This document shows, one piece after another, positions 1-64,000 of a DNA stretch of 64,000 bases. The position numbers and the translations under genes were made by a program. Position 1 is the stretch's first letter; the number at the start of each line of letters is the position of its first letter. This DNA is from Azolla caroliniana (taxonomy: Eukaryota > Plantae > Polypodiophyta): contig JBHGNT010000002.1 in the NCBI GenBank assembly GCA_043228905.1, positions 21,762,001-21,826,000 on the forward strand. The letters are read 5' to 3'. The notes beneath the pieces are model-generated. The model ran no database searches. It was not told the DNA's origin and was given only the letters and a program-made list of their open reading frames with translations.

Positions 1-83
1 GTGCCTGTCTGGTCTTTTCTCTCCCTCTTCCTTCTGTCTCCCTCCTTTCCTATTAGTCTCTTATTTTCCTTTTCCTTCATCCC

Positions 84-1253
84 ATGGCCACCGTTAGCGC
101 TGAAGAGTATCAATCCGTTTTCTCGGAATTTCAATGCTTGAAAGAGAAGTTTCATGCTTTGGAACAAGAAAATCAACGCTTGTTGGGGGATCTTCAGCAA
201 ATTTCCTTAGAAAAGCAGCAAACGCAACAACAGCATGGGGAACTTGCGTTACGCATGCAACAACTCGAAGCAACCATCGTAGCAATGCAACAACAAGGGC
301 ACGGAGCACAAGGGATTCATAAAGAACCCAAGATTGGCCTTCCCACGAAGTTCGATGGAACGCGATCGCAGTTTAGAGGGTTTCTTAACCAGGTACGGTT
401 AGTTATTCAAATGCATCCGTCCCGATATCCCACCGATGCATCCCGAGTGGGTTTAGTAGGCACATTGTTAAATGGCTCAGCATTAGCATGGTTCGCTCCG
501 CTACTAGAAAAGGAATCTCCAGTACTAAATAATTTTGAAGAATTCATAAGTGAGTTTAAAGCATGTTTTGGAGATACTGACAGCATAAGGACTGCAATCA
601 ACAAAATCCGGCGATTACGCCAAGGTGACCGTCCAGCCTCCGCATATGCTGCAGATTTCCGCCTACTCGCCGCCGATATCCCCTGGGATGATCAAGCATT
701 GATGGAGCAGTTCCGCTATGGTCTACGCAACGATGTCAAGGATTTACTCTTGACTTTCCCTGAAGAGCCAAAATCATTAACAGAAGCAATCAGTCGAGCG
801 GTCAGATGTGACAACCGCCTCTTCGAGCGACGTTCGGAACGACAATTTCAGATGCCGAGGGCAAGATCCGAGCCTACCTATGCCTCAGTGGTAGCGAAAC
901 CTTTTCAAAGGGAGTCACATAATGCGCCTCCAGTAAGTACTCCAACTCCAATGGAAATTGACACTACACGTCGTCGTGGGCCACTATCGGAGGAGGAAAA
1001 GCAACGACGCCGAACAAACCGATTATGCCTTTATTGCGGTGGACCAGGGCATATCGCGATAAACTGTCCCCATAGACCAAGAAGGCAGGTAAACCAAGTC
1101 GTTGTTAGTTCTGACTATACTAAACCCGAGTCTATTTCAGTAGGAATCTCTGATAGTCCTCATAGTCATAATAGTCCTAATAGTACTAATAGTCCGAATC
1201 TCGCAAACAAATTTGATGTCCTTAGCCAATTAGAAGAAGAGTTAAACGACTAA
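84..1253 (+). CDS. gag: Gag of element A (retrotransposon gag domain plus CCHC zinc knuckle)
   Basis: PTKFDG..FRGF, LNGSALAWF, LRQG..A..YA..F, FRYGL, PTPMEID and CLYCGGPGHIAINC motifs. Confidence 0.95.
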   Translation: MATVSAEEYQSVFSEFQCLKEKFHALEQENQRLLGDLQQISLEKQQTQQQHGELALRMQQLEATIVAMQQQGHGAQGIHKEPKIGLPTKFDGTRSQFRGFLNQVRLVIQMHPSRYPTDASRVGLVGTLLNGSALAWFAPLLEKESPVLNNFEEFISEFKACFGDTDSIRTAINKIRRLRQGDRPASAYAADFRLLAADIPWDDQALMEQFRYGLRNDVKDLLLTFPEEPKSLTEAISRAVRCDNRLFERRSERQFQMPRARSEPTYASVVAKPFQRESHNAPPVSTPTPMEIDTTRRRGPLSEEEKQRRRTNRLCLYCGGPGHIAINCPHRPRRQVNQVVVSSDYTKPESISVGISDSPHSHNSPNSTNSPNLANKFDVLSQLEEELND

Positions 1254-1285
1254 GTCCAGCCAAAATAGGAGCCGTTTGGTTGGAC
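1241..1285 (+). promoter_or_regulatory. Programmed -1 ribosomal frameshift signal (G_TTA_AAC plus hairpin)
   Basis: Heptamer at 1241-1247 in gag phase, 6-nt spacer including the gag stop, then 11-bp stem GTCCAGCCAAA/TTTGGTTGGAC. Confidence 0.8.
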
Positions 1286-4200
1286 AGCCCTAGATCTGTG
1301 CAGCCCATTAGTGGTTCCATTCCCTCTAAGCAAGTTAGTGATGTGTTCGTAGCCCAAGTAGCAGTTAGTACTAAAAGTACCCCTCCAGTACATACCTTAG
1401 CCCTTCTAGATTCCGGAGCTAATTCTTGCTTCATGGATAGGAATTTTGCCCGAGCTCATCAGATATCTCTCAGAAAGCTCCCATGTCCAGCCTCAGTAGT
1501 AGTCATTGATGGTCGTCCCATTGCTTCTGGTAATATCATAGAAGAGTCGGAACCCGTTAATATTGTCCTAGATAACTTAACATGTGTAGTATCATTTAAT
1601 ATTATTAGTATTCCAGAACATCCCATAGTTTTAGGATTACCATGGTTCGAGTTACATAACCCAGACATAGATTGGAGGACAAGGGAAATCCGGTTGCGAC
1701 AAACCCAAGGATCTACCCAGAAGGTTGCAACCATTTCGCTACGTCAGTTGCGTGAGGAAGGGCGCAAGGAGGAAATGTTTCTCTTCGCAATATCAGTACA
1801 ACCCTCCAGCACCACCAAAGAGGAGTCCACCGTTCAACTTCCCGAGAAGTATCGTCAGTATGCTGATGTGTTCGATAAAGTACAAGCCAACACACTTCCT
1901 CATCATCGGCCGTACGATTGCGCCATCGACTTACAACCGGGAAAAGAGCCGCCATGGGGGCCGATCTACAATTTGTCACCAACCGAGCTAGAAGTCCTTC
2001 GAGCCTATATAGAGGAGAATTTGGAGAACGGTTTCATTCGGCATTCGAAATCTCCAGCCGGCGCACCCATTTTCTTCGTCAAGAAAAAAGATGGCTCGCT
2101 TCGACTCGTTGTAGATTACCGTGGCTTGAATAAGGTCACAGTAAGAAATAGGTATGCTCTTCCCCTTATCTCAAGTCTTTTAGAACGGATCAACGGTGCC
2201 AGGTTCTTCACGAAGATCGACTTACGAGGAGCCTATAACCTCGTACGGATCCGACCAGGAGATGAATGGAAGACCGCGTTTCGCACCAGATATGGGCACT
2301 TCGAGTATACGGTCATGCCGTTCGGACTCACTAATGCGCCGGCAGTCTTCCAGCACATGGCGAATGATATATTTCGAGATCTCTTGGATGATTTTTTGAT
2401 CATCTATTTGGATGATCTACTGGTTTATTCAAAGACCCAAGAAGAACATGATTCTCATGTACTATTAGTACTAAAACGACTTCGAGAACATGGTCTGTAT
2501 GCAAAGTTAGAGAAATGTAGTTTCGGGTGCAACCAAGTAGAGTTTCTCAGCTATGTCATCTCCTCAGAAGGCATATCTATGGACCCAGCCAAGGTCAAAA
2601 CGGTGATAGAATGGCACACTCCGCGTTCGGTGCGGGATGTGCAATGCTTCCTAGGCTTTGCAAATTTTTACCGGAAGTTCATACAAAATTACTCAAAAAT
2701 TGTGCTGCCTCTCACACAGCTCACCAGGAAGGGACAATCATTCACTTGGTCTAAAGAGACGGACATGGCTTTCGAGAGTCTTAAGAAGGCGTTTACATCA
2801 GCTCCAATTTTAGGTCATGTGGATCCGGAAAAACCATTCATTATCGAAGCTGACGCATCGGATTTCGCATTGGGGAGCATTCTGTCACAACAGGGTAACG
2901 ACGAGAAGCTACATCCTGTGGCTTTCCACTCCCGTAAGTTTGACGCCGCCGAAATCAACTACGAAATTCATGATAAAGAGCTATTAGCAATAGTTGATTC
3001 TTTTATGCAATGGAGGCATTTCCTGGAGGGATCTCCTCATCAGGTCACTGTATTCAGTGACCACAAGAACCTTGCCTACTTTCAAGATGCTCGTGTACTG
3101 AATCGACGTCAAGCTCGATGGGCTCACTTCCTCACACGCTTCGACTTCAAAATTACATATCGTCCGGGGAAGCACCAAGGGAAGGCAGATGCATTATCAC
3201 GGCGTTCGTATCTAACACCACGTCCCGGTGAGCCAGCTTTCGATAACCAGAAGCAAGTAATCTTGGGTCCAGCACGACTGCAAGCAGCACAGGTCTTTGA
3301 CATGCCCGTGGATTCCGACATTACCAATACTATACGTGAAGACTTGAAGACTGACGCTTTCGCCCAAGCTATACTAGCACAAATTGACCCCTCTCGAGCG
3401 TCATGTTCACAATCACAATCACCAGGTACGGATTATCGGCAATTCAAATACTGTGATGGATTACTCTTCTTTAAAGAACTTTTGTATGTTCCTAATGGTT
3501 CTTGCCGTCTTCGAGTAGTACAAAACTGCCATGACACATATACAGCAGGACATTTTGGTAGTACTAAAACATTAGATTTAGTACAACGATCATTCTGGTG
3601 GCCCCGTATGCGACAATTTGTCGAAGATTTTGTTCGGACTTGCGATACATGCTGCAGAGCGAAAATGCCAAGACATCATCCATATGGTTTATTAGAACCA
3701 TTACCAATTCCAAGCAAGCCATGGCAATCCATTGCTCTTGACTTCATTACAGATCTTCCAGTCTCTAAGGGATTCAGTGCGATTCTCACAGTGGTGGATC
3801 GATATACGAAGATGGCTCATTTCTTACCATGTACTAAAGAAATATCTAGTGAAGACACCGCCGAAATTGTCATGCGGGAAGTATGTCGGCATCATGGACT
3901 CCCTGATAATATCATCAGCGATCGTGGACCCCAGTTTGTGTCAAAATTCTGGAAGCACCTTTTTAAAATGCTGAAGGTCACTTGTAACCTCTCCTCCGGC
4001 TACCACCCACAATCCGACGGTCAAGCCGAACGAACAAATCAAACACTGGAGCAGTATCTGCGGTGCTTTCTCAACTATCATCAAAATGACTGGGCAGATA
4101 TTCTTCAGTTCGCCGAATTTGCCTATAATAACGCTATCCACGCATCGACTAAAGTCACGCCATTCTACGCTTATACAGGATATCATCCCCGGTGGTGTGT

Positions 4201-4837
4201 CCTTGAAACCCCAGAAGTGTCCACAAATCCTTGCGCGGAGGATCGTTTGGAGCGGTTACGCAAGATACAAGCGGATTTATCTACTCAACTCCAGCAAGCT
4301 CAACAATCACACAAGGACTACGCAGATCGTCATCGACTTCCATCCAGTTTTAACATTGGAGATCGGGTGTGGCTGCTACGACGACACATCAAGACTACTC
4401 GCCCATGTGAGAAGTTGGATTATCGGCGATTAGGTCCTTTCCGTATTATCGGGAAGATTAATGATGTCGCTTTCCGTCTCGAGCTACCTCCGCAACTTCG
4501 GATACATCCGGTGTTTCATAGTTCTCTCCTCGAACCCTATCACGAGAGCACTATCCCAGGACATACTATACAACCACCACCTCCTATCGAGCTCGAAGAT
4601 GGACCTGAGTATGAGGTCGCTGCCATCCTCGATTCCAAGATTGTTCGCAACAAGCTCTACTATCTAGTCGATTGGCTAGGATATAGTCCCAGCGAGCGTA
4701 CTTGGGAACCGATCGAGAATGTGACCAATGCTCGTGCTCTTCTAGAAGACTTCCATCGACGATATCCCGAGAAACCGGGTCCTCAATCCAAAACGACTCG
4801 TGGAACTCGTCGTTTTAAAGGGGGGATAGTGTCATAA
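1241..4837 (+). CDS. pol: Pol of element A (protease-RT-RNase H-integrase-chromodomain), in the -1 frame relative to gag
   Basis: ALLDSGA, KIDLRGAY, MPFGL, YLDD, EADASD, HHCC zinc finger, SDRGPQF, YHPQSDGQAER, GPF and chromodomain EYEVAAILD..YLVDWLGY..TWEP. The frame is open back to the slippery site at 1241. Confidence 0.95.
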   Translation, partial: VKRLSPAKIGAVWLDSPRSVQPISGSIPSKQVSDVFVAQVAVSTKSTPPVHTLALLDSGANSCFMDRNFARAHQISLRKLPCPASVVVIDGRPIASGNIIEESEPVNIVLDNLTCVVSFNIISIPEHPIVLGLPWFELHNPDIDWRTREIRLRQTQGSTQKVATISLRQLREEGRKEEMFLFAISVQPSSTTKEESTVQLPEKYRQYADVFDKVQANTLPHHRPYDCAIDLQPGKEPPWGPIYNLSPTELEVLRAYIEENLENGFIRHSKSPAGAPIFFVKKKDGSLRLVVDYRGLNKVTVRNRYALPLISSLLERINGARFFTKIDLRGAYNLVRIRPGDEWKTAFRTRYGHFEYTVMPFGLTNAPAVFQHMANDIFRDLLDDFLIIYLDDLLVYSKTQEEHDSHVLLVLKRLREHGLYAKLEKCSFGCNQVEFLSYVISSEGISMDPAKVKTVIEWHTPRSVRDVQCFLGFANFYRKFIQNYSKIVLPLTQLTRKGQSFTWSKETDMAFESLKKAFTSAPILGHVDPEKPFIIEADASDFALGSILSQQGNDEKLHPVAFHSRKFDAAEINYEIHDKELLAIVDSFMQWRHFLEGSPHQVTVFSDHKNLAYFQDARVLNRRQARWAHFLTRFDFKITYRPGKHQGKADALSRRSYLTPRPGEPAFDNQKQVILGPARLQAAQVFDMPVDSDITNTIREDLKTDAFAQAILAQIDPSRASCSQSQSPGTDYRQFKYCDGLLFFKELLYVPNGSCRLRVVQNCHDTYTAGHFGSTKTLDLVQRSFWWPRMRQFVEDFVRTCDTCCRAKMPRHHPYGLLEPLPIPSKPWQSIALDFITDLPVSKGFSAILTVVDRYTKMAHFLPCTKEISSEDTAEIVMREVCRHHGLPDNIISDRGPQFVSKFWKHLFKMLKVTCNLSSGYHPQSDGQAERTNQTLEQYLRCFLNYHQNDWADILQFAEFAYNNAIHASTKVTPFYAYTGYHPRWCVLETPEVSTNPCAEDRLERLRKIQADLSTQLQQAQQSHKDYADRHRLPSSFNIGDRVWLLRRHIKTTRPCEKLDYRRLGPFRIIGKINDVAFRLELPPQLRIHPVFHSSLLEPYHESTIPGHTIQPPPPIELEDGPEYEVAAILDSKIVRNKLYYLVDWLGYSPSERTWEPIENVTNARALLEDFHRRYPEKPGPQSKTTRGTRRFKGGIVS

Positions 4838-5119
4838 CTAGACTCGAACCCATAACCTTTTGTTACACGGGTCGAGACTTTACCATTAGGTTATGAATTG
4901 TAATTTGAAGGATATTATTTTCATTTAGGTTTTATTGGGAAATTGATGTATATTCCAGATTTCTCTGGAACATTCTAGAAACTTCAGGAGTATTCCTGAA
5001 GACACTATAAAAGGAGGCGCAAGGCATTAGTTCGAACCAAATCGGTTCAACGCCAGTCTTAAGCCTTCTAACTACTGTTGTATATCTTCCTTCATATAAT
5101 ACATATATCTTTCGCATCA

Positions 5120-5157
<38 letters not shown>

Positions 5158-5290
5158 ACTCATTCCTTCTCTCAAAGTTCGACACCTCTCATAGTACTAA
5201 TCCTTCTCTGTCTTAGTACTATTCCCCGACAATAGTACTAATCCTTCTTTTAGTACTAATTCCTTCTCTGCCTTAATAGAGTTCCTGACA
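4830..5290 (+). repeat. 3' LTR of element A
   Basis: Follows the PPT; TGTCA...TGACA termini; TATAAAA near 5006; CT microsatellite. Confidence 0.88.
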
Positions 5291-5416
5291 GGTGCTAGAC
5301 AACGGTTCGGCCTACGCGAGGGTCAAAAGCCAGGACGGGCGCCATTCGGTCCAATTTCTGACGGTGCGACCAAACCACGAGCGGAACCGCGAATCCCTCG
5401 GTGGCGAGAACCGGGA

Positions 5417-7209
5417 GGATTTTTAGAGAGGGCTGCCAAGGTGTGGGGCCGAGACAGTCCGGACACTTGGGAAAGACCCCACAGCTGTACGATAAAACCG
5501 AAACCGAAGAAACCCTGTACGATAAGTAAAAAATTTTGCTTCTCCGACAACGGAGGGTGTATGTTAGTCGGCATCGTTGGCCGAGAAAAGGCAAGGGCGG
5601 AAGTGTGACTTCGAGCGTGCGGAGTTCTCGGCCCGGACGAGGAAATCAGCGGAGCCGTGGAGGCGGTCTCCTTCGACGACACCTTGGGAATGCTGAGGAA
5701 GGTAGCCGGAGAAGACCTTAACGAAGACCGAACGATACCGGTATGTTCCGAAGAGATGTACGAAGTCATCGCGAACTTCAGTCAGGGGCTCGGGTCGGAT
5801 CGGACGGCCCGAGTTAGCACGAAGTACAAGACTGTGGACCGGAAGGTAAGGCCAGTCGCGGCACCCTTACCGGAGGACAGCGAGTCCCGAATCAGAGGGG
5901 TTGCGTCGGACCCCAGTTTACGAGATTCGGCCTGCATAGGACACACCTTCACCGACGGGACGCTCCGGGAGCTCAAAATCGGTAGGGGCGGGTTCCTACT
6001 GCCGGCGGAGGAAGACCGGTTTCGGAGAATGCTCGGAAGGCACGGAAAAGCCTTCGCATTCTCACCGGAAGAGATCGGGTGCGTAGACCCGACGATCGTG
6101 GAGCCGATGGTGATATTCACGGTACCGCATGTGCCGTGGAATCTCAAGCCGATTCCAGTACCGAGAGCTCACATCCTGGAGTTGATGGAGCTACTGAGGC
6201 AGAAAGTCGATATGGGTATTCTCAAACCGATGGTTTACCGTACCAAAGAAAAACAGAACATTGCGCTTCATTCAGGACCTGCAGCCGGCCAACAGAGTGA
6301 CCATTCGGAACGCAGGAATCGGACCGACCATAGACGAGTTCGCGGAGGCCTTCGCCGGAAGGTCGATTTACTCGGTCAGTGATCTGTACTCGGGGTACGA
6401 CCAGTTCCAGCTAGTCGTGGAGAGCAGAGACATTACGACGATGCGAACTCCCCTCGGCCTAGTGCGAATGTGTACCCTGCCACAAGGAGGGACCAACTCG
6501 GTGGCCCACATGGTGAATGCAATGAACAAGGTACTGAGGGATTGCATCCCGGACATCACCATGCCATTTCTGGACGACATCCCGATAAAGGGGTGCCCGG
6601 TGGAAGAGAAGGACGAGATAGTCGGGCCGGACGGATGCCGGCGATTCGTGGCAACACACATCGATGACTGCGAGAAGGTGCTACAAAGGCTAGAGGATGC
6701 GAGGTTTACCTTCTCCGGGGAGAAATCGGCCTTCGGGCAATCAGAAATCCTGGAGGTCGGACACCTGTGTGGACCGTATGGCCGGAAGCCGTCTCCGGCA
6801 AAAGTAGAAGCCATCTCCGCGATGAAGGCCGACTGTAGCTCGGTTACGGAAGTTCGGAGGTTCCTGGGGGCATGCGCGTTCTACCACATATGGATCCCGC
6901 ATTACGCCCACGTTGCGGAGCCGCTATACGGGTTGCTGAAGAAGGGGCGAAAATTCGAGTGGCGAGACGAGCACACGGAGTCGGTCCGGAAGCTAAAGGA
7001 AGCTCTTGCGGCAGCACCGGCGCTCCGGAAGGTTGTCTAAGAAGGGTACCCCGGTATACATAACGGTGGATACGAGCCCGACCGGGATCGGATGGGTCGT
7101 CAACCAAGAAGACGAGGACGGCACCAAGTTCCCGATCCGATTCGGCGCAAAGGTCCTCAGTGAGCGACAGCGAGGGTACGCCCAGGTTAAACGCGAACTC
7201 TGGGGTATC
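5417..7209 (+). pseudogene. pol: Element B pol, RT and start of RNase H
   Basis: ORF pieces 5657-6382, 6261-7040 and 7006-7278 join with frameshifts. There is an in-frame TGA near 5605 and a short deletion near 6225. Confidence 0.88.
7085..7209 (+). repeat. 125-bp direct duplication, left copy (right copy 11076-11200), flanking the PLE
   Basis: GGATCGGATGGGTCG...TGGGGTATC occurs twice; one substitution seen (CACCAAG vs CACCCAG). Confidence 0.95.
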
Positions 7210-7386
7210 TTACTAGGACCAAATGGTCGAAACAAGGAGTGCGTAGAGATAGGCACAAGACGATTAGAGGGTGCTTAAGCTAAACAAGAGAAAGTAGGCA
7301 ACATACACTAATGAGAGAGAGAGAGAGAGAGAGAGAGATGTTTTTAATTCAAAGAGGGAGAGATGTTTTAAATTCAAAGAGGGTGG

Positions 7387-7441
7387 TGGTCTTAGGCAAA
7401 CTAGTTTCGCTCAATAGTGGAGCTCTTCAGTGCAAAGACCA
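7387..7441 (-). ncRNA. Minimal type I hammerhead ribozyme
   Basis: Minus strand reads TGGTCTTTGCA-CTGAAGA-GCTC-CACTATT-GAGC-GAAAC-TA-GTT-TGCCTAAGACCA: CUGANGA and GAAA boxes, 4-bp stem II, palindromic minimal stem III, paired stem I. Confidence 0.82.
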
Positions 7442-7555
7442 TTACAACAAGAGAATGTGATTTATAAAGGGGTGGGAAGGAAGAGGGAGTGAGAGAAAAA
7501 GGAGTGGGGAGGATTTGATTTGTGTAGTAGATGAGAGAGAATAGAATGTGGTGAT

Positions 7556-7610
<55 letters not shown>

Positions 7611-7713
7611 GTGTGTAGGAAAGTGATAGGGAATGAGAGAAGGGAAATTAGTATAATGATGATGGTGAGGGGGGAGTTTTTAATGTGATGAAAAAGGGGG
7701 ATTTGGGATAATA

Positions 7714-7913
7714 TTAAGTGGGGGATGTGGGTGAATTATTTGAAAACTTAGTGTTAAGTGGGGGATTTGGGTGGATTGTTTGAAACTTTAGTCTTAAGTG
7801 GGGGATTTGGGTGGATTGTTTGAAAATTTAGTCTTAAGTGGGGGATTTTGGTGGATTGTTTGAAAACTTAGTTTTAAGTGGGGGATTTTGGTGGATTTTT
7901 TGAAAACTTGGTC
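7714..7913. repeat. Five copies of a 40-bp tandem repeat derived from the PLE RT C-terminus and stop codon
   Basis: Units start at 7714, 7754, 7794, 7834 and 7874 (TTAAGTGGGGGATTTGGGTGGATTGTTTGAAAACTTAGTC-like). Confidence 0.92.
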
Positions 7914-9862
7914 TTAACTAGGAGGGCATGTAAGGACTTAGATTTTGTCCAACATACGAAAGGGCGTGAGATGCTTGTAAGCTCGGGATCTAACATTAAG
8001 TCATTATAGAGATTTTTTAGAAAACTATGAATGCCTAGTTTTGGGGTATGTTTGGTGTATCTAAGTTTAAAGATTGTGGGGTTAAGGGAAGTAATAGTTT
8101 TGGGTTGATATAGGAGTGTTTTTCTAAGACTAAAAGGTATTTTCTTATAGCTTTTTAGTATAAAGGATGGAGGGTAACCACGGTTAACTAGTCTATTGAA
8201 AAAGAGTTTTTTCATTTGGTAGAAACCTAATGGGGTGCTTTCTCTAATAAGATATCTCTTCACTTCATTAGTGATAAAGTGTTGTTTCGTATGGGAAGGA
8301 TGATCCGATGAAAAAGGCAAGTATTGGTATGAATTGAGAGGTTTTTGAAAACAATTAAATAAGAAAGATGAATTTTCGAGGTTGATCCATATGTCTAAAA
8401 AAGGTAGCCGAAAGGGGGAAGTTTGAATGGTAAGCTTGATGGAGTTATTTGTGTGTGAAGGGTAAAAGTCGAGATATTCTAAAAGTTGAGATTTGGTGCC
8501 TGTCCAGACCCCAAATGCATCATCAATATAGCGGGTGAAGTAGAAGAGATGGGGGGGCGATGGTTGTAAGTTTTCGAGATATACTAAAAAGAGGCATGCA
8601 TATACGACTGAAAAGTTGCTACCCATGGCCGTACCTTTTATTTGTTGGTAAACTACGTCATCGAAAGTGAGATAGTGATATTCTAAAATAAGGGCACTAA
8701 GGGTATAGATGAGATTTGTTTTCGAAGGGGAAAAGTGGGGGGTGATTAGACTACGTAGGGCTTGGAGTCCTAACTTAGGGGGGATACTAGGATAGAGAGA
8801 TTCAACGTCAAACGTGAATAAGAAACTATTAGATGGTGGGTGTAGGTTTTCTAGTGATTGGATTAGTGTGTGAGAGTCTTTTAGATATTGTGGTTGGAGA
8901 AGGAGGATTGGTAAAAGTTGGTGGTGTAACCACTTTGATGTTTGTTCAAATAAGGAGTTATTATATGAACAAATGGGCCGGAAACCCATAGGTGTTTTGT
9001 GTAATTTAGGGAGGAAATAGAGGTTGGATACTTGATATCCTTTTTTGGGTTTGTGGAGGATGAAATTAGCTTCAATTGGGGAAAGTGTACCTAAGTGGTT
9101 TGTTATTATGTTATTAAGGCGGTATAGTAACTCTTCCAAGGGGAAGTGGCTGACTCTCTTATAGGTGGTAGAATTTGAGAGGTGTTCTATGGCTTTGGTG
9201 TAGTATGTGTCTTTATCTAGAACACATACTCCCATATTTTTATCGGCTGGGAGGATGATAATGTGTTTGTTGTGTTGGAGGCTTTTAAAGGCTCTAGAGA
9301 GGTGGTATGGGATTCTAGTGTTTATGGGTTTAGTGTTGTGTGCTATTTGGTTAAGGATGTGTTGGTGTTTTTCTATTATGGAGACTAGGGGTGGATATTC
9401 TGTGGGTGGCATCCAACTAGGGTTAGGTAGTTTGAAGGGGTTGAGAGGAAGTGAAGGTGTATTTCTAAAAAAATGTTTTAGCTTGAGGGATCTCGAGAGG
9501 TGGGTGAATTCTTTTAGGATATTGTTGGGTGAGGGAGGTGGGGATGGTAGGATATACTTAAGGCCTAGGTTTAGCAATTGTGTTTCATTTTTAGTGAGGT
9601 TATGTTTAGAGAGGTTATGGATTTTACTATGAATTACTTGTGTACTAGTAAGAGGTTTCCAGAAGTTGGTTCTAGGTTTTTTATTTCGGGATTTGGGGTG
9701 TGAAAGGAAGGGAAATAGTTTCTGTTTTCCCCCAAACCACATATATGTGTCTTGGGTGGAGGGGGATCTATTAAGTAGGTAGAATAAACGTTTGCTAGGG
9801 TGTACGACGTGTCTAAACCGTTTGTTAACGCGTTTAGCACGCCTAGCTAACCGTTTTTTGGT
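7874..9862 (-). CDS. Penelope-like reverse transcriptase (first ATG at 9742; frame open from 9862)
   Basis: HNLS..LT..E..LL.LGLKY, ILPADKNMG, LYFLPKLHK, RPICS, TFDVESLYPSI, QIKGTAMGS, RYIDD, LPFLD, KP...YQYL.F.S.HP and RGYP motifs. The ORF stops shortly after the SLHALLV linker. Confidence 0.92.
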   Translation of the reverse strand, partial: TKKRLARRAKRVNKRFRHVVHPSKRLFYLLNRSPSTQDTYMWFGGKQKLFPFLSHPKSRNKKPRTNFWKPLTSTQVIHSKIHNLSKHNLTKNETQLLNLGLKYILPSPPPSPNNILKEFTHLSRSLKLKHFFRNTPSLPLNPFKLPNPSWMPPTEYPPLVSIIEKHQHILNQIAHNTKPINTRIPYHLSRAFKSLQHNKHIIILPADKNMGVCVLDKDTYYTKAIEHLSNSTTYKRVSHFPLEELLYRLNNIITNHLGTLSPIEANFILHKPKKGYQVSNLYFLPKLHKTPMGFRPICSYNNSLFEQTSKWLHHQLLPILLLQPQYLKDSHTLIQSLENLHPPSNSFLFTFDVESLYPSIPPKLGLQALRSLITPHFSPSKTNLIYTLSALILEYHYLTFDDVVYQQIKGTAMGSNFSVVYACLFLVYLENLQPSPPHLFYFTRYIDDAFGVWTGTKSQLLEYLDFYPSHTNNSIKLTIQTSPFRLPFLDIWINLENSSFLFNCFQKPLNSYQYLPFSSDHPSHTKQHFITNEVKRYLIRESTPLGFYQMKKLFFNRLVNRGYPPSFILKSYKKIPFSLRKTLLYQPKTITSLNPTIFKLRYTKHTPKLGIHSFLKNLYNDLMLDPELTSISRPFVCWTKSKSLHALLVKTKFSKNPPKSPT

Positions 9863-11075
9863 CTACTAGGTTGTGGGTCTCCTAGTGGTTTTGGGGGAGG
9901 ACAAGGTTTTGATGTATTTTGATAGTGTTTATAGTTTTTATGTGAGGGAGTGTTAGAAGAAAAGTTGGGGGTTTTTGTGTTAGGAAGAAAGGGGTTGTGA
10001 GAATAAAAGTTGGGGGTTTTTTTATTAGGAAGAAAGGGGGGGGGGTTTAGTGTAATATGGAGGATGTGTAGGGGGGAGATGAGTTGAATATGGAGGATGT
10101 GTTGGGGGGGAATGATAAGTATAATGAGAGTGATGTGGGCTAATTAAAGGGGTATGGGTAGGGTAAGGATTTGAAAAAAGGTGGGGAAGGGCATTATGAA
10201 AATTAGATGATAATGGGGGAGGTGTAGAGTGATAAATGGAAGAAAATTGTGGGGGGTTTGAATGGAATTCTTCAACATAAGGGGGGTGGGTAGAGTAAGA
10301 ATTAGACAAAAAGGGGGAGGGGGTATCCATGTAATATTTAGAAAGTAAAAAGGGGGTAGGAGGAGGAGGATGGGGGAACGAGTGAGAGAAAGAGGGAGGG
10401 GGGGGGGGGAGGAGGAGGAGGAGGGAGCTGTTTGTACAGAGAGGTTGCGTGGGGGGAGAGAGGAGTGGGGAAGATTAGGGTTATGTAGGGGGTGGGAGAC
10501 ATTGTTTTCTTCATAATACATGTGTGGGGTTGGGAGGAGAGGGGGCATGTATCCATGACGGCTGCCTTGTGCAATCCCGTGCATCATGCCATGGAGGGGG
10601 GGTTGTAGATCTATAGGCCGGCTGTCATACACAGTCCGGAGCCTTACATTGGAGGGGGAGAACGGGTACGTATGATGGTTTCCGTTTCCATTTCCATAGA
10701 TATGGTCGTTACCGGGTCGAAGATGGAGTGGTGGCCATGCTTGTAATTGTGAATGGTACCGGTCGCGTTGGCGTTCGTTGTGAGTGGCTGGCTGGTTCCT
10801 GTCGAATGTCGGTACTGGAGTATGTGGATCCGACATATATGGTGGATGGTGTCCGGCGTTGATTGTGGTATAGGGATGTGAGGGAAGTTTATTTTGGTTA
10901 ATAAATGTAACCCTCGGGCCATTAAGGTTAAAGGGGGGGACGAAGTTCTTACTAACTTCGTTTGTGGCTATATTGCAGGTAAATCGGGGGAGGGAGTGAT
11001 GATTGGTTGGTCGGAGAGGCTTTTGTTGCAAGGGTTTAGGGTTAGGTTTATGGTTGGGTTTATGGTTGGGTTTAT
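9847..11075 (-). pseudogene. PLE ORF1, Pro/His/Ser-rich; frame broken at poly-G runs; ends ...PSRPKNG*
   Basis: ORFs 10144-11223 and 10025-10330 plus an open frame 10045-9847 join at G-runs near 10040 and 10400. Confidence 0.55.
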
Positions 11076-12886
11076 GGATCGGATGGGTCGTCAACCAAGA
11101 AGACGAGGACGGCACCCAGTTCCCGATCCGATTCGGCGCAAAGGTCCTCAGTGAGCGACAGCGAGGGTACGCCCAGGTTAAACGCGAACTCTGGGGTATC
11201 ATTTCGGCAGTAAAGGCCGACAAAGACTACCTGATCGGGACAGAAGTGATTATCGAGACGGATTGCCTGCCAATTCTCGGCATGGTTTCCGAATGCGCGA
11301 CACCGGACCTGGCGATGCTCAGGTGGATAGCGTACATCAAGTCCCTGGACCCGGAAATACGGCACATTTCCGGAAAGGACAACGCCATGGCCGACATGCT
11401 TTCGAGGGCGAGGTTTGATGACGAGGGCAGCATGGTTTCGGAGGACGAAGAAGTCGGCGTGGACTTCTTCAAGGCGGCGTACGCAACGACCGATGGGACG
11501 AGCACTCCGGCACTTAACGGCTTCGACGAGAGCAAGTACGACGGCGAATGGCTCCAGATCGGTGGATTTTTTAGAACAATGACGCCGGATGCGTCATGGA
11601 CGAAGGACGAGGCCAACCGGATCCGGAAGAAAGCTTACCGATTCTTTCTCCGGGACGGATACTTATGGAAGCACCCGAAGAAGAGGAATGGCGTCCCGCT
11701 CCGGGTGGTGGCGATGAAGGAAGATCAGGAGGAGCTGCTGACGGCTTACCACGACAGCCCTTGGGCTGGTCACCGTGGAACGTGGGCCACGTTCGAGAAG
11801 ATAAAGGGGAAGTACTGGTGGCCGGGACTGTACCGGGACGTGCATCGGTTCGTGACAACTTGCGAGAGCTGTCAGATGCACTCCATAGTCCGGCATCGGG
11901 ACGAGCTTCACCCTACGTACCCTCCGACCATCCACTTCAAATGGATGGTAGATCTGGTGACGATGCCGATGGGCGTAGGACAGATGCGGTATCTGGTCCT
12001 GGCTCGGGAAGATCTGACGAACCAGGTGGAAGGCCGAGCCCTTCAGAACAAAACGACTGCGGTCGTATGTCGGTTCCTGATCGAGGACGTGGTATGCCGG
12101 TACGGGTGCGTCAGGAAGATCGTGGCTGATCGCGGGGAGTTGGACGCCGAAGAGGCCGAGGAGCTGTTCGACCGGCTAGGAGTCAAGCTCTCGCTTACCA
12201 CTGCGTACAATCCGGAGGCGAATGGGAAGGTGGAGCGCGGACACGGCCCGATCGTCAAGGCGTTAGTTCGGGCATGCGGGGGGCAAGTCGGGAACTGGCC
12301 GCGGCTGCTGCCTTACGCGTTATGGGCTGACCGAACTACGCACAGTTCGGTAACCGGATTCATGCCGGCAGAGCTCATGTTTGGGCAGAAGCCGATCATG
12401 CCGATGGAACGTACAATCTCCTCGTGGGCAACCGTGGACTGGAGAGACGAGATGAGCCGGGAGGAACTGTTGGCGGCGCGTATACGACAGCTCGAGCGAA
12501 GACCGGAGGACGTGGAGCAGGCTGCGGGAAAGCTTCGGGTGGCAAGGACGAGGAACAAAGCCCGGTTCGACCGGACGCACCGGCTCCGACCAAAGAAGAT
12601 CGAGGAAGGCGACTGGGTGCTAGTCTACGACAGCAGCCTCGACAACCAGCAACGAGCGACACGGAAGTTCGCAAGAAGGTGGTTCGGGCCTTACGTGGTC
12701 CAAAGCGCCAACGACAACAGGACGTACCATCTGGCGGAACTCGACGGCACGAGAATGGCGATACCGGTAGCTGGGAAGCGGATCAAAGCGTTCAAGAAGC
12801 GTCACGACGACGAGCCGGATCCGGTTAACCTGGACCGCGACGACGAACGATCCGAAACCGAGGAAGAACCGACGGGCGGGGAATGA
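11076..12886 (+). pseudogene. pol: Element B pol, RNase H and integrase (resumes after the PLE insertion)
   Basis: Open frame IGWVVNQ...GKRIKAFKKR with RNase H and integrase motifs. Confidence 0.9.
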
Positions 12887-12959
12887 AGGTTGGACCGGTT
12901 TTCTCCATCCCAACTCAATTTGGCGCATGCCGGTGGATGCGCGGTTAGGTGGGGGCGGA

Positions 12960-13586
12960 TGTCGTGAAGAAAACCGTCCACAAGCGGAATCGGTGCACCG
13001 GAGCGTAGGAACCGGCTCTTCATGCATTACGCCTTATGTTGTACATAGAAGATCCTAGGTAGGTAGATTCGGTAGGTAGGAAGTTAATAGGAAACGGCTC
13101 CCTTCTTGCCTAGAAAAGGAGGGAGACGAGGAGGAGGAAGGGGATCATCGCGGATAGAGAGGACGAAGTGCTGTCGGGTTGTGGGGGAAGGCTTCTCTCT
13201 CTGCCAAGCTCCGTAGCTTCGTTCTGTGGAGGTTTCGGGAGGCTCGCGTTGCTCTGAGGAATGCCCGAGTGCTTCCGGCAGCACCTCCAACCTACTTCTT
13301 CCTTTCTGTACGTTTACGAACAGGCATCGGCATCTGTTCGCCGGCCTGTTCGATTGTAACCAACGTCGTGCTTCTTGTTGTTTGTCTTGTTAACATATAT
13401 ATATACATACATTCGCGTCTCTCTGTGTCGGTTTCCCACTCGCGTCTTTGTGTTGAAGGGTCGTGTCCCTGTGAATCTACGCTCGCACGTAGTGGGTCCC
13501 TTCCCTTCTCCTTTCTCTCTTGCTCTTCGGTATAAGACCCCCGAGGTCCCGCCTCATTCCACGCATCCGCGAGGAATACCTCGACA
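12960..13586 (+). repeat. 3' LTR of element B
   Basis: Follows PPT-like GGTGGGGGCGGA; starts TGTCGTGAAGA (same start as the LTR of related element C); ends CGACA. Confidence 0.78.
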
Positions 13587-14300
13587 ACGTATAACTTTAG
13601 AACGTTCCAATGCTTGACTCTCACGATGATCTTTCAATAGATTCTTGTAATAAAAAAATCGTCATCAGATTCCCCACCGTTTGCCATGCTTTTTAAACTT
13701 GCACAAATTGTACACCCATGCGAACCTTGCGTGGTATAACAACATTGTTAAATTTCAACCTCCATAATCTATTGAAACGGCGATATTGTACACAAGGTAC
13801 ACCTTGTAACGTGTCATCCCTATATTCTTGATAAACCTCATGTCGAGTAAAGTTATCTGACAAGTGCAATCTCCCAATAGTAGGAATGATATCATAATGC
13901 TTAGAGAAATAGACATGCATCCAATTTATATAATGACGCCCTATAATTCCCTTACCACTTGAGACATTAGTATCGAATAGTACATCCACGATCCCTTTAC
14001 CATATGTTCCTGAATCTTTTGAAGACTCATGTTCCTAATGCTATGAGCAATTTTAAAAGCAGCTCTACAACACTTAATACTAGACCAAGGTAATATTCCG
14101 CATGCGTCGACATAGCCCCTGCGCCCTGATCTCTAACAAGTTGCATATGTGAAATGAGAAATATATTTTGCTCAACACCATTAAGTGATAGTTACTTCTC
14201 CTGCATTCTTCATAAATTTATCTTTCCAAATTTGTTAAGGCCTAGATTGCCACAACATGACTTCTCGAATCGCAAATTATCTGATGATCGGAACATAGAA
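13587..14300 (-). pseudogene. Degenerate N-terminal part of a putative DNA transposase (Sola-like by eye), cut by element B
   Basis: ...CRAAFKIAH...; YINWM..YF..HYDIIP...LHL...VYQEY...FNRLWR..FNNVVIPRKVRMG-CTIC..L...H...QALER, with frameshifts. Catalytic residues are not in the window. Confidence 0.5.
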
Positions 14301-15324
14301 AGTTAAATCTCTTGAAGCTAACTTGTCAAGGAACTCGTTTAAAACTTAAAGGTTTGGTCTCGGAAACTTCATCTATTGAGATTTCATTCAACTCACGACT
14401 AGCACATTGCAAAACAATATTTGGTGCATTCTTATAAGGATCGGTTGAGAAAAGCGAGTTAGAACTAGTATGATTATACATCGGGTCATTTGAAACAGGT
14501 AATATGTCACATTTTAAGAACTTTCCATCAAAAAATGCACAAATTAGGGTGATTCACAAAAAGGGGTGCCGCATGTGTAAAGGATTTTAAAAAATGACCC
14601 AAAAATATATTGATTTCTAGCAGTACGAAATTTTAGGTGTTCAAAAAAATGCCTAAATAGTGGACATGCCAAACTTACAAATAAATGTCCAAAATGACTA
14701 ACACCAATATTTATAGAAATTCATGAATCCAAATCTTGATGTACAATACAATATTTATAGTTAACGTATCAGAACAATCGTTTTCCAAGTTTATGCCATC
14801 ATCTTCATACCCATTAGATAAACTAGTAGGAGTTTATCAAGTCTCATCCTAATCATCAATGGCAACTAATGCATTGTCTTCATCTAATTGCAATCCAACC
14901 TCATCGTGGTTATGAGTCATGCTTCTTATTTGTCTTTGTGTTGTGTCTGGAGCCACATTCGAGATCCTCTTTTAGTATCTTCATTGTGGTGTGTCGCAAA
15001 TAGCTTGTTTTGGTCAAAGATAAGTCATATACTAGTATATAAACATTATCCAATGTAAGAGTAGATGTGCTTGATGCATTCTTTCTTCTTCAATTTTTGT
15101 TTATGATATTTAATTATGTACTTTATATTTACGATATTTGATTATCTGAGAGAAACCTTCTACCAAAATCATTAGAATCTAAAAAATGTCGTAAAGATGT
15201 TTTTCGTTTTTCTTAGATTCTCATAGTAAGCCTTTGATGTCAAACAAAATCCGCCGATCACGCCGTGAATTGAGAGAGTCAAACTTATAATCAGAATTAA
15301 TGCCACATTGCTGATCCTTCCATC

Positions 15325-17220
15325 TAGATTTGATGCACTATGTCAAATTTTACTCTTTACATCTAGATTTTGATGTAGTGCATCAAATTTCTGTTGTAAG
15401 TCTTGGAATTTTCTAAAAAATTTCCATTAAAAAAATGCTCTTGCATTTTCAACTAAGACACAATGCATTGCATCGTATTCTAGCTATATAGACTAAAATA
15501 TGATACACTGCATTAGATTTCAGTTAAAAATCCACTTTTAAAATATCTTTAGAAAATGAATTTTTTTTTAAAAATCTTGGATTTTCGACTCAAATCTGAT
15601 GCATTGCATTGTGTTTTACTTTATACATCTAGAATCTAATGCACTGCATTGGATTTTAGTTGAAAATATGCAATTGTTTTATTTATTTCATTATTTATTT
15701 ATTTTTTCATTTTTTCTATAACAAGATTAAAATATAAAAAAATGTACTATCAATTGAAATTCGATGTATTGCAACCAATTTTAGTCTATAAAGCTAGAAC
15801 CCGATGCAATGCATTGGATTTTAGTTGAAAATCTATTTTTTTTAAAACAATGTTTTATATTTTTTCCATAAAAATAAAAAATTATGAAAAAATAGATTTT
15901 CAATTGAAATCCGGTGCACTACATCAGATTTTAGTCTATACAGGTAGAATCCGATGCATTAGATCATATTTCCATTGAAAATACATTGATTTTATTTATT
16001 TTTAGTCTTTTTGAATTTGTTTTATTTTTTCCATAAATAAATTGAAAAACTGAATTTTCAACTAAAATCCGATGCACTGCATCGGAATTTAGTATATAGA
16101 GTTAGAATCCAATGCAATGCATCGGATTTCAGCTGAAAATCCATTTTTTTGAATTTTTTTTATTTTTCCTATAAATAAATAAATAAAAATTGAAAAAATG
16201 GATTTTTTGTGCATTGGATTTCCATTGAAAATCCACTTTTTATTTATTTTTTTCAAATTTTTCCATAAAACAAAATCAAAAATTAAAAAATGTTGGATTT
16301 CCAACTAAAATTTCTAGTTGGAAATCCATCATTTTCTTGGCCATTTAAAATGATGGATTTTTAACAGAAAACCGATGCAATGCATCGGATTTCCATTGAA
16401 AGTCCAAGATTTTTATTTTATTTTTTTAATTTATCATGGATTTTCAACTGAAATACAACGCACTGCATTGGATTTCCGTTGAAATTCCAATATTTTTTTA
16501 TTCTTTCATTTTTTTATTAAAAAACTAAAAGAAATTTGGATTTTCAATTGAAATCCGATGTAGTGCATCAGATTTCAGTTGGAAATCCATTTTTTTAAAT
16601 ATTTTTATTTATTTATCAAAAAAAAGAAAAAGTATTTTCAGCTAAAATCCGATGCACTGCATCGAATTCTAGTTGTATAGACTAAAATCCGACGCAATGC
16701 ATCAGCTCTCAGTTAAAAATCTATTTTTTTATTTTTTTTATGTTTTATTGTTTAATTTATTTTATGGAAAAAAGAAAAAAATTTGGGAAAAGAAAAAAGA
16801 AAAATGGATTTTCGACCTTAATCCAATGCACTGGATTGGATTGTAGTTGTATGGACTAAAATACAATGTAGTGCATCATATTTTAACTAAAAATCCATTT
16901 TTTATTTTTTTATGGAAAAAAATTAAAAAATTAAAAACATTTCTTGGAGTTTGTATTGAAATCTAGTGCATTGCATTGGATTCAAGTTCAAAATCAAAGA
17001 TTTTTTATTTTTTCAAATTTTATCTAGTTGAAAATCCGATATAGTGAATCAGATCCTAAATGTGGCTCTAGACACTACACAAAGACAAACAAGAAGCATG
17101 ACTTAGAACCACGATGCATTGCATCGGATTATACTCTATACATCTAGTATCTAATGCAGTGCAATGGATTCTTGTTGTAAGTGTTGAATTTCCAACAAAA
17201 ATGCGATGCATTGTATCAGT
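15325..17220. repeat. Array of about two dozen degenerate palindromes (AATCCGATGCAnTGCATCGGATT) in AT-rich spacers
   Basis: Perfect cores near 16069 and 16371. Many copies occur as pairs about 40 bp apart. Confidence 0.85.
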
Positions 17221-17389
17221 TTTGAAAATATACAAAATTTCCCCTAGTTTTCTATGTAGTTAGACCTCCATTTTCTATAGATTTCACCACATTTTTTTGC
17301 TAAGAAATACTCATTTTATGGGAGTTATTCAATCTTTCCATGTAACCACAAACTCCACACATAATTTAAAAATGCAAATATAAAACCAA

Positions 17390-17910
17390 ATATGTGGGCA
17401 GCCAATGGTCCCCTCTTCCATGGTAATGCATCTTGGTCCGAAACAAAGTTACAACAAGTTGTTTCTGAAATAAAGTTCTTAACATGACAACAAGTTGAGA
17501 ACTATGGTCTACATTTTGAGACAAATCAATAACAAAGTGGATTGCATTTAATACTAAGAGACACATTCTATATAAATAGATATAAATTACGCATTGTAAA
17601 ATTTGTTCAATGGGGTACCATTTTCATAATTTGTAAAATTGGGGTTAATACAATTAAGCTTACATGGAATTCCATTCCTTATCTCCAAATTGGATATTAA
17701 AAGAACATGACAGATGGAATATGAAACTATTGACTTTCTTGTCATGAAAATAATTAGTTGAGAATTTTAGTATGTTTTAAGAAACCATGTATGCATGTGT
17801 CATACCATTGTGAAATTGTGCTGAAATGAGCCAGTTTTTAACATCTCCCCAGAAGTAAAAAAAAGAACATGACATATTACCTGTTTCAAATGTCCTAGTG
17901 TTCAGATCGT
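17390..17910 (+). pseudogene. Decayed Cys/His-containing ORF of unknown function, paralogous to 40784-41060
   Basis: GTIFIICKIGVNTIKLTW..YLQIG aligns with GTFKKICRMRLNPINVAW..YLRIG; both end in HITCFKCP.V; many stops. Confidence 0.5.
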
Positions 17911-18720
17911 TCAAGCAAACCCTTTACTGGACTTGGAACTTTGTACTCGTCGATTGAGAAATATGAGCTACTTGACAAGGCATATTGGCCCACAAATAAC
18001 AAAGAACCTCTACTCGAAGCGGAAGAAATCTGAAAAGCAACACTCAAGAAACAAAAACACATTACTACAAATAGACAAAACTCTTTCTCATTTTAGCATC
18101 TGCTTTGAAGCAAATTGTTCATATAAGAAAACCAAAAAACATACATAATTTATTTATAGTTTATTATCAACGTATTTTGTAGGTTTATTGTCCCCAAAAT
18201 TAGTTTTTATACGATTTTATTGTTTTATTTATTAAAATTACCTTACGTTATATCATTTCTTTAGGTTAAGTCTAATTCACCTTAATTTTCAAAATTTATT
18301 TTCTTTGTAAAATAATTTAATGTATTGTTATCATTTGAAGTTCAATTTATTTTCTATTTTTTCTTTTAAAAAACTTTTAATTGTAAAAGAATATTTTTAT
18401 TTGAAAACAAAATAATAATAATAAGTTACTATATAAAGGGTGGACCTACCCTCATTGTCAACATCACGTGTCATAAGATTACAGAGCTAAGAGCACAAAG
18501 CAAAAAAGTCATCGTTTCAGCCTTCAAAGTCAACACTCATCACTAGCCAAATATCATGAACAAGGGCAAAAAAGTCACCAAGCATGTCTCCCAAAAAAGA
18601 TTCTAAAAGATGCTTAAAAGATTCTTTGATAATTTTCTTGTTTAAGTAGTATTTTTTCTAATGTCATTTTCAAATTTTAGAAAAAGAAAAACAAGTTTAG
18701 TCAAACACAAAACAATAGCA

Positions 18721-19040
18721 AGAGAACTCGATGCAGTGCATCGAGTTCTCTCTCACGTTACCAAGAAAACTCGATGCACTACATCGAGTTCTCTTACAAT
18801 ACTATGAGAACTCGATGCACTGCATCAAGTTCTCATAGTATTGTAAGAGAACTCGATGCAGTGCATGGAGTTCTTTGTGAAAAGCAAGAGAACTCGATGT
18901 AGTGGATTGAGTTCTTGTATACTTTCAACGAGAATTCAATGCACTGCATCAAGTTCTCGAACACAACGAATATAATCCCATACGGTGCATCGGATTCGCG
19001 TACAAACATACAGGAGTCCGATGCACTGAATCGGATTTAA
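18721..19040. repeat. Second palindrome array (GAGAACTCGATGCAsTGCATCGAGTTCTC), about 8 copies at ~41-bp spacing
   Basis: Same GATGCAnTGCATC core with different flanking arms. Confidence 0.88.
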
Positions 19041-19929
19041 CAGAAAAATATGAAAAAATGGCCATGAAAAGAGCGCTTTTATAAGTGATTGTTTTACAGA
19101 ATACTCGTATATTAACTATAATTTTGTATGACATAATTAAGTTATCACATATTTTTCATATATTTTGGTGTCTTCTAATATCATTTTTACTTATAAACTT
19201 GTGTATCATATGACTGTGAGCCACGTCAAAAAGTTCCCTCCTTCAAATTAAAGATTCGGTCTCCGCAAAAGCATGAAATGGAGAATAATTTGAAAGACAA
19301 GTCGAGGAGAACATTATTCAAGTCATGAGGTGATGGAAAGCAAATAATGCTTCTTGAAGAAAAGACAACTAAGCAAAGAATAAAGAATTATTTAAGTTTG
19401 GAGTGGAGCTTGATATATGTTGAAGAAGATGGAACTCTACTCCTCATATTTGCGAAGACTAAAGGAAAAGGAAAGCTCGAGTTAGGTAAAACTTTTACCC
19501 ATGGAGAAGTTCGAAATATCGAGTATAAGGATAATGGTTCACCGAATATCTATATCGACGTTGAGAGCTCAGGTGGCACAAGGTGTGTACTTGTGGAGGA
19601 GGAGAACCTAATTATAGAATTGTGCCACCCGAAATTATTTCGAAAAGATATACAAACGAAGAGTAATTTAATTGTTGCTCTTTGACCTTATATAACTAGT
19701 GAAATGATAATGAAACAAGACGAGATGCCGCCAAAGCAGTCTCGAAAATCTAAACTGGAGCAGAGAAAATACCAGAAAAGACAAACACCCAAGGAGGAAG
19801 AAGTCGAACTTCTCGAATATTCTGAGGATGAGGAAGAGGAACTAGAGGTTTGTCCCTCTAGGTAGGCAGATCTCCTCTGGTGTACTAACTTCTGAATAGA
19901 ATAAAATTTGAGAGAATATCATTAAGACG

Positions 19930-20236
19930 AAGCTTGTGTGGAAGGGTCAACTCTTCCATCTTCCCATCACATCTATTCATCGCCCGCCTATAGACCCCGT
20001 AACAAGGAGAAGACCGCTTGAAATAAGAGAACTGCATTCGGTGCACGTCTAGAACTTGAAGTGTAAAATGAAAATTAATCCACATGCAACTGTTGTGCCC
20101 TTTTTCGTTATGGTCGACCCTGACCAATATCCAACAGTTGTGGATTTCAAATATAGTTCAGTGGACGATTACACCTATTATGTCATTGGAGGTTCTCATT
20201 CAGCTGAAGCTAGGAGACTACTTGTGAAGGAGTATC
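19930..20236 (+). pseudogene. 5' piece of the ParB-like/methyltransferase gene (ParB/Srx-like domain), cut by copia D
   Basis: LEIRELHSVHV.NLK..M..NP...VPFFVMV...YYVIGGSHSAEARRLLVKEY. The reading continues at 33431 on the minus strand. Confidence 0.6.
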
Positions 20237-23200
20237 TGTTGGTAATGTGGCCCTCTAGTGCGGAACAAATCAACACTCTTCGAGAGGGAAGATCATAAAC
20301 AGATACAAGCAAGGTAGATTGATGGCAACAACAGAATCGATAGAAAATGAGGCGCAACCATAACGCAAGATAGAGAGAGAGACGTTAGGCACAAGATGAA
20401 CTGTATTTTTAACCATCATCAAAACTAGGTTACAAAGTCAATTTATATACTGACTAACTTAGGGCAACTGCCCTTCTCACTATTTACATAAATAGCCTAA
20501 ACCTGGTGTGTACAATGGAAGACAATTTGAATACGTCCATTAGAGACCCGCATTCAACACTCCCCCGTAATGGGCATATACATCGAAATCTATACTAAAT
20601 CGAAATAAATGTACAATACAGATTGATACAAAGTTTTCGAGCAAATCGAAATTTCGTTTAAGTCGGTTAACTTCGAAAAACAAAAGGCCGAATTGGTGGA
20701 GGTTGGGGAAACTAAGACTAGGCTTTGAACTGTCTATGATGATTGTTCGTAAAACAACCTGAGTGTTTGACTCAATTGGATTGATTCTTCATTACGCCCA
20801 TTTGGTGCCGAAGGGATCGAAATCGATACGCCGAAAGACACTTGGTCATCTCATCTGAGACATTATCGGATGTAGATATCTTCTCGAGGCCGATTTTCCC
20901 TGAAATGATGCAGTCCCAAACAAAGTGATATCGAATGTCGATGTGCTTCGAGGCGTGGTGCTAGACCGGATTTTTCGACAAAGCAACAACGCCTTGACTA
21001 TCGCTATAGACAACTAGAGTCGAGTCAGATTTGACTTGTGGAAACGTGCATGCTAGCCAACTGAGCCATAAAGCTTCTTTCGTCGGGTTCGACGTGGCTA
21101 CGTATTCGGCCTCTATTGTTGATGTAGTAGTGCATTCCTGAAGTTTCGATTTCCACGAGATCGTTCCATTGTCAAATTTGAAGCAATATCCGGTTGTCAA
21201 TTTTTGACTATCCATGCAACTTGCAAAGTCTGAGTCAGTGTATCCAACCATGCATGAAGTGTCGTTTGGGCCAAATAGAATGCCAAGGTCTTTTGTGCCC
21301 ACCAGATATCTGAACACATGCTTGACTGCGTTCCAGTGCAATCGGCCTGGATTTTGCATGAATCTGTTGACGACTCCGACGACGTGAGGAATGGCATGCC
21401 GTGTCGCGTACATCAAGGAGCCAAGTGTTGGTGCATACGGTACCAACTTCATAATTTCCCCCTTTGAACTAGATGTCGGGCAATCTCGCTGAGACAGTCG
21501 AAGGCTAATGGGGAGCGGGATTGAAGCAGATTTTGTCGATTGCATGTTGAAGCCTTCGAGGACATGTCTAATATGGTCGGATTGGGACAAAAACAATTGT
21601 CTTCGATTTCGATTCCGATTAAGCTTCATGCCGAGAATGTGTCATACAGGACCGAGGTCCTTTGTGGCAAACTTCAACCACAGTTGCCGAACGAGTTTGG
21701 CAAGCTCTCCGGCTTGCCGACCGGAGATTAGCATGTCGTCCACGTAGATGTTGAGGAAGATGGGTCACCCATCTTGAGTCGTTTTCGTGAAGAGACAGTG
21801 GTCCTCATCACTCTTCGAGAAGCTGCCCGACAGTCATTTCAGGCCATATGGACTCTTCCAGCGTCAGCAGACTAGATGTTCCTGGCCGGGTGCCATGAAG
21901 CCTTACGATTGCTCCATATAAATTTCCTCCTCTAGATCACCATGGAAGAATGTCGTTTTGACATCTAGCTGAATCAGCTCCAAGTCCTTGGTTGCCATGA
22001 TGCCAAGCATGAATCTAAGGGTTGTCACTTTCACCAGTGGTGAAAATATTTCGTCAAAATCGATGCCATATTCGTGTCGAAAACCCTTGGCTACTAGTTT
22101 GGCCTTGAATTTTGGGGTGGCCGAATCAAACTTCTCATTGACTTGATAGGCCCACTTCCACAGAAGAGCATGTCGATTCTTCGGGAGCTCGACCAAGTCC
22201 TAAGTTTGGTTTGCTCGAATGGACTTCATCTTGGACTCCATTGCCAGATGTCAGGTGGCCGAATCGATAGATGTTGATGCTTCTTCGTATGATGTCGGTT
22301 CTCCGGCGTCCGTAAAGAAGATACCCGGAGAGTATCTCTCTAGGGGTTGTGACAGTCATTCGGATTCTCGAGGTATGACTAGACTGGTCGTTTCGGGTAT
22401 GAATGTCGGATGGTCTGGAACCGAGTTGTTCGGTTGTGCCCAGTCAGACGCTGCCGAGTCAATACTAGAGGTTTCGGCCGTCGTGAAGGATTGGCACATC
22501 CGAGAAAATTACCCTTCAGACTTCGATCGGCTTTTCAGCCGATTGATGCATGGGTGACTCATTGAACACTACATCCTAACTTCGGACAATATGTCTGTGC
22601 TCGGGGTCCCATAGTCGGTATTCGATTTCGCCATCTAGTGCATAACCGAGGAAAATACATTTCCTGGACCTTGGTGCAAGTTTGTGGCGATCATCTTTCG
22701 GTATGAGGGCGTATGCCTCGCACCCAAAGATCCTCAGCTTGTCATAATTCGGTTTGCTACCAGTCCATAATTCCTAAGATATCTTAAGTCCTAGAGGCCT
22801 ACTCGGTGACATATTGATAATGTGTATTGACGTAAGTAGGGCCTCCTCCCAGAACCCATCTGATAGTCCGAAGTGTTGGAGCATGGAAACTATCCTTTCT
22901 TGAATTGTCTGATTCATCCTCTCGGCAATTCCATTCTACACCAGACTATAGGGTGTCGTATATCCACGTCGTATGCCGTGTTGTTAGCAAAATCTGACGA
23001 TTTCTTCATATTTGAACTCTCCCCCGTTGTCGGTCCAAAAGCATTTTTCGGCTGGACTAATTCTCGACCATAGCGAGCCAATTGGAAAAGATAGAGAACA
23101 CTAGATCTTTGGTTTTGATCAGATAAGCCCACACCTTCTTAGTCGAGTCGTCAATAAAGCTGACGAAGTACAGAGCACCGCCGAGAGACTCATGTGGCAT

Positions 23201-24061
23201 AGGGTCACAGACGTCCGAGTGGACCAAATCGAGTGGATTCAATTCTCTTGGTGCTAATGTCGAATGTGATGCAGCTATCTGTTTGTCGTATTGGCAATGC
23301 TCGCAGAACAGATGATCAGGGAAGGAGAGTTTAGGGATGTATTCGGCCCTAGATAAATGCGTGATGCGGACCTTGCTGAGGTGTCTGAGTCGTCCGTGCC
23401 ATAGTGATGACACGGGAATGTCAACCAAGAACAAGTCACCCTCTCTGAGTGTGACGTATAGCGGGTACAACGAGTGTACTTTCGGTCCTCGAGCAAGCAG
23501 GAGGTTCCCCCTGTGGAGTGTCCACCCTCCTTATGAGAAGCCGGCACGGATGCCATCTTCGTCCAATTGTCCGACTGAGATAAAGGTCTTGAGAGCTCAG
23601 GTACATGTCGGACATTATGTAGTACCAATGTAGAGCCACCCGGAAGGTTGAGCTCTATTGTGCCGATTCCGGTAATTGCACAATGTTGTGAATTTCCGAC
23701 TCGAACTAAGTCAGAATGTCGGGCTAAGTATTGCCGAAATCGAGATCGATGAGGGGTCACATCAAAGGACGCACCTGAATCCAAGAGCCATGTGCTTGAT
23801 TCCTCCATTGTAAGCGGAACATCTAATTCGACTGGGTTTTCAATGGATAGAATGTTCGGGTCGTTCGACAATACTTCGGTTGAAGAGCCGACGTAGTTGA
23901 CCTCCTCATGCTAGCCACTCTTCTGATCAGCTCGTTGAGCCTTATCTCTTTTTGCCTTGAGTGCACGACGATCGTCTTTGATGTGTCTGAATTTCTTGCA
24001 ATAATTGCAGACTCGATTATCCTAGGACTTGCTCCGACTTCATTGGTTGTTTGGTTGTCGT
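20237..24061 (-). mobile_element. Element D, 3' half: degenerate Ty1/copia (gag zinc knuckle, protease, integrase, RT, RNase H, 3' LTR 20237-20559)
   Basis: CNYCKK..H, WLLDSGAS, LWHGRL.H..CEHC, VHSDV, FKAKLVAKGF, QLDVKT, YVDD, GYTDSD and KHIDIRYHF motifs; PPT GGGGGAG at 20560-20566. Confidence 0.92.
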
Positions 24062-27000
24062 TGTCGTGAAGATCCGTCACTAGGCGCAGATCGTGAGGCG
24101 GAACCGCCGGGGTTCTCGACCGGAAGGATTCTAAGTCGGTACAAGCTTTAGTGAGGAAGTATTTAAGATAGATTGGGAAAGAGAGAAATTGAGATTAAAC
24201 GCTTGACTTTAGATTGAGAGAGATTGATTGAACTTTTATCTTTAGTTTTAAGAAACAAGTTACACGATCAATTCGATAACGAATTTTCTTCTTCTTAATT
24301 TCATAACCAAAAGAGCCTAACCCTTCTTCTTTTTCATCCCTTCTTTTTATAGATGCTCTCATGCATATGATGCATGTGAGGGTACAAGACATGCATAAAA
24401 TGCATGTTTGCCATTTGGCGCTCATGTATTACATGTGGTGCATGATAACCATGTCACTCATTTTAGCTCTCATGTATGAGAATTTATATGTAAAAGTACA
24501 ATGATAGAAATATAAATTTAATTAAATGTCATGGCTTAGTGGTAAGCCTATTGACTCTTAATTAGGAGGTGCAAGGTTCGAATCCTCACTTGCCTTCCTT
24601 GTATACATATATTTATTTATTTATTTATATATCTATCTGGTTGCCGAATGCCGGATGCCGTCGATCACCGTCGGTCGCCAAATTCCGGTTCCGTCATCGG
24701 TCGCTGGATCCCGGTTCCGTCGCCGGATGTCGATTACCATTCGGTCACTGGATCCCGGTTCTGTTGTCGAATGTCGGTTACGTTGTCGGTCCAGTTTTGG
24801 TTGGGCAAAACCTTTGCAAGTAGCCAGGCCACACCCATTCATCCAATAGCTTAGTTCAAGTCACCTTGAACTCTCTATGCTCCACACATAGACACAAAGA
24901 TAATAGCTTTTGTTCTACCTTATATATGGTGAGATCCTTATTTCCTGTCTATGTGGGATATCTCACAGTTTTATTTTTCTCTTCTTCTTTTTCATACTTC
25001 ACTCCCACATAACTTGTCACTTAGATGTCTGTTTTTTATGTGGTAAAGCACATTTGAAAGCTCTTGAAGACCTCCATCTTTTTGTACTAAGATATTAAAC
25101 TTACTTAGAATTAGTATATTCACTATTATTGTTTTATATGATTAACACTTGATTTCGTACGTCTTATGTGATTTTCACACCATTGCCGAAAATCTTCACG
25201 ACATCCACCCCCACCAAACCGCACGTCCTCCAGTACGTGCCAAGAAGAGAGAAAGTGAGATTTTGGCTAAAGTGATAAATCAGATTCCTCCATGTCTTCA
25301 TTTACATCCGCCCTATTATGTGCATCGTCGAGGTGATCGAGGTCAAGAACCTCGTCTTGTCTTTTCTTGAAAATCTTTACTCTTTTTCCCGCAATGGGTA
25401 CGGCCAACCTTGATCCGTCTAGCTCCGCAAGGTGGTATGTGGCATTATCGCTGGCACTTGTCACCAAATATGGCCCGAACCATCTTCTTGCAAACTTTCT
25501 TGTTGTACTGTGTTGATTGTCTAGGTTGCTGTCGTAAACCAAAACCCAATCTCCTTCTTCAATCTTCTTGGGACGAAGTCGATGCGTGTTGTCGCACCGA
25601 ACTTTGTTCTTTACTCGGGCTGCCTCCATCATCTTTCGCGCTTTTCCTAGATCTTCAGGTCTTCTTTCAAGTTGCCTTATCCGTGCCGCTAATAACTCTT
25701 CTTGGCTCATCTCGTTCTCCCACGGTATCGCTACCCATGAGGCGATCATCCTTTCGATGGGCATTACCGGCTTTTGTCCATACATAAGCTCCATCGGCAT
25801 ATACCCCTGTCACCGAGTTGTGTGTCATTCTGTCAACCCACAAGGTATAGGGTAATAATCGTGGCCAATTCCCGACTCAGCTGTTGCATGCCCGTACGAT
25901 GGCTTTGACGATAGGTCCATGCCCTCGCTCGATCTTCCCATTCGCTTCCGGATTGTAGGCAATCGTGAGGGAGAGCTTCACGCCTAGTCCTTCGAAGAGC
26001 TCCGTCGCTTCGTGTGCATCCAACTCCCCTCGGTCAGCCACTATCTTCCCCACACATCCGTATCGGCAAACAACCTCTTCAAGTAGAAATTTGCAAACGG
26101 CTGAAGTCGTCTTATTTGTCAAGGCTCGTCTTTCCACTTAATTTGTCAAGTCTTCCCTTGCCAGCACTAAGTACTTCATTTGTCCCACTCCCATTGCCAT
26201 CGAAACCAGATCCACCATCCATTTGAAGTGTATGGAGAGTGGGTATGTTAGTCGTAACCCATCACGATGACGTATATTTGAATGTATTTGGCAAGTTTCG
26301 CATGTGGACACGAAATGGAGTACATCTTTGTGCATGCTTGGCCACCAGTACTTCTCCTTCAACTTTTCGAACGCCGCCCATGTTCCTCTATGACCTGCCC
26401 AAGCACTCTCGTGGAATTCGGTCATCAACGTCTCTTGCTCTTCTTTCTTCACACCACTCGACGTGGTATTCCTGTCCTTCTTTTTGGATGTCGCCAAAGG
26501 AATCCTCCCTTCAAGAAGTATCGGTAAGCTTTCTTCCGGATTCGTAGGGCCTCCTCCTTTGTCAACGAAGCATCTACCGTCAATGTTCTTAGGAATCTAC
26601 TGATCAATAACCACTCTCCTTCGTACTCGTACTCGTTCTCGTTGAAAGCGTGGAGGGTTTGTGTGTCCTGGTCTTCCGCCGATAATCGAGCCATCTTGAA
26701 GAAGTCGAGGGCGACATCTTCATCTTCTAAAACCATTTCGCTTCCATTTTCAAATCTTGCCCTCGACAGTATGTCAACCATGGCGTTCTTCTTCCCTACA
26801 ATGTGATGGATCTCTGGGTTTAAAGACTTGATGTAGGCGATCCACCTTAGCATAGCAAGATCTGGGGTCGCACATCCCGAGACCATTCTGAGAATTGGGA
26901 GACAATCTGTCTCTATTATCACTTCCGACCCGATCAGGTAATCTTTGTCCATCTTCACTGCCGACACAATACCCCAAAGTTCCCGCTTGACTTGGGCATA

Positions 27001-30000
27001 TCTTTGTTGCCGTTCGCAGAGAATCTTTGCTTGAACCGAACGACATATCGCGCATTATCTTCTCCTTCTTGATTGATGACCCACCTGATTCCGCTTGGGC
27101 TCGTATCTACGGTCACGTAAATCAGCTTCCCTTCGGCATAGTCGGCCTTCCTTAGTGTCAGAGCTTCAAGAAGCAGTTTCTTCAATCTTCGCATCACATT
27201 TGTGTGCTCGTCTCGCCATTCGAACTTCATTCTTTTCTTTAGTAGTCCATATAACGATTCAGCAACATGAGCGTAGTGCGGAATCCAGATATGATAAAAT
27301 GCGCATGCTCCAAGGAACCTTATAACCTCCGTTTGGTTTTCGCATTCTTCTTTCATGTCTTGGATCACGTTCACATTGTATGGCGAAGGCTTCCGACCGT
27401 ATGCCCCACACAAGTGACCTACCACCAAGATCTCCAGTTGCCCAAATGTGGATTTTTCTCCCAAAATGTCAAATTCGCATCTTCGAGCCTTTGAAGCACC
27501 TTCTCGCAATCTTTCATATGATCTGCAACGAACTTTCTACAACATTCCTTATCTTTCGATTCATCTTTCTCCTCATCCGAACATCCTTTTATCGGAATAT
27601 CATCCAAGAATGGCATCGTGATGTCCGGGATGCAATCCTTCAAGACTTTATTCATGGCATTCACCATATGAGCCACCGAGTTCGTTGTGCCTTGGGGTAA
27701 GGTACACATCCGCACAAGCCCGATCGGAGTCCTTGTGGTTGTAATGTCCCGACTGTCGATCGCCAATTGGAATTGGTCATATCTAGAGTAGAGATCGCCA
27801 ATGGAGTAGATGGATCGGCCCGCAAACGCTTCAGCAAATTCTTCCATGCTCGGACCGATTCCGGCATTTCGAATTGTACCTTCTAGAATTCCCATACTCA
27901 CCTTCTCCTTTAAGAGCTCGATCAGCTTTGGAAGGTGTGCTCTCAGAACTGGTATCGGTTTCAAATTCCAAGGCACATGAGGCACCGTGAAGATCACCAT
28001 CGGCTCTATAACCTTTGGGTCGGCACATCCGATTTCTCGTGGGAAGAATGTGAAAGCCTTCATATGTCTCTCAAGCATATCATGAAACATTCGCTCCTCT
28101 TCACGGAGAAGGAAATCCCCCTTTCCAACTTGTAGCTTCCCCTTCATCTCTTTGGTGAAGACATGACCTATCGTCTTCGAATCTCTTAAGCTTGGATCGT
28201 TAGCGACTTCCTTCATCTTTTGCCAGCTATCTTCCGGTAGCCGAACCGCAATTGGCTTGACCTTCTTATCCACCATTTTATATTTCGTGTTGATGTCAGC
28301 TTCCTTCATCAAGATGCCACGACGGTATTCATCGATGATAGCATACATGTTGACAGAGTTAACCAAAATCACGTAATGATCCTGAAGATAGCTCAAGTCC
28401 ACGACTTCCTCGATTTCGGCGATGGTGTCGTTAAATGAGGCTTCTTCCATAATATGAGTCACGAACTCTCCTTCTTCTATTATGTTTTCTTCTTTCAGCA
28501 TCTTCTCGAATTCTTGTATCCGACGCTTGTCCTTCTTGTCAGGTGGTACTAGTTTACATGCGCCACTAGGTGTGACACATGTTGCTTCTCCTCGCAATCC
28601 ACGCACTCTTCTTTCTTGTGGGGTCTTGTGATTGCTCAGACTATTTGTGCCCCATGCTTCAATAGTCCGCTCTAAAAATCCAAGGATTTGCCTCCGAGAC
28701 TATCTCGATTTCTTTCATGATTGGCTCGCACCATTAGGAATTGGACCGATCTTTGGTTGTCAAGACTCTTTATTCGTGCGAAGGCTGCTCCATTATCGAA
28801 CACTTTGGTCTCCATCCGAGATGATGTGATATATGGTTGTCCTAGGATGACAAGATGCGACGCCGATTCTTGCATGAAGAAGTGTTGATCCATCTCCACA
28901 TCCCAGATCGTGACTTTGACATTGGGACAAGCTCCGTACAAGTCCTCCATAGACTTTGTTGCCGCGTGAATCTTCCATCCGTGGTTTGTATTGATTGGCC
29001 ATCTTCCTTTTTTGTAGAAGTCGGTTGACATGAGGTTGATCTCCGAGCCGTGGTCGATCAAGGCTACCATGGTCTCGTTCTTCTCCCCGATCTTCACCGG
29101 CGTCTCCGTTGTCGCTCGTGCCCAATGAGGTCAAGTATAGTGGTTGTCCACCATTTCTTCATCAACTTCATCCCTCGCCATTGTTATGGGATTTGTTTTT
29201 GCTTTTAGCAGCCTTTCTTCTTCCTCATCCGATTGTTGTCTTTTTCTCTTTACAAGGTCCACGATCGTGTCATCGAACTCCTTCTTCGTAATGCCAAGCA
29301 ATTCCCTCAAGGACAAAGTCGCGTGGCTATCAAGAACTCGTTCTTCGAGAATCTTCTTTAGGTCCGTCATCTACTCTATGTCCGACCTTAGCTTATAGAT
29401 AGACATAGTCCTTGTCCTCCTAGCGGGGTCTTCGACACCAACCTTCACGGGTCGAACCGTTTCTTCAACTCGTATGTTCGGCTCCCCTTTTCAGCTTGAT
29501 TCTCATTCCTCCATTTGTAAAGGTCGACTCATCTCCGCAACATCCTTCTTTTTCACGTTCCTTGTTTCATGTCTTTTTGATGGGCCTTGCTCTTCTATTC
29601 TTTTTCTCTTTTCTTCGATGAACACCTCATGGTTGTCGCACATCACCTCCGCGAGTATGGTGTTGTCATCCACCGGATCCGACCATCCGGTTATACTTTC
29701 TACACTTCAATCCGCAAGCTCTACTTCGTTCGAAGTGACTTTTCCCTTCTTCTCATATTCGAGAACGGAAGTCCAAAACTTTGCTCCCGCTCTAGCAACT
29801 TCAGTCTTGTCTTTACCGACTCTTATTCCGGCCGACGCAGCATAGTGCATCGCATCCACATGAGTCGCATCGGCATCCTCCATAGCTTTCTTCATTCCTC
29901 CTCTTCCGAAATTCACCCGTAGGGGTCTCGCTCGAGCAGATCATGTTGTCATCTATGTACACGATATTTTGTCGAATGGCGTCTCGAAGGCTCGAACAAT

Positions 30001-30478
30001 CTCTTCTCATGTGGTCCATGCCATCGCACCACACGCATCTAAAGGGTTCTTTTCCTTTGGGCCCCCGATGATTCATGTTGGCTAGCGTAACCGTCTCAAA
30101 CTTCTTCGCCAGTTCTTCAATGATCTTGTCATCAATCTTCTTTTCTTCCGGGCTGCTTTGTTTGGGCGGCTCAGCTACTTTCAGTTGTCTAGTTTTCTCC
30201 GCAACAGTCGATCCCGCCAAGTCGGTGTCATCAACCCACTAACGACGCTTGTCGAGCCTATTGCATGCTTGCTTCACAGCAACCCAGTCCACCACAAGCC
30301 CATTTGCTTGGGTATCGTCTTCGAGAAGAGTCCCCAATTCTCGTCTATCCTTCATGTCCATAGCTTTCAAAAAGTACAAAGTCTTGTCCTCTTCAAGCAG
30401 CACTTGGTCCGTGTTGGGGAGACGACTAAACATCTGCTCGAATTCGTCGTACACCCTCGAGGCGCTCGCATTTCTAGA
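24062..30478 (-). mobile_element. Element C, 3' half: degenerate Ty3/gypsy related to B (gag C-terminus, protease, RT, RNase H, integrase, 3' LTR 24062-25203)
   Basis: CVWCDGMDH..RDC knuckle, ALIDHGSEIN, FLDDIPIKG, YNPEANGKIER; LTR has 12-bp terminal inverted repeat TGTCGTGAAGAT. Confidence 0.92.
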
Positions 30479-31433
30479 GGTTCCGAACATGAAAGACATC
30501 TAAAACAAGGGTTTTTTTGGTTTAGGGTGAAACACATGACACCTAAAATGCCGTTAGAAACCCTCGCATTCTAGTCACTGTCCAATCATTACAAACAAAT
30601 GATTCCAAGAAAATTGAATGGAGACTATATTACATAAACGTGTCACTCTGTTAAACTCGAAGTTGCACAACTTATACTTTATGTCTAAAGTCATACTATC
30701 TAAGATTCCAAGAGAGTCTGAGATCGTAAAGTTCCTCTAACTATACTTTTTTTCTCAAGTCACACTATTATCGAAGATTCTTAAGGTATCAAATTTCAAC
30801 AACTATGATCAAGTCACACTACTATCGAAGATTCCAGGAGTGACAAAGTTCAACAATTAATATGTAACTATATACATTTAGCAATGATTCAAACAATATA
30901 TATACTAGAATCCAAGAGAGGTAAAGGTCAAGAAATGATACAATAAAGAATTCTACATTTTGCTTTCCTATTCAAGGAGTTCCTATTGATTGTTAAACAC
31001 AGTCACATTGCGATTTATGCATTTATCGACCAATTGACTCATACATATATCCATATAAAGCTAAACAACAACATATGTACTTAAGAAATATACATCACAA
31101 CTTAAATTAACATCAAAGTTGACTATATATTCGAACGAAAGAGTTAAAGTATATAAATCATAACTTGCATTAATTAAGTCAATGGGTTCCAAATTCATCA
31201 TGTTCAATTACATTAAGCCATATGCAATCAATCTATCAACAAGTCTAGAATGGCGGGCTCTTCTGGACCAATTGGTTGTTGTAGATCATCCTCATTGGCC
31301 TCTTCAGTACATGCAATTGAATTTAAGATCTGGTCAGACTTTGATATGTCTTCCAAGTCAACAAGATCCCCTGCTTCTTCATTAATTGGCTCCATTGGTT
31401 CTTAGGATGCCAATTGGAATCATTAAGTTTCGT

Positions 31434-33431
31434 TTATATGTTTAGCTCAACTTCTTGGTCTTGATCAAGACAATCCCAGATACCTTGGATCCGCATTTTG
31501 ATGAAGTGGACTTGTTCAGAGTCCTTCTCTAGTGCAACAGAGTTCATGAACATCTTTAGTGCACATGTTGCCGTAGTACATGAAAGCATAAAGCATGTCA
31601 AATTACATTCTCTAACCTTTGTCACAAACCACAATAACATCCATATACTATAATCCAAACATATGTCATTAAACTTATACACTTTACCTGTGCCTGAGAA
31701 CAAATCTAGCACCTAGTCATTTGGGTTGGAGAAGAGCTTGATCAGGTGTTTGATCAATCTTTGTAGTTTTTGGTAAGGGTTAACTACTATTGTCGCAAGA
31801 TATATGGCATAACTTTTTGTCATGGCGGGGCACATGATATAATTGACAACGTTCCTTTCATTCACATGTGCCCGCACCTTCTTCTATGTGATTGAGTCAT
31901 AGTAACCAACAGAAATATGGTCAACCGCACTAACCATTCGTTCGCACAGACTACATGTAATATTCGTTTTGATCTTGTCAAATTCACACATTCAATGTTA
32001 CCATTGTTACATTGTAAAGTTTTTGCAACATATTTTAACAATTTGAATACTATAACTTACCAATGCATGTGTTTGGTAGCATCACAACGCAACTTCAATG
32101 CAGTTGTTATAGATAAATATTGACCCATGATGTGAAAAATCACAATTCACCACTATGGTGCAAGGCTCAACTCTACGAAGTCTTTCACCATTTTTTCTAT
32201 TTGAGGATATTTGAAAGGCACATCATCATTCATAAATCCTATGATATGGAATCAATATGGAATGTCTACAATCAACAATGTGTAGTGCTTTTTAGTAATA
32301 TGCTAAGCGTATTAGGCACTTCCTCGTTGAACACACTATAGTGCAATTGTCGAAAAGGGTCAGTCGTATGCAAAAAACTTTTAATTGTCTTCAAATCCTT
32401 AGACACATTTATATCCTTAGGCACATTTAGCTTCTTCCCTTTCGTCATCCTCTTCTCGTATTTAGCTCTTTCCAAGTACGTGATAAACGAACTTGGAATG
32501 CCTTCATTTGTATCACTTGTTTTCTTCGATCGAGGTGGTTTTTGCAATTATCAACTCTGTTAGGATATTACAACAAAAGCACTTAAAACAACACAATACC
32601 AATACAACCTATCTAAAACTACAATTACACTTACCCATTCTCTAAATACAATAAAGAATTATTCCAAAGCCTTGTACGATGATGTTATTGGGCATGCTTG
32701 TTCAACTTCTTCCCATGTTGGTAGGCATAGCTTCTTCATCATCAACTCTTGAATTTTCATATATACTTTGTGGCTAAAGAAGAAATAGAATATGTTGTCA
32801 GTGATGAAATGTAGAATTAGTCAAACCAAGATGACTTCTAAAAAATACTTACTTTTGGAATTCTATAACCATCTCATATAACGAAAACTCTTTTGCGGCC
32901 ACTCGAGAAAGCACATATATTAACAATCTCTCGTCCTTGATTCCTTGTAGTGACCGCCATGGCAAGAAGTTCATATCTTCAGGTAACTCTTCAATAATCA
33001 AGTCACTCTTCTGTGACTTTGCCTTTGTCTCTACTTGAGGGTCAAATTTGGCCTTTTTTGCCTGTGACCTTTTATTTCTTTACGCTCCCACATTGTAAAG
33101 ATTTTGTCATGTAAATCCTAGAAATCGCCAGTTCAAAATGCCAGTTGAAACCACAAATCATACTTTCTTAAGCCTTCCGATTTCATGCTTTCGTCAACAA
33201 CTATCCCAACTTCAACCAAACATTGTCGACGCAAACCAGGATAGAGCTTGGAACCACATCTTTTCAACGTATCAAGATATTCATAATGAAATAATCTAAT
33301 CCTTTCAATACATGACATATTCTGTCAATAATCGTTGTCATTGTTATGGTTCCAAGCCAACAACTTGGCCTCTTCATGTATAAATCCAACGTAAACTTTG
33401 CATTCAATATACTTGAAGAATGGGGTCAGTG
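31434..33431 (-). pseudogene. 3' piece of the ParB-like plus beta-class DNA amino-methyltransferase gene, intron-containing and inverted
   Basis: PLTPFFKY.ECKVYVG..HEEAKLLAWNHN; YTLLIVDIPY (DIPY at 32255-32266); VNPYQK..RLIKHLIKLFSNPND*VLDLFSGTG, intron, TTATCAL...NSVALEKD. Confidence 0.7.
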
Positions 33432-33612
33432 GATTTTGTTGAATGCAAGTCTCTAATGGACGTATTCACATTGTCTTCCTTTGTACACACCATGTTTAGG
33501 CTATTTATGTAAATAGTGAGAATGGCAGTTGCCCTAAGTTAGTTAGTATATAAACTGACTTTGTAACCTAGTTTTGATGATGGTTAAAAATACAATTCAT
33601 CTTGTGCCTAAC

Positions 33613-33658
<46 letters not shown>

Positions 33659-34057
33659 CGTTCTGGTTGCATCTCGTTTTTTGTCGATTTTGTTGTTGCC
33701 ATCAATCTACCTTGCTTGTATCTGTTTATGATCTTCCCTCTAGAAGAGTGTTGATTTGTTCAACACTAGATGACCATGTTACCAACATCTGGTATCAGAG
33801 CTCGAGGTCCTTTCTATTCTGTTGTTGTCATCTATCTAGTCTCCATCAACAACTCTTCTTCTGTACACCATGAAGATCTTGGTTGGCAACTCTCTACAAG
33901 ATCGTTTTCTCAAAGAGAAACACCAGCAAAATCTTCACTCCACTATTCTAAATCAACATTGAAGTGAGTCAATCGGTTGCACTTCACTCCTATGATTGTA
34001 GCCGTTCGGAGTGAGATTTCACTTCACAAGCTCTGCCTCAACTGTTACGGGCATGAC

Positions 34058-35998
34058 TGTCACGGACACACCAAGTGCGGACTAAGACGAAGCACGGATG
34101 ATGAGGCTACGACGGAGCGATGACGGAATGACACAAGAGCATAAAGACAGAGATGAAGATTAAGGAGAGAAGATGGGCGAAATGAGAATACTAGATTGAT
34201 ATGTCCATGACTGGCATTGTTCACCTTGAATTCCTTCAAGGTGAACTCAACTATTTATACTAAGTGGCATGCATACCTGTTGCACGCATGTGATACAATA
34301 GAGCATGTAGGCAGTAGGTACGCATGCATGTGCCAAGTGTAAATAATACAAGGGAGAAATTATGCACATGATGCTAGCTAAAACCTACAATGAGGAAGTA
34401 TATACATGATTATATGCTAGATGTGTGGTTAACACATAACACTCGATTATAACATCGTCATGTCAAGAGTTCAAATCTTGACATTATCCCCCCTCCAATG
34501 ATGCCTTCCCAAATCGTTTGTCGGCTTAAGGGGATATTGTTGATGAAAATCTTAGATCACCTCCAAAGTATTTTATAAATCCTAGACAAGGAGGAACCCT
34601 TCCACAAGATGAGGTATTCAACACCAACGGGCATGAGTGACCATGTGTGGTCCTCGCCTAGGACTGGAACACAAATATCAACGGGTGTGAGCGACCATGT
34701 GCGGTCCTCACGGGGAGCATGAACACCAAGGGGCATGAGTGACCATGTGTGGTCCTTGCCGGGAACTAGAACGGTCCTTGCTGAGAGTTGGAACACGAAC
34801 ACCAATGGGCGTGAGCAACCATGTTGTCCTCACCGAGAATTGGAACACGAACGAGTGAGTGACCATGTGGCCCTCACCGAGAACAAGAACACGAACGGGA
34901 GTAATCGACCATGTGTGGTCCTCACCGGGAACTGGAACATGAACAACAATGGGCATGAGGGATCATGTCGGTCCTCACCGGGATCTGGAACACGAACAAT
35001 AGTTGGAGTGAGCAACCATGTGTGGTCCTCACCGGAGATTGGAACATGAACACCAACGGGCGTGAGCGACCATGTGTGGTCCGCAATGAGAATTGGAACA
35101 TGAACCGCAATGGGCATGAGCGACCATGTCGATCCTCGCCGGGATGTGGAACATGATAAATAATTGGAGTGAGTGACCATGTGCGGTCCTCACCAAAGAC
35201 TGGAACACGAATGGGAGTGAGCGACCATGTGGCCCTCACCGGGAACAAGAACACAAACTGGTGTGAGTGACCATGCGGCCCTCACCGGGAGCTGGAACAC
35301 GAACACCAACGGGAGTGAGTGGCCTTGTGCGGTCCTCATCGGGAACTGGAACACGAACACCAACGGGAGTGAGAGTCCTTGTGCGGCCCTCACTGGGAAC
35401 TAGAACATGAACACGAACGGGAAAGAAACTAAAAAATAGAGACAATGATGAGGAGAAACTAAAAAATAGAGACAATGAAGCAATGTTGATGATGGTACGG
35501 TGATGATGGTAACTCTAGAAGCAAGGGCGATGATGGAGACGGGTGATGCTTCTAGTTGGAAGGTGAACAAACTGTCACGGACACACCAAGTGCGGACTAA
35601 GACGAAGCACGGATGATGAGGCTACGACGGAGCGATGACGGAATGACACAAGAGCATAAAGACAGAGATGAAGATTAAGGAGAGAAGATGGGCGAAATGA
35701 GAATACTAGATTGATATGTCCATGACTGGCATTGTTCACCTTGAATTCCTTCAAGGTGAACTCAACTATTTATACTAAGTGGCATGCATACCTGTTGCAC
35801 GCATGTGATACAATAGAGCATGTAGGCAGTAGGTACGCATGCATGTGCCAAGTGTAAATAATACAAGGGAGAAATTATGCACATGATGCTAGCTAAAACC
35901 TACAATGAGGAAGTATATACATGATTATATGCTAGATGTGTGGTTAACACATAACACTCGATTATAACATCGTCATGTCAAGAGTCCGAATCTTGACA
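34058..35998 (-). mobile_element. Element F: young non-autonomous LTR element (426-bp LTRs at 34058-34483 and 35573-35998)
   Basis: LTRs near identical (2 differences seen); 5-bp TSD ATGAC; minus-strand PPT GGAGGGGGGATAA; no coding domain. Confidence 0.93.
34615..35420. repeat. ~54-bp tandem minisatellite (about 15 degenerate units) forming the interior of element F
   Basis: Unit TGGAACACGAACACCAACGGGCGTGAGCGACCATGTGTGGTCCTCACCGGGAAC-like. Confidence 0.88.
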
Positions 35999-38900
35999 AT
36001 GACCATATAATAACCCGTGGTGAGAATTTACCATAGTATCCTATACACGTGGATAAGTGTGAGGGTTAAACGAGAGTGTAAAGAAGGGTGCCGATCCACC
36101 TGATCACCCCCGAGCAAAGGGATCGAGACGGACTCGAGCCTCGATCAGCGTCCCATACCACCGTCGTGGCTTCGAGTCGTACGTGGTGCTAGCGCGCTCA
36201 TTACAAGAGTTGACCCACCACGAAACAGAGTCTCGACGTAGTCATGATATGATGAAATGAGGGTAGCTAGGCCTCATATTTATAGCGATACCCAAGACCC
36301 CTAGGCAAGTTCACACTTGGCCTAACAGGTTGTCTCAATCCCGAGGATTAAAAGTAATCCTCCCTTTCTTTACACTCTACACTCGTTCTCATCTCCACTC
36401 AATTCTATTGACCTAAGATGCGTCCTGACATACATAACTATGTGATTAAATGTCACCAATGTCAGGTTAACAAAGCCGAACGACTTAAAGCCGCATGACT
36501 TTTACATCCCTTGGACATTCACAATAATAAGCGGGAAAGTATATCCATGGATTTTATTGTTAGCCTTCCTCACACCCAAAAAGGCCATGATGCCATCTGA
36601 GTTGTGGTTGATAGACTAACTAAAATGGCTAGATTTATTGCTACTAAAACCACGGTAACAACTCTTGAATTGGCTTACCAATTTGTTGACGAGTTATTTC
36701 GTTTTTATGGGTTACAGATGGATATTGTGAGTGATCAAGATCCAAAATTTACTAGTGACTTCTGGACGCAATTCTTTAAGAAGTTAGAAACTACGTTGAG
36801 CATGAGCTCCATGGATCATCCTCAATCCGATGGACAAATAGAACGAGTAAATCAAATTATTGAGGACAGGCTTCGATAAACCAACAAAATGGGAACGTTA
36901 TCTCCCAATTTTGGAGTTTGCTTATAACAGCTCCAAGCATACGTCGACGGGATATAGTCCTTTTATGTTGATGTATGGTTTTCAGCCACGAGCCCCGATT
37001 CATGTTAATATACATCACGATGAGTTGCGAAGTACGCAAAACTTTCTTCGGGATATGCAAGATATGTTGCATATTGCACGAGATAATATAAAAAGAGCTC
37101 AAGATAGAGCGCGTTTTTACGCCGATCATAATAGGCAACCTCGTGTATTCAACCCTGGACAGAAGGTATTTTTACGTGTACCTCACAATTCTAAGACATT
37201 ATCTACGGGTAAGTGTGCTAAGTTAGCCCCATGGTTTTGTGGACCTTTTCAAGTCCTCAAACGCATTGGATCATCAGCCTATCATCTCGCTCTTCCCGAT
37301 GGTGTTGAAATTCATCTAGTTTTTCATGTAAGTCATCTAAAAGAACTTCTAGGTTTTGGCGACAATACAGTTACAACTGAAACTCTGGTTACTTCTGAAG
37401 AATTATCTTCTAAACCACATGTACCAGAAAGAATTCTCAATGTTAAAACAAAAAATTTGTGTACTAAAACAATTCGAGAATTTAAAATTAAATAGATGGA
37501 TAAATCTATCAAAGATGCCACATGGGAAAGCGAAAATACTCTTAAAACTAACTTCCCTAACTTTCCATTGCAAGAGTGCGATGTTTTAAAGAGGGGGGGG
37601 AGTATGTTACGGGCATGACCATATAATATCCCCTGGTGAGAATTTACCGTAGTATTCTATACACGTGGATAAGTGTGAGGGTTAAATGAGAGTGTAAAGA
37701 AGGGGAGGATTACTTTTAATCCTCGGGATTGAGACAACCCGTTAGGCCAAGTGTGAACTTGCTTGGGGGCCTTGGGTATCGATATAAATATGAAGCCTAA
37801 CTACCCTCATTTCATCATATCTTGACTACGTCGAGACTCAGTTTCGTGGTGGGTCAACTCTTGTAGCGAGAGCGCCAGCACCGGCTACGACTCGATGCCA
37901 CGGCAGTGGTATGGGACGCCGATCGAGGTTCGAGTCCGTCTCGATCCCTTCGCTTAGGGGTGGATCAACACCCTTCTTTCTCTCTCTCCTTTCTATCTAT
38001 CTATCTTTTATCCTTATCATATGCTTACTTTAGATCATATCTCTAACATCAACCATACTACATTGGATTAAACAACAATCGAATAGGTCGCCTGACACAA
38101 GTCACTCACACGTTGTAATCACTCGTAGTAGTCTAGGCTCCAGGAACAACCCCCTTCCGTGCTTCATTCGGCTATACAACATTTAGAAAGGTTAGTTGAA
38201 TTTGTTCATCTCATTGTCGTAGTCACTTGAAGCACGATCGGCCCGGATAATCGGCATATACTTTGTGTTCGAAAATCTCGAAAATTGACATTCGAAATCA
38301 AATTGGCAAACTCGGGTCCAATTCGACTAAGTCGATTGACTGTAGTCACTTCAGACAGAATTCGGCAAATAGTCGAAACCGACTCGACTTGTGTCCAATT
38401 TCGGCTAGAATAACATCGAGTGAGCCAGTCAGCCGCACTCCACCATTGTTCGTGGTCGATTGCGGACAAAGTCTATCAAGCTGACACAGATGGCATCAAT
38501 ATTTGGCTCGTAAGAGATGAGTCTAAGGAAGTTCGACGGATCGAACTTCAACTTCTGGAAGGAGTAGATGCAAGACTATTTAATAGTCAAGGGGCAAATT
38601 GACCCCATCGAAAATGAAAATTCTCCAGAAGGATACAAGCCGCTTGAATGGGAGAAGCTCGACAGAATCGTCTGAGCCACCATTCGGATGCACCTATTGG
38701 AGTCTGCGTACTTCACGGTGCAATCGTGTTTGACTGCCTTTCAACTATGGAAGACATTGTCGGACACTTACAATAAGAAGGTTGCCGCCACCAAGATATA
38801 TCTGATTGGGTGCCTTCATAATCTTCGGATGAAAGAATCCGACTTGGTCCAGGCACACCTAAACGAGTATGAAAGCATAAGTTCCCAAATTGCGGCTTAG

Positions 38901-39142
38901 GGACAACTATCGAGGATGAACTAAGAGCAATACTACTTATGAGTAGTCTCCCCCATTCGTGGGAAACTTTTGTTACTATGTGGAATGCGTCGACTATTGT
39001 CGTTAAGTACTCCTCAGTCACGAGTGCAATTCTGACTGAAGCAGCTCGAAGAAAATCGTTTGTGAACTATTCGACCAATGACGCTTACGTAGTACAAGGT
39101 TCGACTAACCGATCGAACAACCGAGGAAGAGGTTCTTCACGG

Positions 39143-40784
39143 TGTCGTGAAGATTTTTGGTAATGGTGTGAAAATCACATAAGACGTACGAAATCAAGTG
39201 TCAATCATATAAAACAATAATAGTGAATATACTAATTCTAAGTAAGTTTAATATCTTAGTACAAAAAGATGGAGGTCTTCAAGAGCTTTCAAATGTGCTT
39301 TACCACATAAAAAACGGACATCTAAGTGACAAGTTATGTGGGAGTGAAGTATGAAAAAGAAGAAGAGAAAAATAAAACTGTGAGATATCCCACATAGACA
39401 GGAAATAAGGATCTCACCATATATAAGGTAGAACAAAAGCTATTATCTTTGTGTCTATGTGTGGAGCATAGAGAGTTCAAGGTGACTTGAACTAAGCTAT
39501 TGGATGAATGGGTGTGGCCTGGCTACTTGCAAAGGTTTTGCCCAACCAAAACTGGACCGACAACGTAACTGACATCCGACAACAGAACCGGGATCCAGTG
39601 ACCGAATGGTAATCGTCATCCAGCGACGGAATCGGGATCCGGCGACCGAACGGTAACCGACATCCGGCATCTGGCGACCGAAAGATAACCGGCATTCGGC
39701 AACCAATGACGGAACCAAAATTTGGCGACCGACGGTAATCGGCGGCGACCGGCATCTGGCGACCAAATAGATATATAAACAAATAAATAAATATATGTAT
39801 ACACATATACAAGGAAGGCAAGTGAAGATTCGAACCTTGCACCTCCTAATTAAAAGTCAGTAGGCTTACCACATTGAATTTATATTTCTATCATTGTACT
39901 TTTACATATAAATTCTCATACATGAGAGCTAAAATGAGTGACATGGTTATCATGCACCACATGTAATACATGAGCGTCAAATGGCAAACATGCATTTTAT
40001 GCATGTCTTGTACCCTCACATGCATCATATGCATGAGAGCATCTATAAAAGAAGGGACGAAAAAGAAGAAGGGTTAGGCTCTTTTGGTTATGAAATTAAG
40101 AAGAAGAAAATTCGTTATCGAATTGATCGTGTAACTTGTTTCTTAAAACTAAAGATAAAAGTTCAACCAATCTCTCTCAATCTAAAGTCAAGCGTTTAAT
40201 CTCAATTTCTCTCTTTCCCAATCTATCTTAAATACTTCCTCACTAAAGCTTGTACTGACTTCGAATCCTTCCGGTCCAGAACCCCGGCGGTTCCGCCTCA
40301 CGATCCGCGCCTAGTGACGGATCTTCACGACATAATGAAGTGGTGAACCCGTGGTGAAAGAGGCGGTAGGAAGGATCAAGCGGATATTAATACTTGGAGA
40401 TGGCATCCTCAAGCAACCAAGTGGGAGAGCTCGAAAGGATGATGCTAATCGTTGAACAAATGATGAGATCTCGAGACAACGATGCGAGCGTGGAGAAGGC
40501 TGTCGACCGTGTCGTAGAGCTCGAGGGTCAATTTGATGGAAGGAATGTTACGAAGTTCCTTGACACATATAGAAGGGAGATGAATCAAAGGGACGTGTCT
40601 AAAGCACGTCAAATCGCAAGCTTCAAGAGAGTTGTCACCAACAACGTCCAAAGACACGTCATCGAACCTCAAGAAGGTAAGGCAACATGGTCTGAGTTCG
40701 AGAAAACGATACTAGCAGAGTTCGCGACTGAAGACTCAACGAGGATGACTCGACATGCCCTGATGAAGTGGATAGAGAAGAAGT
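39143..40784 (+). mobile_element. Element C, 5' half (5' LTR 39143-40332, PBS, gag N-terminus)
   Basis: The LTR closely matches the reverse complement of 24062-25203. PBS TGGTGAACCCG at 40341-40351 matches the 3' end of plant tRNA-Trp as recalled. Gag motif GQFDGRNVTKFL. Confidence 0.9.
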
Positions 40785-41169
40785 TTAAGAAGATATGTAG
40801 AATGAGGCTAAATCCAATTAATGTTGCATGGATTTTCACTTATTACCTAAGAATTGGGACTGACTGAATATAAGACTATTGGTTTTACTGTCATGAAATG
40901 TTACACTTAAGAAATCCATCATATTTTAAGAATAGATGTACACATGCGCATACCTTTCAGTAAAAGTCTGAGAAAATTATGCAATTCTTAATGACTCAAT
41001 CGGATATGAAAAAGAGAAAACGACATATTACCTGTTTCAAGTGTCCCGGTGTTTGCAATGTTTTCCAGAGGATTCACAAACTTCTATCACAAGTTTATAC
41101 AAGATTACTCGAAACTCATTTTGCTTCTAACACAACTCACAAAGAAGGATAAATAATTTGTTTGGATTG

Positions 41170-41785
41170 TTGATGCAGATAATGCTTTTTTGGATCTCAA
41201 GCAAGCATTTACATCCGTTCCTATTCTAGCTCATGTTGATCCGCAAAAACCATTTATTATTGAAGCGGATGCATTAAATTCTGCAATTGGTAGTTTTTTG
41301 TCACAACAAGGTGATGATGGGAAGTTACATCTAGTGGTTGTCATGCAAATTTGATACTACCAAGATAAACTATGAGGTATACAACAAGGAGTTATTAGCT
41401 ATAGTTGATTCCTTTGCACAATGACGACATTTTTTGGAAGGCTCTCATCATCAAGTAGTTGTATTCAGTAACCACAAAAACCTCGCCTATTTCCACAGTG
41501 CTCGAGTGTAAACAAACGACAAGCTCGATGGGCCCAATTTCTTACTCATTTTGATTTCAAGATTACATTTCGTCCGAGCAAGCAACAAGGGAAAGTAGAC
41601 GTATTATCACACGACGTTCGTATCTAGCACCTCGTACCGGTGATCCGACCTTCCATAATAAAAAAACAGAAAATCCTAGGTCCTGCACGGCTTCAAGCAA
41701 CTACATTCTTTGATACTCCATTAGATTCAAGCATTGTTGATGCTATTTGTCATGATCTCAAGGCAAATGTCTTTGCGAAAGACAT
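41170..41785 (+). pseudogene. Decayed RNase H fragment of an A-related chromovirus
   Basis: Aligns by eye to ~2770-3370 (AFTS.PIL.HVDP.KPFIIEADA, NYE...KELLAIVDSF, RQARWA.FL). Confidence 0.85.
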
Positions 41786-42480
41786 CTCAAAAGTCTAGTG
41801 GAGACCAAAGCATCCATACATTTTGCATGTAAGACGGTTTCGAAAGAACAACCCCTGAACTGAAGCATGCGGAGTTGGAGCAACAACAAAGAGATACTTT
41901 TCGGTAACCAACTCAAAAGTCTAGTGGAGGCCAAAGCATTTTTGACATTTTGCACGTAAGAAGGTTTCGAAAGAACAATCCCCGAAGCCCACAGAGGTTA
42001 TTATAATAAAATTGGTAAGTGGATTTGCTGGAGCCCAACGAGACAGAGAACCCGAATCGGGTGCGAAATTGGACCTCGATTCTTCAGAATAAACCGTGTC
42101 ATGGAGACAAAGAAAAAAAACAAACCCTCGAATCATTCGAGAGGTTTGTCGGGAAACATGAAATGAAAACCCTTTTGCTCGGAAAAGGAAAGATGTCCGG
42201 CCGGCCGCCCAAGTGTGAACGCAGTTTAGGTTTCGTTTTGATTTTGCAGGTGCTCTTCTCTTTCCCGCATTTCTGCTTCACTTCTTCTTTCTTGCCTTTT
42301 ACTCCCCCCCCCCTCCATCTCCAGGAATTAGGGTTTCTTCTTTCCATTCCACAGTGCTCTGAACAGACGGAAGCAGCAGCGCCAGCAACATCAAGAAGCG
42401 GAAGAAAGACGCGGAACCAGCAGGAGATCAGGAAAGACAGACACAGGGAAGGAAAGGAAAGTAAAGAAGGCTAGGGAGCT

Positions 42481-45400
42481 ATGGCCCTCCATGTTCTCAA
42501 CCCGAATGCAGAGACTCTCAACCGAGCCGCTGCGCTGAATATGAACATCAATGCCGCCAAAGGATTGCAAGAAGTCCTCAAGACCAACCTCGGGCCCAAA
42601 GGAACCATCAAGATGTGAGTGGATTTGCCTTTATCCCTTCGATGATTCTTGTCTAATGATATTGGGACGTGTTATCGAAATCATGATCTGCATAGATCGA
42701 CTCCAACACGAAATATCAAGCGCTATTTGTCGATCGCGTCTTTTGTTTGATGATGTCTGCATTTGTCGCCGTCAAAACGAACTGTAAAAATCTGTTTGTT
42801 TTCCACTCTCGTATATTTGTATTGCTAACGGTACATGCATTGATCGCAGTAAATACTTATATAGTATATAGTCAAGATTTACGTGGAGCACTTTTCCCTT
42901 ATCTTTTGTGCAATCCTCTTTCTTTTCCCAATGTTTCTGTGAGGCGTTAATACAGTTAAAGATATTTATGCACATCTTGTGTAGTTAAAGGATCAAACAT
43001 TCTTTGAGCATCTGATCATAAATAAAAGGAAATCAAACCTCTTGATGATACACAATTTCATTAAGTCTATTAAGGAGATGTTAGCCACCTATGATTGGCC
43101 ATAGACAGTATGAAGTTGGAAGTGAATAATCAAACTGGAAATTTTCCTATTCCAATCTTGTCTCCTCATGGCTTTCTTTGGGCATGTAGTGTACTCTCTC
43201 ACAATGAATGCAAACGGAGCTTCCTGAAAATTCTCAGATTTAAGAGTTTTCTTCATCAGTGCCTTATATTCTCAAATATGACACGAGGATGAAGCTGAGC
43301 TGGAAAATTTCCCATACTGATAAAATGAAAAGTTTTCCTTGCTGATATATTTATGTTCTCAGAGCATATGAGGTAGCATGATGAATGAAGACTCCTCAAA
43401 ATTCAAGTTTTCAAGAGGTTCCTGTCATCAAGTGCTACCTTATGTGCTCAAAGACACATCATTATATTTAAACATTTTAGAAGATGGAAAGAGAAAAGTT
43501 TGCTATTCCGGTTCTCTGTCCCTTCTTTGAATATATAAAGTTGCATCATATGAGAATGAAGCTTATTGGAAGTTCTCAGATTTTAAGAGTTTTCTTCATC
43601 AGATGCCTTACATTCTCAAAGATGATACGAGGATGAAGCTAAGCTGGGAAATATTCCATACTGATAAAGTGAAAGGATTTCCTTGCTGATGTCTTCATGT
43701 TCTCTGAGTGCATAAGGCAGCATGATGAATGGAGACTCCTTAAAATTCAAGTTTTCAAGAGGGTCCTGTTATCAGGTCTACCTTACGTGCTCAAAGACAC
43801 ATCATGATGTTGAAACATTTTGGAAGATGGAAAGAAAAAGTTTGCTATTCTGATTGCTCTGTGCCTTCTTACATTCTGATGAATATTTATGTTGATTTTA
43901 ATTTGTACCTCTTATCCCATTGTAATTTTATTTAAATTTGTTTCTATTATGCCTTTCCTCTTCTATAACGCACAGGTTTTGTTGGCTTTTCATTTCTTAG
44001 TAATTTGGATTTTCTGTGTTTAATGCTGACACTTTGGAAAAATGTATAAATAATTATCAGGTTAGTTGGAGGTTCGGGAGATATCAGACTGACCAAGGAT
44101 GGCAATACTCTTCTAAAAGAAATGGTATTGTTAAAAGAACGAAAAATCTTCCATTTTCTGTCACATTATTGTCTCTTTCCCTGAAATGATTTACAATATA
44201 TATGCAGCAAATACAAAATCCCACAGCAATAATGATTGCACGAACTGCAGTTGCTCAAGATGAAACTAGTGGGGATGGAACTACGTCAACTGTTCTCTTC
44301 ATTGGTGAGCTGATGAAGCAAGCAGAACGTTACATATCAGATGGTATGAGTTTTCCTTTATATCCCCATTGTCCCTGGTCAATCTGTCACTAGGACCTGC
44401 TACTTTTGTTCTTCTGTAGGTGGGCATCATTAAGCTGCTACAAAAGAACAAAAGTAACACCTTGTGGTATGATGAACCCAAATTCTGGAAGTTATGATTG
44501 TCTGCATTGATTTGATGTTTTCATGTGTTATAACTTGCATGTAGTGTGCCATATACATTATCAGTATGTTTTTTTATTATTAAAGTTTGAGGCACTCTCG
44601 ATTTGAGGTATGCACTCTCGATTTTCTTTGGGATTAATTTAATTGGCTCTCCTACCTTGGGTTATTAATTTAGAACCAACCATTGTTTCATTTGAGTATA
44701 TGGTAACTAGCGTTTTCCATATGCTGGATGAAAGTTATTAAATAAAAGCTAGATTTGCTTTTGAAGCCTCATATTATTTTTTTATCTTATGGTGTTGAGC
44801 ATCTCATTCTCAACTCAGGTTTCTATAACATATCTGTAACTTCAAAGGCAAAATCCAATTTCACAAAACTAGTATTGAAAATAAATTGATTTCAATAAAT
44901 GCAAATTTTCATCAGAAATTAGATTCCAATACAGATTATGACTCTTGGTTCTATAATGTTCATATACACTTCTGACACAGACATCGATTACGATTATAAA
45001 TTTATTGTCATTGTTATTATTTATCAGTAATGTTTCCAAAATGTCATTGGAATATGTTATTATATGTCCTGAGAAATGTAAGTGCGTTGTTAGATTGAAG
45101 GATTAGGAAGATGGATGGGTTATGCTGCAAAGCATTTATGTAACCTTCAAGTTCTGCATCTTCATGCATGTGATTCATACATACATATTATTCTCTTTAT
45201 ATTTGGCTCTTTATGTTAAATGTATTTTCAATTGAAATGAAGGTTTCAGTACATAGTCTATCATGTACTAGATATTCCTGTAATGTGGATTACAGTACAT
45301 AGTCTATTATGTACTAGATATCCCTGTAATGTGGATTACAGTACATAGTCTATTATGTACTAGATATCCCTGTAATGTGGATTATCAAAATCGCTTTGTT

Positions 45401-48400
45401 GTTCGCAGGTATGCATCCACGTGTTTTAGTTGATGGATTTGAGATTGCAAAGAAGGCAACAATGGAATTTCTAGAAAAATTCAAGACTCCAGTGGTTATG
45501 GGTGACTATCCAGATAAGGAAATTTTGAAAATGGTTGCCAGAACTACCTTGCGAACCAAGGTAATATTCTCGTCAAATATGATTTAAAACTTTGCTTAAG
45601 GTGCCAATGTGATTTATCAAACATGTATTCAATTGAGTATTGTTCCTTCTTTAGCCTTACAAAATTGTTCTCTAATTAGGTATATGAAGCTCTTGCAGAC
45701 CAATTGACAGACATTGTGGTGAATGCGGTATGCTTGAATCTAAGCTTTTGATGAAGGTGTTACTGAAGATTTAGGATTATGTTTGTTGATGCTATGATTT
45801 TTATTGAATACAACAGGTTCTTTGTATTCGCAAGCCACTTGAGCCACTAGACTTATTTATGGTTGAAATTATGCACATGAGGCATAGGTTTGATACTGAC
45901 ACAAGACTGGTATGTGAACTTGGCCATTCACTTTACTTGGTTGAAACACTATATTATCTCTTAATCTGGTTATTGCTATGTGTTTCTATCTGCTAGGATC
46001 ATCCTAGTTTTTAATTCTTTACTTTATATAGACTTTGAGTTGGTTTACTATATCTTGTTGATTGTATGTGTGAAAATATTCTTTATGGGTATATATACTG
46101 GAGTTGGGTTATTACCACTGAAGCAAAAGTTTCTCTGAATACACCTGTCAGGACAAAAAGAAGCTAGAATATTCGTTCCTTTTTAATAGAGCATAGTATG
46201 AGGATGTGCATGTGGACGTTTAGGCGGAACTGGTATACAATTAGCATGGGGTTAAAACTCGCAGTGATGTAATATCAGAGGAATAATGAAAAGTAATAGT
46301 GTTGTTAGAACATTGTTAAGATAAAAAATACTGGTGGGTGTTTCTATTTGCCTGTGAATTGCTTCTTTGAAGTTCATCAAGACTTAGCTTAGAATTAATG
46401 TATTCACTTTATGAGGATAAACAAATATGAAAAAATGTGCATGTAGAAATTTGTTTTGTTGAAGTAGTGTAGGATCTACTTGCAACAAACTTTTAATGTT
46501 CAACTCTACTATGTTTGTTTGGTTGTGCTGTCTAGGTTGAAGGTCTTGTACTAGATCATGGAGCACGTCACCCTGACATGAAGAAAAGGGTTGAAAACTG
46601 TTACATACTTACTTGCAATGTCTCATTGGAGTATGAGAAAAGGTACATATTTCATGAAGCCAATATAATATTATAAACTGCCATATTTGATCTAAGATTG
46701 TTCTTCTGTGCATAGAAAATAAATAAAGCATTTTGATCAACTTAAGAATTCGTCTTCCAGTGCTCATTTTGATTGTTATGCGATAAAATCATGTTTCATC
46801 GCAGTGGTAAAATTTGTACGGATTAAGTGCTTGATGGACTATTTGTACGGTGTTTTTAAGATATATATATATATATATTTATATATTATATTGATTAATT
46901 CTGAAGTATGTATGTTTTTTGATTCTGGTTTTTTCTACTCTTTAAAAGTTCATGTATTTCTCTGTTGTGTACTTTGATGTTTTCTAGATATTTCTATGCA
47001 CCATGAAAGCTAGCACATGCATTTTCCCAGGATAGATACTGTGTGAATATTTATAGATAACGAAGTATGTGAGGCAATTAAGCAATTCTAGCAGGGAATA
47101 ATTGTGACTAAAGGGATCTCCCACTAGAGTTTGCTGTGCAGATTCTGTATTTCTTTTTTATCATTATTGTCTAACTATAATGAGAGAGCAATAACTTCCA
47201 CGACCTTAATTTGTGTTAAGCAACCAAAGAAAGCATCATAACATTTATTCCTCAAATATGTGTTTTGAGGAACACTGAAAAACAGTCTGAAGTTGGAATT
47301 AGTTTAAGATTAGGAAATACAAACAAGTCGAGATAAATTTCTTTCAAACAAGTTATATATTATCATGTTAGGAAGAAAAAGGTTTTGGAAAGTCATGAGT
47401 TGTCCTGGTTGGAATTGTATATATGAGATAAATGTGTTCTATTCATTCCCCATAAAATCCACATATCTCAAGCTAAAAATTCACCCTGCATTTGAAATTA
47501 TAGCAAAACTCTACTGACCATTATTCTATATCTCACTTAGTGAGGTAAATGCAGGGTTTTTTTACCACAATGCAGAACAGAGAGAGCAAATGGTTGCAGC
47601 GGAGCGGAGAAGTGTGGATGAGAGAGTCCAAAAAGTTATTGATCTAAAGAAAAAGGTTATTGGTTTCTTTTGGAATGCAGAGCTTCATAACTACATATGG
47701 TTTTAAGCTGACATGACTATATACTTCAAGTGTCTTAAACAATGTAATCAAGTTCTTATTTTTCATTCTCTAGGTGTGTGATGGAACCGACAAGAATTTT
47801 GTGGTGATTAACCAGAAAGGCATTGATCCAATTTCGCTTGATATGCTTGCAAGGGAGGGTGTAAGTTTCATCCAAATTCATATGAACTTTCTTGCTTACC
47901 TTACATTCATTAAATCTGCTCTCAAATGTTATACTGAGTATTCTTTCATGGACAGATTGTAGCCCTAAGAAGAGCTAAGCGCAGAAATATGGAGCGCTTA
48001 GTATTAGCATGTGGTGGAGAAGCTGTAAATTCTGTGGATGATCTTACATCTGATGTATTGGGATGGGCTGGTCTTGTCTATGAACATGTCTTGGGAGAGG
48101 AAAAGTACACTTTCGTTGAAGGAGTGAAAAACCCACACTCATGTACAATCTTGATAAAAGGTATTCATTCAAGTGATTTTGTAGGCCATTCCTGTTTGAA
48201 TTAGGTGGCAATTACCACACAATTGACCTTCATAATGCATTACTATTTTGTTTAAGGTCCCAATGAACACACAATTGCCCAGATCAAGGATGCTATTCGA
48301 GATGGGTTAAGAGCAGTGAAGAACACACTTGAGGATGGAGCCGTTGTTTTGGTACTCTTCCAATCTCATTAAATTGTCTTAGTTATTAGTAATGGCATGG

Positions 48401-49499
48401 CATGAAAACACTTGTACTCAAGATTTCATTGTATTTTTCAGGGAGCTGGAGCTTTTGAAGTTGCTGCTAGGCAGTATTTAGTAAACGAGGTCAAGAAGAC
48501 TGTGAAAGGAGTAAGTGGCATTTTTGTATTGTCTTCATACGCCATGTAACTAACAAGTAATGTGTCATTATTAGAGATTACAATTTAGTAAGCTCACATG
48601 AAATTCATAACTGAAAGTTTCTCCAAAGATTTACCATATCACATATTTGGGAAAGGCTACAAGAAGCTTGTGTTTCAAAAATCTTATCCCATTCTTTATT
48701 GGTGTATTTGTTACGAAGTTTTATGATATGGAACAAATATGAGCAGCAATATAGCCTTCACATGCATCAGTGTGTTTTCTTAACAAACGAACTTAAAAAA
48801 CAAGCCATCTCTTCCATATTCACAAGCTATATCTTCTTTATGCATGAACAAACAAGTTTTAGTCTCATGATTATTTAAATATCACTTGAGAACAGCGTGT
48901 TGCATATTTGTTCGTACCTGTTACATTGAATTTCAAGTGACTTGTCATCATTTCTTACTTGCCCATTCTTCATCAAAGCCAATTGTCTTCTTTGAATTAT
49001 GTAGCGAGCACAACTTGGTGTGGAAGCATTTGCTGATGCACTGTTGATCATTCCGAAAACTCTGGCAGAGAATTCAGGATTGGATACTCAGGATGTCATA
49101 ATTGCATTGCAGGTATCTTTTTGTTTCTATTTAAACTGCCGTTTAAACTGTCTTGAGTGATTCAATTCTAATTTGAAAGAGACTAAAATGATTTGGTTGT
49201 TTATCTAAAGAGAGAGCATGATAATGGTGTAATTGCTGGCTTGAATCATCATACTGGTGAGCCAATGGATCCACAGATGGAGGGAATATTCGATAATTAC
49301 AGCGTGAAGCGACAAATTGTAACCTCTGGGTAAGTAAACGGATTTCATGATCTTAGTCTTTTCGTCAGTTTTGTAGGAAGAGCTGTATGGATGGATTCTC
49401 ATGATTTTTATATTTTGCATTTACAGGCCCATCATTGCATCACAGCTGCTCCTTGTAGATGAAGTCATTAGGGCTGGGAGAAACATGAGAAAGGGTTAA
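42481..49499 (+). CDS. CCT6: T-complex protein 1 subunit zeta, 15 exons: 42481-42614, 44061-44124, 44208-44343, 45409-45560, 45680-45727, 45817-45909, 46536-46642, 47541-47655, 47774-47860, 47956-48160, 48257-48351, 48442-48510, 49005-49112, 49211-49329, 49427-49499
   Basis: [74 protein letters not shown] and [11 protein letters not shown] motifs; GT-AG introns. Confidence 0.96.
43229..43870 (+). repeat. Tandem duplication of ~300 bp in CCT6 intron 1; each copy has two hairpins
   Basis: 43229-43530 aligns to 43571-43870. Confidence 0.85.
45247..45384. repeat. Three copies of a 46-bp tandem repeat at the end of CCT6 intron 3
   Basis: CAGTACATAGTCTATTATGTACTAGATATCCCTGTAATGTGGATTA repeated three times. 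Confidence 0.92.
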
Positions 49500-51148
49500 A
49501 AGTCTCGATCTGTAGATATTCTTGAACACAACTATTTTTTAGTGGTATATGGAGAAGCAAGGAATTATTATTGAGCAACAACATCCTTTTGTTGTAAGAA
49601 TTAACAGTGGCTTTGGGCTTGATGGACAAGCTTTTGACAATGCCAAGTCGGTCTTTTCTGTCTATGTTCAAAGTAATTTGATCTCGTGATTTGTGTTTTT
49701 GATTAGAATATACATCTATGTATTGATGACTACCTTAGTGCTTTGCCCCAAAACTGAAAAAGAAAGTTGTTTCCACACTAGAGGCGTGACTTTAGCAAAG
49801 CATTTTTTGTAGTAATTAAAATTCTTGATCTGATGGTGAAATCAGTAATTTATATTCTCATTAAAAACCTTGGAATCTGCAGCGGGATGCATTAAAAAGA
49901 CTCTGTAATTTATCATAATTTGTTTCTGGTGTGTATGACTTTGCTGCTGTCCCATACATGGCAGTGTTGATCGTCTGCATAAGAAATTCTGACGATTATA
50001 AATAGAAGAATGCAAGCTCTATTTACGTTCCCAATTGTAGTCTCGTGATACTTACTATAGAACAATCATTTATGATGTATGCAATTTTTTGTATTGAGTA
50101 CCAAATATTTTATGGGTGCTAAGGTCAGCTGTTCTATATCAACCTTGGAGCAGGTGGTTTATGGTATTAGAGTTAAGTTGTTGACTAGAACGAATTTGGA
50201 AGATCCAGTTATCGCAAGGTGAGGTGGAATAATCATCCTACTGAGTGAGGATGACAGGTTTGTCCAGATTATAGTTTAATGTGATCGAGTCCATTGCATT
50301 GTTGTCATATGCAGCACAATACATACGAAAAGCTGTTATGGAAGACGAGGGTTGGAAGATTGAGAGGCCCAGATTGTTCTATGCAAGAATCATATTCCTG
50401 TCATTTTAGATTCAGAGCTGGTAATGGAATCTTGTTTTGATAGAGAACTACAAATGTGGATGATGAAAATGGATCCAAACTAGCTTGAGGGCTAATGAGT
50501 TTGTCAATGGGGGTCATGGGGAAGTGCAAGCATATGTAGTAAACATCAATGGATGGCACTATAGAATCTAACATGATTTTAATGAAACTTCAACACATTT
50601 CGCATAGTAAAAATGATGTTTTTAATTATCATTTTATAATATTACCTTTGAACACAAGAATTAATCCCTTTGATAGGCACAACCTAGAAAACACTGATGT
50701 AAAATGTCCACATGTGTGACGAATACAAAATACTAGCTAAAATGGTATTACAAATTTCGAATGTACATATATGAAGAAAAACACATAGAGTGCGTCGTTT
50801 TGTTCATTGTCTTGAATGGATGGAATAGAGATTTCTCAAGTTTTTACAAATTGAGGAACGGATTTGATTCCAATCATTATATTTGGCCTTTTTCCTATTT
50901 AAGGTATCAATGGTTGTTTTTATTAGTATGAGATGTTAAATCATTCTCCTTCTTCTCCTTCTTCTTCTTCTTCTTCTTCTGCCCGCGAAGATCATGTGTT
51001 TTCAAGATTCCTCGAGGGCATGGCCGGAGAAATAAAGGAAAAGTGAGACCCCCCCACCAGGGGTACAAACCTTAATTATGGTAAACCACTCTTCTTCTTG
51101 CTTCTTCTTCTTCTTCTTCTTCTGCCTCCCCTTCTCGTAAACAATATA

Positions 51149-52572
51149 ATGAGGTCCGTGATTCCTCTGTTTCTGCGACGCCCACGGGCCATGTCTCCTC
51201 GCCACAACCAGGTTTGCAAAGCATTCATCCATTTCCTCTGATCAATCCTTGTCTTTCTCTGTTTAATTCTTATCTGTCTTACTTATGTGGTTCCCCTTCC
51301 TCTCCTCCTCCTCCTTATGCTCAGGCATGGTGGTGTTGCGGAGAATCTCTTCCCCCCATGATGACCACTGTGTCTGACACTTTCTTCAACCAAAACGTGG
51401 AGCTTCTCATGAATCCTCCTCTCAGAACGAAGAAGCCATTTCTTAAACCTACCTCAAATGGAAAGCAGAAGAAGAAGATGATGAAGAATGAAGGAGAAGA
51501 AAACAAAGCTCTTCCTTCTCCTGAGAATGGACTCTTAGTTCCACACCTCATTCCTGTTGCGCAAGATACCCTGAAAGCTTGGAAAAACCTTGTCGATGGC
51601 GCAAACAAGATCTTGACAAAGTTTCCTGTCAAAGTCTGCCGGTAAATTTGGTTTCTTCTGCTTTTTCATTCGGATATGTATTTATATCCGGCACTATGAA
51701 CTGAGAAGACATACTGAGTTGGGAAGTGATTCAACAGATACTGCCCTGCAGTCCATGTTGGACCAGTTGGTCATCAAATTGCTAGTTGTGAAGGCCCTCA
51801 TAATGGCATCCGGCGAGGCCGACATGATTGGATCAACGGCAATATTGACCATGTCCTTCCGCGCAACAACGTCTTCCATCTCACAGATAGGCTTGGGAGA
51901 ACGATCAATCATGACGACAGGCACAAGATCAAGAAAGTTCCTGCCATTGTGGAGCTCTGTATCCAGGCAGGCGTGGATGTCTCAGGTTACCCTGCCAAAA
52001 GAAGGATCAATCCAGTCATAATGATTGATAAGAAAATCATAGATATCGATGATTGGGAGAACACAAGCAACAATTCAAGTGAGAAAATGTCGCCGGTAGA
52101 ATTCGATTTGAGAACTTCCCGATGCGGTATAGAAATCTCTCCACTAACTGATGAAGCACTTCGCGCTTTGGCAGTACAAACAATGCAAGCATGGTTTGCA
52201 GTGCGTAGGGGAGCCAAGAAATTGATGTCGAAGTATTATGTGCAAGTTTGTGGGTACTGCCCCCAGCTACATGTGGGGCCAAAAGGCACCAAGACATGTG
52301 ATTGTTTTGCTTACAAGCATCAAATGAGATCGGGTCACCATCACTGGCAAGAGGCATCCATAGATGATCTAATGCCACCCATTTATGTATGGCATTTACG
52401 AGATCGGTGTGGCCCTCCTTTACTAACTGAGCTAAGGGTGTTTTATGGGGCAGCTCCTGCAATTGTTGAGCTTTGTATACAGGCGGGAGCACCCATACCC
52501 GAACAATGCAAACCTATGATGCGGCTAGATGTTGTCATACCAGAAGCCGATGAGATCGAAAAGGTTGTGTAA
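51149..52572 (+). CDS. APO: APO-domain organellar RNA-binding protein (likely exons 51149-51211, 51325-51641, 51738-52572; start uncertain)
   Basis: Two APO zinc-binding repeats (CRYCPAVHVG..GH...C...HDW and CGYCPQLHVG..C..YKHQ.R.G.H.WQ) and PAIVELCIQAG twice. The Arg-rich N-terminus suggests mitochondrial targeting. Confidence 0.9.
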
Positions 52573-52999
52573 CTCATCAACGGGATAGTGAAGCATGATA
52601 CAAAGGGCTCCTATGAGTAATAAGTGATTCCAAGGGATTGTCGATATTGCCCCTCATAATACGAGGGGTTGTCATTTCTCGAAATTTCCCTGGTTCTGTT
52701 TTTGTCACGCTTTATAAAGGTTGCCAATCACCAAAGAGATGCACCGCACCCTTGAGACATAGTTGCTTCAGAAGATAAGTCTCATCGTGAATAGAAGTCT
52801 CCCCAAAAGAGGAATAGAATAGAGTTTTTCTCCCCCTTGAGTGAATCATATGGAGGACACTTGTATGTTTTGAGATGATCAATGCATTGTCATACTCGTG
52901 AATATATGATCTTGAATCTCAACGAGAAAGTTAATCTTCCTTGTGTATCAACGAGTGGAAACTAGTGAGATATTAGCATCTAACTAAAGTGTGGATTTT

Positions 53000-53426
53000 G
53001 GATATGGGTCAAATAACAAATATTCTTTTCCGGGTGGTCTGAGAGCAGCTGCTCAATCAATCAGTTATGATATCCCTTTCGCGTTATGCGTTTTGTCGAT
53101 ATCCCTACGTGCGATTCGTTGAACAAAACGAAGATGAAAAAACTTCTTAGGCTTAGGAAATTAATGTCTCGTTTCTTCATAAACTAAATAGTCATTTGGG
53201 TGAGATCGAACAGCATATCGCAGTTACTAGATCAAGCCCCATTCACCGTGTGCAGGTGTAAAGTATATCCGAGCGGCAGGCACCGCTTAAATCCAGATTT
53301 AGGCAAATCCACCAACACCTGTAGCGGATACTAAGAATCCTAATAAAATAGGACTTATTAGGATTAAACGAAAGTAGATGGTAAGGAACACTAATATACA
53401 CGAGATTCGTAGTTTGTCAAGATTCC
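53000..53426 (+). pseudogene. ndhA: Nuclear plastid DNA insertion: end of ndhA exon 1 and start of its group II intron
   Basis: [36 protein letters not shown], then GTGCG intron start at 53109. The right end is approximate. Confidence 0.85.
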
Positions 53427-55874
53427 TGTTGTGTTAACATTTTCATCTCCAGTTGAAGATATTTTTGTAAAGAATGATATCCAATAAATATGGCATCATT
53501 TTGGCGTGGCAACAGTGGATGATTAAGGGAATCTAATAATCAAGTATGTTAAAACAACTATTTGTGTGTGAGTTGTGTATGTATGTATGTATGTTTAGCA
53601 ATAACGAATTAAATGAATACTGAATAGACGAATCAATAATAAATAATTGTAATCATAATAAAAGACTCATGATAATAGTAATATAATAATGTCAAAAAAA
53701 GGGAAAATTTCTGAAAACAAGAAGTGCAAAACCTAATAGAGAATGGGCTCCTTAATGTCATTGCAATAAATTAATGTAAAAAAAGGTAAAAATAATTTAA
53801 AACAACATTTGCAAAACCTAATAGAGAATGGGCTCCTTAATGTTGTGATGTGGCATGTTCATAGGGAGAAAAGCATAGAGAAGCCAAGTGTCTTTCACAG
53901 TGGTCACCAAAAGGATGAAGAAAATTAAGATAACAACAAAGTGTAGTTCAAGAGAAAAACAATGGAACAACGAAGTCGAGGGTTCATTACTCACCAACGT
54001 CTATAGAGAGGAAAAGATGAGCTACAATAATACATAAATAACAACAAGGAAGCACGTGATTATTATGCTACAAACACAAATATCAATAAGGAAGCATTTG
54101 GTGATTATGAATAGGTTGAGGATAAAGGAAAGCTCTTGAAATTTATATAATGAGTTAGTTTTCATGTTCACAAGTTTTGGGATTTGAAGGCCCAAGCTTT
54201 GACAACAAACAAAATATCATGAGATGACGAGTCACAATGGGTGTGCAAAGATCTACAAAGTTGAAAGTTAAAAGTTCAATTTTAGTTGGACTTGATGCCC
54301 CTAAAAACTACTATTGGGGGAATTATAAAACCTTACGAATTATAAAGGCTCAAGGGAGTTGAAGTTGTGGCATTGCAGTCAATTGTCAATGTAGCAATAG
54401 CAAAGGAAATGTGGCATGGATTTTATGCATTGTTTGCCCTCTCTTTCCTCTTCCCTTGCTACTCGCCGACAAGTATTAAGGCACCTACTTGTTTCCCTCA
54501 AGACCTTTGAGTAATTGAAGTGCTCAAAGATTTTTCTTCCATTCAGAAATTTTGGCAAAATTTCATTTTCTACCCGCTGACAAAATTTTGATCACTAAGA
54601 CATAAATAAGCATTGCCCAATAAATAAATCAGGTGTTGGATTTTTTTTTCTATTTATTACAATCAACTTTCAAAGGATTAGGTTTAAGACACAGCCAAAA
54701 ATTCTTCTACAATGTTCAACCCTATTACATAAGATGCGAGAGATTAAGAAGATGAAAGATATAAAATCAAAAGAGTGTTGGGAGGAGGTCCTTGAGTTTC
54801 GAGGTGGAAACTCTACAATTGGCAACCATGTTGTCTTCTGTCATCATATGCCTCGTATGCACCCTCATGATCATTATCCTATGGTAATCCGTTTGTTGAC
54901 AAAGTGTGCCCGCTACTTCTCAAAATTTTGATCCTCGGACGATATCCGACCTAATAAGTTAGCAACATTCTTAGTTATTGTATGTCACTTTTCCCCTCTA
55001 TCGACTCTAATAAGATTGAACCTTTCACCTTACTATTTAACTTATCAACTCTTCCAACTTGAGCTATGCTTAATTCTCTCTCTTTTTTCACATGTTCAAT
55101 TGTAACCTTAATTTATTACAAAACTTAACATTCAAATGTTTGTCACTCTTCACACACACCACATCACAACATAAAACAATGGATACATCTCAAAATCCAC
55201 TTTCACTCCTCTCATTTGCTTCATACCCTTTGTGCCATAATCCATTCACAAAATGGAATCTTCAATTGGTGCACTTGTTCAACGTTTATTCAAAACATTA
55301 GTTCTTACGACGCCTTAACATGGTTATTTATCTTTATTCTAAGTTTTTTATGCAAGGAGTTTTATTTTTAATTTCTTGAATTAACCTTCATGTGCTTATT
55401 ACTTCTTTTGGGGATCATTCGTTCTTGTTAATATTCATTTATTTGGGAGCTTCTCGGCTCCCCTGTAATTTTTTGTGACAACTTGGAATTCTTCTACCTC
55501 TATAACTATTTATCTTTTCTTAATAGATACATTGGTATACAAATTTCCTCACATCACCTTATTCCTTATTACATATTTGATTGCTCTCAATACCTCTTAT
55601 CACATTCCCATCACACAACAATAATGGGATTTTTAATTGTCACCAGCTTCTTGAAGTAGGTTCACCCAACTTGGTCTAGGAGCCTAGGTTCAAGAGCATG
55701 GAAATTCACATATACTCATGAACAACATTTTTACTGAAATTTCTACCTAAGGTCAACTTCCTTGAGTGTGGTCCGTCCAACAATGTTTGAGATTCTTTCA
55801 AAATGTAGGAACATCTTGTTTGGGGTCCTCAATGTCATCGGGTAGCACATGATTATTATTTCTAGCCCTAAGAT

Positions 55875-58220
55875 TTTTTTATTTTTTTCCAAAAAAACAT
55901 TTTTACTTCCATTAGTTAAGAAAAAGTACATCGGATAATATACAACTCATATGTTACAAGCCACTTTGCATGTCTACAAGAAAACAACATGTATAAATGA
56001 AGCAACAAAGCCTCAACACAAAAATACTCAACAGAAACCCCACAACATGAGCCTCACACAACCCACATTCAACAAAGACACCCTCCAATCTCTTCACAAT
56101 TCAGCACCCACCTCTATGTTTGGTACCCTTGGAGGAAACAGCCACCGGGGTGGCTGATAAATCCACTTTGCATTGCCATCCACCATCTGTGACATTGGAG
56201 AACCTCTCCATTTAAGAAGGAAGTGGTATCTAGCTTCTTCATTCGCATCAGAGGGCCCCTGAAGGTTGTCAAACTTTCCTTGGAGCGTAGAAATAAGATT
56301 AAACCAAATCATCATTAAACTCTCAGCCAATGGGGTTCACTTCCCGATAAATGACTCCTTGCACCTAGATACCCACGCTTGCCAAACAGTAAGGCCAGCC
56401 ACTAAAAACCAAATTCTACATACCGTTCCTGTATGTAGAATGAACCTCCTTGAGCTGCAGGTTGTATAGTTCCATTCACCACCTTTAAAGAAGGACTATT
56501 TCCATTCCACCCATGAAACCATGTAGCCAATTCAGTAGCTAACCAAACAACTGCGGCACTTGATACCTAAACTTCAACCCCGCATCGAGCCAGAATTCTT
56601 AAGCTCCTCGTCCAAACTTCTTGGGCTCCCGAGCATCTCCACAAACAATGTGTGATGTCCTCCAAACTCGCTCCACAAGCCTTGCAATTACTCATGCCAC
56701 CCCTTTTCCCCAACCACTCTCTGGTTGGAACAGCCCGATGGGTGATTAACTAAAAAAACACCTTGACCCTCTCGGGGAGGGGTGAGTTCCATATCCTACT
56801 CCTGGTTTTATCCACGAAGACCGAGTCGATAGCTACATGGGTCCATTTGTTGACACACTTCTCACGATGCAAGCATAAATGTCTCCCCAAGCGAGTTGAG
56901 TAGTCAAAGCAACCACGTGATTTACCTGGTTCATCCCTCCACGTATATTCTACAGGATCCCATTCTAAACACTCGAGTGGCTTGCCTTCAACTAAATACA
57001 AGATCCAATCCTCCTCAACCTCATCGACTGATGGAATCACCTTCCATTTCTTACTGTCTCGTGCTACAATTCTAATCGGGGACCAACGAGCACCTGCAAA
57101 TACTGATCCCAACTGGATGATCTTCCCATTCTTTCCTAGACCCTTGGCATTGATAAGTTTTCCGGCATCATCACATTGTCCGAACCATTCACCCTCTTCC
57201 CCATTACTAATAAGAACAGAGTAAACAACTTTATCGACTAGGTCAAGCATCTTCCTGCCATTTCTGAACTTTCTCGCGCCTTCATATAATTTATCCCGAT
57301 TACTAGGGGACAACTGCACCCAATTTTCTCTTGATTGAATCCCAACACCATGCAATATAGCCCACGACATACCCTTGCTATGGCCAAGCATCTTCCCCTC
57401 AGTCGACTTTAAGGTCTCATTCCACAATAGGGGTTGGTGCATCTATTTAGCATTAGTACTTGGACCTATACTGCTAAGATGCACACGGAGCATACCCCAC
57501 ACCTTCATCACTGACATACACGTGCGATCAGCCATACAAAATAGTAATGATTTATGTGGCTTCCAATGCCCACCAAGTCGTGGACTCCAAAGGATGCTCC
57601 TATTAAAAATCAACGTTTTCCATAACTCATTTCCGGACAGCAAGCTCCTTACCAATACCTTACATAACAGTGATTGACTTTGTACTCCAAGGTCGATCAA
57701 TCCTAAACCCCCCTTATTTTTCGGAAGAATCAACGTAGACCATGATACTTTAGCTATTGCGTTGTCTTTCCTATTCTCAGCCCATAGAAAGCCCCTGATA
57801 CACGCTTTAACAATATGAATAACATGCATGTCAACATCCACACTGAGACCGCATGCCACAATGTAAACAAGAGCACACGGTTAGCTACTATGATCCTGCC
57901 AGCTAATGATAAATTCATCCCTGACCAAATGCGGATTTTGTTGCAACTGTATTCTTTTGTCGATAATATCTACACCAATCCACATTCCTAGATATTTGGT
58001 GCCTTCCCCTTTTGCAATCCATCTGAATTCAACATTTGGTTTCCATATCGGCTCTGCCTCCGAGCTAATCCAAAAACCCTTGAACTTATTCCAATTGATG
58101 GCAGCTCCCGATGCTTTGCAAAAGAGATTGATAGCAATCTGTGCCCTCCCCATATTCGCTTCATTACCTTGGAGGTATAGCATCGTATCGTCTGCGAACT
58201 CTGAGTCGAGCAAGAACTTC
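55875..58220 (-). mobile_element. 5'-truncated degenerate L1/Tx1-like LINE (ORF2 C-terminal half)
   Basis: FADD, KYLG, KVSW..L.LPK..GGLG, IWNSPLP.RVKVF and CKAC..ED..HC...C motifs; A-rich 3' end near 55875. Confidence 0.85.
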
Positions 58221-59063
58221 CTTGTGTTATGGATTGAAAGACCATGTAAACTAACATTGTATCCATAACTCTTATCACAACATTTACTTTCCTCATAGCA
58301 TTTATTAATGCATTCTCTTATTTATTTTCCTTATCCTTGTTTATGAGACTTGGATTGGACTGTTAAGTTTTTTCCTAACCTTCTTCTTAGTGACCTATAT
58401 TTGCTTCGACCCAGTTCTTGGGCTTGACTTGGCAGGTAATGGTATGCTTTTTTGAAGTGGTGGGGCGGTGGTTTTGGTGGAGGGTTTTTCTTGTGATTTG
58501 CTCTAATTTGGTGGAGGGTTTATCCATGTCAATCCTCATGAGGAATGTTGCTTCATATATGTTCTTCATTGTGCAATGTCCTTTTCACTATTTGCAAAAA
58601 CATATTGCCCATTTCATGATTAGAGAAAAACCCTTGCTTTATCTCATGTTATATATTACAACTACATTAGTTCATACATGAACTATGTGGCTACCTTGTG
58701 TTTACTATTATTGGCGACTCATGTTCTAAGCCTCCCTTTTCACATAGCTCTCGTTGTTGTTTGAGATTTTACTTAGCATCTTTGAGCTTGTGAACATCTC
58801 AAGTTTTCTTGTGGTTTTTGCATCCTTAATTTTTTATTCTTCCCATATGAGTGCTTCTAACTTCCCTAATTTCCCTTTGTCTTGTCATTGTGCAATGTTG
58901 CTTGACTTACATTGTTTACTATTCCAAAAGTGTCTTGTTTCTATTCCTTTTTACATTCTTTATTGTTCCAATTTTCTAGGAACTTCCTACGTCCTATATA
59001 TATCCTTCTTTATTCACTTTTAGCCCTCATTGTCTTCCATCACAAAGAGAGAGAGAGGGAGAG

Positions 59064-59250
59064 AGAGTTCAGTTGGTAAGGTTGCCCACTGGAGACCAGG
59101 AGATCATGGGTTCAACCCCTACATTCCACAATGGCATCTAGTGAATTAAGAGATATGTATGAAGTATATAATAGAGAGGTGAGGAAATTGGGTTCCGAAC
59201 CCAACACGTAGTGTTTGCAGTGTAACAACTGACCATTAAGGTAAGCTAAT
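59064..59250. other. Two degenerate convergent tRNA-like sequences (SINE-head-like)
   Basis: Plus strand: AGTTCAGTTGGTAAG...GGGTTCAACCCC. Minus strand: TTAATGGT...CTGCAAA...GGGTTCGGAACCC. No complete cloverleaf. Confidence 0.35.
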
Positions 59251-59976
59251 TACAATAAGAGAGTGAGCGAGTTTGGAATTCTACATAAGAAATTGGCAAC
59301 AATTTGGTTTCAGCTTAACCAGTTTGGCCTTGTCCGAAATCAAACTAGTTAAGCCTTAAACCGGTTTGGCGACCTCGAGCCTAAATGCAACTAAACCAAA
59401 CCACTTGCCAAACCGTCTAAAAACAAATTTAATGGCTTGGTTAGGCTTGAATTGAGCCATTGTCGACTCCTAATTCTACACAAAGCTTGCTCCTAGTGGG
59501 TTAACCAAACTTGGTCTACATATTCTTTAGGATGTCACCCAACTTGGTTTGGGGCGTTGGGCGTATGCAAGCAACACAATTTCATTAAGGAACCTCATAG
59601 ATGTCCTTATCTTTGAGTCCCAATGTCGTGTTTGACTTCCATTTACTCTACCCCAGGCTATAATTTTGCATACATGCTTGGGGGGTGTGCATGTCCTTTA
59701 TCGAGAGAGATTCCTTCCACCCTCTACCCCTCTGAAGCCCTTGTAATCCATAGAAGTGTATGTATATGAGCAATGGGGGCGGCAATTCCGTTACGCACAT
59801 ACAAGTCCAAGGAAACAGTGAACATATGGATTGCTTCCGCTTTTTGTTTCCTGATGGTTCGGGGTAAGAAAAACACGAGAATCCCGAAAAGAGTGTTTCC
59901 TGTCCTGGGGCTCATGGTCACGTGGGGAATGCGACAAATAGAGGTGAACACGACGGGCCGAGAGTATGTGCATTCG

Positions 59977-60005
59977 TGTGAGTGAGTGAGTGAGTGAGTG
60001 AGTGA

Positions 60006-60037
<32 letters not shown>

Positions 60038-60215
60038 GTGTGAGTGTCCATATAAAGTCCATGAAACCATAAAGCAAAATATGTTGGAGAAGAAGAAGAA
60101 GAAGAAGAAGAAAGAAGAAGAAAGAAGAAGAAGAAGAAGAAAGAAGAAGAAGGCAGCAGCAGAAGAAGAAAGAAGGAAGAGGAGGAGGAGGAGGAGGAGG
60201 AGGAGGAGGAGGAAG
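59977..60215. repeat. Compound microsatellites (GAGT)n(GT)n and (GAA)n(GAG)n upstream of the RBL gene
   Basis: Directly visible. Confidence 0.95.
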
Positions 60216-60299
60216 CAGACATTAGGCAGAAGCGATCTCCTAGTCTCTCTCTTTTCCTGCCTGTGTTCTTCTCGCAGATTTGCTTCCTCTTGTCTCGCC

Positions 60300-63200
60300 A
60301 TGAACGCTGGGCCTTCTGGTTTCCGTAAGTTCTGTTTTCCCTTTACTTCTCTTATTTTTGTTTCTTCCCTGTTTACGCCTTCGAACTTAATAGAGACCTA
60401 TGGCTTTTTTTTCTTTTCTTTTTTTCTCGATTTGATTGTTGATTTATCCTTAGATCCACTTAGGGTTTTGTGGGTCTATCTCAACTTATTTGCTGTTGAG
60501 TCGAAACACGAGAAAATAACTATTTTCCTTGATAAGGAAGAAACTAGCAAGTAGATGGCAATGATGATTACATCATTCTACTATCCGTATTGAATATACA
60601 GCAAGAAAAGGAAATTTCGAAACAGGAATGATAGAGTTGTGATGTCTCATGGAAATTTTCGAATGTGGAACTGATGGCCAGGATAATGTCTGGGCTGATG
60701 GGCAGGTTGATGAAAATTTCAAAGCATTGATAGATTTTAATTCTCGAAATGCAATATGGAGATATGTCATCATTTGAAAGCGCTGATTTCTACAAGTTTT
60801 AAAGTGATGTAGAGTGTATAAAATTTTATTCACCCCGAGTCTTGAACTCAATGAAAATTCTCTAGATCCAAAATCCCTTCTACAATTCTGGAGATGGCTA
60901 TGAAATATGAAGCAAACACCTCGAGTCACTTTTCAACATTGAGATATTTTACAAGAATTTGATTTACTGAATGTAACTACAAGAAAGCCGAAATGTTTGA
61001 AATTGGCAGATTTTTCTGTGTGTCCTTGGTTATGGCAGTTAAAGAATAATGACAGGATGTAAAGTTGTGTCAAGTAAAAAATTTATGAATATGTCAGTAT
61101 AACACAAGCTGAAGATATCTGTTTTTTGTGCATATGACATCATGCTGTTTCTATATCAAACAGAGAGGAAAATAGAGGGATTAAGATTTTCATACACCGC
61201 TGTAAACTGAGAAATATACCAATGTTCAGTGGCTTGATTACACATCATGTTTGGTTAACACGGGGCTTGGTTCAATGCATTGTTGGTTTTCTATTAATGT
61301 GCTACATAAGAGGAAAGCATGAATAAACAGGGATATATAGAGGAAAGAGTACTTAGAAAGATTGACTTTGTCAACAATGTATAAGTCCAAAGTGGGGATA
61401 TATAGACGAAAGACTACTCAGAAAGATTGACTATGTCAACAAATCTCTAAGGCCAAAGTGGACTGCGAGACCCAAAGAGTCATAATTCAGAAAAACAAAG
61501 CCCATCCAGCTGACCTTGTAATAAGATATTGGCTATGTCTGCTTAACTCAGAGAATAGTTGGCTATGTAACATTTGCCTCTACTTCTTGATTCAAAACCT
61601 ATGTGATCATAAGTAGATGCTACTTTTCCACTTGATGGATTGGAGGAGGCTTGTTCTCAATATTTTCTGCTGTTCTAGTAGTAGTCACGTTAACCTGAGG
61701 AAGCTCTTTGCTTTTTCTGTTGTTGACTGTGCTTCAGATGGATCACTTGATTGTTATGAGGCAGAATAACTGTTATTGACGTTTTACGTTCTAGGCAGAT
61801 ATAGGCAGTTATTCAATCTATTCATCCAAATCTTGTAAGTTATCCTCTGTGCATTTATTGCTTTCTGCTCATTGTGTGATGGTTAACCAGGTTTTACTCA
61901 CCCTTGCTGTATGTGAATTAGAGGCAGTACCTTGCTTATTCGCTGATTAGTACAGAATTATATTTGGTTTTTAGTCTCAGATGGTTCCGCAGACTCTTGG
62001 GTTCTTGTGTCCTTGGTGTTTAAGCTCCAAAGATGTGCAGTATTGCACTCTCTTTCCAAGCTCCGCAACCCTGTTTTCTTCCTGGGAAAAGTGGCCTTCG
62101 AGACTTTTCCATCATGCTCTGTATGTTGTTGTCTCTGTTGTCAGCAAGGATCATATACATGTTCCTTCAGGTTTCCCTTAACTGTAAATGCTAAGTTTCA
62201 GCACGAAAGAAAAAAACAGTGCCATTGCGAATTTGCAATGAAATATATATCCTTCTAGAATTCAGACCACCAGGATTAACTTATGGTGAAGTCTGGATTT
62301 GTCTAGGATCTAAATATTGAGAACTCACTCGCAACCTATACATCAATCGATTCACATGACGAACATGATGACTTATCACTTTACCATAATTGTTGTTCAT
62401 GTGATGGATTCCTCTACTTTTCCAACAATAATCGAAGTTCGTCCTCATATCCTGTATTACCTTTCATGCCCTCCTTTTTACAAACTTGTATTTTCTGCAT
62501 GCAGACTTACCTGTGGGTACCTGGGCATAATTCCACTTTTTGCATGTATGAGGATTTTGTGCCAGAATTTCCGGTTCATGGCTTACGACTCTGTTCACAT
62601 TCTCATGAAGTGTGGTCTGCTGCTAGTCTATTGCTTTTGTTATTCTGGCCAGCACACTAGTATGTCTGTCAAGGAGCACCTATTTAGTTCCAGCATAATT
62701 GGGTGTGTGGATTTCACTATGAAGGAGTTTCTTCAGACGTGGTCTTTGTTGTCACCACTACCTGATACACTAGAGGCACCGTGGCTATGTTGCCTTCTGA
62801 ACAGTAATCGTTCTAATAGAAATTTTTAACCCTGCAGCTATTAGTATTACTTTCTGGTATATTTGAAAGAGTTGTTGCATTCACTTTCTTGTGGTGAGAC
62901 TCTAGTCAATGTTGGTGAGCTCTACTGGATCATCAAGGGCAGGATTCAATTATATGCTTCTACTGGATCATCAAGGGCAGCAGATGAAAGAAGCCAAGCT
63001 TTCCTGTTTGTGTATTATCTAATTTGGCATTTGAATTTCTAGATATATGAGTAAATGAAGTTTGTGTAAAACATGAGATTCCTTTATCCTCTTAGCATGA
63101 AGATAGATCTCTGATTGTCTGCCGACAGACAATACCCCCGTTTACCATATCTTCAAGGGTAGAATAGAGACGAAGTCAGGCTTTCCTTGCATGATTTGGC

Positions 63201-63826
63201 TTGATTGGGAATCAAATTTAGCATTTATATTTTTACATATATGATTAAATGTACATTGTGTCAATTTTATGAATCCATTGCCCCCTTAGTATAGTATTAA
63301 GAAATATTTTCGGTTTTATGCTGACAGACAATGCCCCCGTGTCAAAGGTGGCAGTCGTAGCATGTGGCATTGCCTCAGTATTAGTGGGCACACAAAGAGG
63401 GGCAAAGGCTTGTTGTCTTTCTTACCAGGTCAGTATTCTCTCTCAAACAAATATTTTCAGATATATACAAAATGGCAAGGGTTCCTTATTTATAAGAAGC
63501 TAGAAACTCATCATTTTGTTCTGGATGAATCCCAGGATATAGTCAAGAAATATCAGTTTTGGCGGGTATTGACAGCACCTTGCATTTTCTCATCGACACC
63601 TGAGCTTATTTTTGGTCTATATCTTATATACTACTTCCGGATATTTGAGAGGCAAATTGGCTCGAATAAATATACGGTTTAAGTTTCTCATTGATTTTGA
63701 TTTACATTAAACATTATATTTTGAAACTAGCAACTGATTCTTGTTACTCCTCTTTCTAGGTATTTTTGGCATTCACCACGATACTGTCTACACTGTTAAA
63801 TTTAGTGTCTATTTATATTCTGAAAG
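60300..63826 (+). CDS. Rhomboid-like protein of the RBL18/RBL20 (UBAC2-like) group, first four exons: 60300-60324, 63328-63428, 63536-63676, 63760-63826; continues beyond the window
   Basis: Spliced reading [15 protein letters not shown]...LSYQDI...[29 protein letters not shown]. Confidence 0.88.
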
Positions 63827-64000
63827 GTACCTGCTCTCGCCTTGCTAGACATGTATATCTTCGTTACTATTCAAATTATTGTAGGAATGCAAAATGCAAG
63901 AAACAATGCAAGAAACAATATGCCAGAATTTTATGGCAAGAAACAATATGCAACGATTTCTAGATTATGCAACGATTTCTAGAAACAATATGAAACAATT

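What the first reader, a model, noticed from the sequence alone, without database searches (positions are those of the whole stretch)
7210..11075. Plant Penelope-like element combining ORF1, a frameshift-linked RT, no endonuclease and a 3' hammerhead
Seen: an intact PLE-type RT with no GIY-YIG domain at either end, an upstream Pro/His-rich ORF1 joined by a slippery site, a 40-bp repeat array, GA tracts and a sense-strand hammerhead near the 3' end. Known: a similar layout occurs in Athena/Terminon elements of rotifers and Coprina elements of fungi, and EN-minus PLEs have been reported from Selaginella. Inference: this is a little-described land-plant PLE family that moved recently and interstitially without its own nuclease.
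Basis: partly seen in the sequence, partly recalled or inferred. Interest (0 to 1): 0.85.

Follow-up and report, generated by a model that had tools for sequence, protein, structure and literature searches.

The report
Nuclease-free fern retroelement inserted mid-chromosome
This is a young, front-truncated copy of a telomerase-related jumping gene with no DNA-cutting enzyme, in what is likely a fern; its kind is known from spikemoss and conifers, but this copy sits inside another transposon between 125-base duplications instead of at a chromosome tip, likely because it copied itself onto a broken DNA end.

Summary
A minus-strand Penelope-like element (11075-7210) interrupts a Gypsy pol gene and is framed by a 125-bp duplication (124/125 identical). 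It has an intact 662-codon telomerase-like RT frame, a conserved -1 slippery site with hairpin, and a covarying type I hammerhead. Full-length relatives (93% RT identity) show the copy lacks the first ~383 of 806 ORF1 codons. No GIY-YIG domain occurs in any frame of 31 closest loci, and the missing ORF1 part is predicted to be all-helical. The RT falls in a land-plant nuclease-minus clade (bootstrap 100) with Selaginella, Cryptomeria, Ginkgo and Picea proteins; Closterium is sister. Nuclease-minus PLEs of Selaginella and conifers are already in print, so the lineage is known. What I did not find described: a likely fern radiation in which one subclade carries CCCTAAA tracts and joins telomeric repeats, while this family has none and joins ordinary DNA, here with a 5-nt microhomology. 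Likely mechanism: RT primed by a pre-existing 3' DNA end. The long duplication rests on one assembled site not confirmed by reads. The scan noted the same element group twice elsewhere in this genome. New variant of a known kind; interest 0.45.

The parts
7085..7209 (+). Left copy of the 125-bp target duplication (RNase H region of the host Gypsy pol); its last 5 nt (7205-7209) also match the element's own downstream sequence
   Evidence: 124/125 identical to 11076-11200; alignment to tandem junctions of L006 and L003
7210..11075 (-). 5'-truncated endonuclease-minus Penelope-like element
7217..7243 (-). Conserved 3'-end signal: 11-nt motif (7243-7233) followed by a short hairpin (7228-7217); 3' junctions of several copies lie about 18-35 nt past the motif; candidate RT start signal or promoter element (inferred)
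   Evidence: motif in 10 family-level loci; 10 invariant columns; hairpin with two-sided changes in 2 of 3 pairs, weak energy
7313..7383 (-). TC microsatellite and 25-bp duplicated unit in the 3' UTR
7388..7440 (-). Type I hammerhead ribozyme motif, palindromic loop 3, predicted cut after GUU between 7399 and 7398
   Evidence: cleavage untested
7556..7607 (-). TC microsatellite in the 3' UTR
7714..7917 (-). 40-bp tandem array (5.1 copies), an amplification of the last codons and stop of the RT frame; copy number differs among relatives
7874..9862 (-). RT open frame, 662 aa stop to stop, DKN motif, RT core with YIDD, thumb, no endonuclease
9806..9859 (-). Predicted -1 frameshift signal: AAAAAAC (9859-9853) and hairpin (9843-9806); ORF1 stop at 9849-9847
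9847..11075 (-). 3' part of ORF1 (family residues 384-805), Pro/His/Asn-rich, broken by two frame changes in C-runs near 10400 and 10040
11030..11075 (-). Telomere-like C-rich repeats at the truncation point; they are ORF1 coding sequence (Asn-Pro/Lys-Pro repeats) present in full-length relatives, not telomerase additions
11076..11200 (+). Right copy of the 125-bp target duplication; host Gypsy pol continues to 12886

Best explanation
The insert is a young, 5'-truncated copy of an endonuclease-minus Penelope-like retrotransposon of the land-plant clade, which likely entered this Gypsy element when its reverse transcriptase extended a pre-existing 3' DNA end rather than a cut of its own. Shown: the anatomy, the absence of GIY-YIG in full-length relatives, the clade, the 125-bp duplication, the 5-nt match at the 3' junction and head-to-tail tandems in relatives. 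Inferred: (1) a tandem or read-through RNA is translated into ORF1 and, by -1 frameshifting, an ORF1-RT fusion; (2) RT binds near the conserved 3' motif and starts copying about 20-35 nt past it, inside the RNA, as shown in vitro for an EN+ PLE; (3) the primer is whatever 3' overhang can pair with a few bases there: a telomeric G-overhang for the sister subclade with CCCTAAA tracts, a staggered or resected break or a stalled-fork end for this family; (4) copying stopped after 3.87 kb inside the telomere-like coding repeats of ORF1, the new end annealed 125 nt upstream of the priming site, and host repair filled in, duplicating the target; (5) the hammerhead, probably as a dimer, trims tandem transcripts and need not take part in insertion.
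For: Duplication and geometry. Both copies of the duplication share variants that other Gypsy copies in four public runs lack (loose ends at 7123 and the difference at 7127), so they come from one copy. 3' junction: the element's continuation in tandem relatives equals the first 5 target bases (that 5-mer has a frequency of 0.0007 per position), and contigs of another run follow the element to 7206 before diverging. No GIY-YIG: a profile from 21 EN+ relatives hit 4 control loci (E 4e-42 to 3e-7) among 474 six-frame translations and none of L001-L031 or the window better than E 0.1; Pfam found GIY-YIG in 8 of 55 proteins, none of them among the 12 frames from the plant loci; the conserved ORF1 domain folds as five long helices (pLDDT 86) with no PDB match at E<=0.001. 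Frameshift: RT is in the -1 frame of ORF1 in the close loci, and in L015-L017 the first Met of the RT frame lies 306 codons in; hairpin with two-sided changes in 4 of 11 pairs. Telomeric tracts: 10 CCCTAA each in 3 of 14 3' UTRs (L008, L015, L016), 0 in 11 of 14 including the window; L016 runs into about 10 perfect CCCTAAA repeats at the position where others run into the next ORF1. Non-telomeric 3' flanks in L003, L005, L019, L020 and in contigs of runs X2 and X3. Internal RT start and hammerhead-independent insertion in a Poseidon PLE: PMC11167929.
Against: The 125-bp duplication is seen at one site. No listed contig bridged either junction in the two lay-ups (lists were cut and runs may be other individuals), and self-comparison of 24 related loci found pseudo-LTRs and tandems but no flank duplication (few loci hold both flanks and short-read contigs of repeats may join flanks of different copies). 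No whole genome was held, so copy number, chromosomal position and the presence of an EN+ helper are unknown. The in vitro EN+ PLE started at a site not homologous to the target, unlike the microhomology proposed here. The outgroup plant families L021, L026, L027 also lack tracts, so 'loss of telomere targeting' cannot be polarised. No activity (cleavage, frameshifting, priming) was tested.
Confidence: 0.62

Rival explanations
1. The element is inserted with help in trans from an endonuclease of another retroelement (an EN+ PLE such as Chlamys, or a LINE) that nicks both strands far apart.
For: EN+ PLEs exist in the green lineage and variable second-nick distance sets duplication length in EN+ PLEs (PMC8557442). 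No genome was available to exclude a helper.
Against: No EN+ protein lies in the plant clade or its nearest outgroups. A 125-bp offset is far longer than the 8-bp duplication cited for a PLE-mobilised insert (PMC6431247) or the 7-20 bp typical of L1 (recalled). The 3' junction has base-pairing potential with the target.
Confidence: 0.15
2. The copy first capped a broken or natural chromosome end, like a telomeric Coprina element, and became internal later by end fusion or recombination with a sister or related Gypsy copy.
For: Sister subclade attaches to telomeric repeats (L016); the copy is cut at telomere-like repeats; terminal attachment is the described mode for EN- PLEs.
Against: The window has no tandem TTTAGGG/CCCTAAA run; the repeats at the 5' end are ORF1 coding sequence; the same Gypsy copy continues on both sides with a 125-bp overlap. 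A fusion with the sister chromatid would be mechanistically close to the best explanation anyway.
Confidence: 0.1
3. The long duplication is an assembly artefact or an unrelated later event, and the true insertion had little or no duplication.
For: Both flanks are a very high-copy Gypsy family; no listed contig bridges the junctions; two homopolymer frame breaks in ORF1 hint at long-read errors.
Against: The duplication starts and ends exactly at the element's ends, the 3' end matches the family's usual end, and the two copies share private variants yet differ at one base.
Confidence: 0.08
4. ORF1 or the RT frame hides an unrecognised nuclease.
For: ORF1 has no Pfam or PDB match, so its function is unassigned; PLE-X elements insert at a precise rDNA site with no identified nuclease (PMC8557442).
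Against: The only conserved ORF1 domain is predicted all-helical with four invariant residues (L, P, S, Y) and no invariant acidic or His/Cys set; the rest is low-complexity; the RT model has no domain beyond the TERT-like ring.
Confidence: 0.05

Closest known systems
EN(-) PLEs of Selaginella moellendorffii (Sm1/Sm2, filed under Coprina) and of conifers (Pinus taeda, Picea abies)
   Same: RT clade shared with a S. moellendorffii protein (XP_024523476.1, 38% identity) and Cryptomeria, Ginkgo, Picea proteins (UFBoot 100); no endonuclease; type I hammerhead in the pseudo-LTR (PMC4209133).
   Different: This family has no reverse-complement telomeric tract and this copy is internal with a 125-bp duplication; host is likely a fern. 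I could not confirm that the Selaginella protein is Sm1 or Sm2, and the two primary papers (Gladyshev & Arkhipova 2007; Lin et al. 2016) were not held.
Coprina elements of fungi (e.g. Coprina-1_Alen, PMC13159263)
   Same: EN-minus, DKN-RT-thumb, coiled ORF1 upstream in some families, terminal direct repeats, hammerhead.
   Different: All 13 Alen copies lie at chromosome ends, 12 of them with telomeric repeats at the inner border; here internal.
Athena / Terminon elements of bdelloid rotifers
   Same: ORF1 with coiled coil, frameshift-linked RT, 3' hammerhead, head-to-tail arrays, 5' truncation.
   Different: Rotifer-specific; telomeric stretch directly after the hammerhead; units up to 40 kb with accessory ORFs. 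Here a ~5-kb two-ORF unit, the 3' end ~190 nt past the predicted cut, and a hairpin rather than a demonstrated pseudoknot.
PLE-X of Chara and spike mosses (Chlamys clade, PMC8557442)
   Same: Plant PLEs with hammerhead and no GIY-YIG that insert inside chromosomes.
   Different: PLE-X have the CxC motif and the insertion-in-fingers domain; both are absent here, so this is a separate case of nuclease-free internal insertion.
Dryad (Penelope/Poseidon) and Neptune EN+ PLEs
   Same: PLE RT, pseudo-LTRs, hammerhead, internal insertion.
   Different: C-terminal GIY-YIG, single ORF, separate clades.

Membership tests
Penelope-like elements (order) | RT with DKN-type motif, closest to telomerase RT | tested here: met
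   ADKN motif conserved; Foldseek ranks 1-9 are TERT structures
Penelope-like elements (order) | Pseudo-LTRs / partial tandem head-to-tail copies, 5' truncation | tested here: met
   L005, L006 pseudo-LTR; L008, L011, L013, L014, L015, L027 tandems; window copy truncated
Penelope-like elements (order) | Type I hammerhead motif in the terminal repeat | tested here: met
   (motif and covariation; cleavage not assayed)
Land-plant EN(-) PLE group (Selaginella, conifers) | RT monophyletic with Selaginella and conifer EN(-) RTs | tested here: met
   SH 1.0 in a 260-sequence tree; UFBoot 100 in a 60-sequence tree
Land-plant EN(-) PLE group (Selaginella, conifers) | No GIY-YIG endonuclease in the full-length unit | tested here: met
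Coprina (telomere-associated EN- PLEs) | RT groups with named Coprina references (Cc1, Pc1, Pt1, Sm1, Sm2) | tested here: inconclusive
   No named reference could be fetched; the RT sits in a large EN- radiation with a Selaginella protein whose identity to Sm1/Sm2 is unverified
Coprina (telomere-associated EN- PLEs) | Reverse-complement telomeric repeats near the 3' end | tested here: not met
   0 CCCTAA in this family's 3' UTR; present in sister loci L008, L015, L016
Coprina (telomere-associated EN- PLEs) | Location at or near chromosome termini, joined to telomeric repeats | tested here: not met
   This copy is inside a Gypsy element, no telomeric array in the window; distance to a telomere unknown; L016 of the sister subclade does meet it
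Athena / Terminon | ORF1 with coiled coil joined to RT by frameshift | tested here: met
Athena / Terminon | Telomeric stretch immediately after the hammerhead; rotifer host; Athena RT clade | tested here: not met
   No such stretch; plant host; Athena references not available for the tree
Naiad / Chlamys / PLE-X | CxC motif before RT and insertion-in-fingers domain; N-terminal GIY-YIG in EN+ members | tested here: not met
   0 CxC before DKN, motif A-to-B spacing 58 aa in the 93% relative P0001, as in canonical PLEs; no GIY-YIG upstream
Penelope/Poseidon (incl. Dryad), Neptune | C-terminal GIY-YIG endonuclease | tested here: not met
   separate clades

The most novel reading that the evidence does not exclude
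An ancient streptophyte lineage of telomerase-like retroelements (Closterium, spikemoss, ferns, gymnosperms) primes on any exposed 3' DNA overhang by a few base pairs near a fixed RNA start signal; a short tract in the 3' UTR acts as a switch, sending one fern subclade to telomeres while tract-less families such as this one spread genome-wide by patching breaks or stalled forks and leave duplications over 100 bp long.
Probability: 0.35. Interest if true: 0.75.

Novelty: new variant of a known kind. Interest (0 to 1): 0.45.

Why it matters
EN-minus PLEs are the closest mobile relatives of telomerase and are described as largely confined to chromosome ends; how any of them inserts internally without a nuclease is stated as open (PMC8557442). 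Here closely related families (63-65% RT identity) in what appears to be one plant group differ in having or lacking a telomeric tract and in their 3' junctions, which gives a natural pair for testing primer choice by a telomerase-like RT. It also extends the plant EN(-) group to ferns and zygnematophyte algae, and flags a repeat type that Pfam and Rfam scans miss.

Tried and rejected
No host genome was held. Rfam at E<=1 found no hammerhead and single-sequence folding was not significant; the case for it rests on comparison. Idea that the C-rich repeats at 11030-11075 were added by telomerase: rejected, they are ORF1 codons in full-length relatives. Idea of a conserved pseudoknot at the frameshift: the consensus fold gave only a hairpin. 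Idea that this family 'lost' telomere targeting: not polarisable, since outgroup plant loci L021, L026, L027 also have 0 tracts. Viral contigs: 64 pattern matches, 0 relatives. PDB sequence searches: 0 hits for the RT alone, three weak group II/retron RT hits for its profile, five weak helical hits for ORF1. ORF1 homolog search returned 3 proteins, all 77-98% identical. Protein Atlas not available for ORF1. No RNA holder listed; this says nothing on expression. Depth in the lay-ups falls towards the 5' end but is not a copy number and was not used. In the first tree 14 of 274 sequences were dropped for under 80% core coverage; support labels printed are shifted by re-rooting and were re-read from the splits. 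Papers not held: Gladyshev & Arkhipova 2007, Arkhipova et al. 2017, Lin et al. 2016. The Craig et al. supplement was searched but was cut when stored, so unseen parts may bear on Sm1/Sm2 identity and on fern PLEs.
Full report
OBSERVATION. The stretch 7210-11075 is strongly G-skewed on the + strand and interrupts the RNase H region of a + strand Gypsy pol whose RT lies at 6198-7040 and whose RNase H and integrase continue at 11076-12886. A local alignment of the flanks shows a 125-bp direct duplication, 7085-7209 and 11076-11200, with one mismatch. On the - strand the insert holds an open frame of 662 codons (9862-7874), three overlapping Pro/His/Asn-rich frames upstream, a 40-bp array, TC tracts and a hammerhead core at 7430-7405.

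RT AND CLADE. Local Pfam gave 0 families for the RT frame and the PDB sequence search 0 hits, but the homolog search returned 167 proteins (120 listed) and the representative search 1727 at E<=1e-30 (150 listed). An AlphaFold model (pLDDT 83) matches telomerase RT structures at ranks 1-9 (best E 3e-12). Named relatives at 37-41% identity come from Selaginella moellendorffii, Cryptomeria japonica and Ginkgo, a 90% cluster includes a Picea glauca protein, and two outgroup proteins are from Closterium. A FastTree of 260 of 274 RT cores gives a 43-sequence plant clade with SH 1.0 inside a large endonuclease-free radiation. An IQ-TREE of 60 chosen sequences gives UFBoot 100 for the land-plant clade (29), 94 with one Closterium pair added, 80 for the 17 sequences around the window, and 100 for the split of 49 EN- from 11 EN+/animal sequences. 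No named Coprina, Athena or TERT sequence could be put in the trees. The host is likely a fern: the APO gene at 51730-52572 has best named hits in Adiantum and Ceratopteris (59-61%) against at most 52% in seed plants.

FULL-LENGTH STRUCTURE. The metagenome scan gave 78 loci. L004-L006 are the same family (93% RT identity). L005 and L006 show the unit: pseudo-LTR, ORF1 of 806 aa from ATG, slippery site, RT, 40-bp repeats, TC tracts, hammerhead, 3' end. The window copy covers ORF1 residues 384-805 only, and contigs of runs X3, X4 and X6 carry 490-1230 further bases past 11057-11069. Its ORF1 remnant changes frame twice in C-runs; at the run near 10036 the contigs of X1 and X9 have one base fewer and X6 two fewer, so these are copy-specific changes or long-read errors. 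Head-to-tail repeats occur in L008, L011, L013, L014, L015 and L027 among 24 loci compared.

NO ENDONUCLEASE. A profile from the C-termini of 21 GIY-YIG-bearing relatives found four control loci (E 4e-42 to 3e-7) among 474 six-frame translations, and nothing better than E 0.1 in L001-L031 or the window. Pfam found GIY-YIG in 8 of 55 proteins, none among the nine ORF1 and three RT frames taken from plant loci. The part missing from the window contains the only conserved ORF1 domain, predicted as five long helices (pLDDT 86) without a PDB match. CxC and the insertion-in-fingers domain are absent, which excludes Naiad/Chlamys/PLE-X.

FRAMESHIFT. AAAAAAC at 9859-9853 is in the phase needed for a -1 shift from ORF1 into RT; it is identical in 9 of 10 aligned loci and is followed by an 11-pair hairpin with two-sided changes in 4 pairs (z -3.0 to -3.9 in the window). 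An in-frame Met exists at RT codon 41 in this family, but in L015-L017 the first Met is 306 codons in and in L026 257, so frameshifting is the simpler common route. The more distant L021, L025, L029 and L031 have long ORF overlaps without this heptamer (that output was cut in the middle).

HAMMERHEAD. Rfam did not detect it. In 14 loci the catalytic boxes are invariant, loop 3 is always a palindrome in four different versions, and 98.4% of 126 helix cells pair, covariation score 0.32 against 0.15 in shuffles and at most 0.07 in slid controls. This fits the dimer-forming type I motif described for PLEs, including Selaginella (PMC4209133, parts 1-2 of 4 read).

ENDS AND TARGETS. An 11-nt motif plus a small hairpin lies just before the 3' end in all close families. 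3' junctions fall about 18-35 nt past the motif in the window, L005, L016, L019, L020 and in contigs of X2 (7206, three contigs) and X3 (7214); L003 extends about 95 nt into the next ORF1. In tandem relatives the element continues with the same five bases that start the target here. CCCTAA tracts occur in 3 of 14 3' UTRs examined (L008, L015, L016; 10 each) and in none of the other 11. The tract-bearing RTs form a subclade (UFBoot 99) sister to the tract-less group holding the window (99). L016 runs into about ten perfect CCCTAAA repeats at the junction position, one contig end showing telomere attachment. The window has no telomeric array, and the C-rich repeats at its 5' break are Asn-Pro/Lys-Pro codons shared with full-length copies.

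AGE. One mismatch in the duplication, an intact RT, and a 2044-nt contig with 7 differences in run X3 indicate a young copy. Against L005 the RT differs by 59 synonymous and 46 non-synonymous codons. Twenty runs from 10 studies hold part of the stretch, 9 of them half or more.

MECHANISM. The geometry equals a break with 125-nt complementary 3' overhangs, or a nascent strand that switched to the RNA and returned 125 nt back. Either gives a telomere-like 3' end, the substrate described for EN- PLEs. I therefore favour RT priming on a pre-existing 3' end through a few base pairs at an internal RNA start site (0.62). Internal initiation and hammerhead-independent insertion were shown for an EN+ Poseidon element, though there without target homology (PMC11167929, parts 1-2 of 4 read). 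Rivals: a nuclease in trans (0.15), terminal addition followed by fusion (0.10), assembly artefact (0.08), cryptic nuclease (0.05). The main weakness is that the long duplication is one site, unconfirmed by reads; 24 related loci showed no flank duplication but are short-read contigs.

WHAT IS KNOWN. PMC8557442 (abstract, sections 3, 9, 12, part 1 of 13, supplement search) describes EN- PLEs as generally terminal, draws ORF1 with a frameshift, and reports EN-less PLE-X with internal insertion by an unknown route. PMC9033089 (passages) lists EN(-) PLEs in Selaginella, Pinus taeda and Picea abies. PMC12477314, PMC6431247, PMC13159263, PMC4700185 and bioRxiv 10.1101/2020.09.15.297952 and 10.64898/2026.07.22.740005 were seen as passages only. 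The three primary papers on EN- PLEs were not held, so anything they say on ferns or internal copies is unseen. Nine literature searches listed no paper on fern EN- PLEs or on long duplications for such elements; listings were judged by title and abstract start. Two unreviewed notes of this scan describe the same group elsewhere in this genome and one describes fungal Coprina; I saw them after forming my reading, and the sequence look-up found none.

VERDICT. Real feature; member of the known land-plant EN(-) PLE clade; works like Coprina/Athena in RT, frameshift and hammerhead but fails the telomeric-tract and terminal-location tests. New variant of a known kind, interest 0.45.

Noticed in passing
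L014, L015, L016, L008 (3' UTRs); L016:6231-6302: Sister subclade with CCCTAAA/CCCTAAT tracts between hammerhead and 3' end; L016 ends in a perfect plant telomeric array at the junction position.
   Followed up: partly
ORF1 middle of L005, L007, L008, L010, L014-L016; window 11030-11075: Asn-Pro repeats in ORF1 are encoded by telomere-like AACCCT/CCCTAA repeats; the window copy is truncated inside this tract, which may be a preferred stop or capping point.
   Followed up: partly
L006:996-1005: The 5' pseudo-LTR of this full-length copy begins about 10 nt upstream of the predicted hammerhead cut site.
   Followed up: no
L004:5478-5815: Two hammerhead-bearing 3' segments in tandem, the second with a changed catalytic box.
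   Followed up: no
Cryptomeria proteins of cluster P0017: Several near-identical 626-aa copies with neighbouring locus numbers on short scaffolds (15-52 kb), suggestive of tandem arrays.
   Followed up: no
L021, L025, L029, L031: More distant plant families share the ORF1 helical domain but have long ORF1/RT overlaps without the AAAAAAC heptamer.
   Followed up: partly
window 57-4837: An apparently intact gag-pol of a second Gypsy-type element (398 aa and 1203 aa frames) next to the host Gypsy; a related decayed copy of the host family lies at about 25300-29100 on the - strand (~70% identical).
   Followed up: no
window 15300-17250 and 18680-19040: AT-rich arrays built on a palindromic GATGCA(C/G)TGCATC core in direct and inverted orientation (MITE- or satellite-like).
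   Followed up: no
window 34056-35870: Identical 300-bp direct repeats 1515 bp apart enclosing a 46-54-bp tandem array (TRIM-like or solo small LTR element).
   Followed up: no
window 24062-25203 and 39143-40332: About 1.1-kb inverted duplication, 98% identical, 14-16 kb apart.
   Followed up: no
window 51730-52572: APO-domain host gene; best named hits are ferns, used to infer the host group.
   Followed up: yes

What the first reader, a model, noticed from the sequence alone, without database searches (positions are those of the whole stretch)
13587..41060. Fossil multi-gene DNA element carrying a ParB-like/DNA amino-methyltransferase fusion
Seen: removing the LTR elements and undoing the inversion gives, in order, a leftward transposase-like gene, palindrome array 1, a Cys-rich ORF, palindrome array 2, a rightward spliced gene and a second Cys-rich paralog. 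The spliced gene has a ParB/Srx-like N-terminus (YYVIGGSH..AR...EAKLLA..HN), motif IV DIPY, then NPYQK...VLDLFSGTGTT...VALEKD. Known: motif IV before FxGxG is the beta-class N6A/N4C methyltransferase order, ParB-MTase fusions occur in phages and some algae, and liverworts have a co-opted 4mC enzyme. Inference: a large plant DNA transposon that may write its own 6mA or 4mC mark. This copy is dead.
Basis: partly seen in the sequence, partly recalled or inferred. Interest (0 to 1): 0.85.

Follow-up and report, generated by a model that had tools for sequence, protein, structure and literature searches.

The report
Plant transposon carrying own DNA methyltransferase
This is a dead copy of a plant jumping-gene family whose intact relatives carry a bacterial-style DNA-methyltransferase gene and rows of a DNA palindrome that the protein likely binds to mark the element's own DNA; this design was already proposed for algal transposons, and the plant family adds an exact candidate binding sequence to test.

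Summary
Real, but the anatomy needs correcting. The window holds a broken copy of a 6-8 kb Sola-like cut-and-paste transposon. Intact relatives (80 metagenome loci) show the layout: TIR, leftward DUF7869 RNase-H-fold transposase, palindrome array, rightward six-exon ParB-fold/beta-class amino-methyltransferase gene (968 aa), TIR. Termini are 5'-AACAC; one locus shows a 4-bp target duplication. Thirty of 37 spliced models are open, all keep DIPY, NPYQKP and DLFSGTG, and the methyltransferase has dN/dS about 0.04. The core CGATRC-N3-GYATCG is about 100-fold enriched between the two genes. Homologous proteins occur in Chara, Riccia, two ferns and Ginkgo. The two 'Cys-rich ORFs' are not genes: they are right ends (TIR DNA). 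Array 1 belongs to a nested 3.4-kb non-autonomous derivative. Likely mechanism: a dimer binds the palindromes and writes 6mA on the element's own promoter region; binding, activity and effect are untested. The design is in print for algae (Ectocarpus Sola1-1_Ec32; Bostrychia Plavaka); my searches found no land-plant report. This scan noted the same family before on other pieces of this genome and similar elements in other genomes.

The parts
13587..14476 (-). Element A: 5' part of the transposase pseudogene (about residues 52-339 of the intact 890-aa protein); cut on the left by an LTR ending at 13586; the catalytic core is not in the window
   Evidence: tblastn with the intact L005 transposase; sequence
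14477..17902 (.). Element B: 3.4-kb non-autonomous derivative of the same family, TIR at both ends, inserted into the 5' part of A's transposase
   Evidence: TIR matches at 14477 (+) and 17902 (-); transposase residues 7-36 lie to its right and 52 onward to its left; no target duplication visible (ATTA versus CAGA)
14477..14513 (+). Left TIR of element B
14840..15089 (-). 3' end of the transposase gene kept in element B (residues about 796-879)
15370..17219 (.). Palindrome array 1 (16 copies of YCGATGCA-N-TGCATCGR with up to 3 mismatches, many with CG to TG/CA decay), inside element B
17560..17902 (+).
17903..18555 (.). Element A: transposase start (about 17943-18032, minus strand) and the divergent promoter region
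18556..18581 (+). Predicted 26-nt first exon of the ParB-methyltransferase gene (MNKGKK..); donor degenerate in this copy
   Evidence: same mini-exon in L005, L006, L036, L071; in-frame join in L005; no RNA evidence
18728..19034 (.). Palindrome array 2 (8 copies, about 41-bp spacing), in predicted intron 1
19218..20236 (+). Exon 2, first part: N-terminal domain, acidic linker, first half of the ParB fold (to YYVIGGSHSAEARRLLVKEY)
   Evidence: fold of the intact relative
20237..24061 (-). Copia-type retrotransposon inserted in exon 2 (3' LTR 20237-20559 and internal part)
24062..30467 (-). Gypsy-type retrotransposon nested in the Copia (3' LTR 24062-25203 and internal part)
30468..40792 (.). 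Inverted segment (about 10.3 kb)
   Evidence: collinearity with L062 breaks at 30468 and resumes near 40793
32853..33431 (-). Exon 2, second part: end of ParB fold, predicted helix-turn-helix region, linker
32635..32773 (-). Exon 3 (helical linker)
32061..32547 (-). Exon 4: motifs X, IV (DIPY at 32255-32266, followed by a stop in this copy), V-VII; start approximate
31688..31974 (-). Exon 5: NPYQK and motif I (DLFSGT at 31692-31706)
   Evidence: Pfam N6_N4_Mtase
31228..31580 (-). Exon 6: motifs II-III (VALEKD), acidic tail, stop; acceptor lost, start approximate
33437..39142 (+). Rest of the Copia (5' LTR 33437-33787, gag) with further nested LTR pieces, turned by the inversion
39143..40792 (+). 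Gypsy 5' LTR (39143-40332) and start of gag, turned by the inversion
40793..41053 (+).

Best explanation
The window holds a dead copy of a Sola-like cut-and-paste transposon family whose intact relatives carry a conserved ParB-fold/amino-methyltransferase gene beside an array of palindromes, and the protein likely binds those palindromes as a dimer and likely writes N6-methyladenine on the element's own promoter region, which would help the element stay expressed under host 5mC silencing. Shown: element anatomy, TIRs, linkage of the two genes, open reading frames, motif conservation, purifying selection, position and consensus of the palindrome (AANTCGATRC-NNN-GYATCGANTT). Predicted by models: ParB fold, RNase-H fold, homodimer. 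Inferred: that this protein rather than the transposase binds the array; that the base is adenine; that the effect is anti-silencing; that array-bearing derivatives such as element B are served in trans.
For: L005 is a complete 7,594-bp element with both TIRs, one 897-codon transposase frame and a six-exon GT-AG gene of 968 aa without stops. Transposase head-to-head upstream in 14 of 80 loci; distances of the two proteins co-vary (Mantel rho 0.52, p 0.0007, 12 loci, two near-duplicate pairs among them). 30 of 37 spliced models open, all with DIPY, NPYQKP, DLFSGTG, EKD, at 59-100% identity. Pooled dN/dS 0.04 (methyltransferase) and 0.02 (ParB) over 19 chosen pairs; unsaturated pairs give 0.05-0.09 for the methyltransferase. 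Pfam PF01555 41-42 bits, cut-off 26.7, for 3 of 3 intron-read-through relatives; Ginkgo homologue E 7.6e-18. Best solved matches are beta-class adenine enzymes: CcrM E 1.7e-4, MboIIA; RsrI, MboIIA, CcrM E 2-5e-6 for the Ginkgo protein. ParB region: top 10 Foldseek rows all Noc/ParB, best E 2e-4; VIA PadC Z 9.7 (rmsd 2.6, 95 aligned), KorB Z 8.5 (rmsd 10.6, 131 aligned). Two copies of that region: score 0.37, best of 3 controls 0.01; mark reached by 21 of 30 solved homodimers and 0 of 23 monomers (eukaryotes 17 of 29 and 0 of 30); runs agree in at least 47% of contacts, pLDDT at least 64; may be from memory of solved ParB dimers. Palindrome core: 142 copies in 51.7 kb upstream/intergenic DNA against 8 in 286 kb elsewhere; present in 28 of 32 loci with at least 500 bp upstream; de novo scan gives the same consensus from 85 distinct sites. 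The core is kept across three subfamilies whose TIRs have diverged, and two deletion derivatives keep arrays (element B; L023).
Against: No binding, activity, methylome or expression data. D in motif IV favours but does not prove adenine (recalled: some 4mC enzymes have DPP-aromatic motifs). The ParB nucleotide motif is changed (GGSH where chromosomal ParBs have an arginine patch, recalled), and the helix-turn-helix region is weakly modelled (pLDDT 50-75; KorB/ParB DNA-binding domains only Z 2.9). The transposase has its own winged-helix-like domain (model residues 46-125) that could bind the array. 4 of 32 loci lack the core, L005 and L006 have one copy only, and at least three loci with 1.5-2.1 kb upstream show no transposase. 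The palindromes in the window have decayed at CG, so this copy was not protected from 5mC. CGAT is not enriched in element bodies (331 seen, 369 expected). The target duplication was seen in 1 of 4 complete loci. High-coverage contigs are collapsed repeats and may look more intact than single copies. Linkage to a transposase in Chara, Riccia, Ginkgo and the named ferns was not testable.
Confidence: 0.55

Rival explanations
1. Same binding, but the enzyme writes N4-methylcytosine, for example on the CG of the CGAT half-site, and so competes directly with host 5mC.
For: PF01555 covers both reactions; the invariant half-site holds a CG; a beta-class 4mC enzyme works on CG in Marchantia sperm (bioRxiv 2021.02.12.428880, passages).
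Against: Motif IV is DIPY/DAPY/DFPY/DLPY/DIPH across homologues, never SPPY; the Marchantia enzymes have TSPPY; nearest solved and NCBIfam matches are adenine enzymes.
Confidence: 0.15
2. The protein marks its own element to restrain or time it (autorepression of the divergent promoters, or coupling transposition to replication through hemimethylation, as Dam does for IS10; recalled), not to escape silencing.
For: The array sits between or just inside the two divergent genes, the place of an operator; KorB, a ParB-type repressor, is among the top fold matches.
Against: Deletion derivatives that have lost both genes keep or enlarge the array (16 copies in element B), as expected of a site that benefits the copy; plant precedents VANC and TnpA bind clustered motifs to activate (bioRxiv 2026.08.24.746577, passages).
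Confidence: 0.15
3. The array is bound by the transposase or a host factor, and the methyltransferase acts elsewhere (TIRs, transposition intermediates, genome-wide or RNA).
For: The transposase has a winged-helix-like domain; plant transposases can bind and activate their own elements; phage ParB partners of DNA-modifying enzymes can act without a DNA-binding domain (PMC13229309, abstract).
Against: The array core is constant while TIR sequences differ between subfamilies; ParB proteins bind inverted repeats, and arrays lie beside a ParB gene in an unrelated red-algal transposon (bioRxiv 2025.02.11.637652, passages).
Confidence: 0.12
4. A captured passenger gene without function for the element.
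For: DNA transposons often carry captured genes; many copies, including this one, are broken.
Against: dN/dS about 0.04 with saturated synonymous sites, five conserved intron positions, congruent trees with the transposase.
Confidence: 0.02

Closest known systems
Sola1-1_Ec32 of Ectocarpus (PMC12477816; passages, supplement rows)
   Same: Sola-type element, 4-bp target duplication, termini starting AAC, a second gene on the opposite strand encoding ParB-like plus N4/N6 methyltransferase domains (1,104 aa); self-modification already proposed there.
   Different: Brown alga, 21.5 kb, 282-bp TIR, AACCG termini, 2 intact copies, no palindrome mentioned in the main text (0 hits). Here: land plant, 6-8 kb, 32-37-bp TIR, AACAC termini, many open subfamilies, defined palindrome array, selection measured. 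Homology of the two proteins was not tested (sequence not in hand).
Plavaka accessory genes PAG2/PAG3 of Bostrychia (bioRxiv 2025.02.11.637652; passages)
   Same: ParB-domain protein beside tandem arrays of inverted repeats, proposed to bind and modify its own transposon; a PF01555 methylase also on the element.
   Different: EnSpm/Plavaka transposase; ParB is fused to a 2OG oxygenase and the methylase to a SET domain, on separate genes.
VANC of VANDAL and TnpA of Spm (bioRxiv 2026.08.24.746577; passages)
   Same: Transposon-encoded accessory protein acting on clustered motifs of its own family; the functional model borrowed here.
   Different: Those factors remove 5mC through host pathways and carry no methyltransferase; short non-palindromic motifs.
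Beta-class N6-adenine methyltransferases CcrM, M.MboIIA, M.RsrI, DpnA and phage PHROG 67/498
   Same: Motif order IV before I, best sequence matches.
   Different: Prokaryotic, no introns, weak similarity; no close prokaryotic or viral relative found.
MpDN4MT1 of Marchantia and N4CMT of rotifers
   Same: Bacterial-type beta-class amino-methyltransferase in a eukaryote.
   Different: Host genes, 4mC, SPPY-type motif, no ParB domain mentioned, not on a transposon.
ParB/Noc/KorB clamps on parS-type palindromes
   Same: N-terminal fold followed by a helical region; modelled dimer through the N-terminal domain; palindromic site array.
   Different: Nucleotide motif diverged; fused to a methyltransferase; no ParA partner on the element.

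Membership tests
Sola superfamily (Sola1-like) DNA transposon | RNase-H-fold transposase with three acidic catalytic residues | tested here: met
   Model pLDDT 88; VIA top rows integrases Z 10.0 (rmsd 3.1, 135 aligned) and Mos1 Z 9.4 (rmsd 3.4, 160 aligned); D189, D270, D312 at least 90% conserved in 60 sequences; Foldseek best E 1.1e-3
Sola superfamily (Sola1-like) DNA transposon | Terminal inverted repeats | tested here: met
   32-37-bp TIRs; 40 distinct ends, first five bases AACAC in 39, 38, 40, 40, 34 of 40 (ends were found by likeness to four seed TIRs); boundary placed by empty-site matches
Sola superfamily (Sola1-like) DNA transposon | 4-bp target site duplication (PMC3627910 passage, PMC12477816 supplement row) | tested here: inconclusive
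   Seen in L034 (same 4 bases both sides; flanks map to residues 748 and 750 of a related Gypsy pol); not seen in L005, L038, L067 or window element B
Sola superfamily (Sola1-like) DNA transposon | Sequence similarity to curated Sola1 transposases | not testable with these tools
   No Repbase; Pfam gives DUF7869 (E 1.7e-52); motif layout parallels the Sola2 alignment by eye (PMC3627910 file S10 part 1); the Sola paper was not held
Sola1-1_Ec32-type element with ParB-methyltransferase accessory gene | Second gene on the strand opposite the transposase with ParB-like plus N4/N6 methyltransferase domains | tested here: met
   against the description
Sola1-1_Ec32-type element with ParB-methyltransferase accessory gene | Common descent of the accessory protein | not testable with these tools
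   Ectocarpus sequence not in hand; none of the 20 homologues looked up by name was a brown alga
Beta-class amino-methyltransferase (PF01555) | Motif IV (D/S-P-P-Y type) before motif I (FxGxG) | tested here: met
   DIPY at 688, DLFSGTG at 847 in L005; kept in 30 of 30 open models
Beta-class amino-methyltransferase (PF01555) | Pfam score above the curated cut-off | tested here: met
   41-42 bits in 3 of 3 relatives, cut-off 26.7; the broken window fragment 26.3
Beta-class amino-methyltransferase (PF01555) | Methyl transfer to DNA adenine N6 or cytosine N4 | not testable with these tools
   needs assay or modification calls
Eukaryotic 4mC enzymes (MpDN4MT1, N4CMT) | SPPY-type catalytic motif | tested here: not met
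   DIPY here; TSPPY in Marchantia
ParB/Noc/KorB CTPase clamp | ParB/Srx N-terminal fold | tested here: met
ParB/Noc/KorB CTPase clamp | Helix-turn-helix DNA-binding domain after it | tested here: inconclusive
   Foldseek alignments span about 290 columns of Noc/ParB, but isolated KorB and ParB DNA-binding domains score only Z 2.9 and this part has pLDDT 50-75
ParB/Noc/KorB CTPase clamp | Arginine patch GxxRxxA (motif recalled) | tested here: not met
   GGSHSAEA; GG[SGNQ]H[ST] in homologues
ParB/Noc/KorB CTPase clamp | Nucleotide-gated loading at a palindrome and spreading | not testable with these tools
   dimer model only
CACTA/EnSpm (CMC) | CACT(A/G) termini, 2-3-bp duplication, Transposase_21 (recalled; Pfam assignment in PMC5751038) | tested here: not met
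   termini AACAC; no Transposase_21 hit

The most novel reading that the evidence does not exclude
The ParB domain is still a nucleotide-gated clamp: it loads at the palindrome array like ParB at parS, slides along plant chromatin and spreads 6mA over the whole element and over array-bearing non-autonomous copies in trans. Streptophyte transposons would then have run a bacterial load-and-spread epigenetic writer from Chara to Ginkgo, a transposon-made source of plant 6mA and a compact programmable marking module.
Probability: 0.18. Interest if true: 0.9.

Novelty: new member of a known kind. Interest (0 to 1): 0.57.

Why it matters
Whether transposons write their own non-5mC mark has been proposed for algal elements but, in the passages I read, not tested. 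This family makes it directly testable in land plants: there are intact alleles, an exact 23-bp candidate site, three subfamilies with site variants, natural non-autonomous reporters, and a homologue in the model fern Ceratopteris (77% identical in the ParB core). A positive result would give a mechanism for localised 6mA or 4mC in plant genomes and a new kind of transposon counter-silencing. The copy in this window is only a fossil.

Tried and rejected
No whole genome is held for the window, so copy number and linkage in the host were tested on metagenome contigs only. Cys-rich genes: rejected. Inversion by recombination between the two Gypsy LTRs: rejected, the breakpoints lie elsewhere. CAC/CACTA termini with an AA|TT target: rejected by empty sites. 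Pfam, PHROG, NCBIfam and PDB sequence searches gave no ParB hit (only DUF6551, E 0.01-0.08); the assignment rests on the model. Single exons against PDB gave only weak hits. No close relative in viral or prokaryotic contigs (exact-word scans, low sensitivity). Five single palindrome matches in viral contigs, not followed. k-mer scan for a methylation target and CpG o/e (0.66-0.82 in four elements, 0.62 in the window copy, 0.97 in two window retroelements) were uninformative. No RNA holder listed and no reads were laid, so splicing and expression rest on comparison, including the same exon 2-3-4 junctions in the Ceratopteris annotation P0025. The protein atlas gave no answer. The methyltransferase domain and the N-terminal domain were not folded. 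Not held: the Sola paper and Iyer 2011, which PMC12477816 cites for similar proteins in green-algal transposons; it may bear on novelty. bioRxiv supplements were not seen.

Full report
1. What is in the window. The region is a nest of insertions. A Copia element (LTRs 20237-20559 and 33437-33787) splits exon 2; a Gypsy element (LTRs 24062-25203 and 39143-40332) sits in the Copia; a later inversion of about 30468-40792 turned the 3' part of the gene. The gene copy has many stops, frameshifts and lost acceptors. No whole genome is held.

2. Intact relatives. A search with a 149-residue window piece gave 26 proteins, 25 from metagenome assemblies and one from Ceratopteris. A contig scan confirmed 145 relatives and kept the best 80. 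L005 is a complete 7,594-bp element: TIR, a leftward 897-codon frame, a short intergenic region, a rightward gene of six GT-AG exons giving 968 aa without a stop, TIR. The window copy aligns over 938 of these residues. Of 80 loci, 37 gave a five-exon model and 30 of these are open, all with DIPY, NPYQKP, DLFSGTG and EKD. Pooled dN/dS over 19 chosen pairs is 0.04 for the methyltransferase and 0.02 for the ParB region; many pairs are saturated, and the unsaturated ones give 0.05-0.09. Caveat: high-coverage contigs are collapsed repeats.

3. It is a transposon. The leftward gene is DUF7869 (E 1.7e-52); its model (pLDDT 88) matches integrases and mariner transposases (Z 9-10; Foldseek best E 1.1e-3), with three conserved aspartates. 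It lies head-to-head upstream of the methyltransferase gene in 14 of 80 loci; most others end too soon, but at least three with 1.5-2.1 kb upstream show none. The two proteins' distances co-vary (rho 0.52, p 0.0007, 12 loci). All three subfamilies have 32-37-bp TIRs starting AACAC (40 distinct ends). L034 shows a 4-bp duplication whose flanks map to neighbouring codons of a Gypsy pol; L005, L038, L067 and window element B show none. These traits fit Sola, which I could compare only by published features and by eye.

4. Corrections. The 'Cys-rich ORFs' end exactly in TIRs at 17902 and 41053 and are non-coding. A third TIR at 14477 pairs with 17902: 14477-17902 is a non-autonomous derivative that keeps the transposase 3' end, 16 palindromes and the right end, inserted between codons 36 and 52 of the main copy's transposase. 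The family plan is therefore two genes and one array region.

5. The accessory protein. Relatives read through introns score 41-42 bits on PF01555 (cut-off 26.7); nearest solved sequences are CcrM, M.MboIIA, M.RsrI and DpnA. The middle region has no ParB hit by sequence, but its model (pLDDT 68) returns Noc and ParB in the top ten Foldseek rows and PadC, KorB, pNOB8 ParB and sulfiredoxin by VIA. Two copies model as a dimer through the ParB domain: 0.37 against a best control of 0.01; 21 of 30 solved homodimers and 0 of 23 monomers reach the mark; contact agreement at least 47%, pLDDT at least 64; one of three runs scored 0.01, and the pass may come from solved ParB dimers. The nucleotide motif is GGSH, without the arginine I recall for chromosomal ParBs. 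A profile search found 476 representatives; of 20 looked up, 14 are named: Chara (5), Riccia (3), Adiantum (4), Ginkgo (2). Seven of 29 scanned pass PF01555; motif IV reads DFPY, DLPY, DAPY, DIPH or DPPY. Their genomic context was not testable.

6. The palindrome. In the window, 14 matches against 0.02 expected. Across loci the core CGATRC-N3-GYATCG occurs 142 times in 51.7 kb upstream of the gene and 8 times in 286 kb elsewhere; 28 of 32 loci with enough upstream DNA have it. A de novo scan gives AANTCGATRC-NNN-GYATCGANTT. Copy number runs from 1 to 15. In the window's subfamily the array lies in predicted intron 1. The core stays fixed while TIRs diverge, and deletion derivatives keep it. 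In the window it has decayed at CG. Element bodies show no enrichment of CGAT.

7. Mechanism. Most likely a dimer recognises the two half-sites and the fused enzyme methylates adenine in or near the array, next to both promoters, favouring expression, by analogy with VANC and TnpA. Anatomy and selection are shown; folds and dimer are predicted; binding, base and effect are inferred (0.55). Rivals: 4mC (0.15), autorepression or timing (0.15), array bound by the transposase (0.12), passenger (0.02).

8. What is known. An earlier scan note pointed me to PMC12477816, which I checked: Ectocarpus Sola1-1_Ec32 carries, opposite its transposase, a 1,104-aa ParB-like plus N4/N6 methyltransferase, proposed to modify its own element; 4-bp duplication, AACCG termini (passages; supplement rows). 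Bostrychia Plavaka elements have inverted-repeat arrays beside a ParB-oxygenase gene and a separate adenine methylase (passages). Iyer 2016 lists no such land-plant clade in the parts read (PMC4738411, passages and section 8). Also seen as passages: PMC8885841, bioRxiv 2021.02.12.428880, PMC4455052, PMC5751038, PMC3627910 (plus supplement S10 part 1), bioRxiv 2021.09.26.461848, bioRxiv 2026.08.24.746577, PMC12344493; abstract only: PMC13229309. Searches listed no land-plant report; Iyer 2011, Repbase and subscription papers were not seen.

9. Verdict. A real, well-conserved system and a new member of a kind already proposed in algae. It earns interest because the plant family supplies intact alleles, an exact site and evidence of selection, which make self-marking testable. 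Six earlier notes of this scan describe the same or similar elements; they are not independent support. Interest 0.57.

Noticed in passing
window 57-4837: Gypsy chromovirus-type retrotransposon with uninterrupted gag (398 codons) and pol (1,203 codons, chromodomain), so probably young.
   Followed up: partly
window 7085-11200: A 3.9-kb strongly G-skewed insertion flanked by a 125-bp direct repeat (99%), splitting a Gypsy pol; holds a 40-bp tandem array and a 662-codon minus-strand frame (7874-9862) without Pfam match.
   Followed up: no
window 34056-35998 and 36072-37986: Two 428-bp repeats 99.5% identical around a 54-bp tandem array, then a small inversion bounded by LTR pieces.
   Followed up: no
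window 42481 onward and 51730-52569: A host gene that reads like the chaperonin CCT6 (recalled, not tested) starts 1.4 kb right of the element's end; an APO RNA-binding domain gene lies further right (Pfam).
   Followed up: no
L007 3960, L023 3280, L039 4040: Family members insert into each other (into transposase or methyltransferase genes), as element B does in the window; L023 holds another deletion derivative that keeps arrays.
   Followed up: partly
L038 10952-15592: Right flank made of 550-590-bp repeats in both orientations with tRNA-like segments; left flank has an AACT-rich array and a CxC-containing frame without Pfam match.
   Followed up: no
L005 transposase C-terminus (about residues 720-840) and methyltransferase gene N-terminus (about residues 80-185): Two conserved small domains, beta-rich by eye, with no family assignment; possible chromatin readers. 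Not folded.
   Followed up: no
P0036, P0155 (Ginkgo), P0119, P0173, P0178: Ginkgo homologues have DIPH in motif IV; P0119 has an N-terminal SAM domain; two distant metagenome homologues have DPPY and may be algal.
   Followed up: partly
L081-L085: Single exact matches to the 23-bp palindrome in five viral contigs; probably chance.
   Followed up: no
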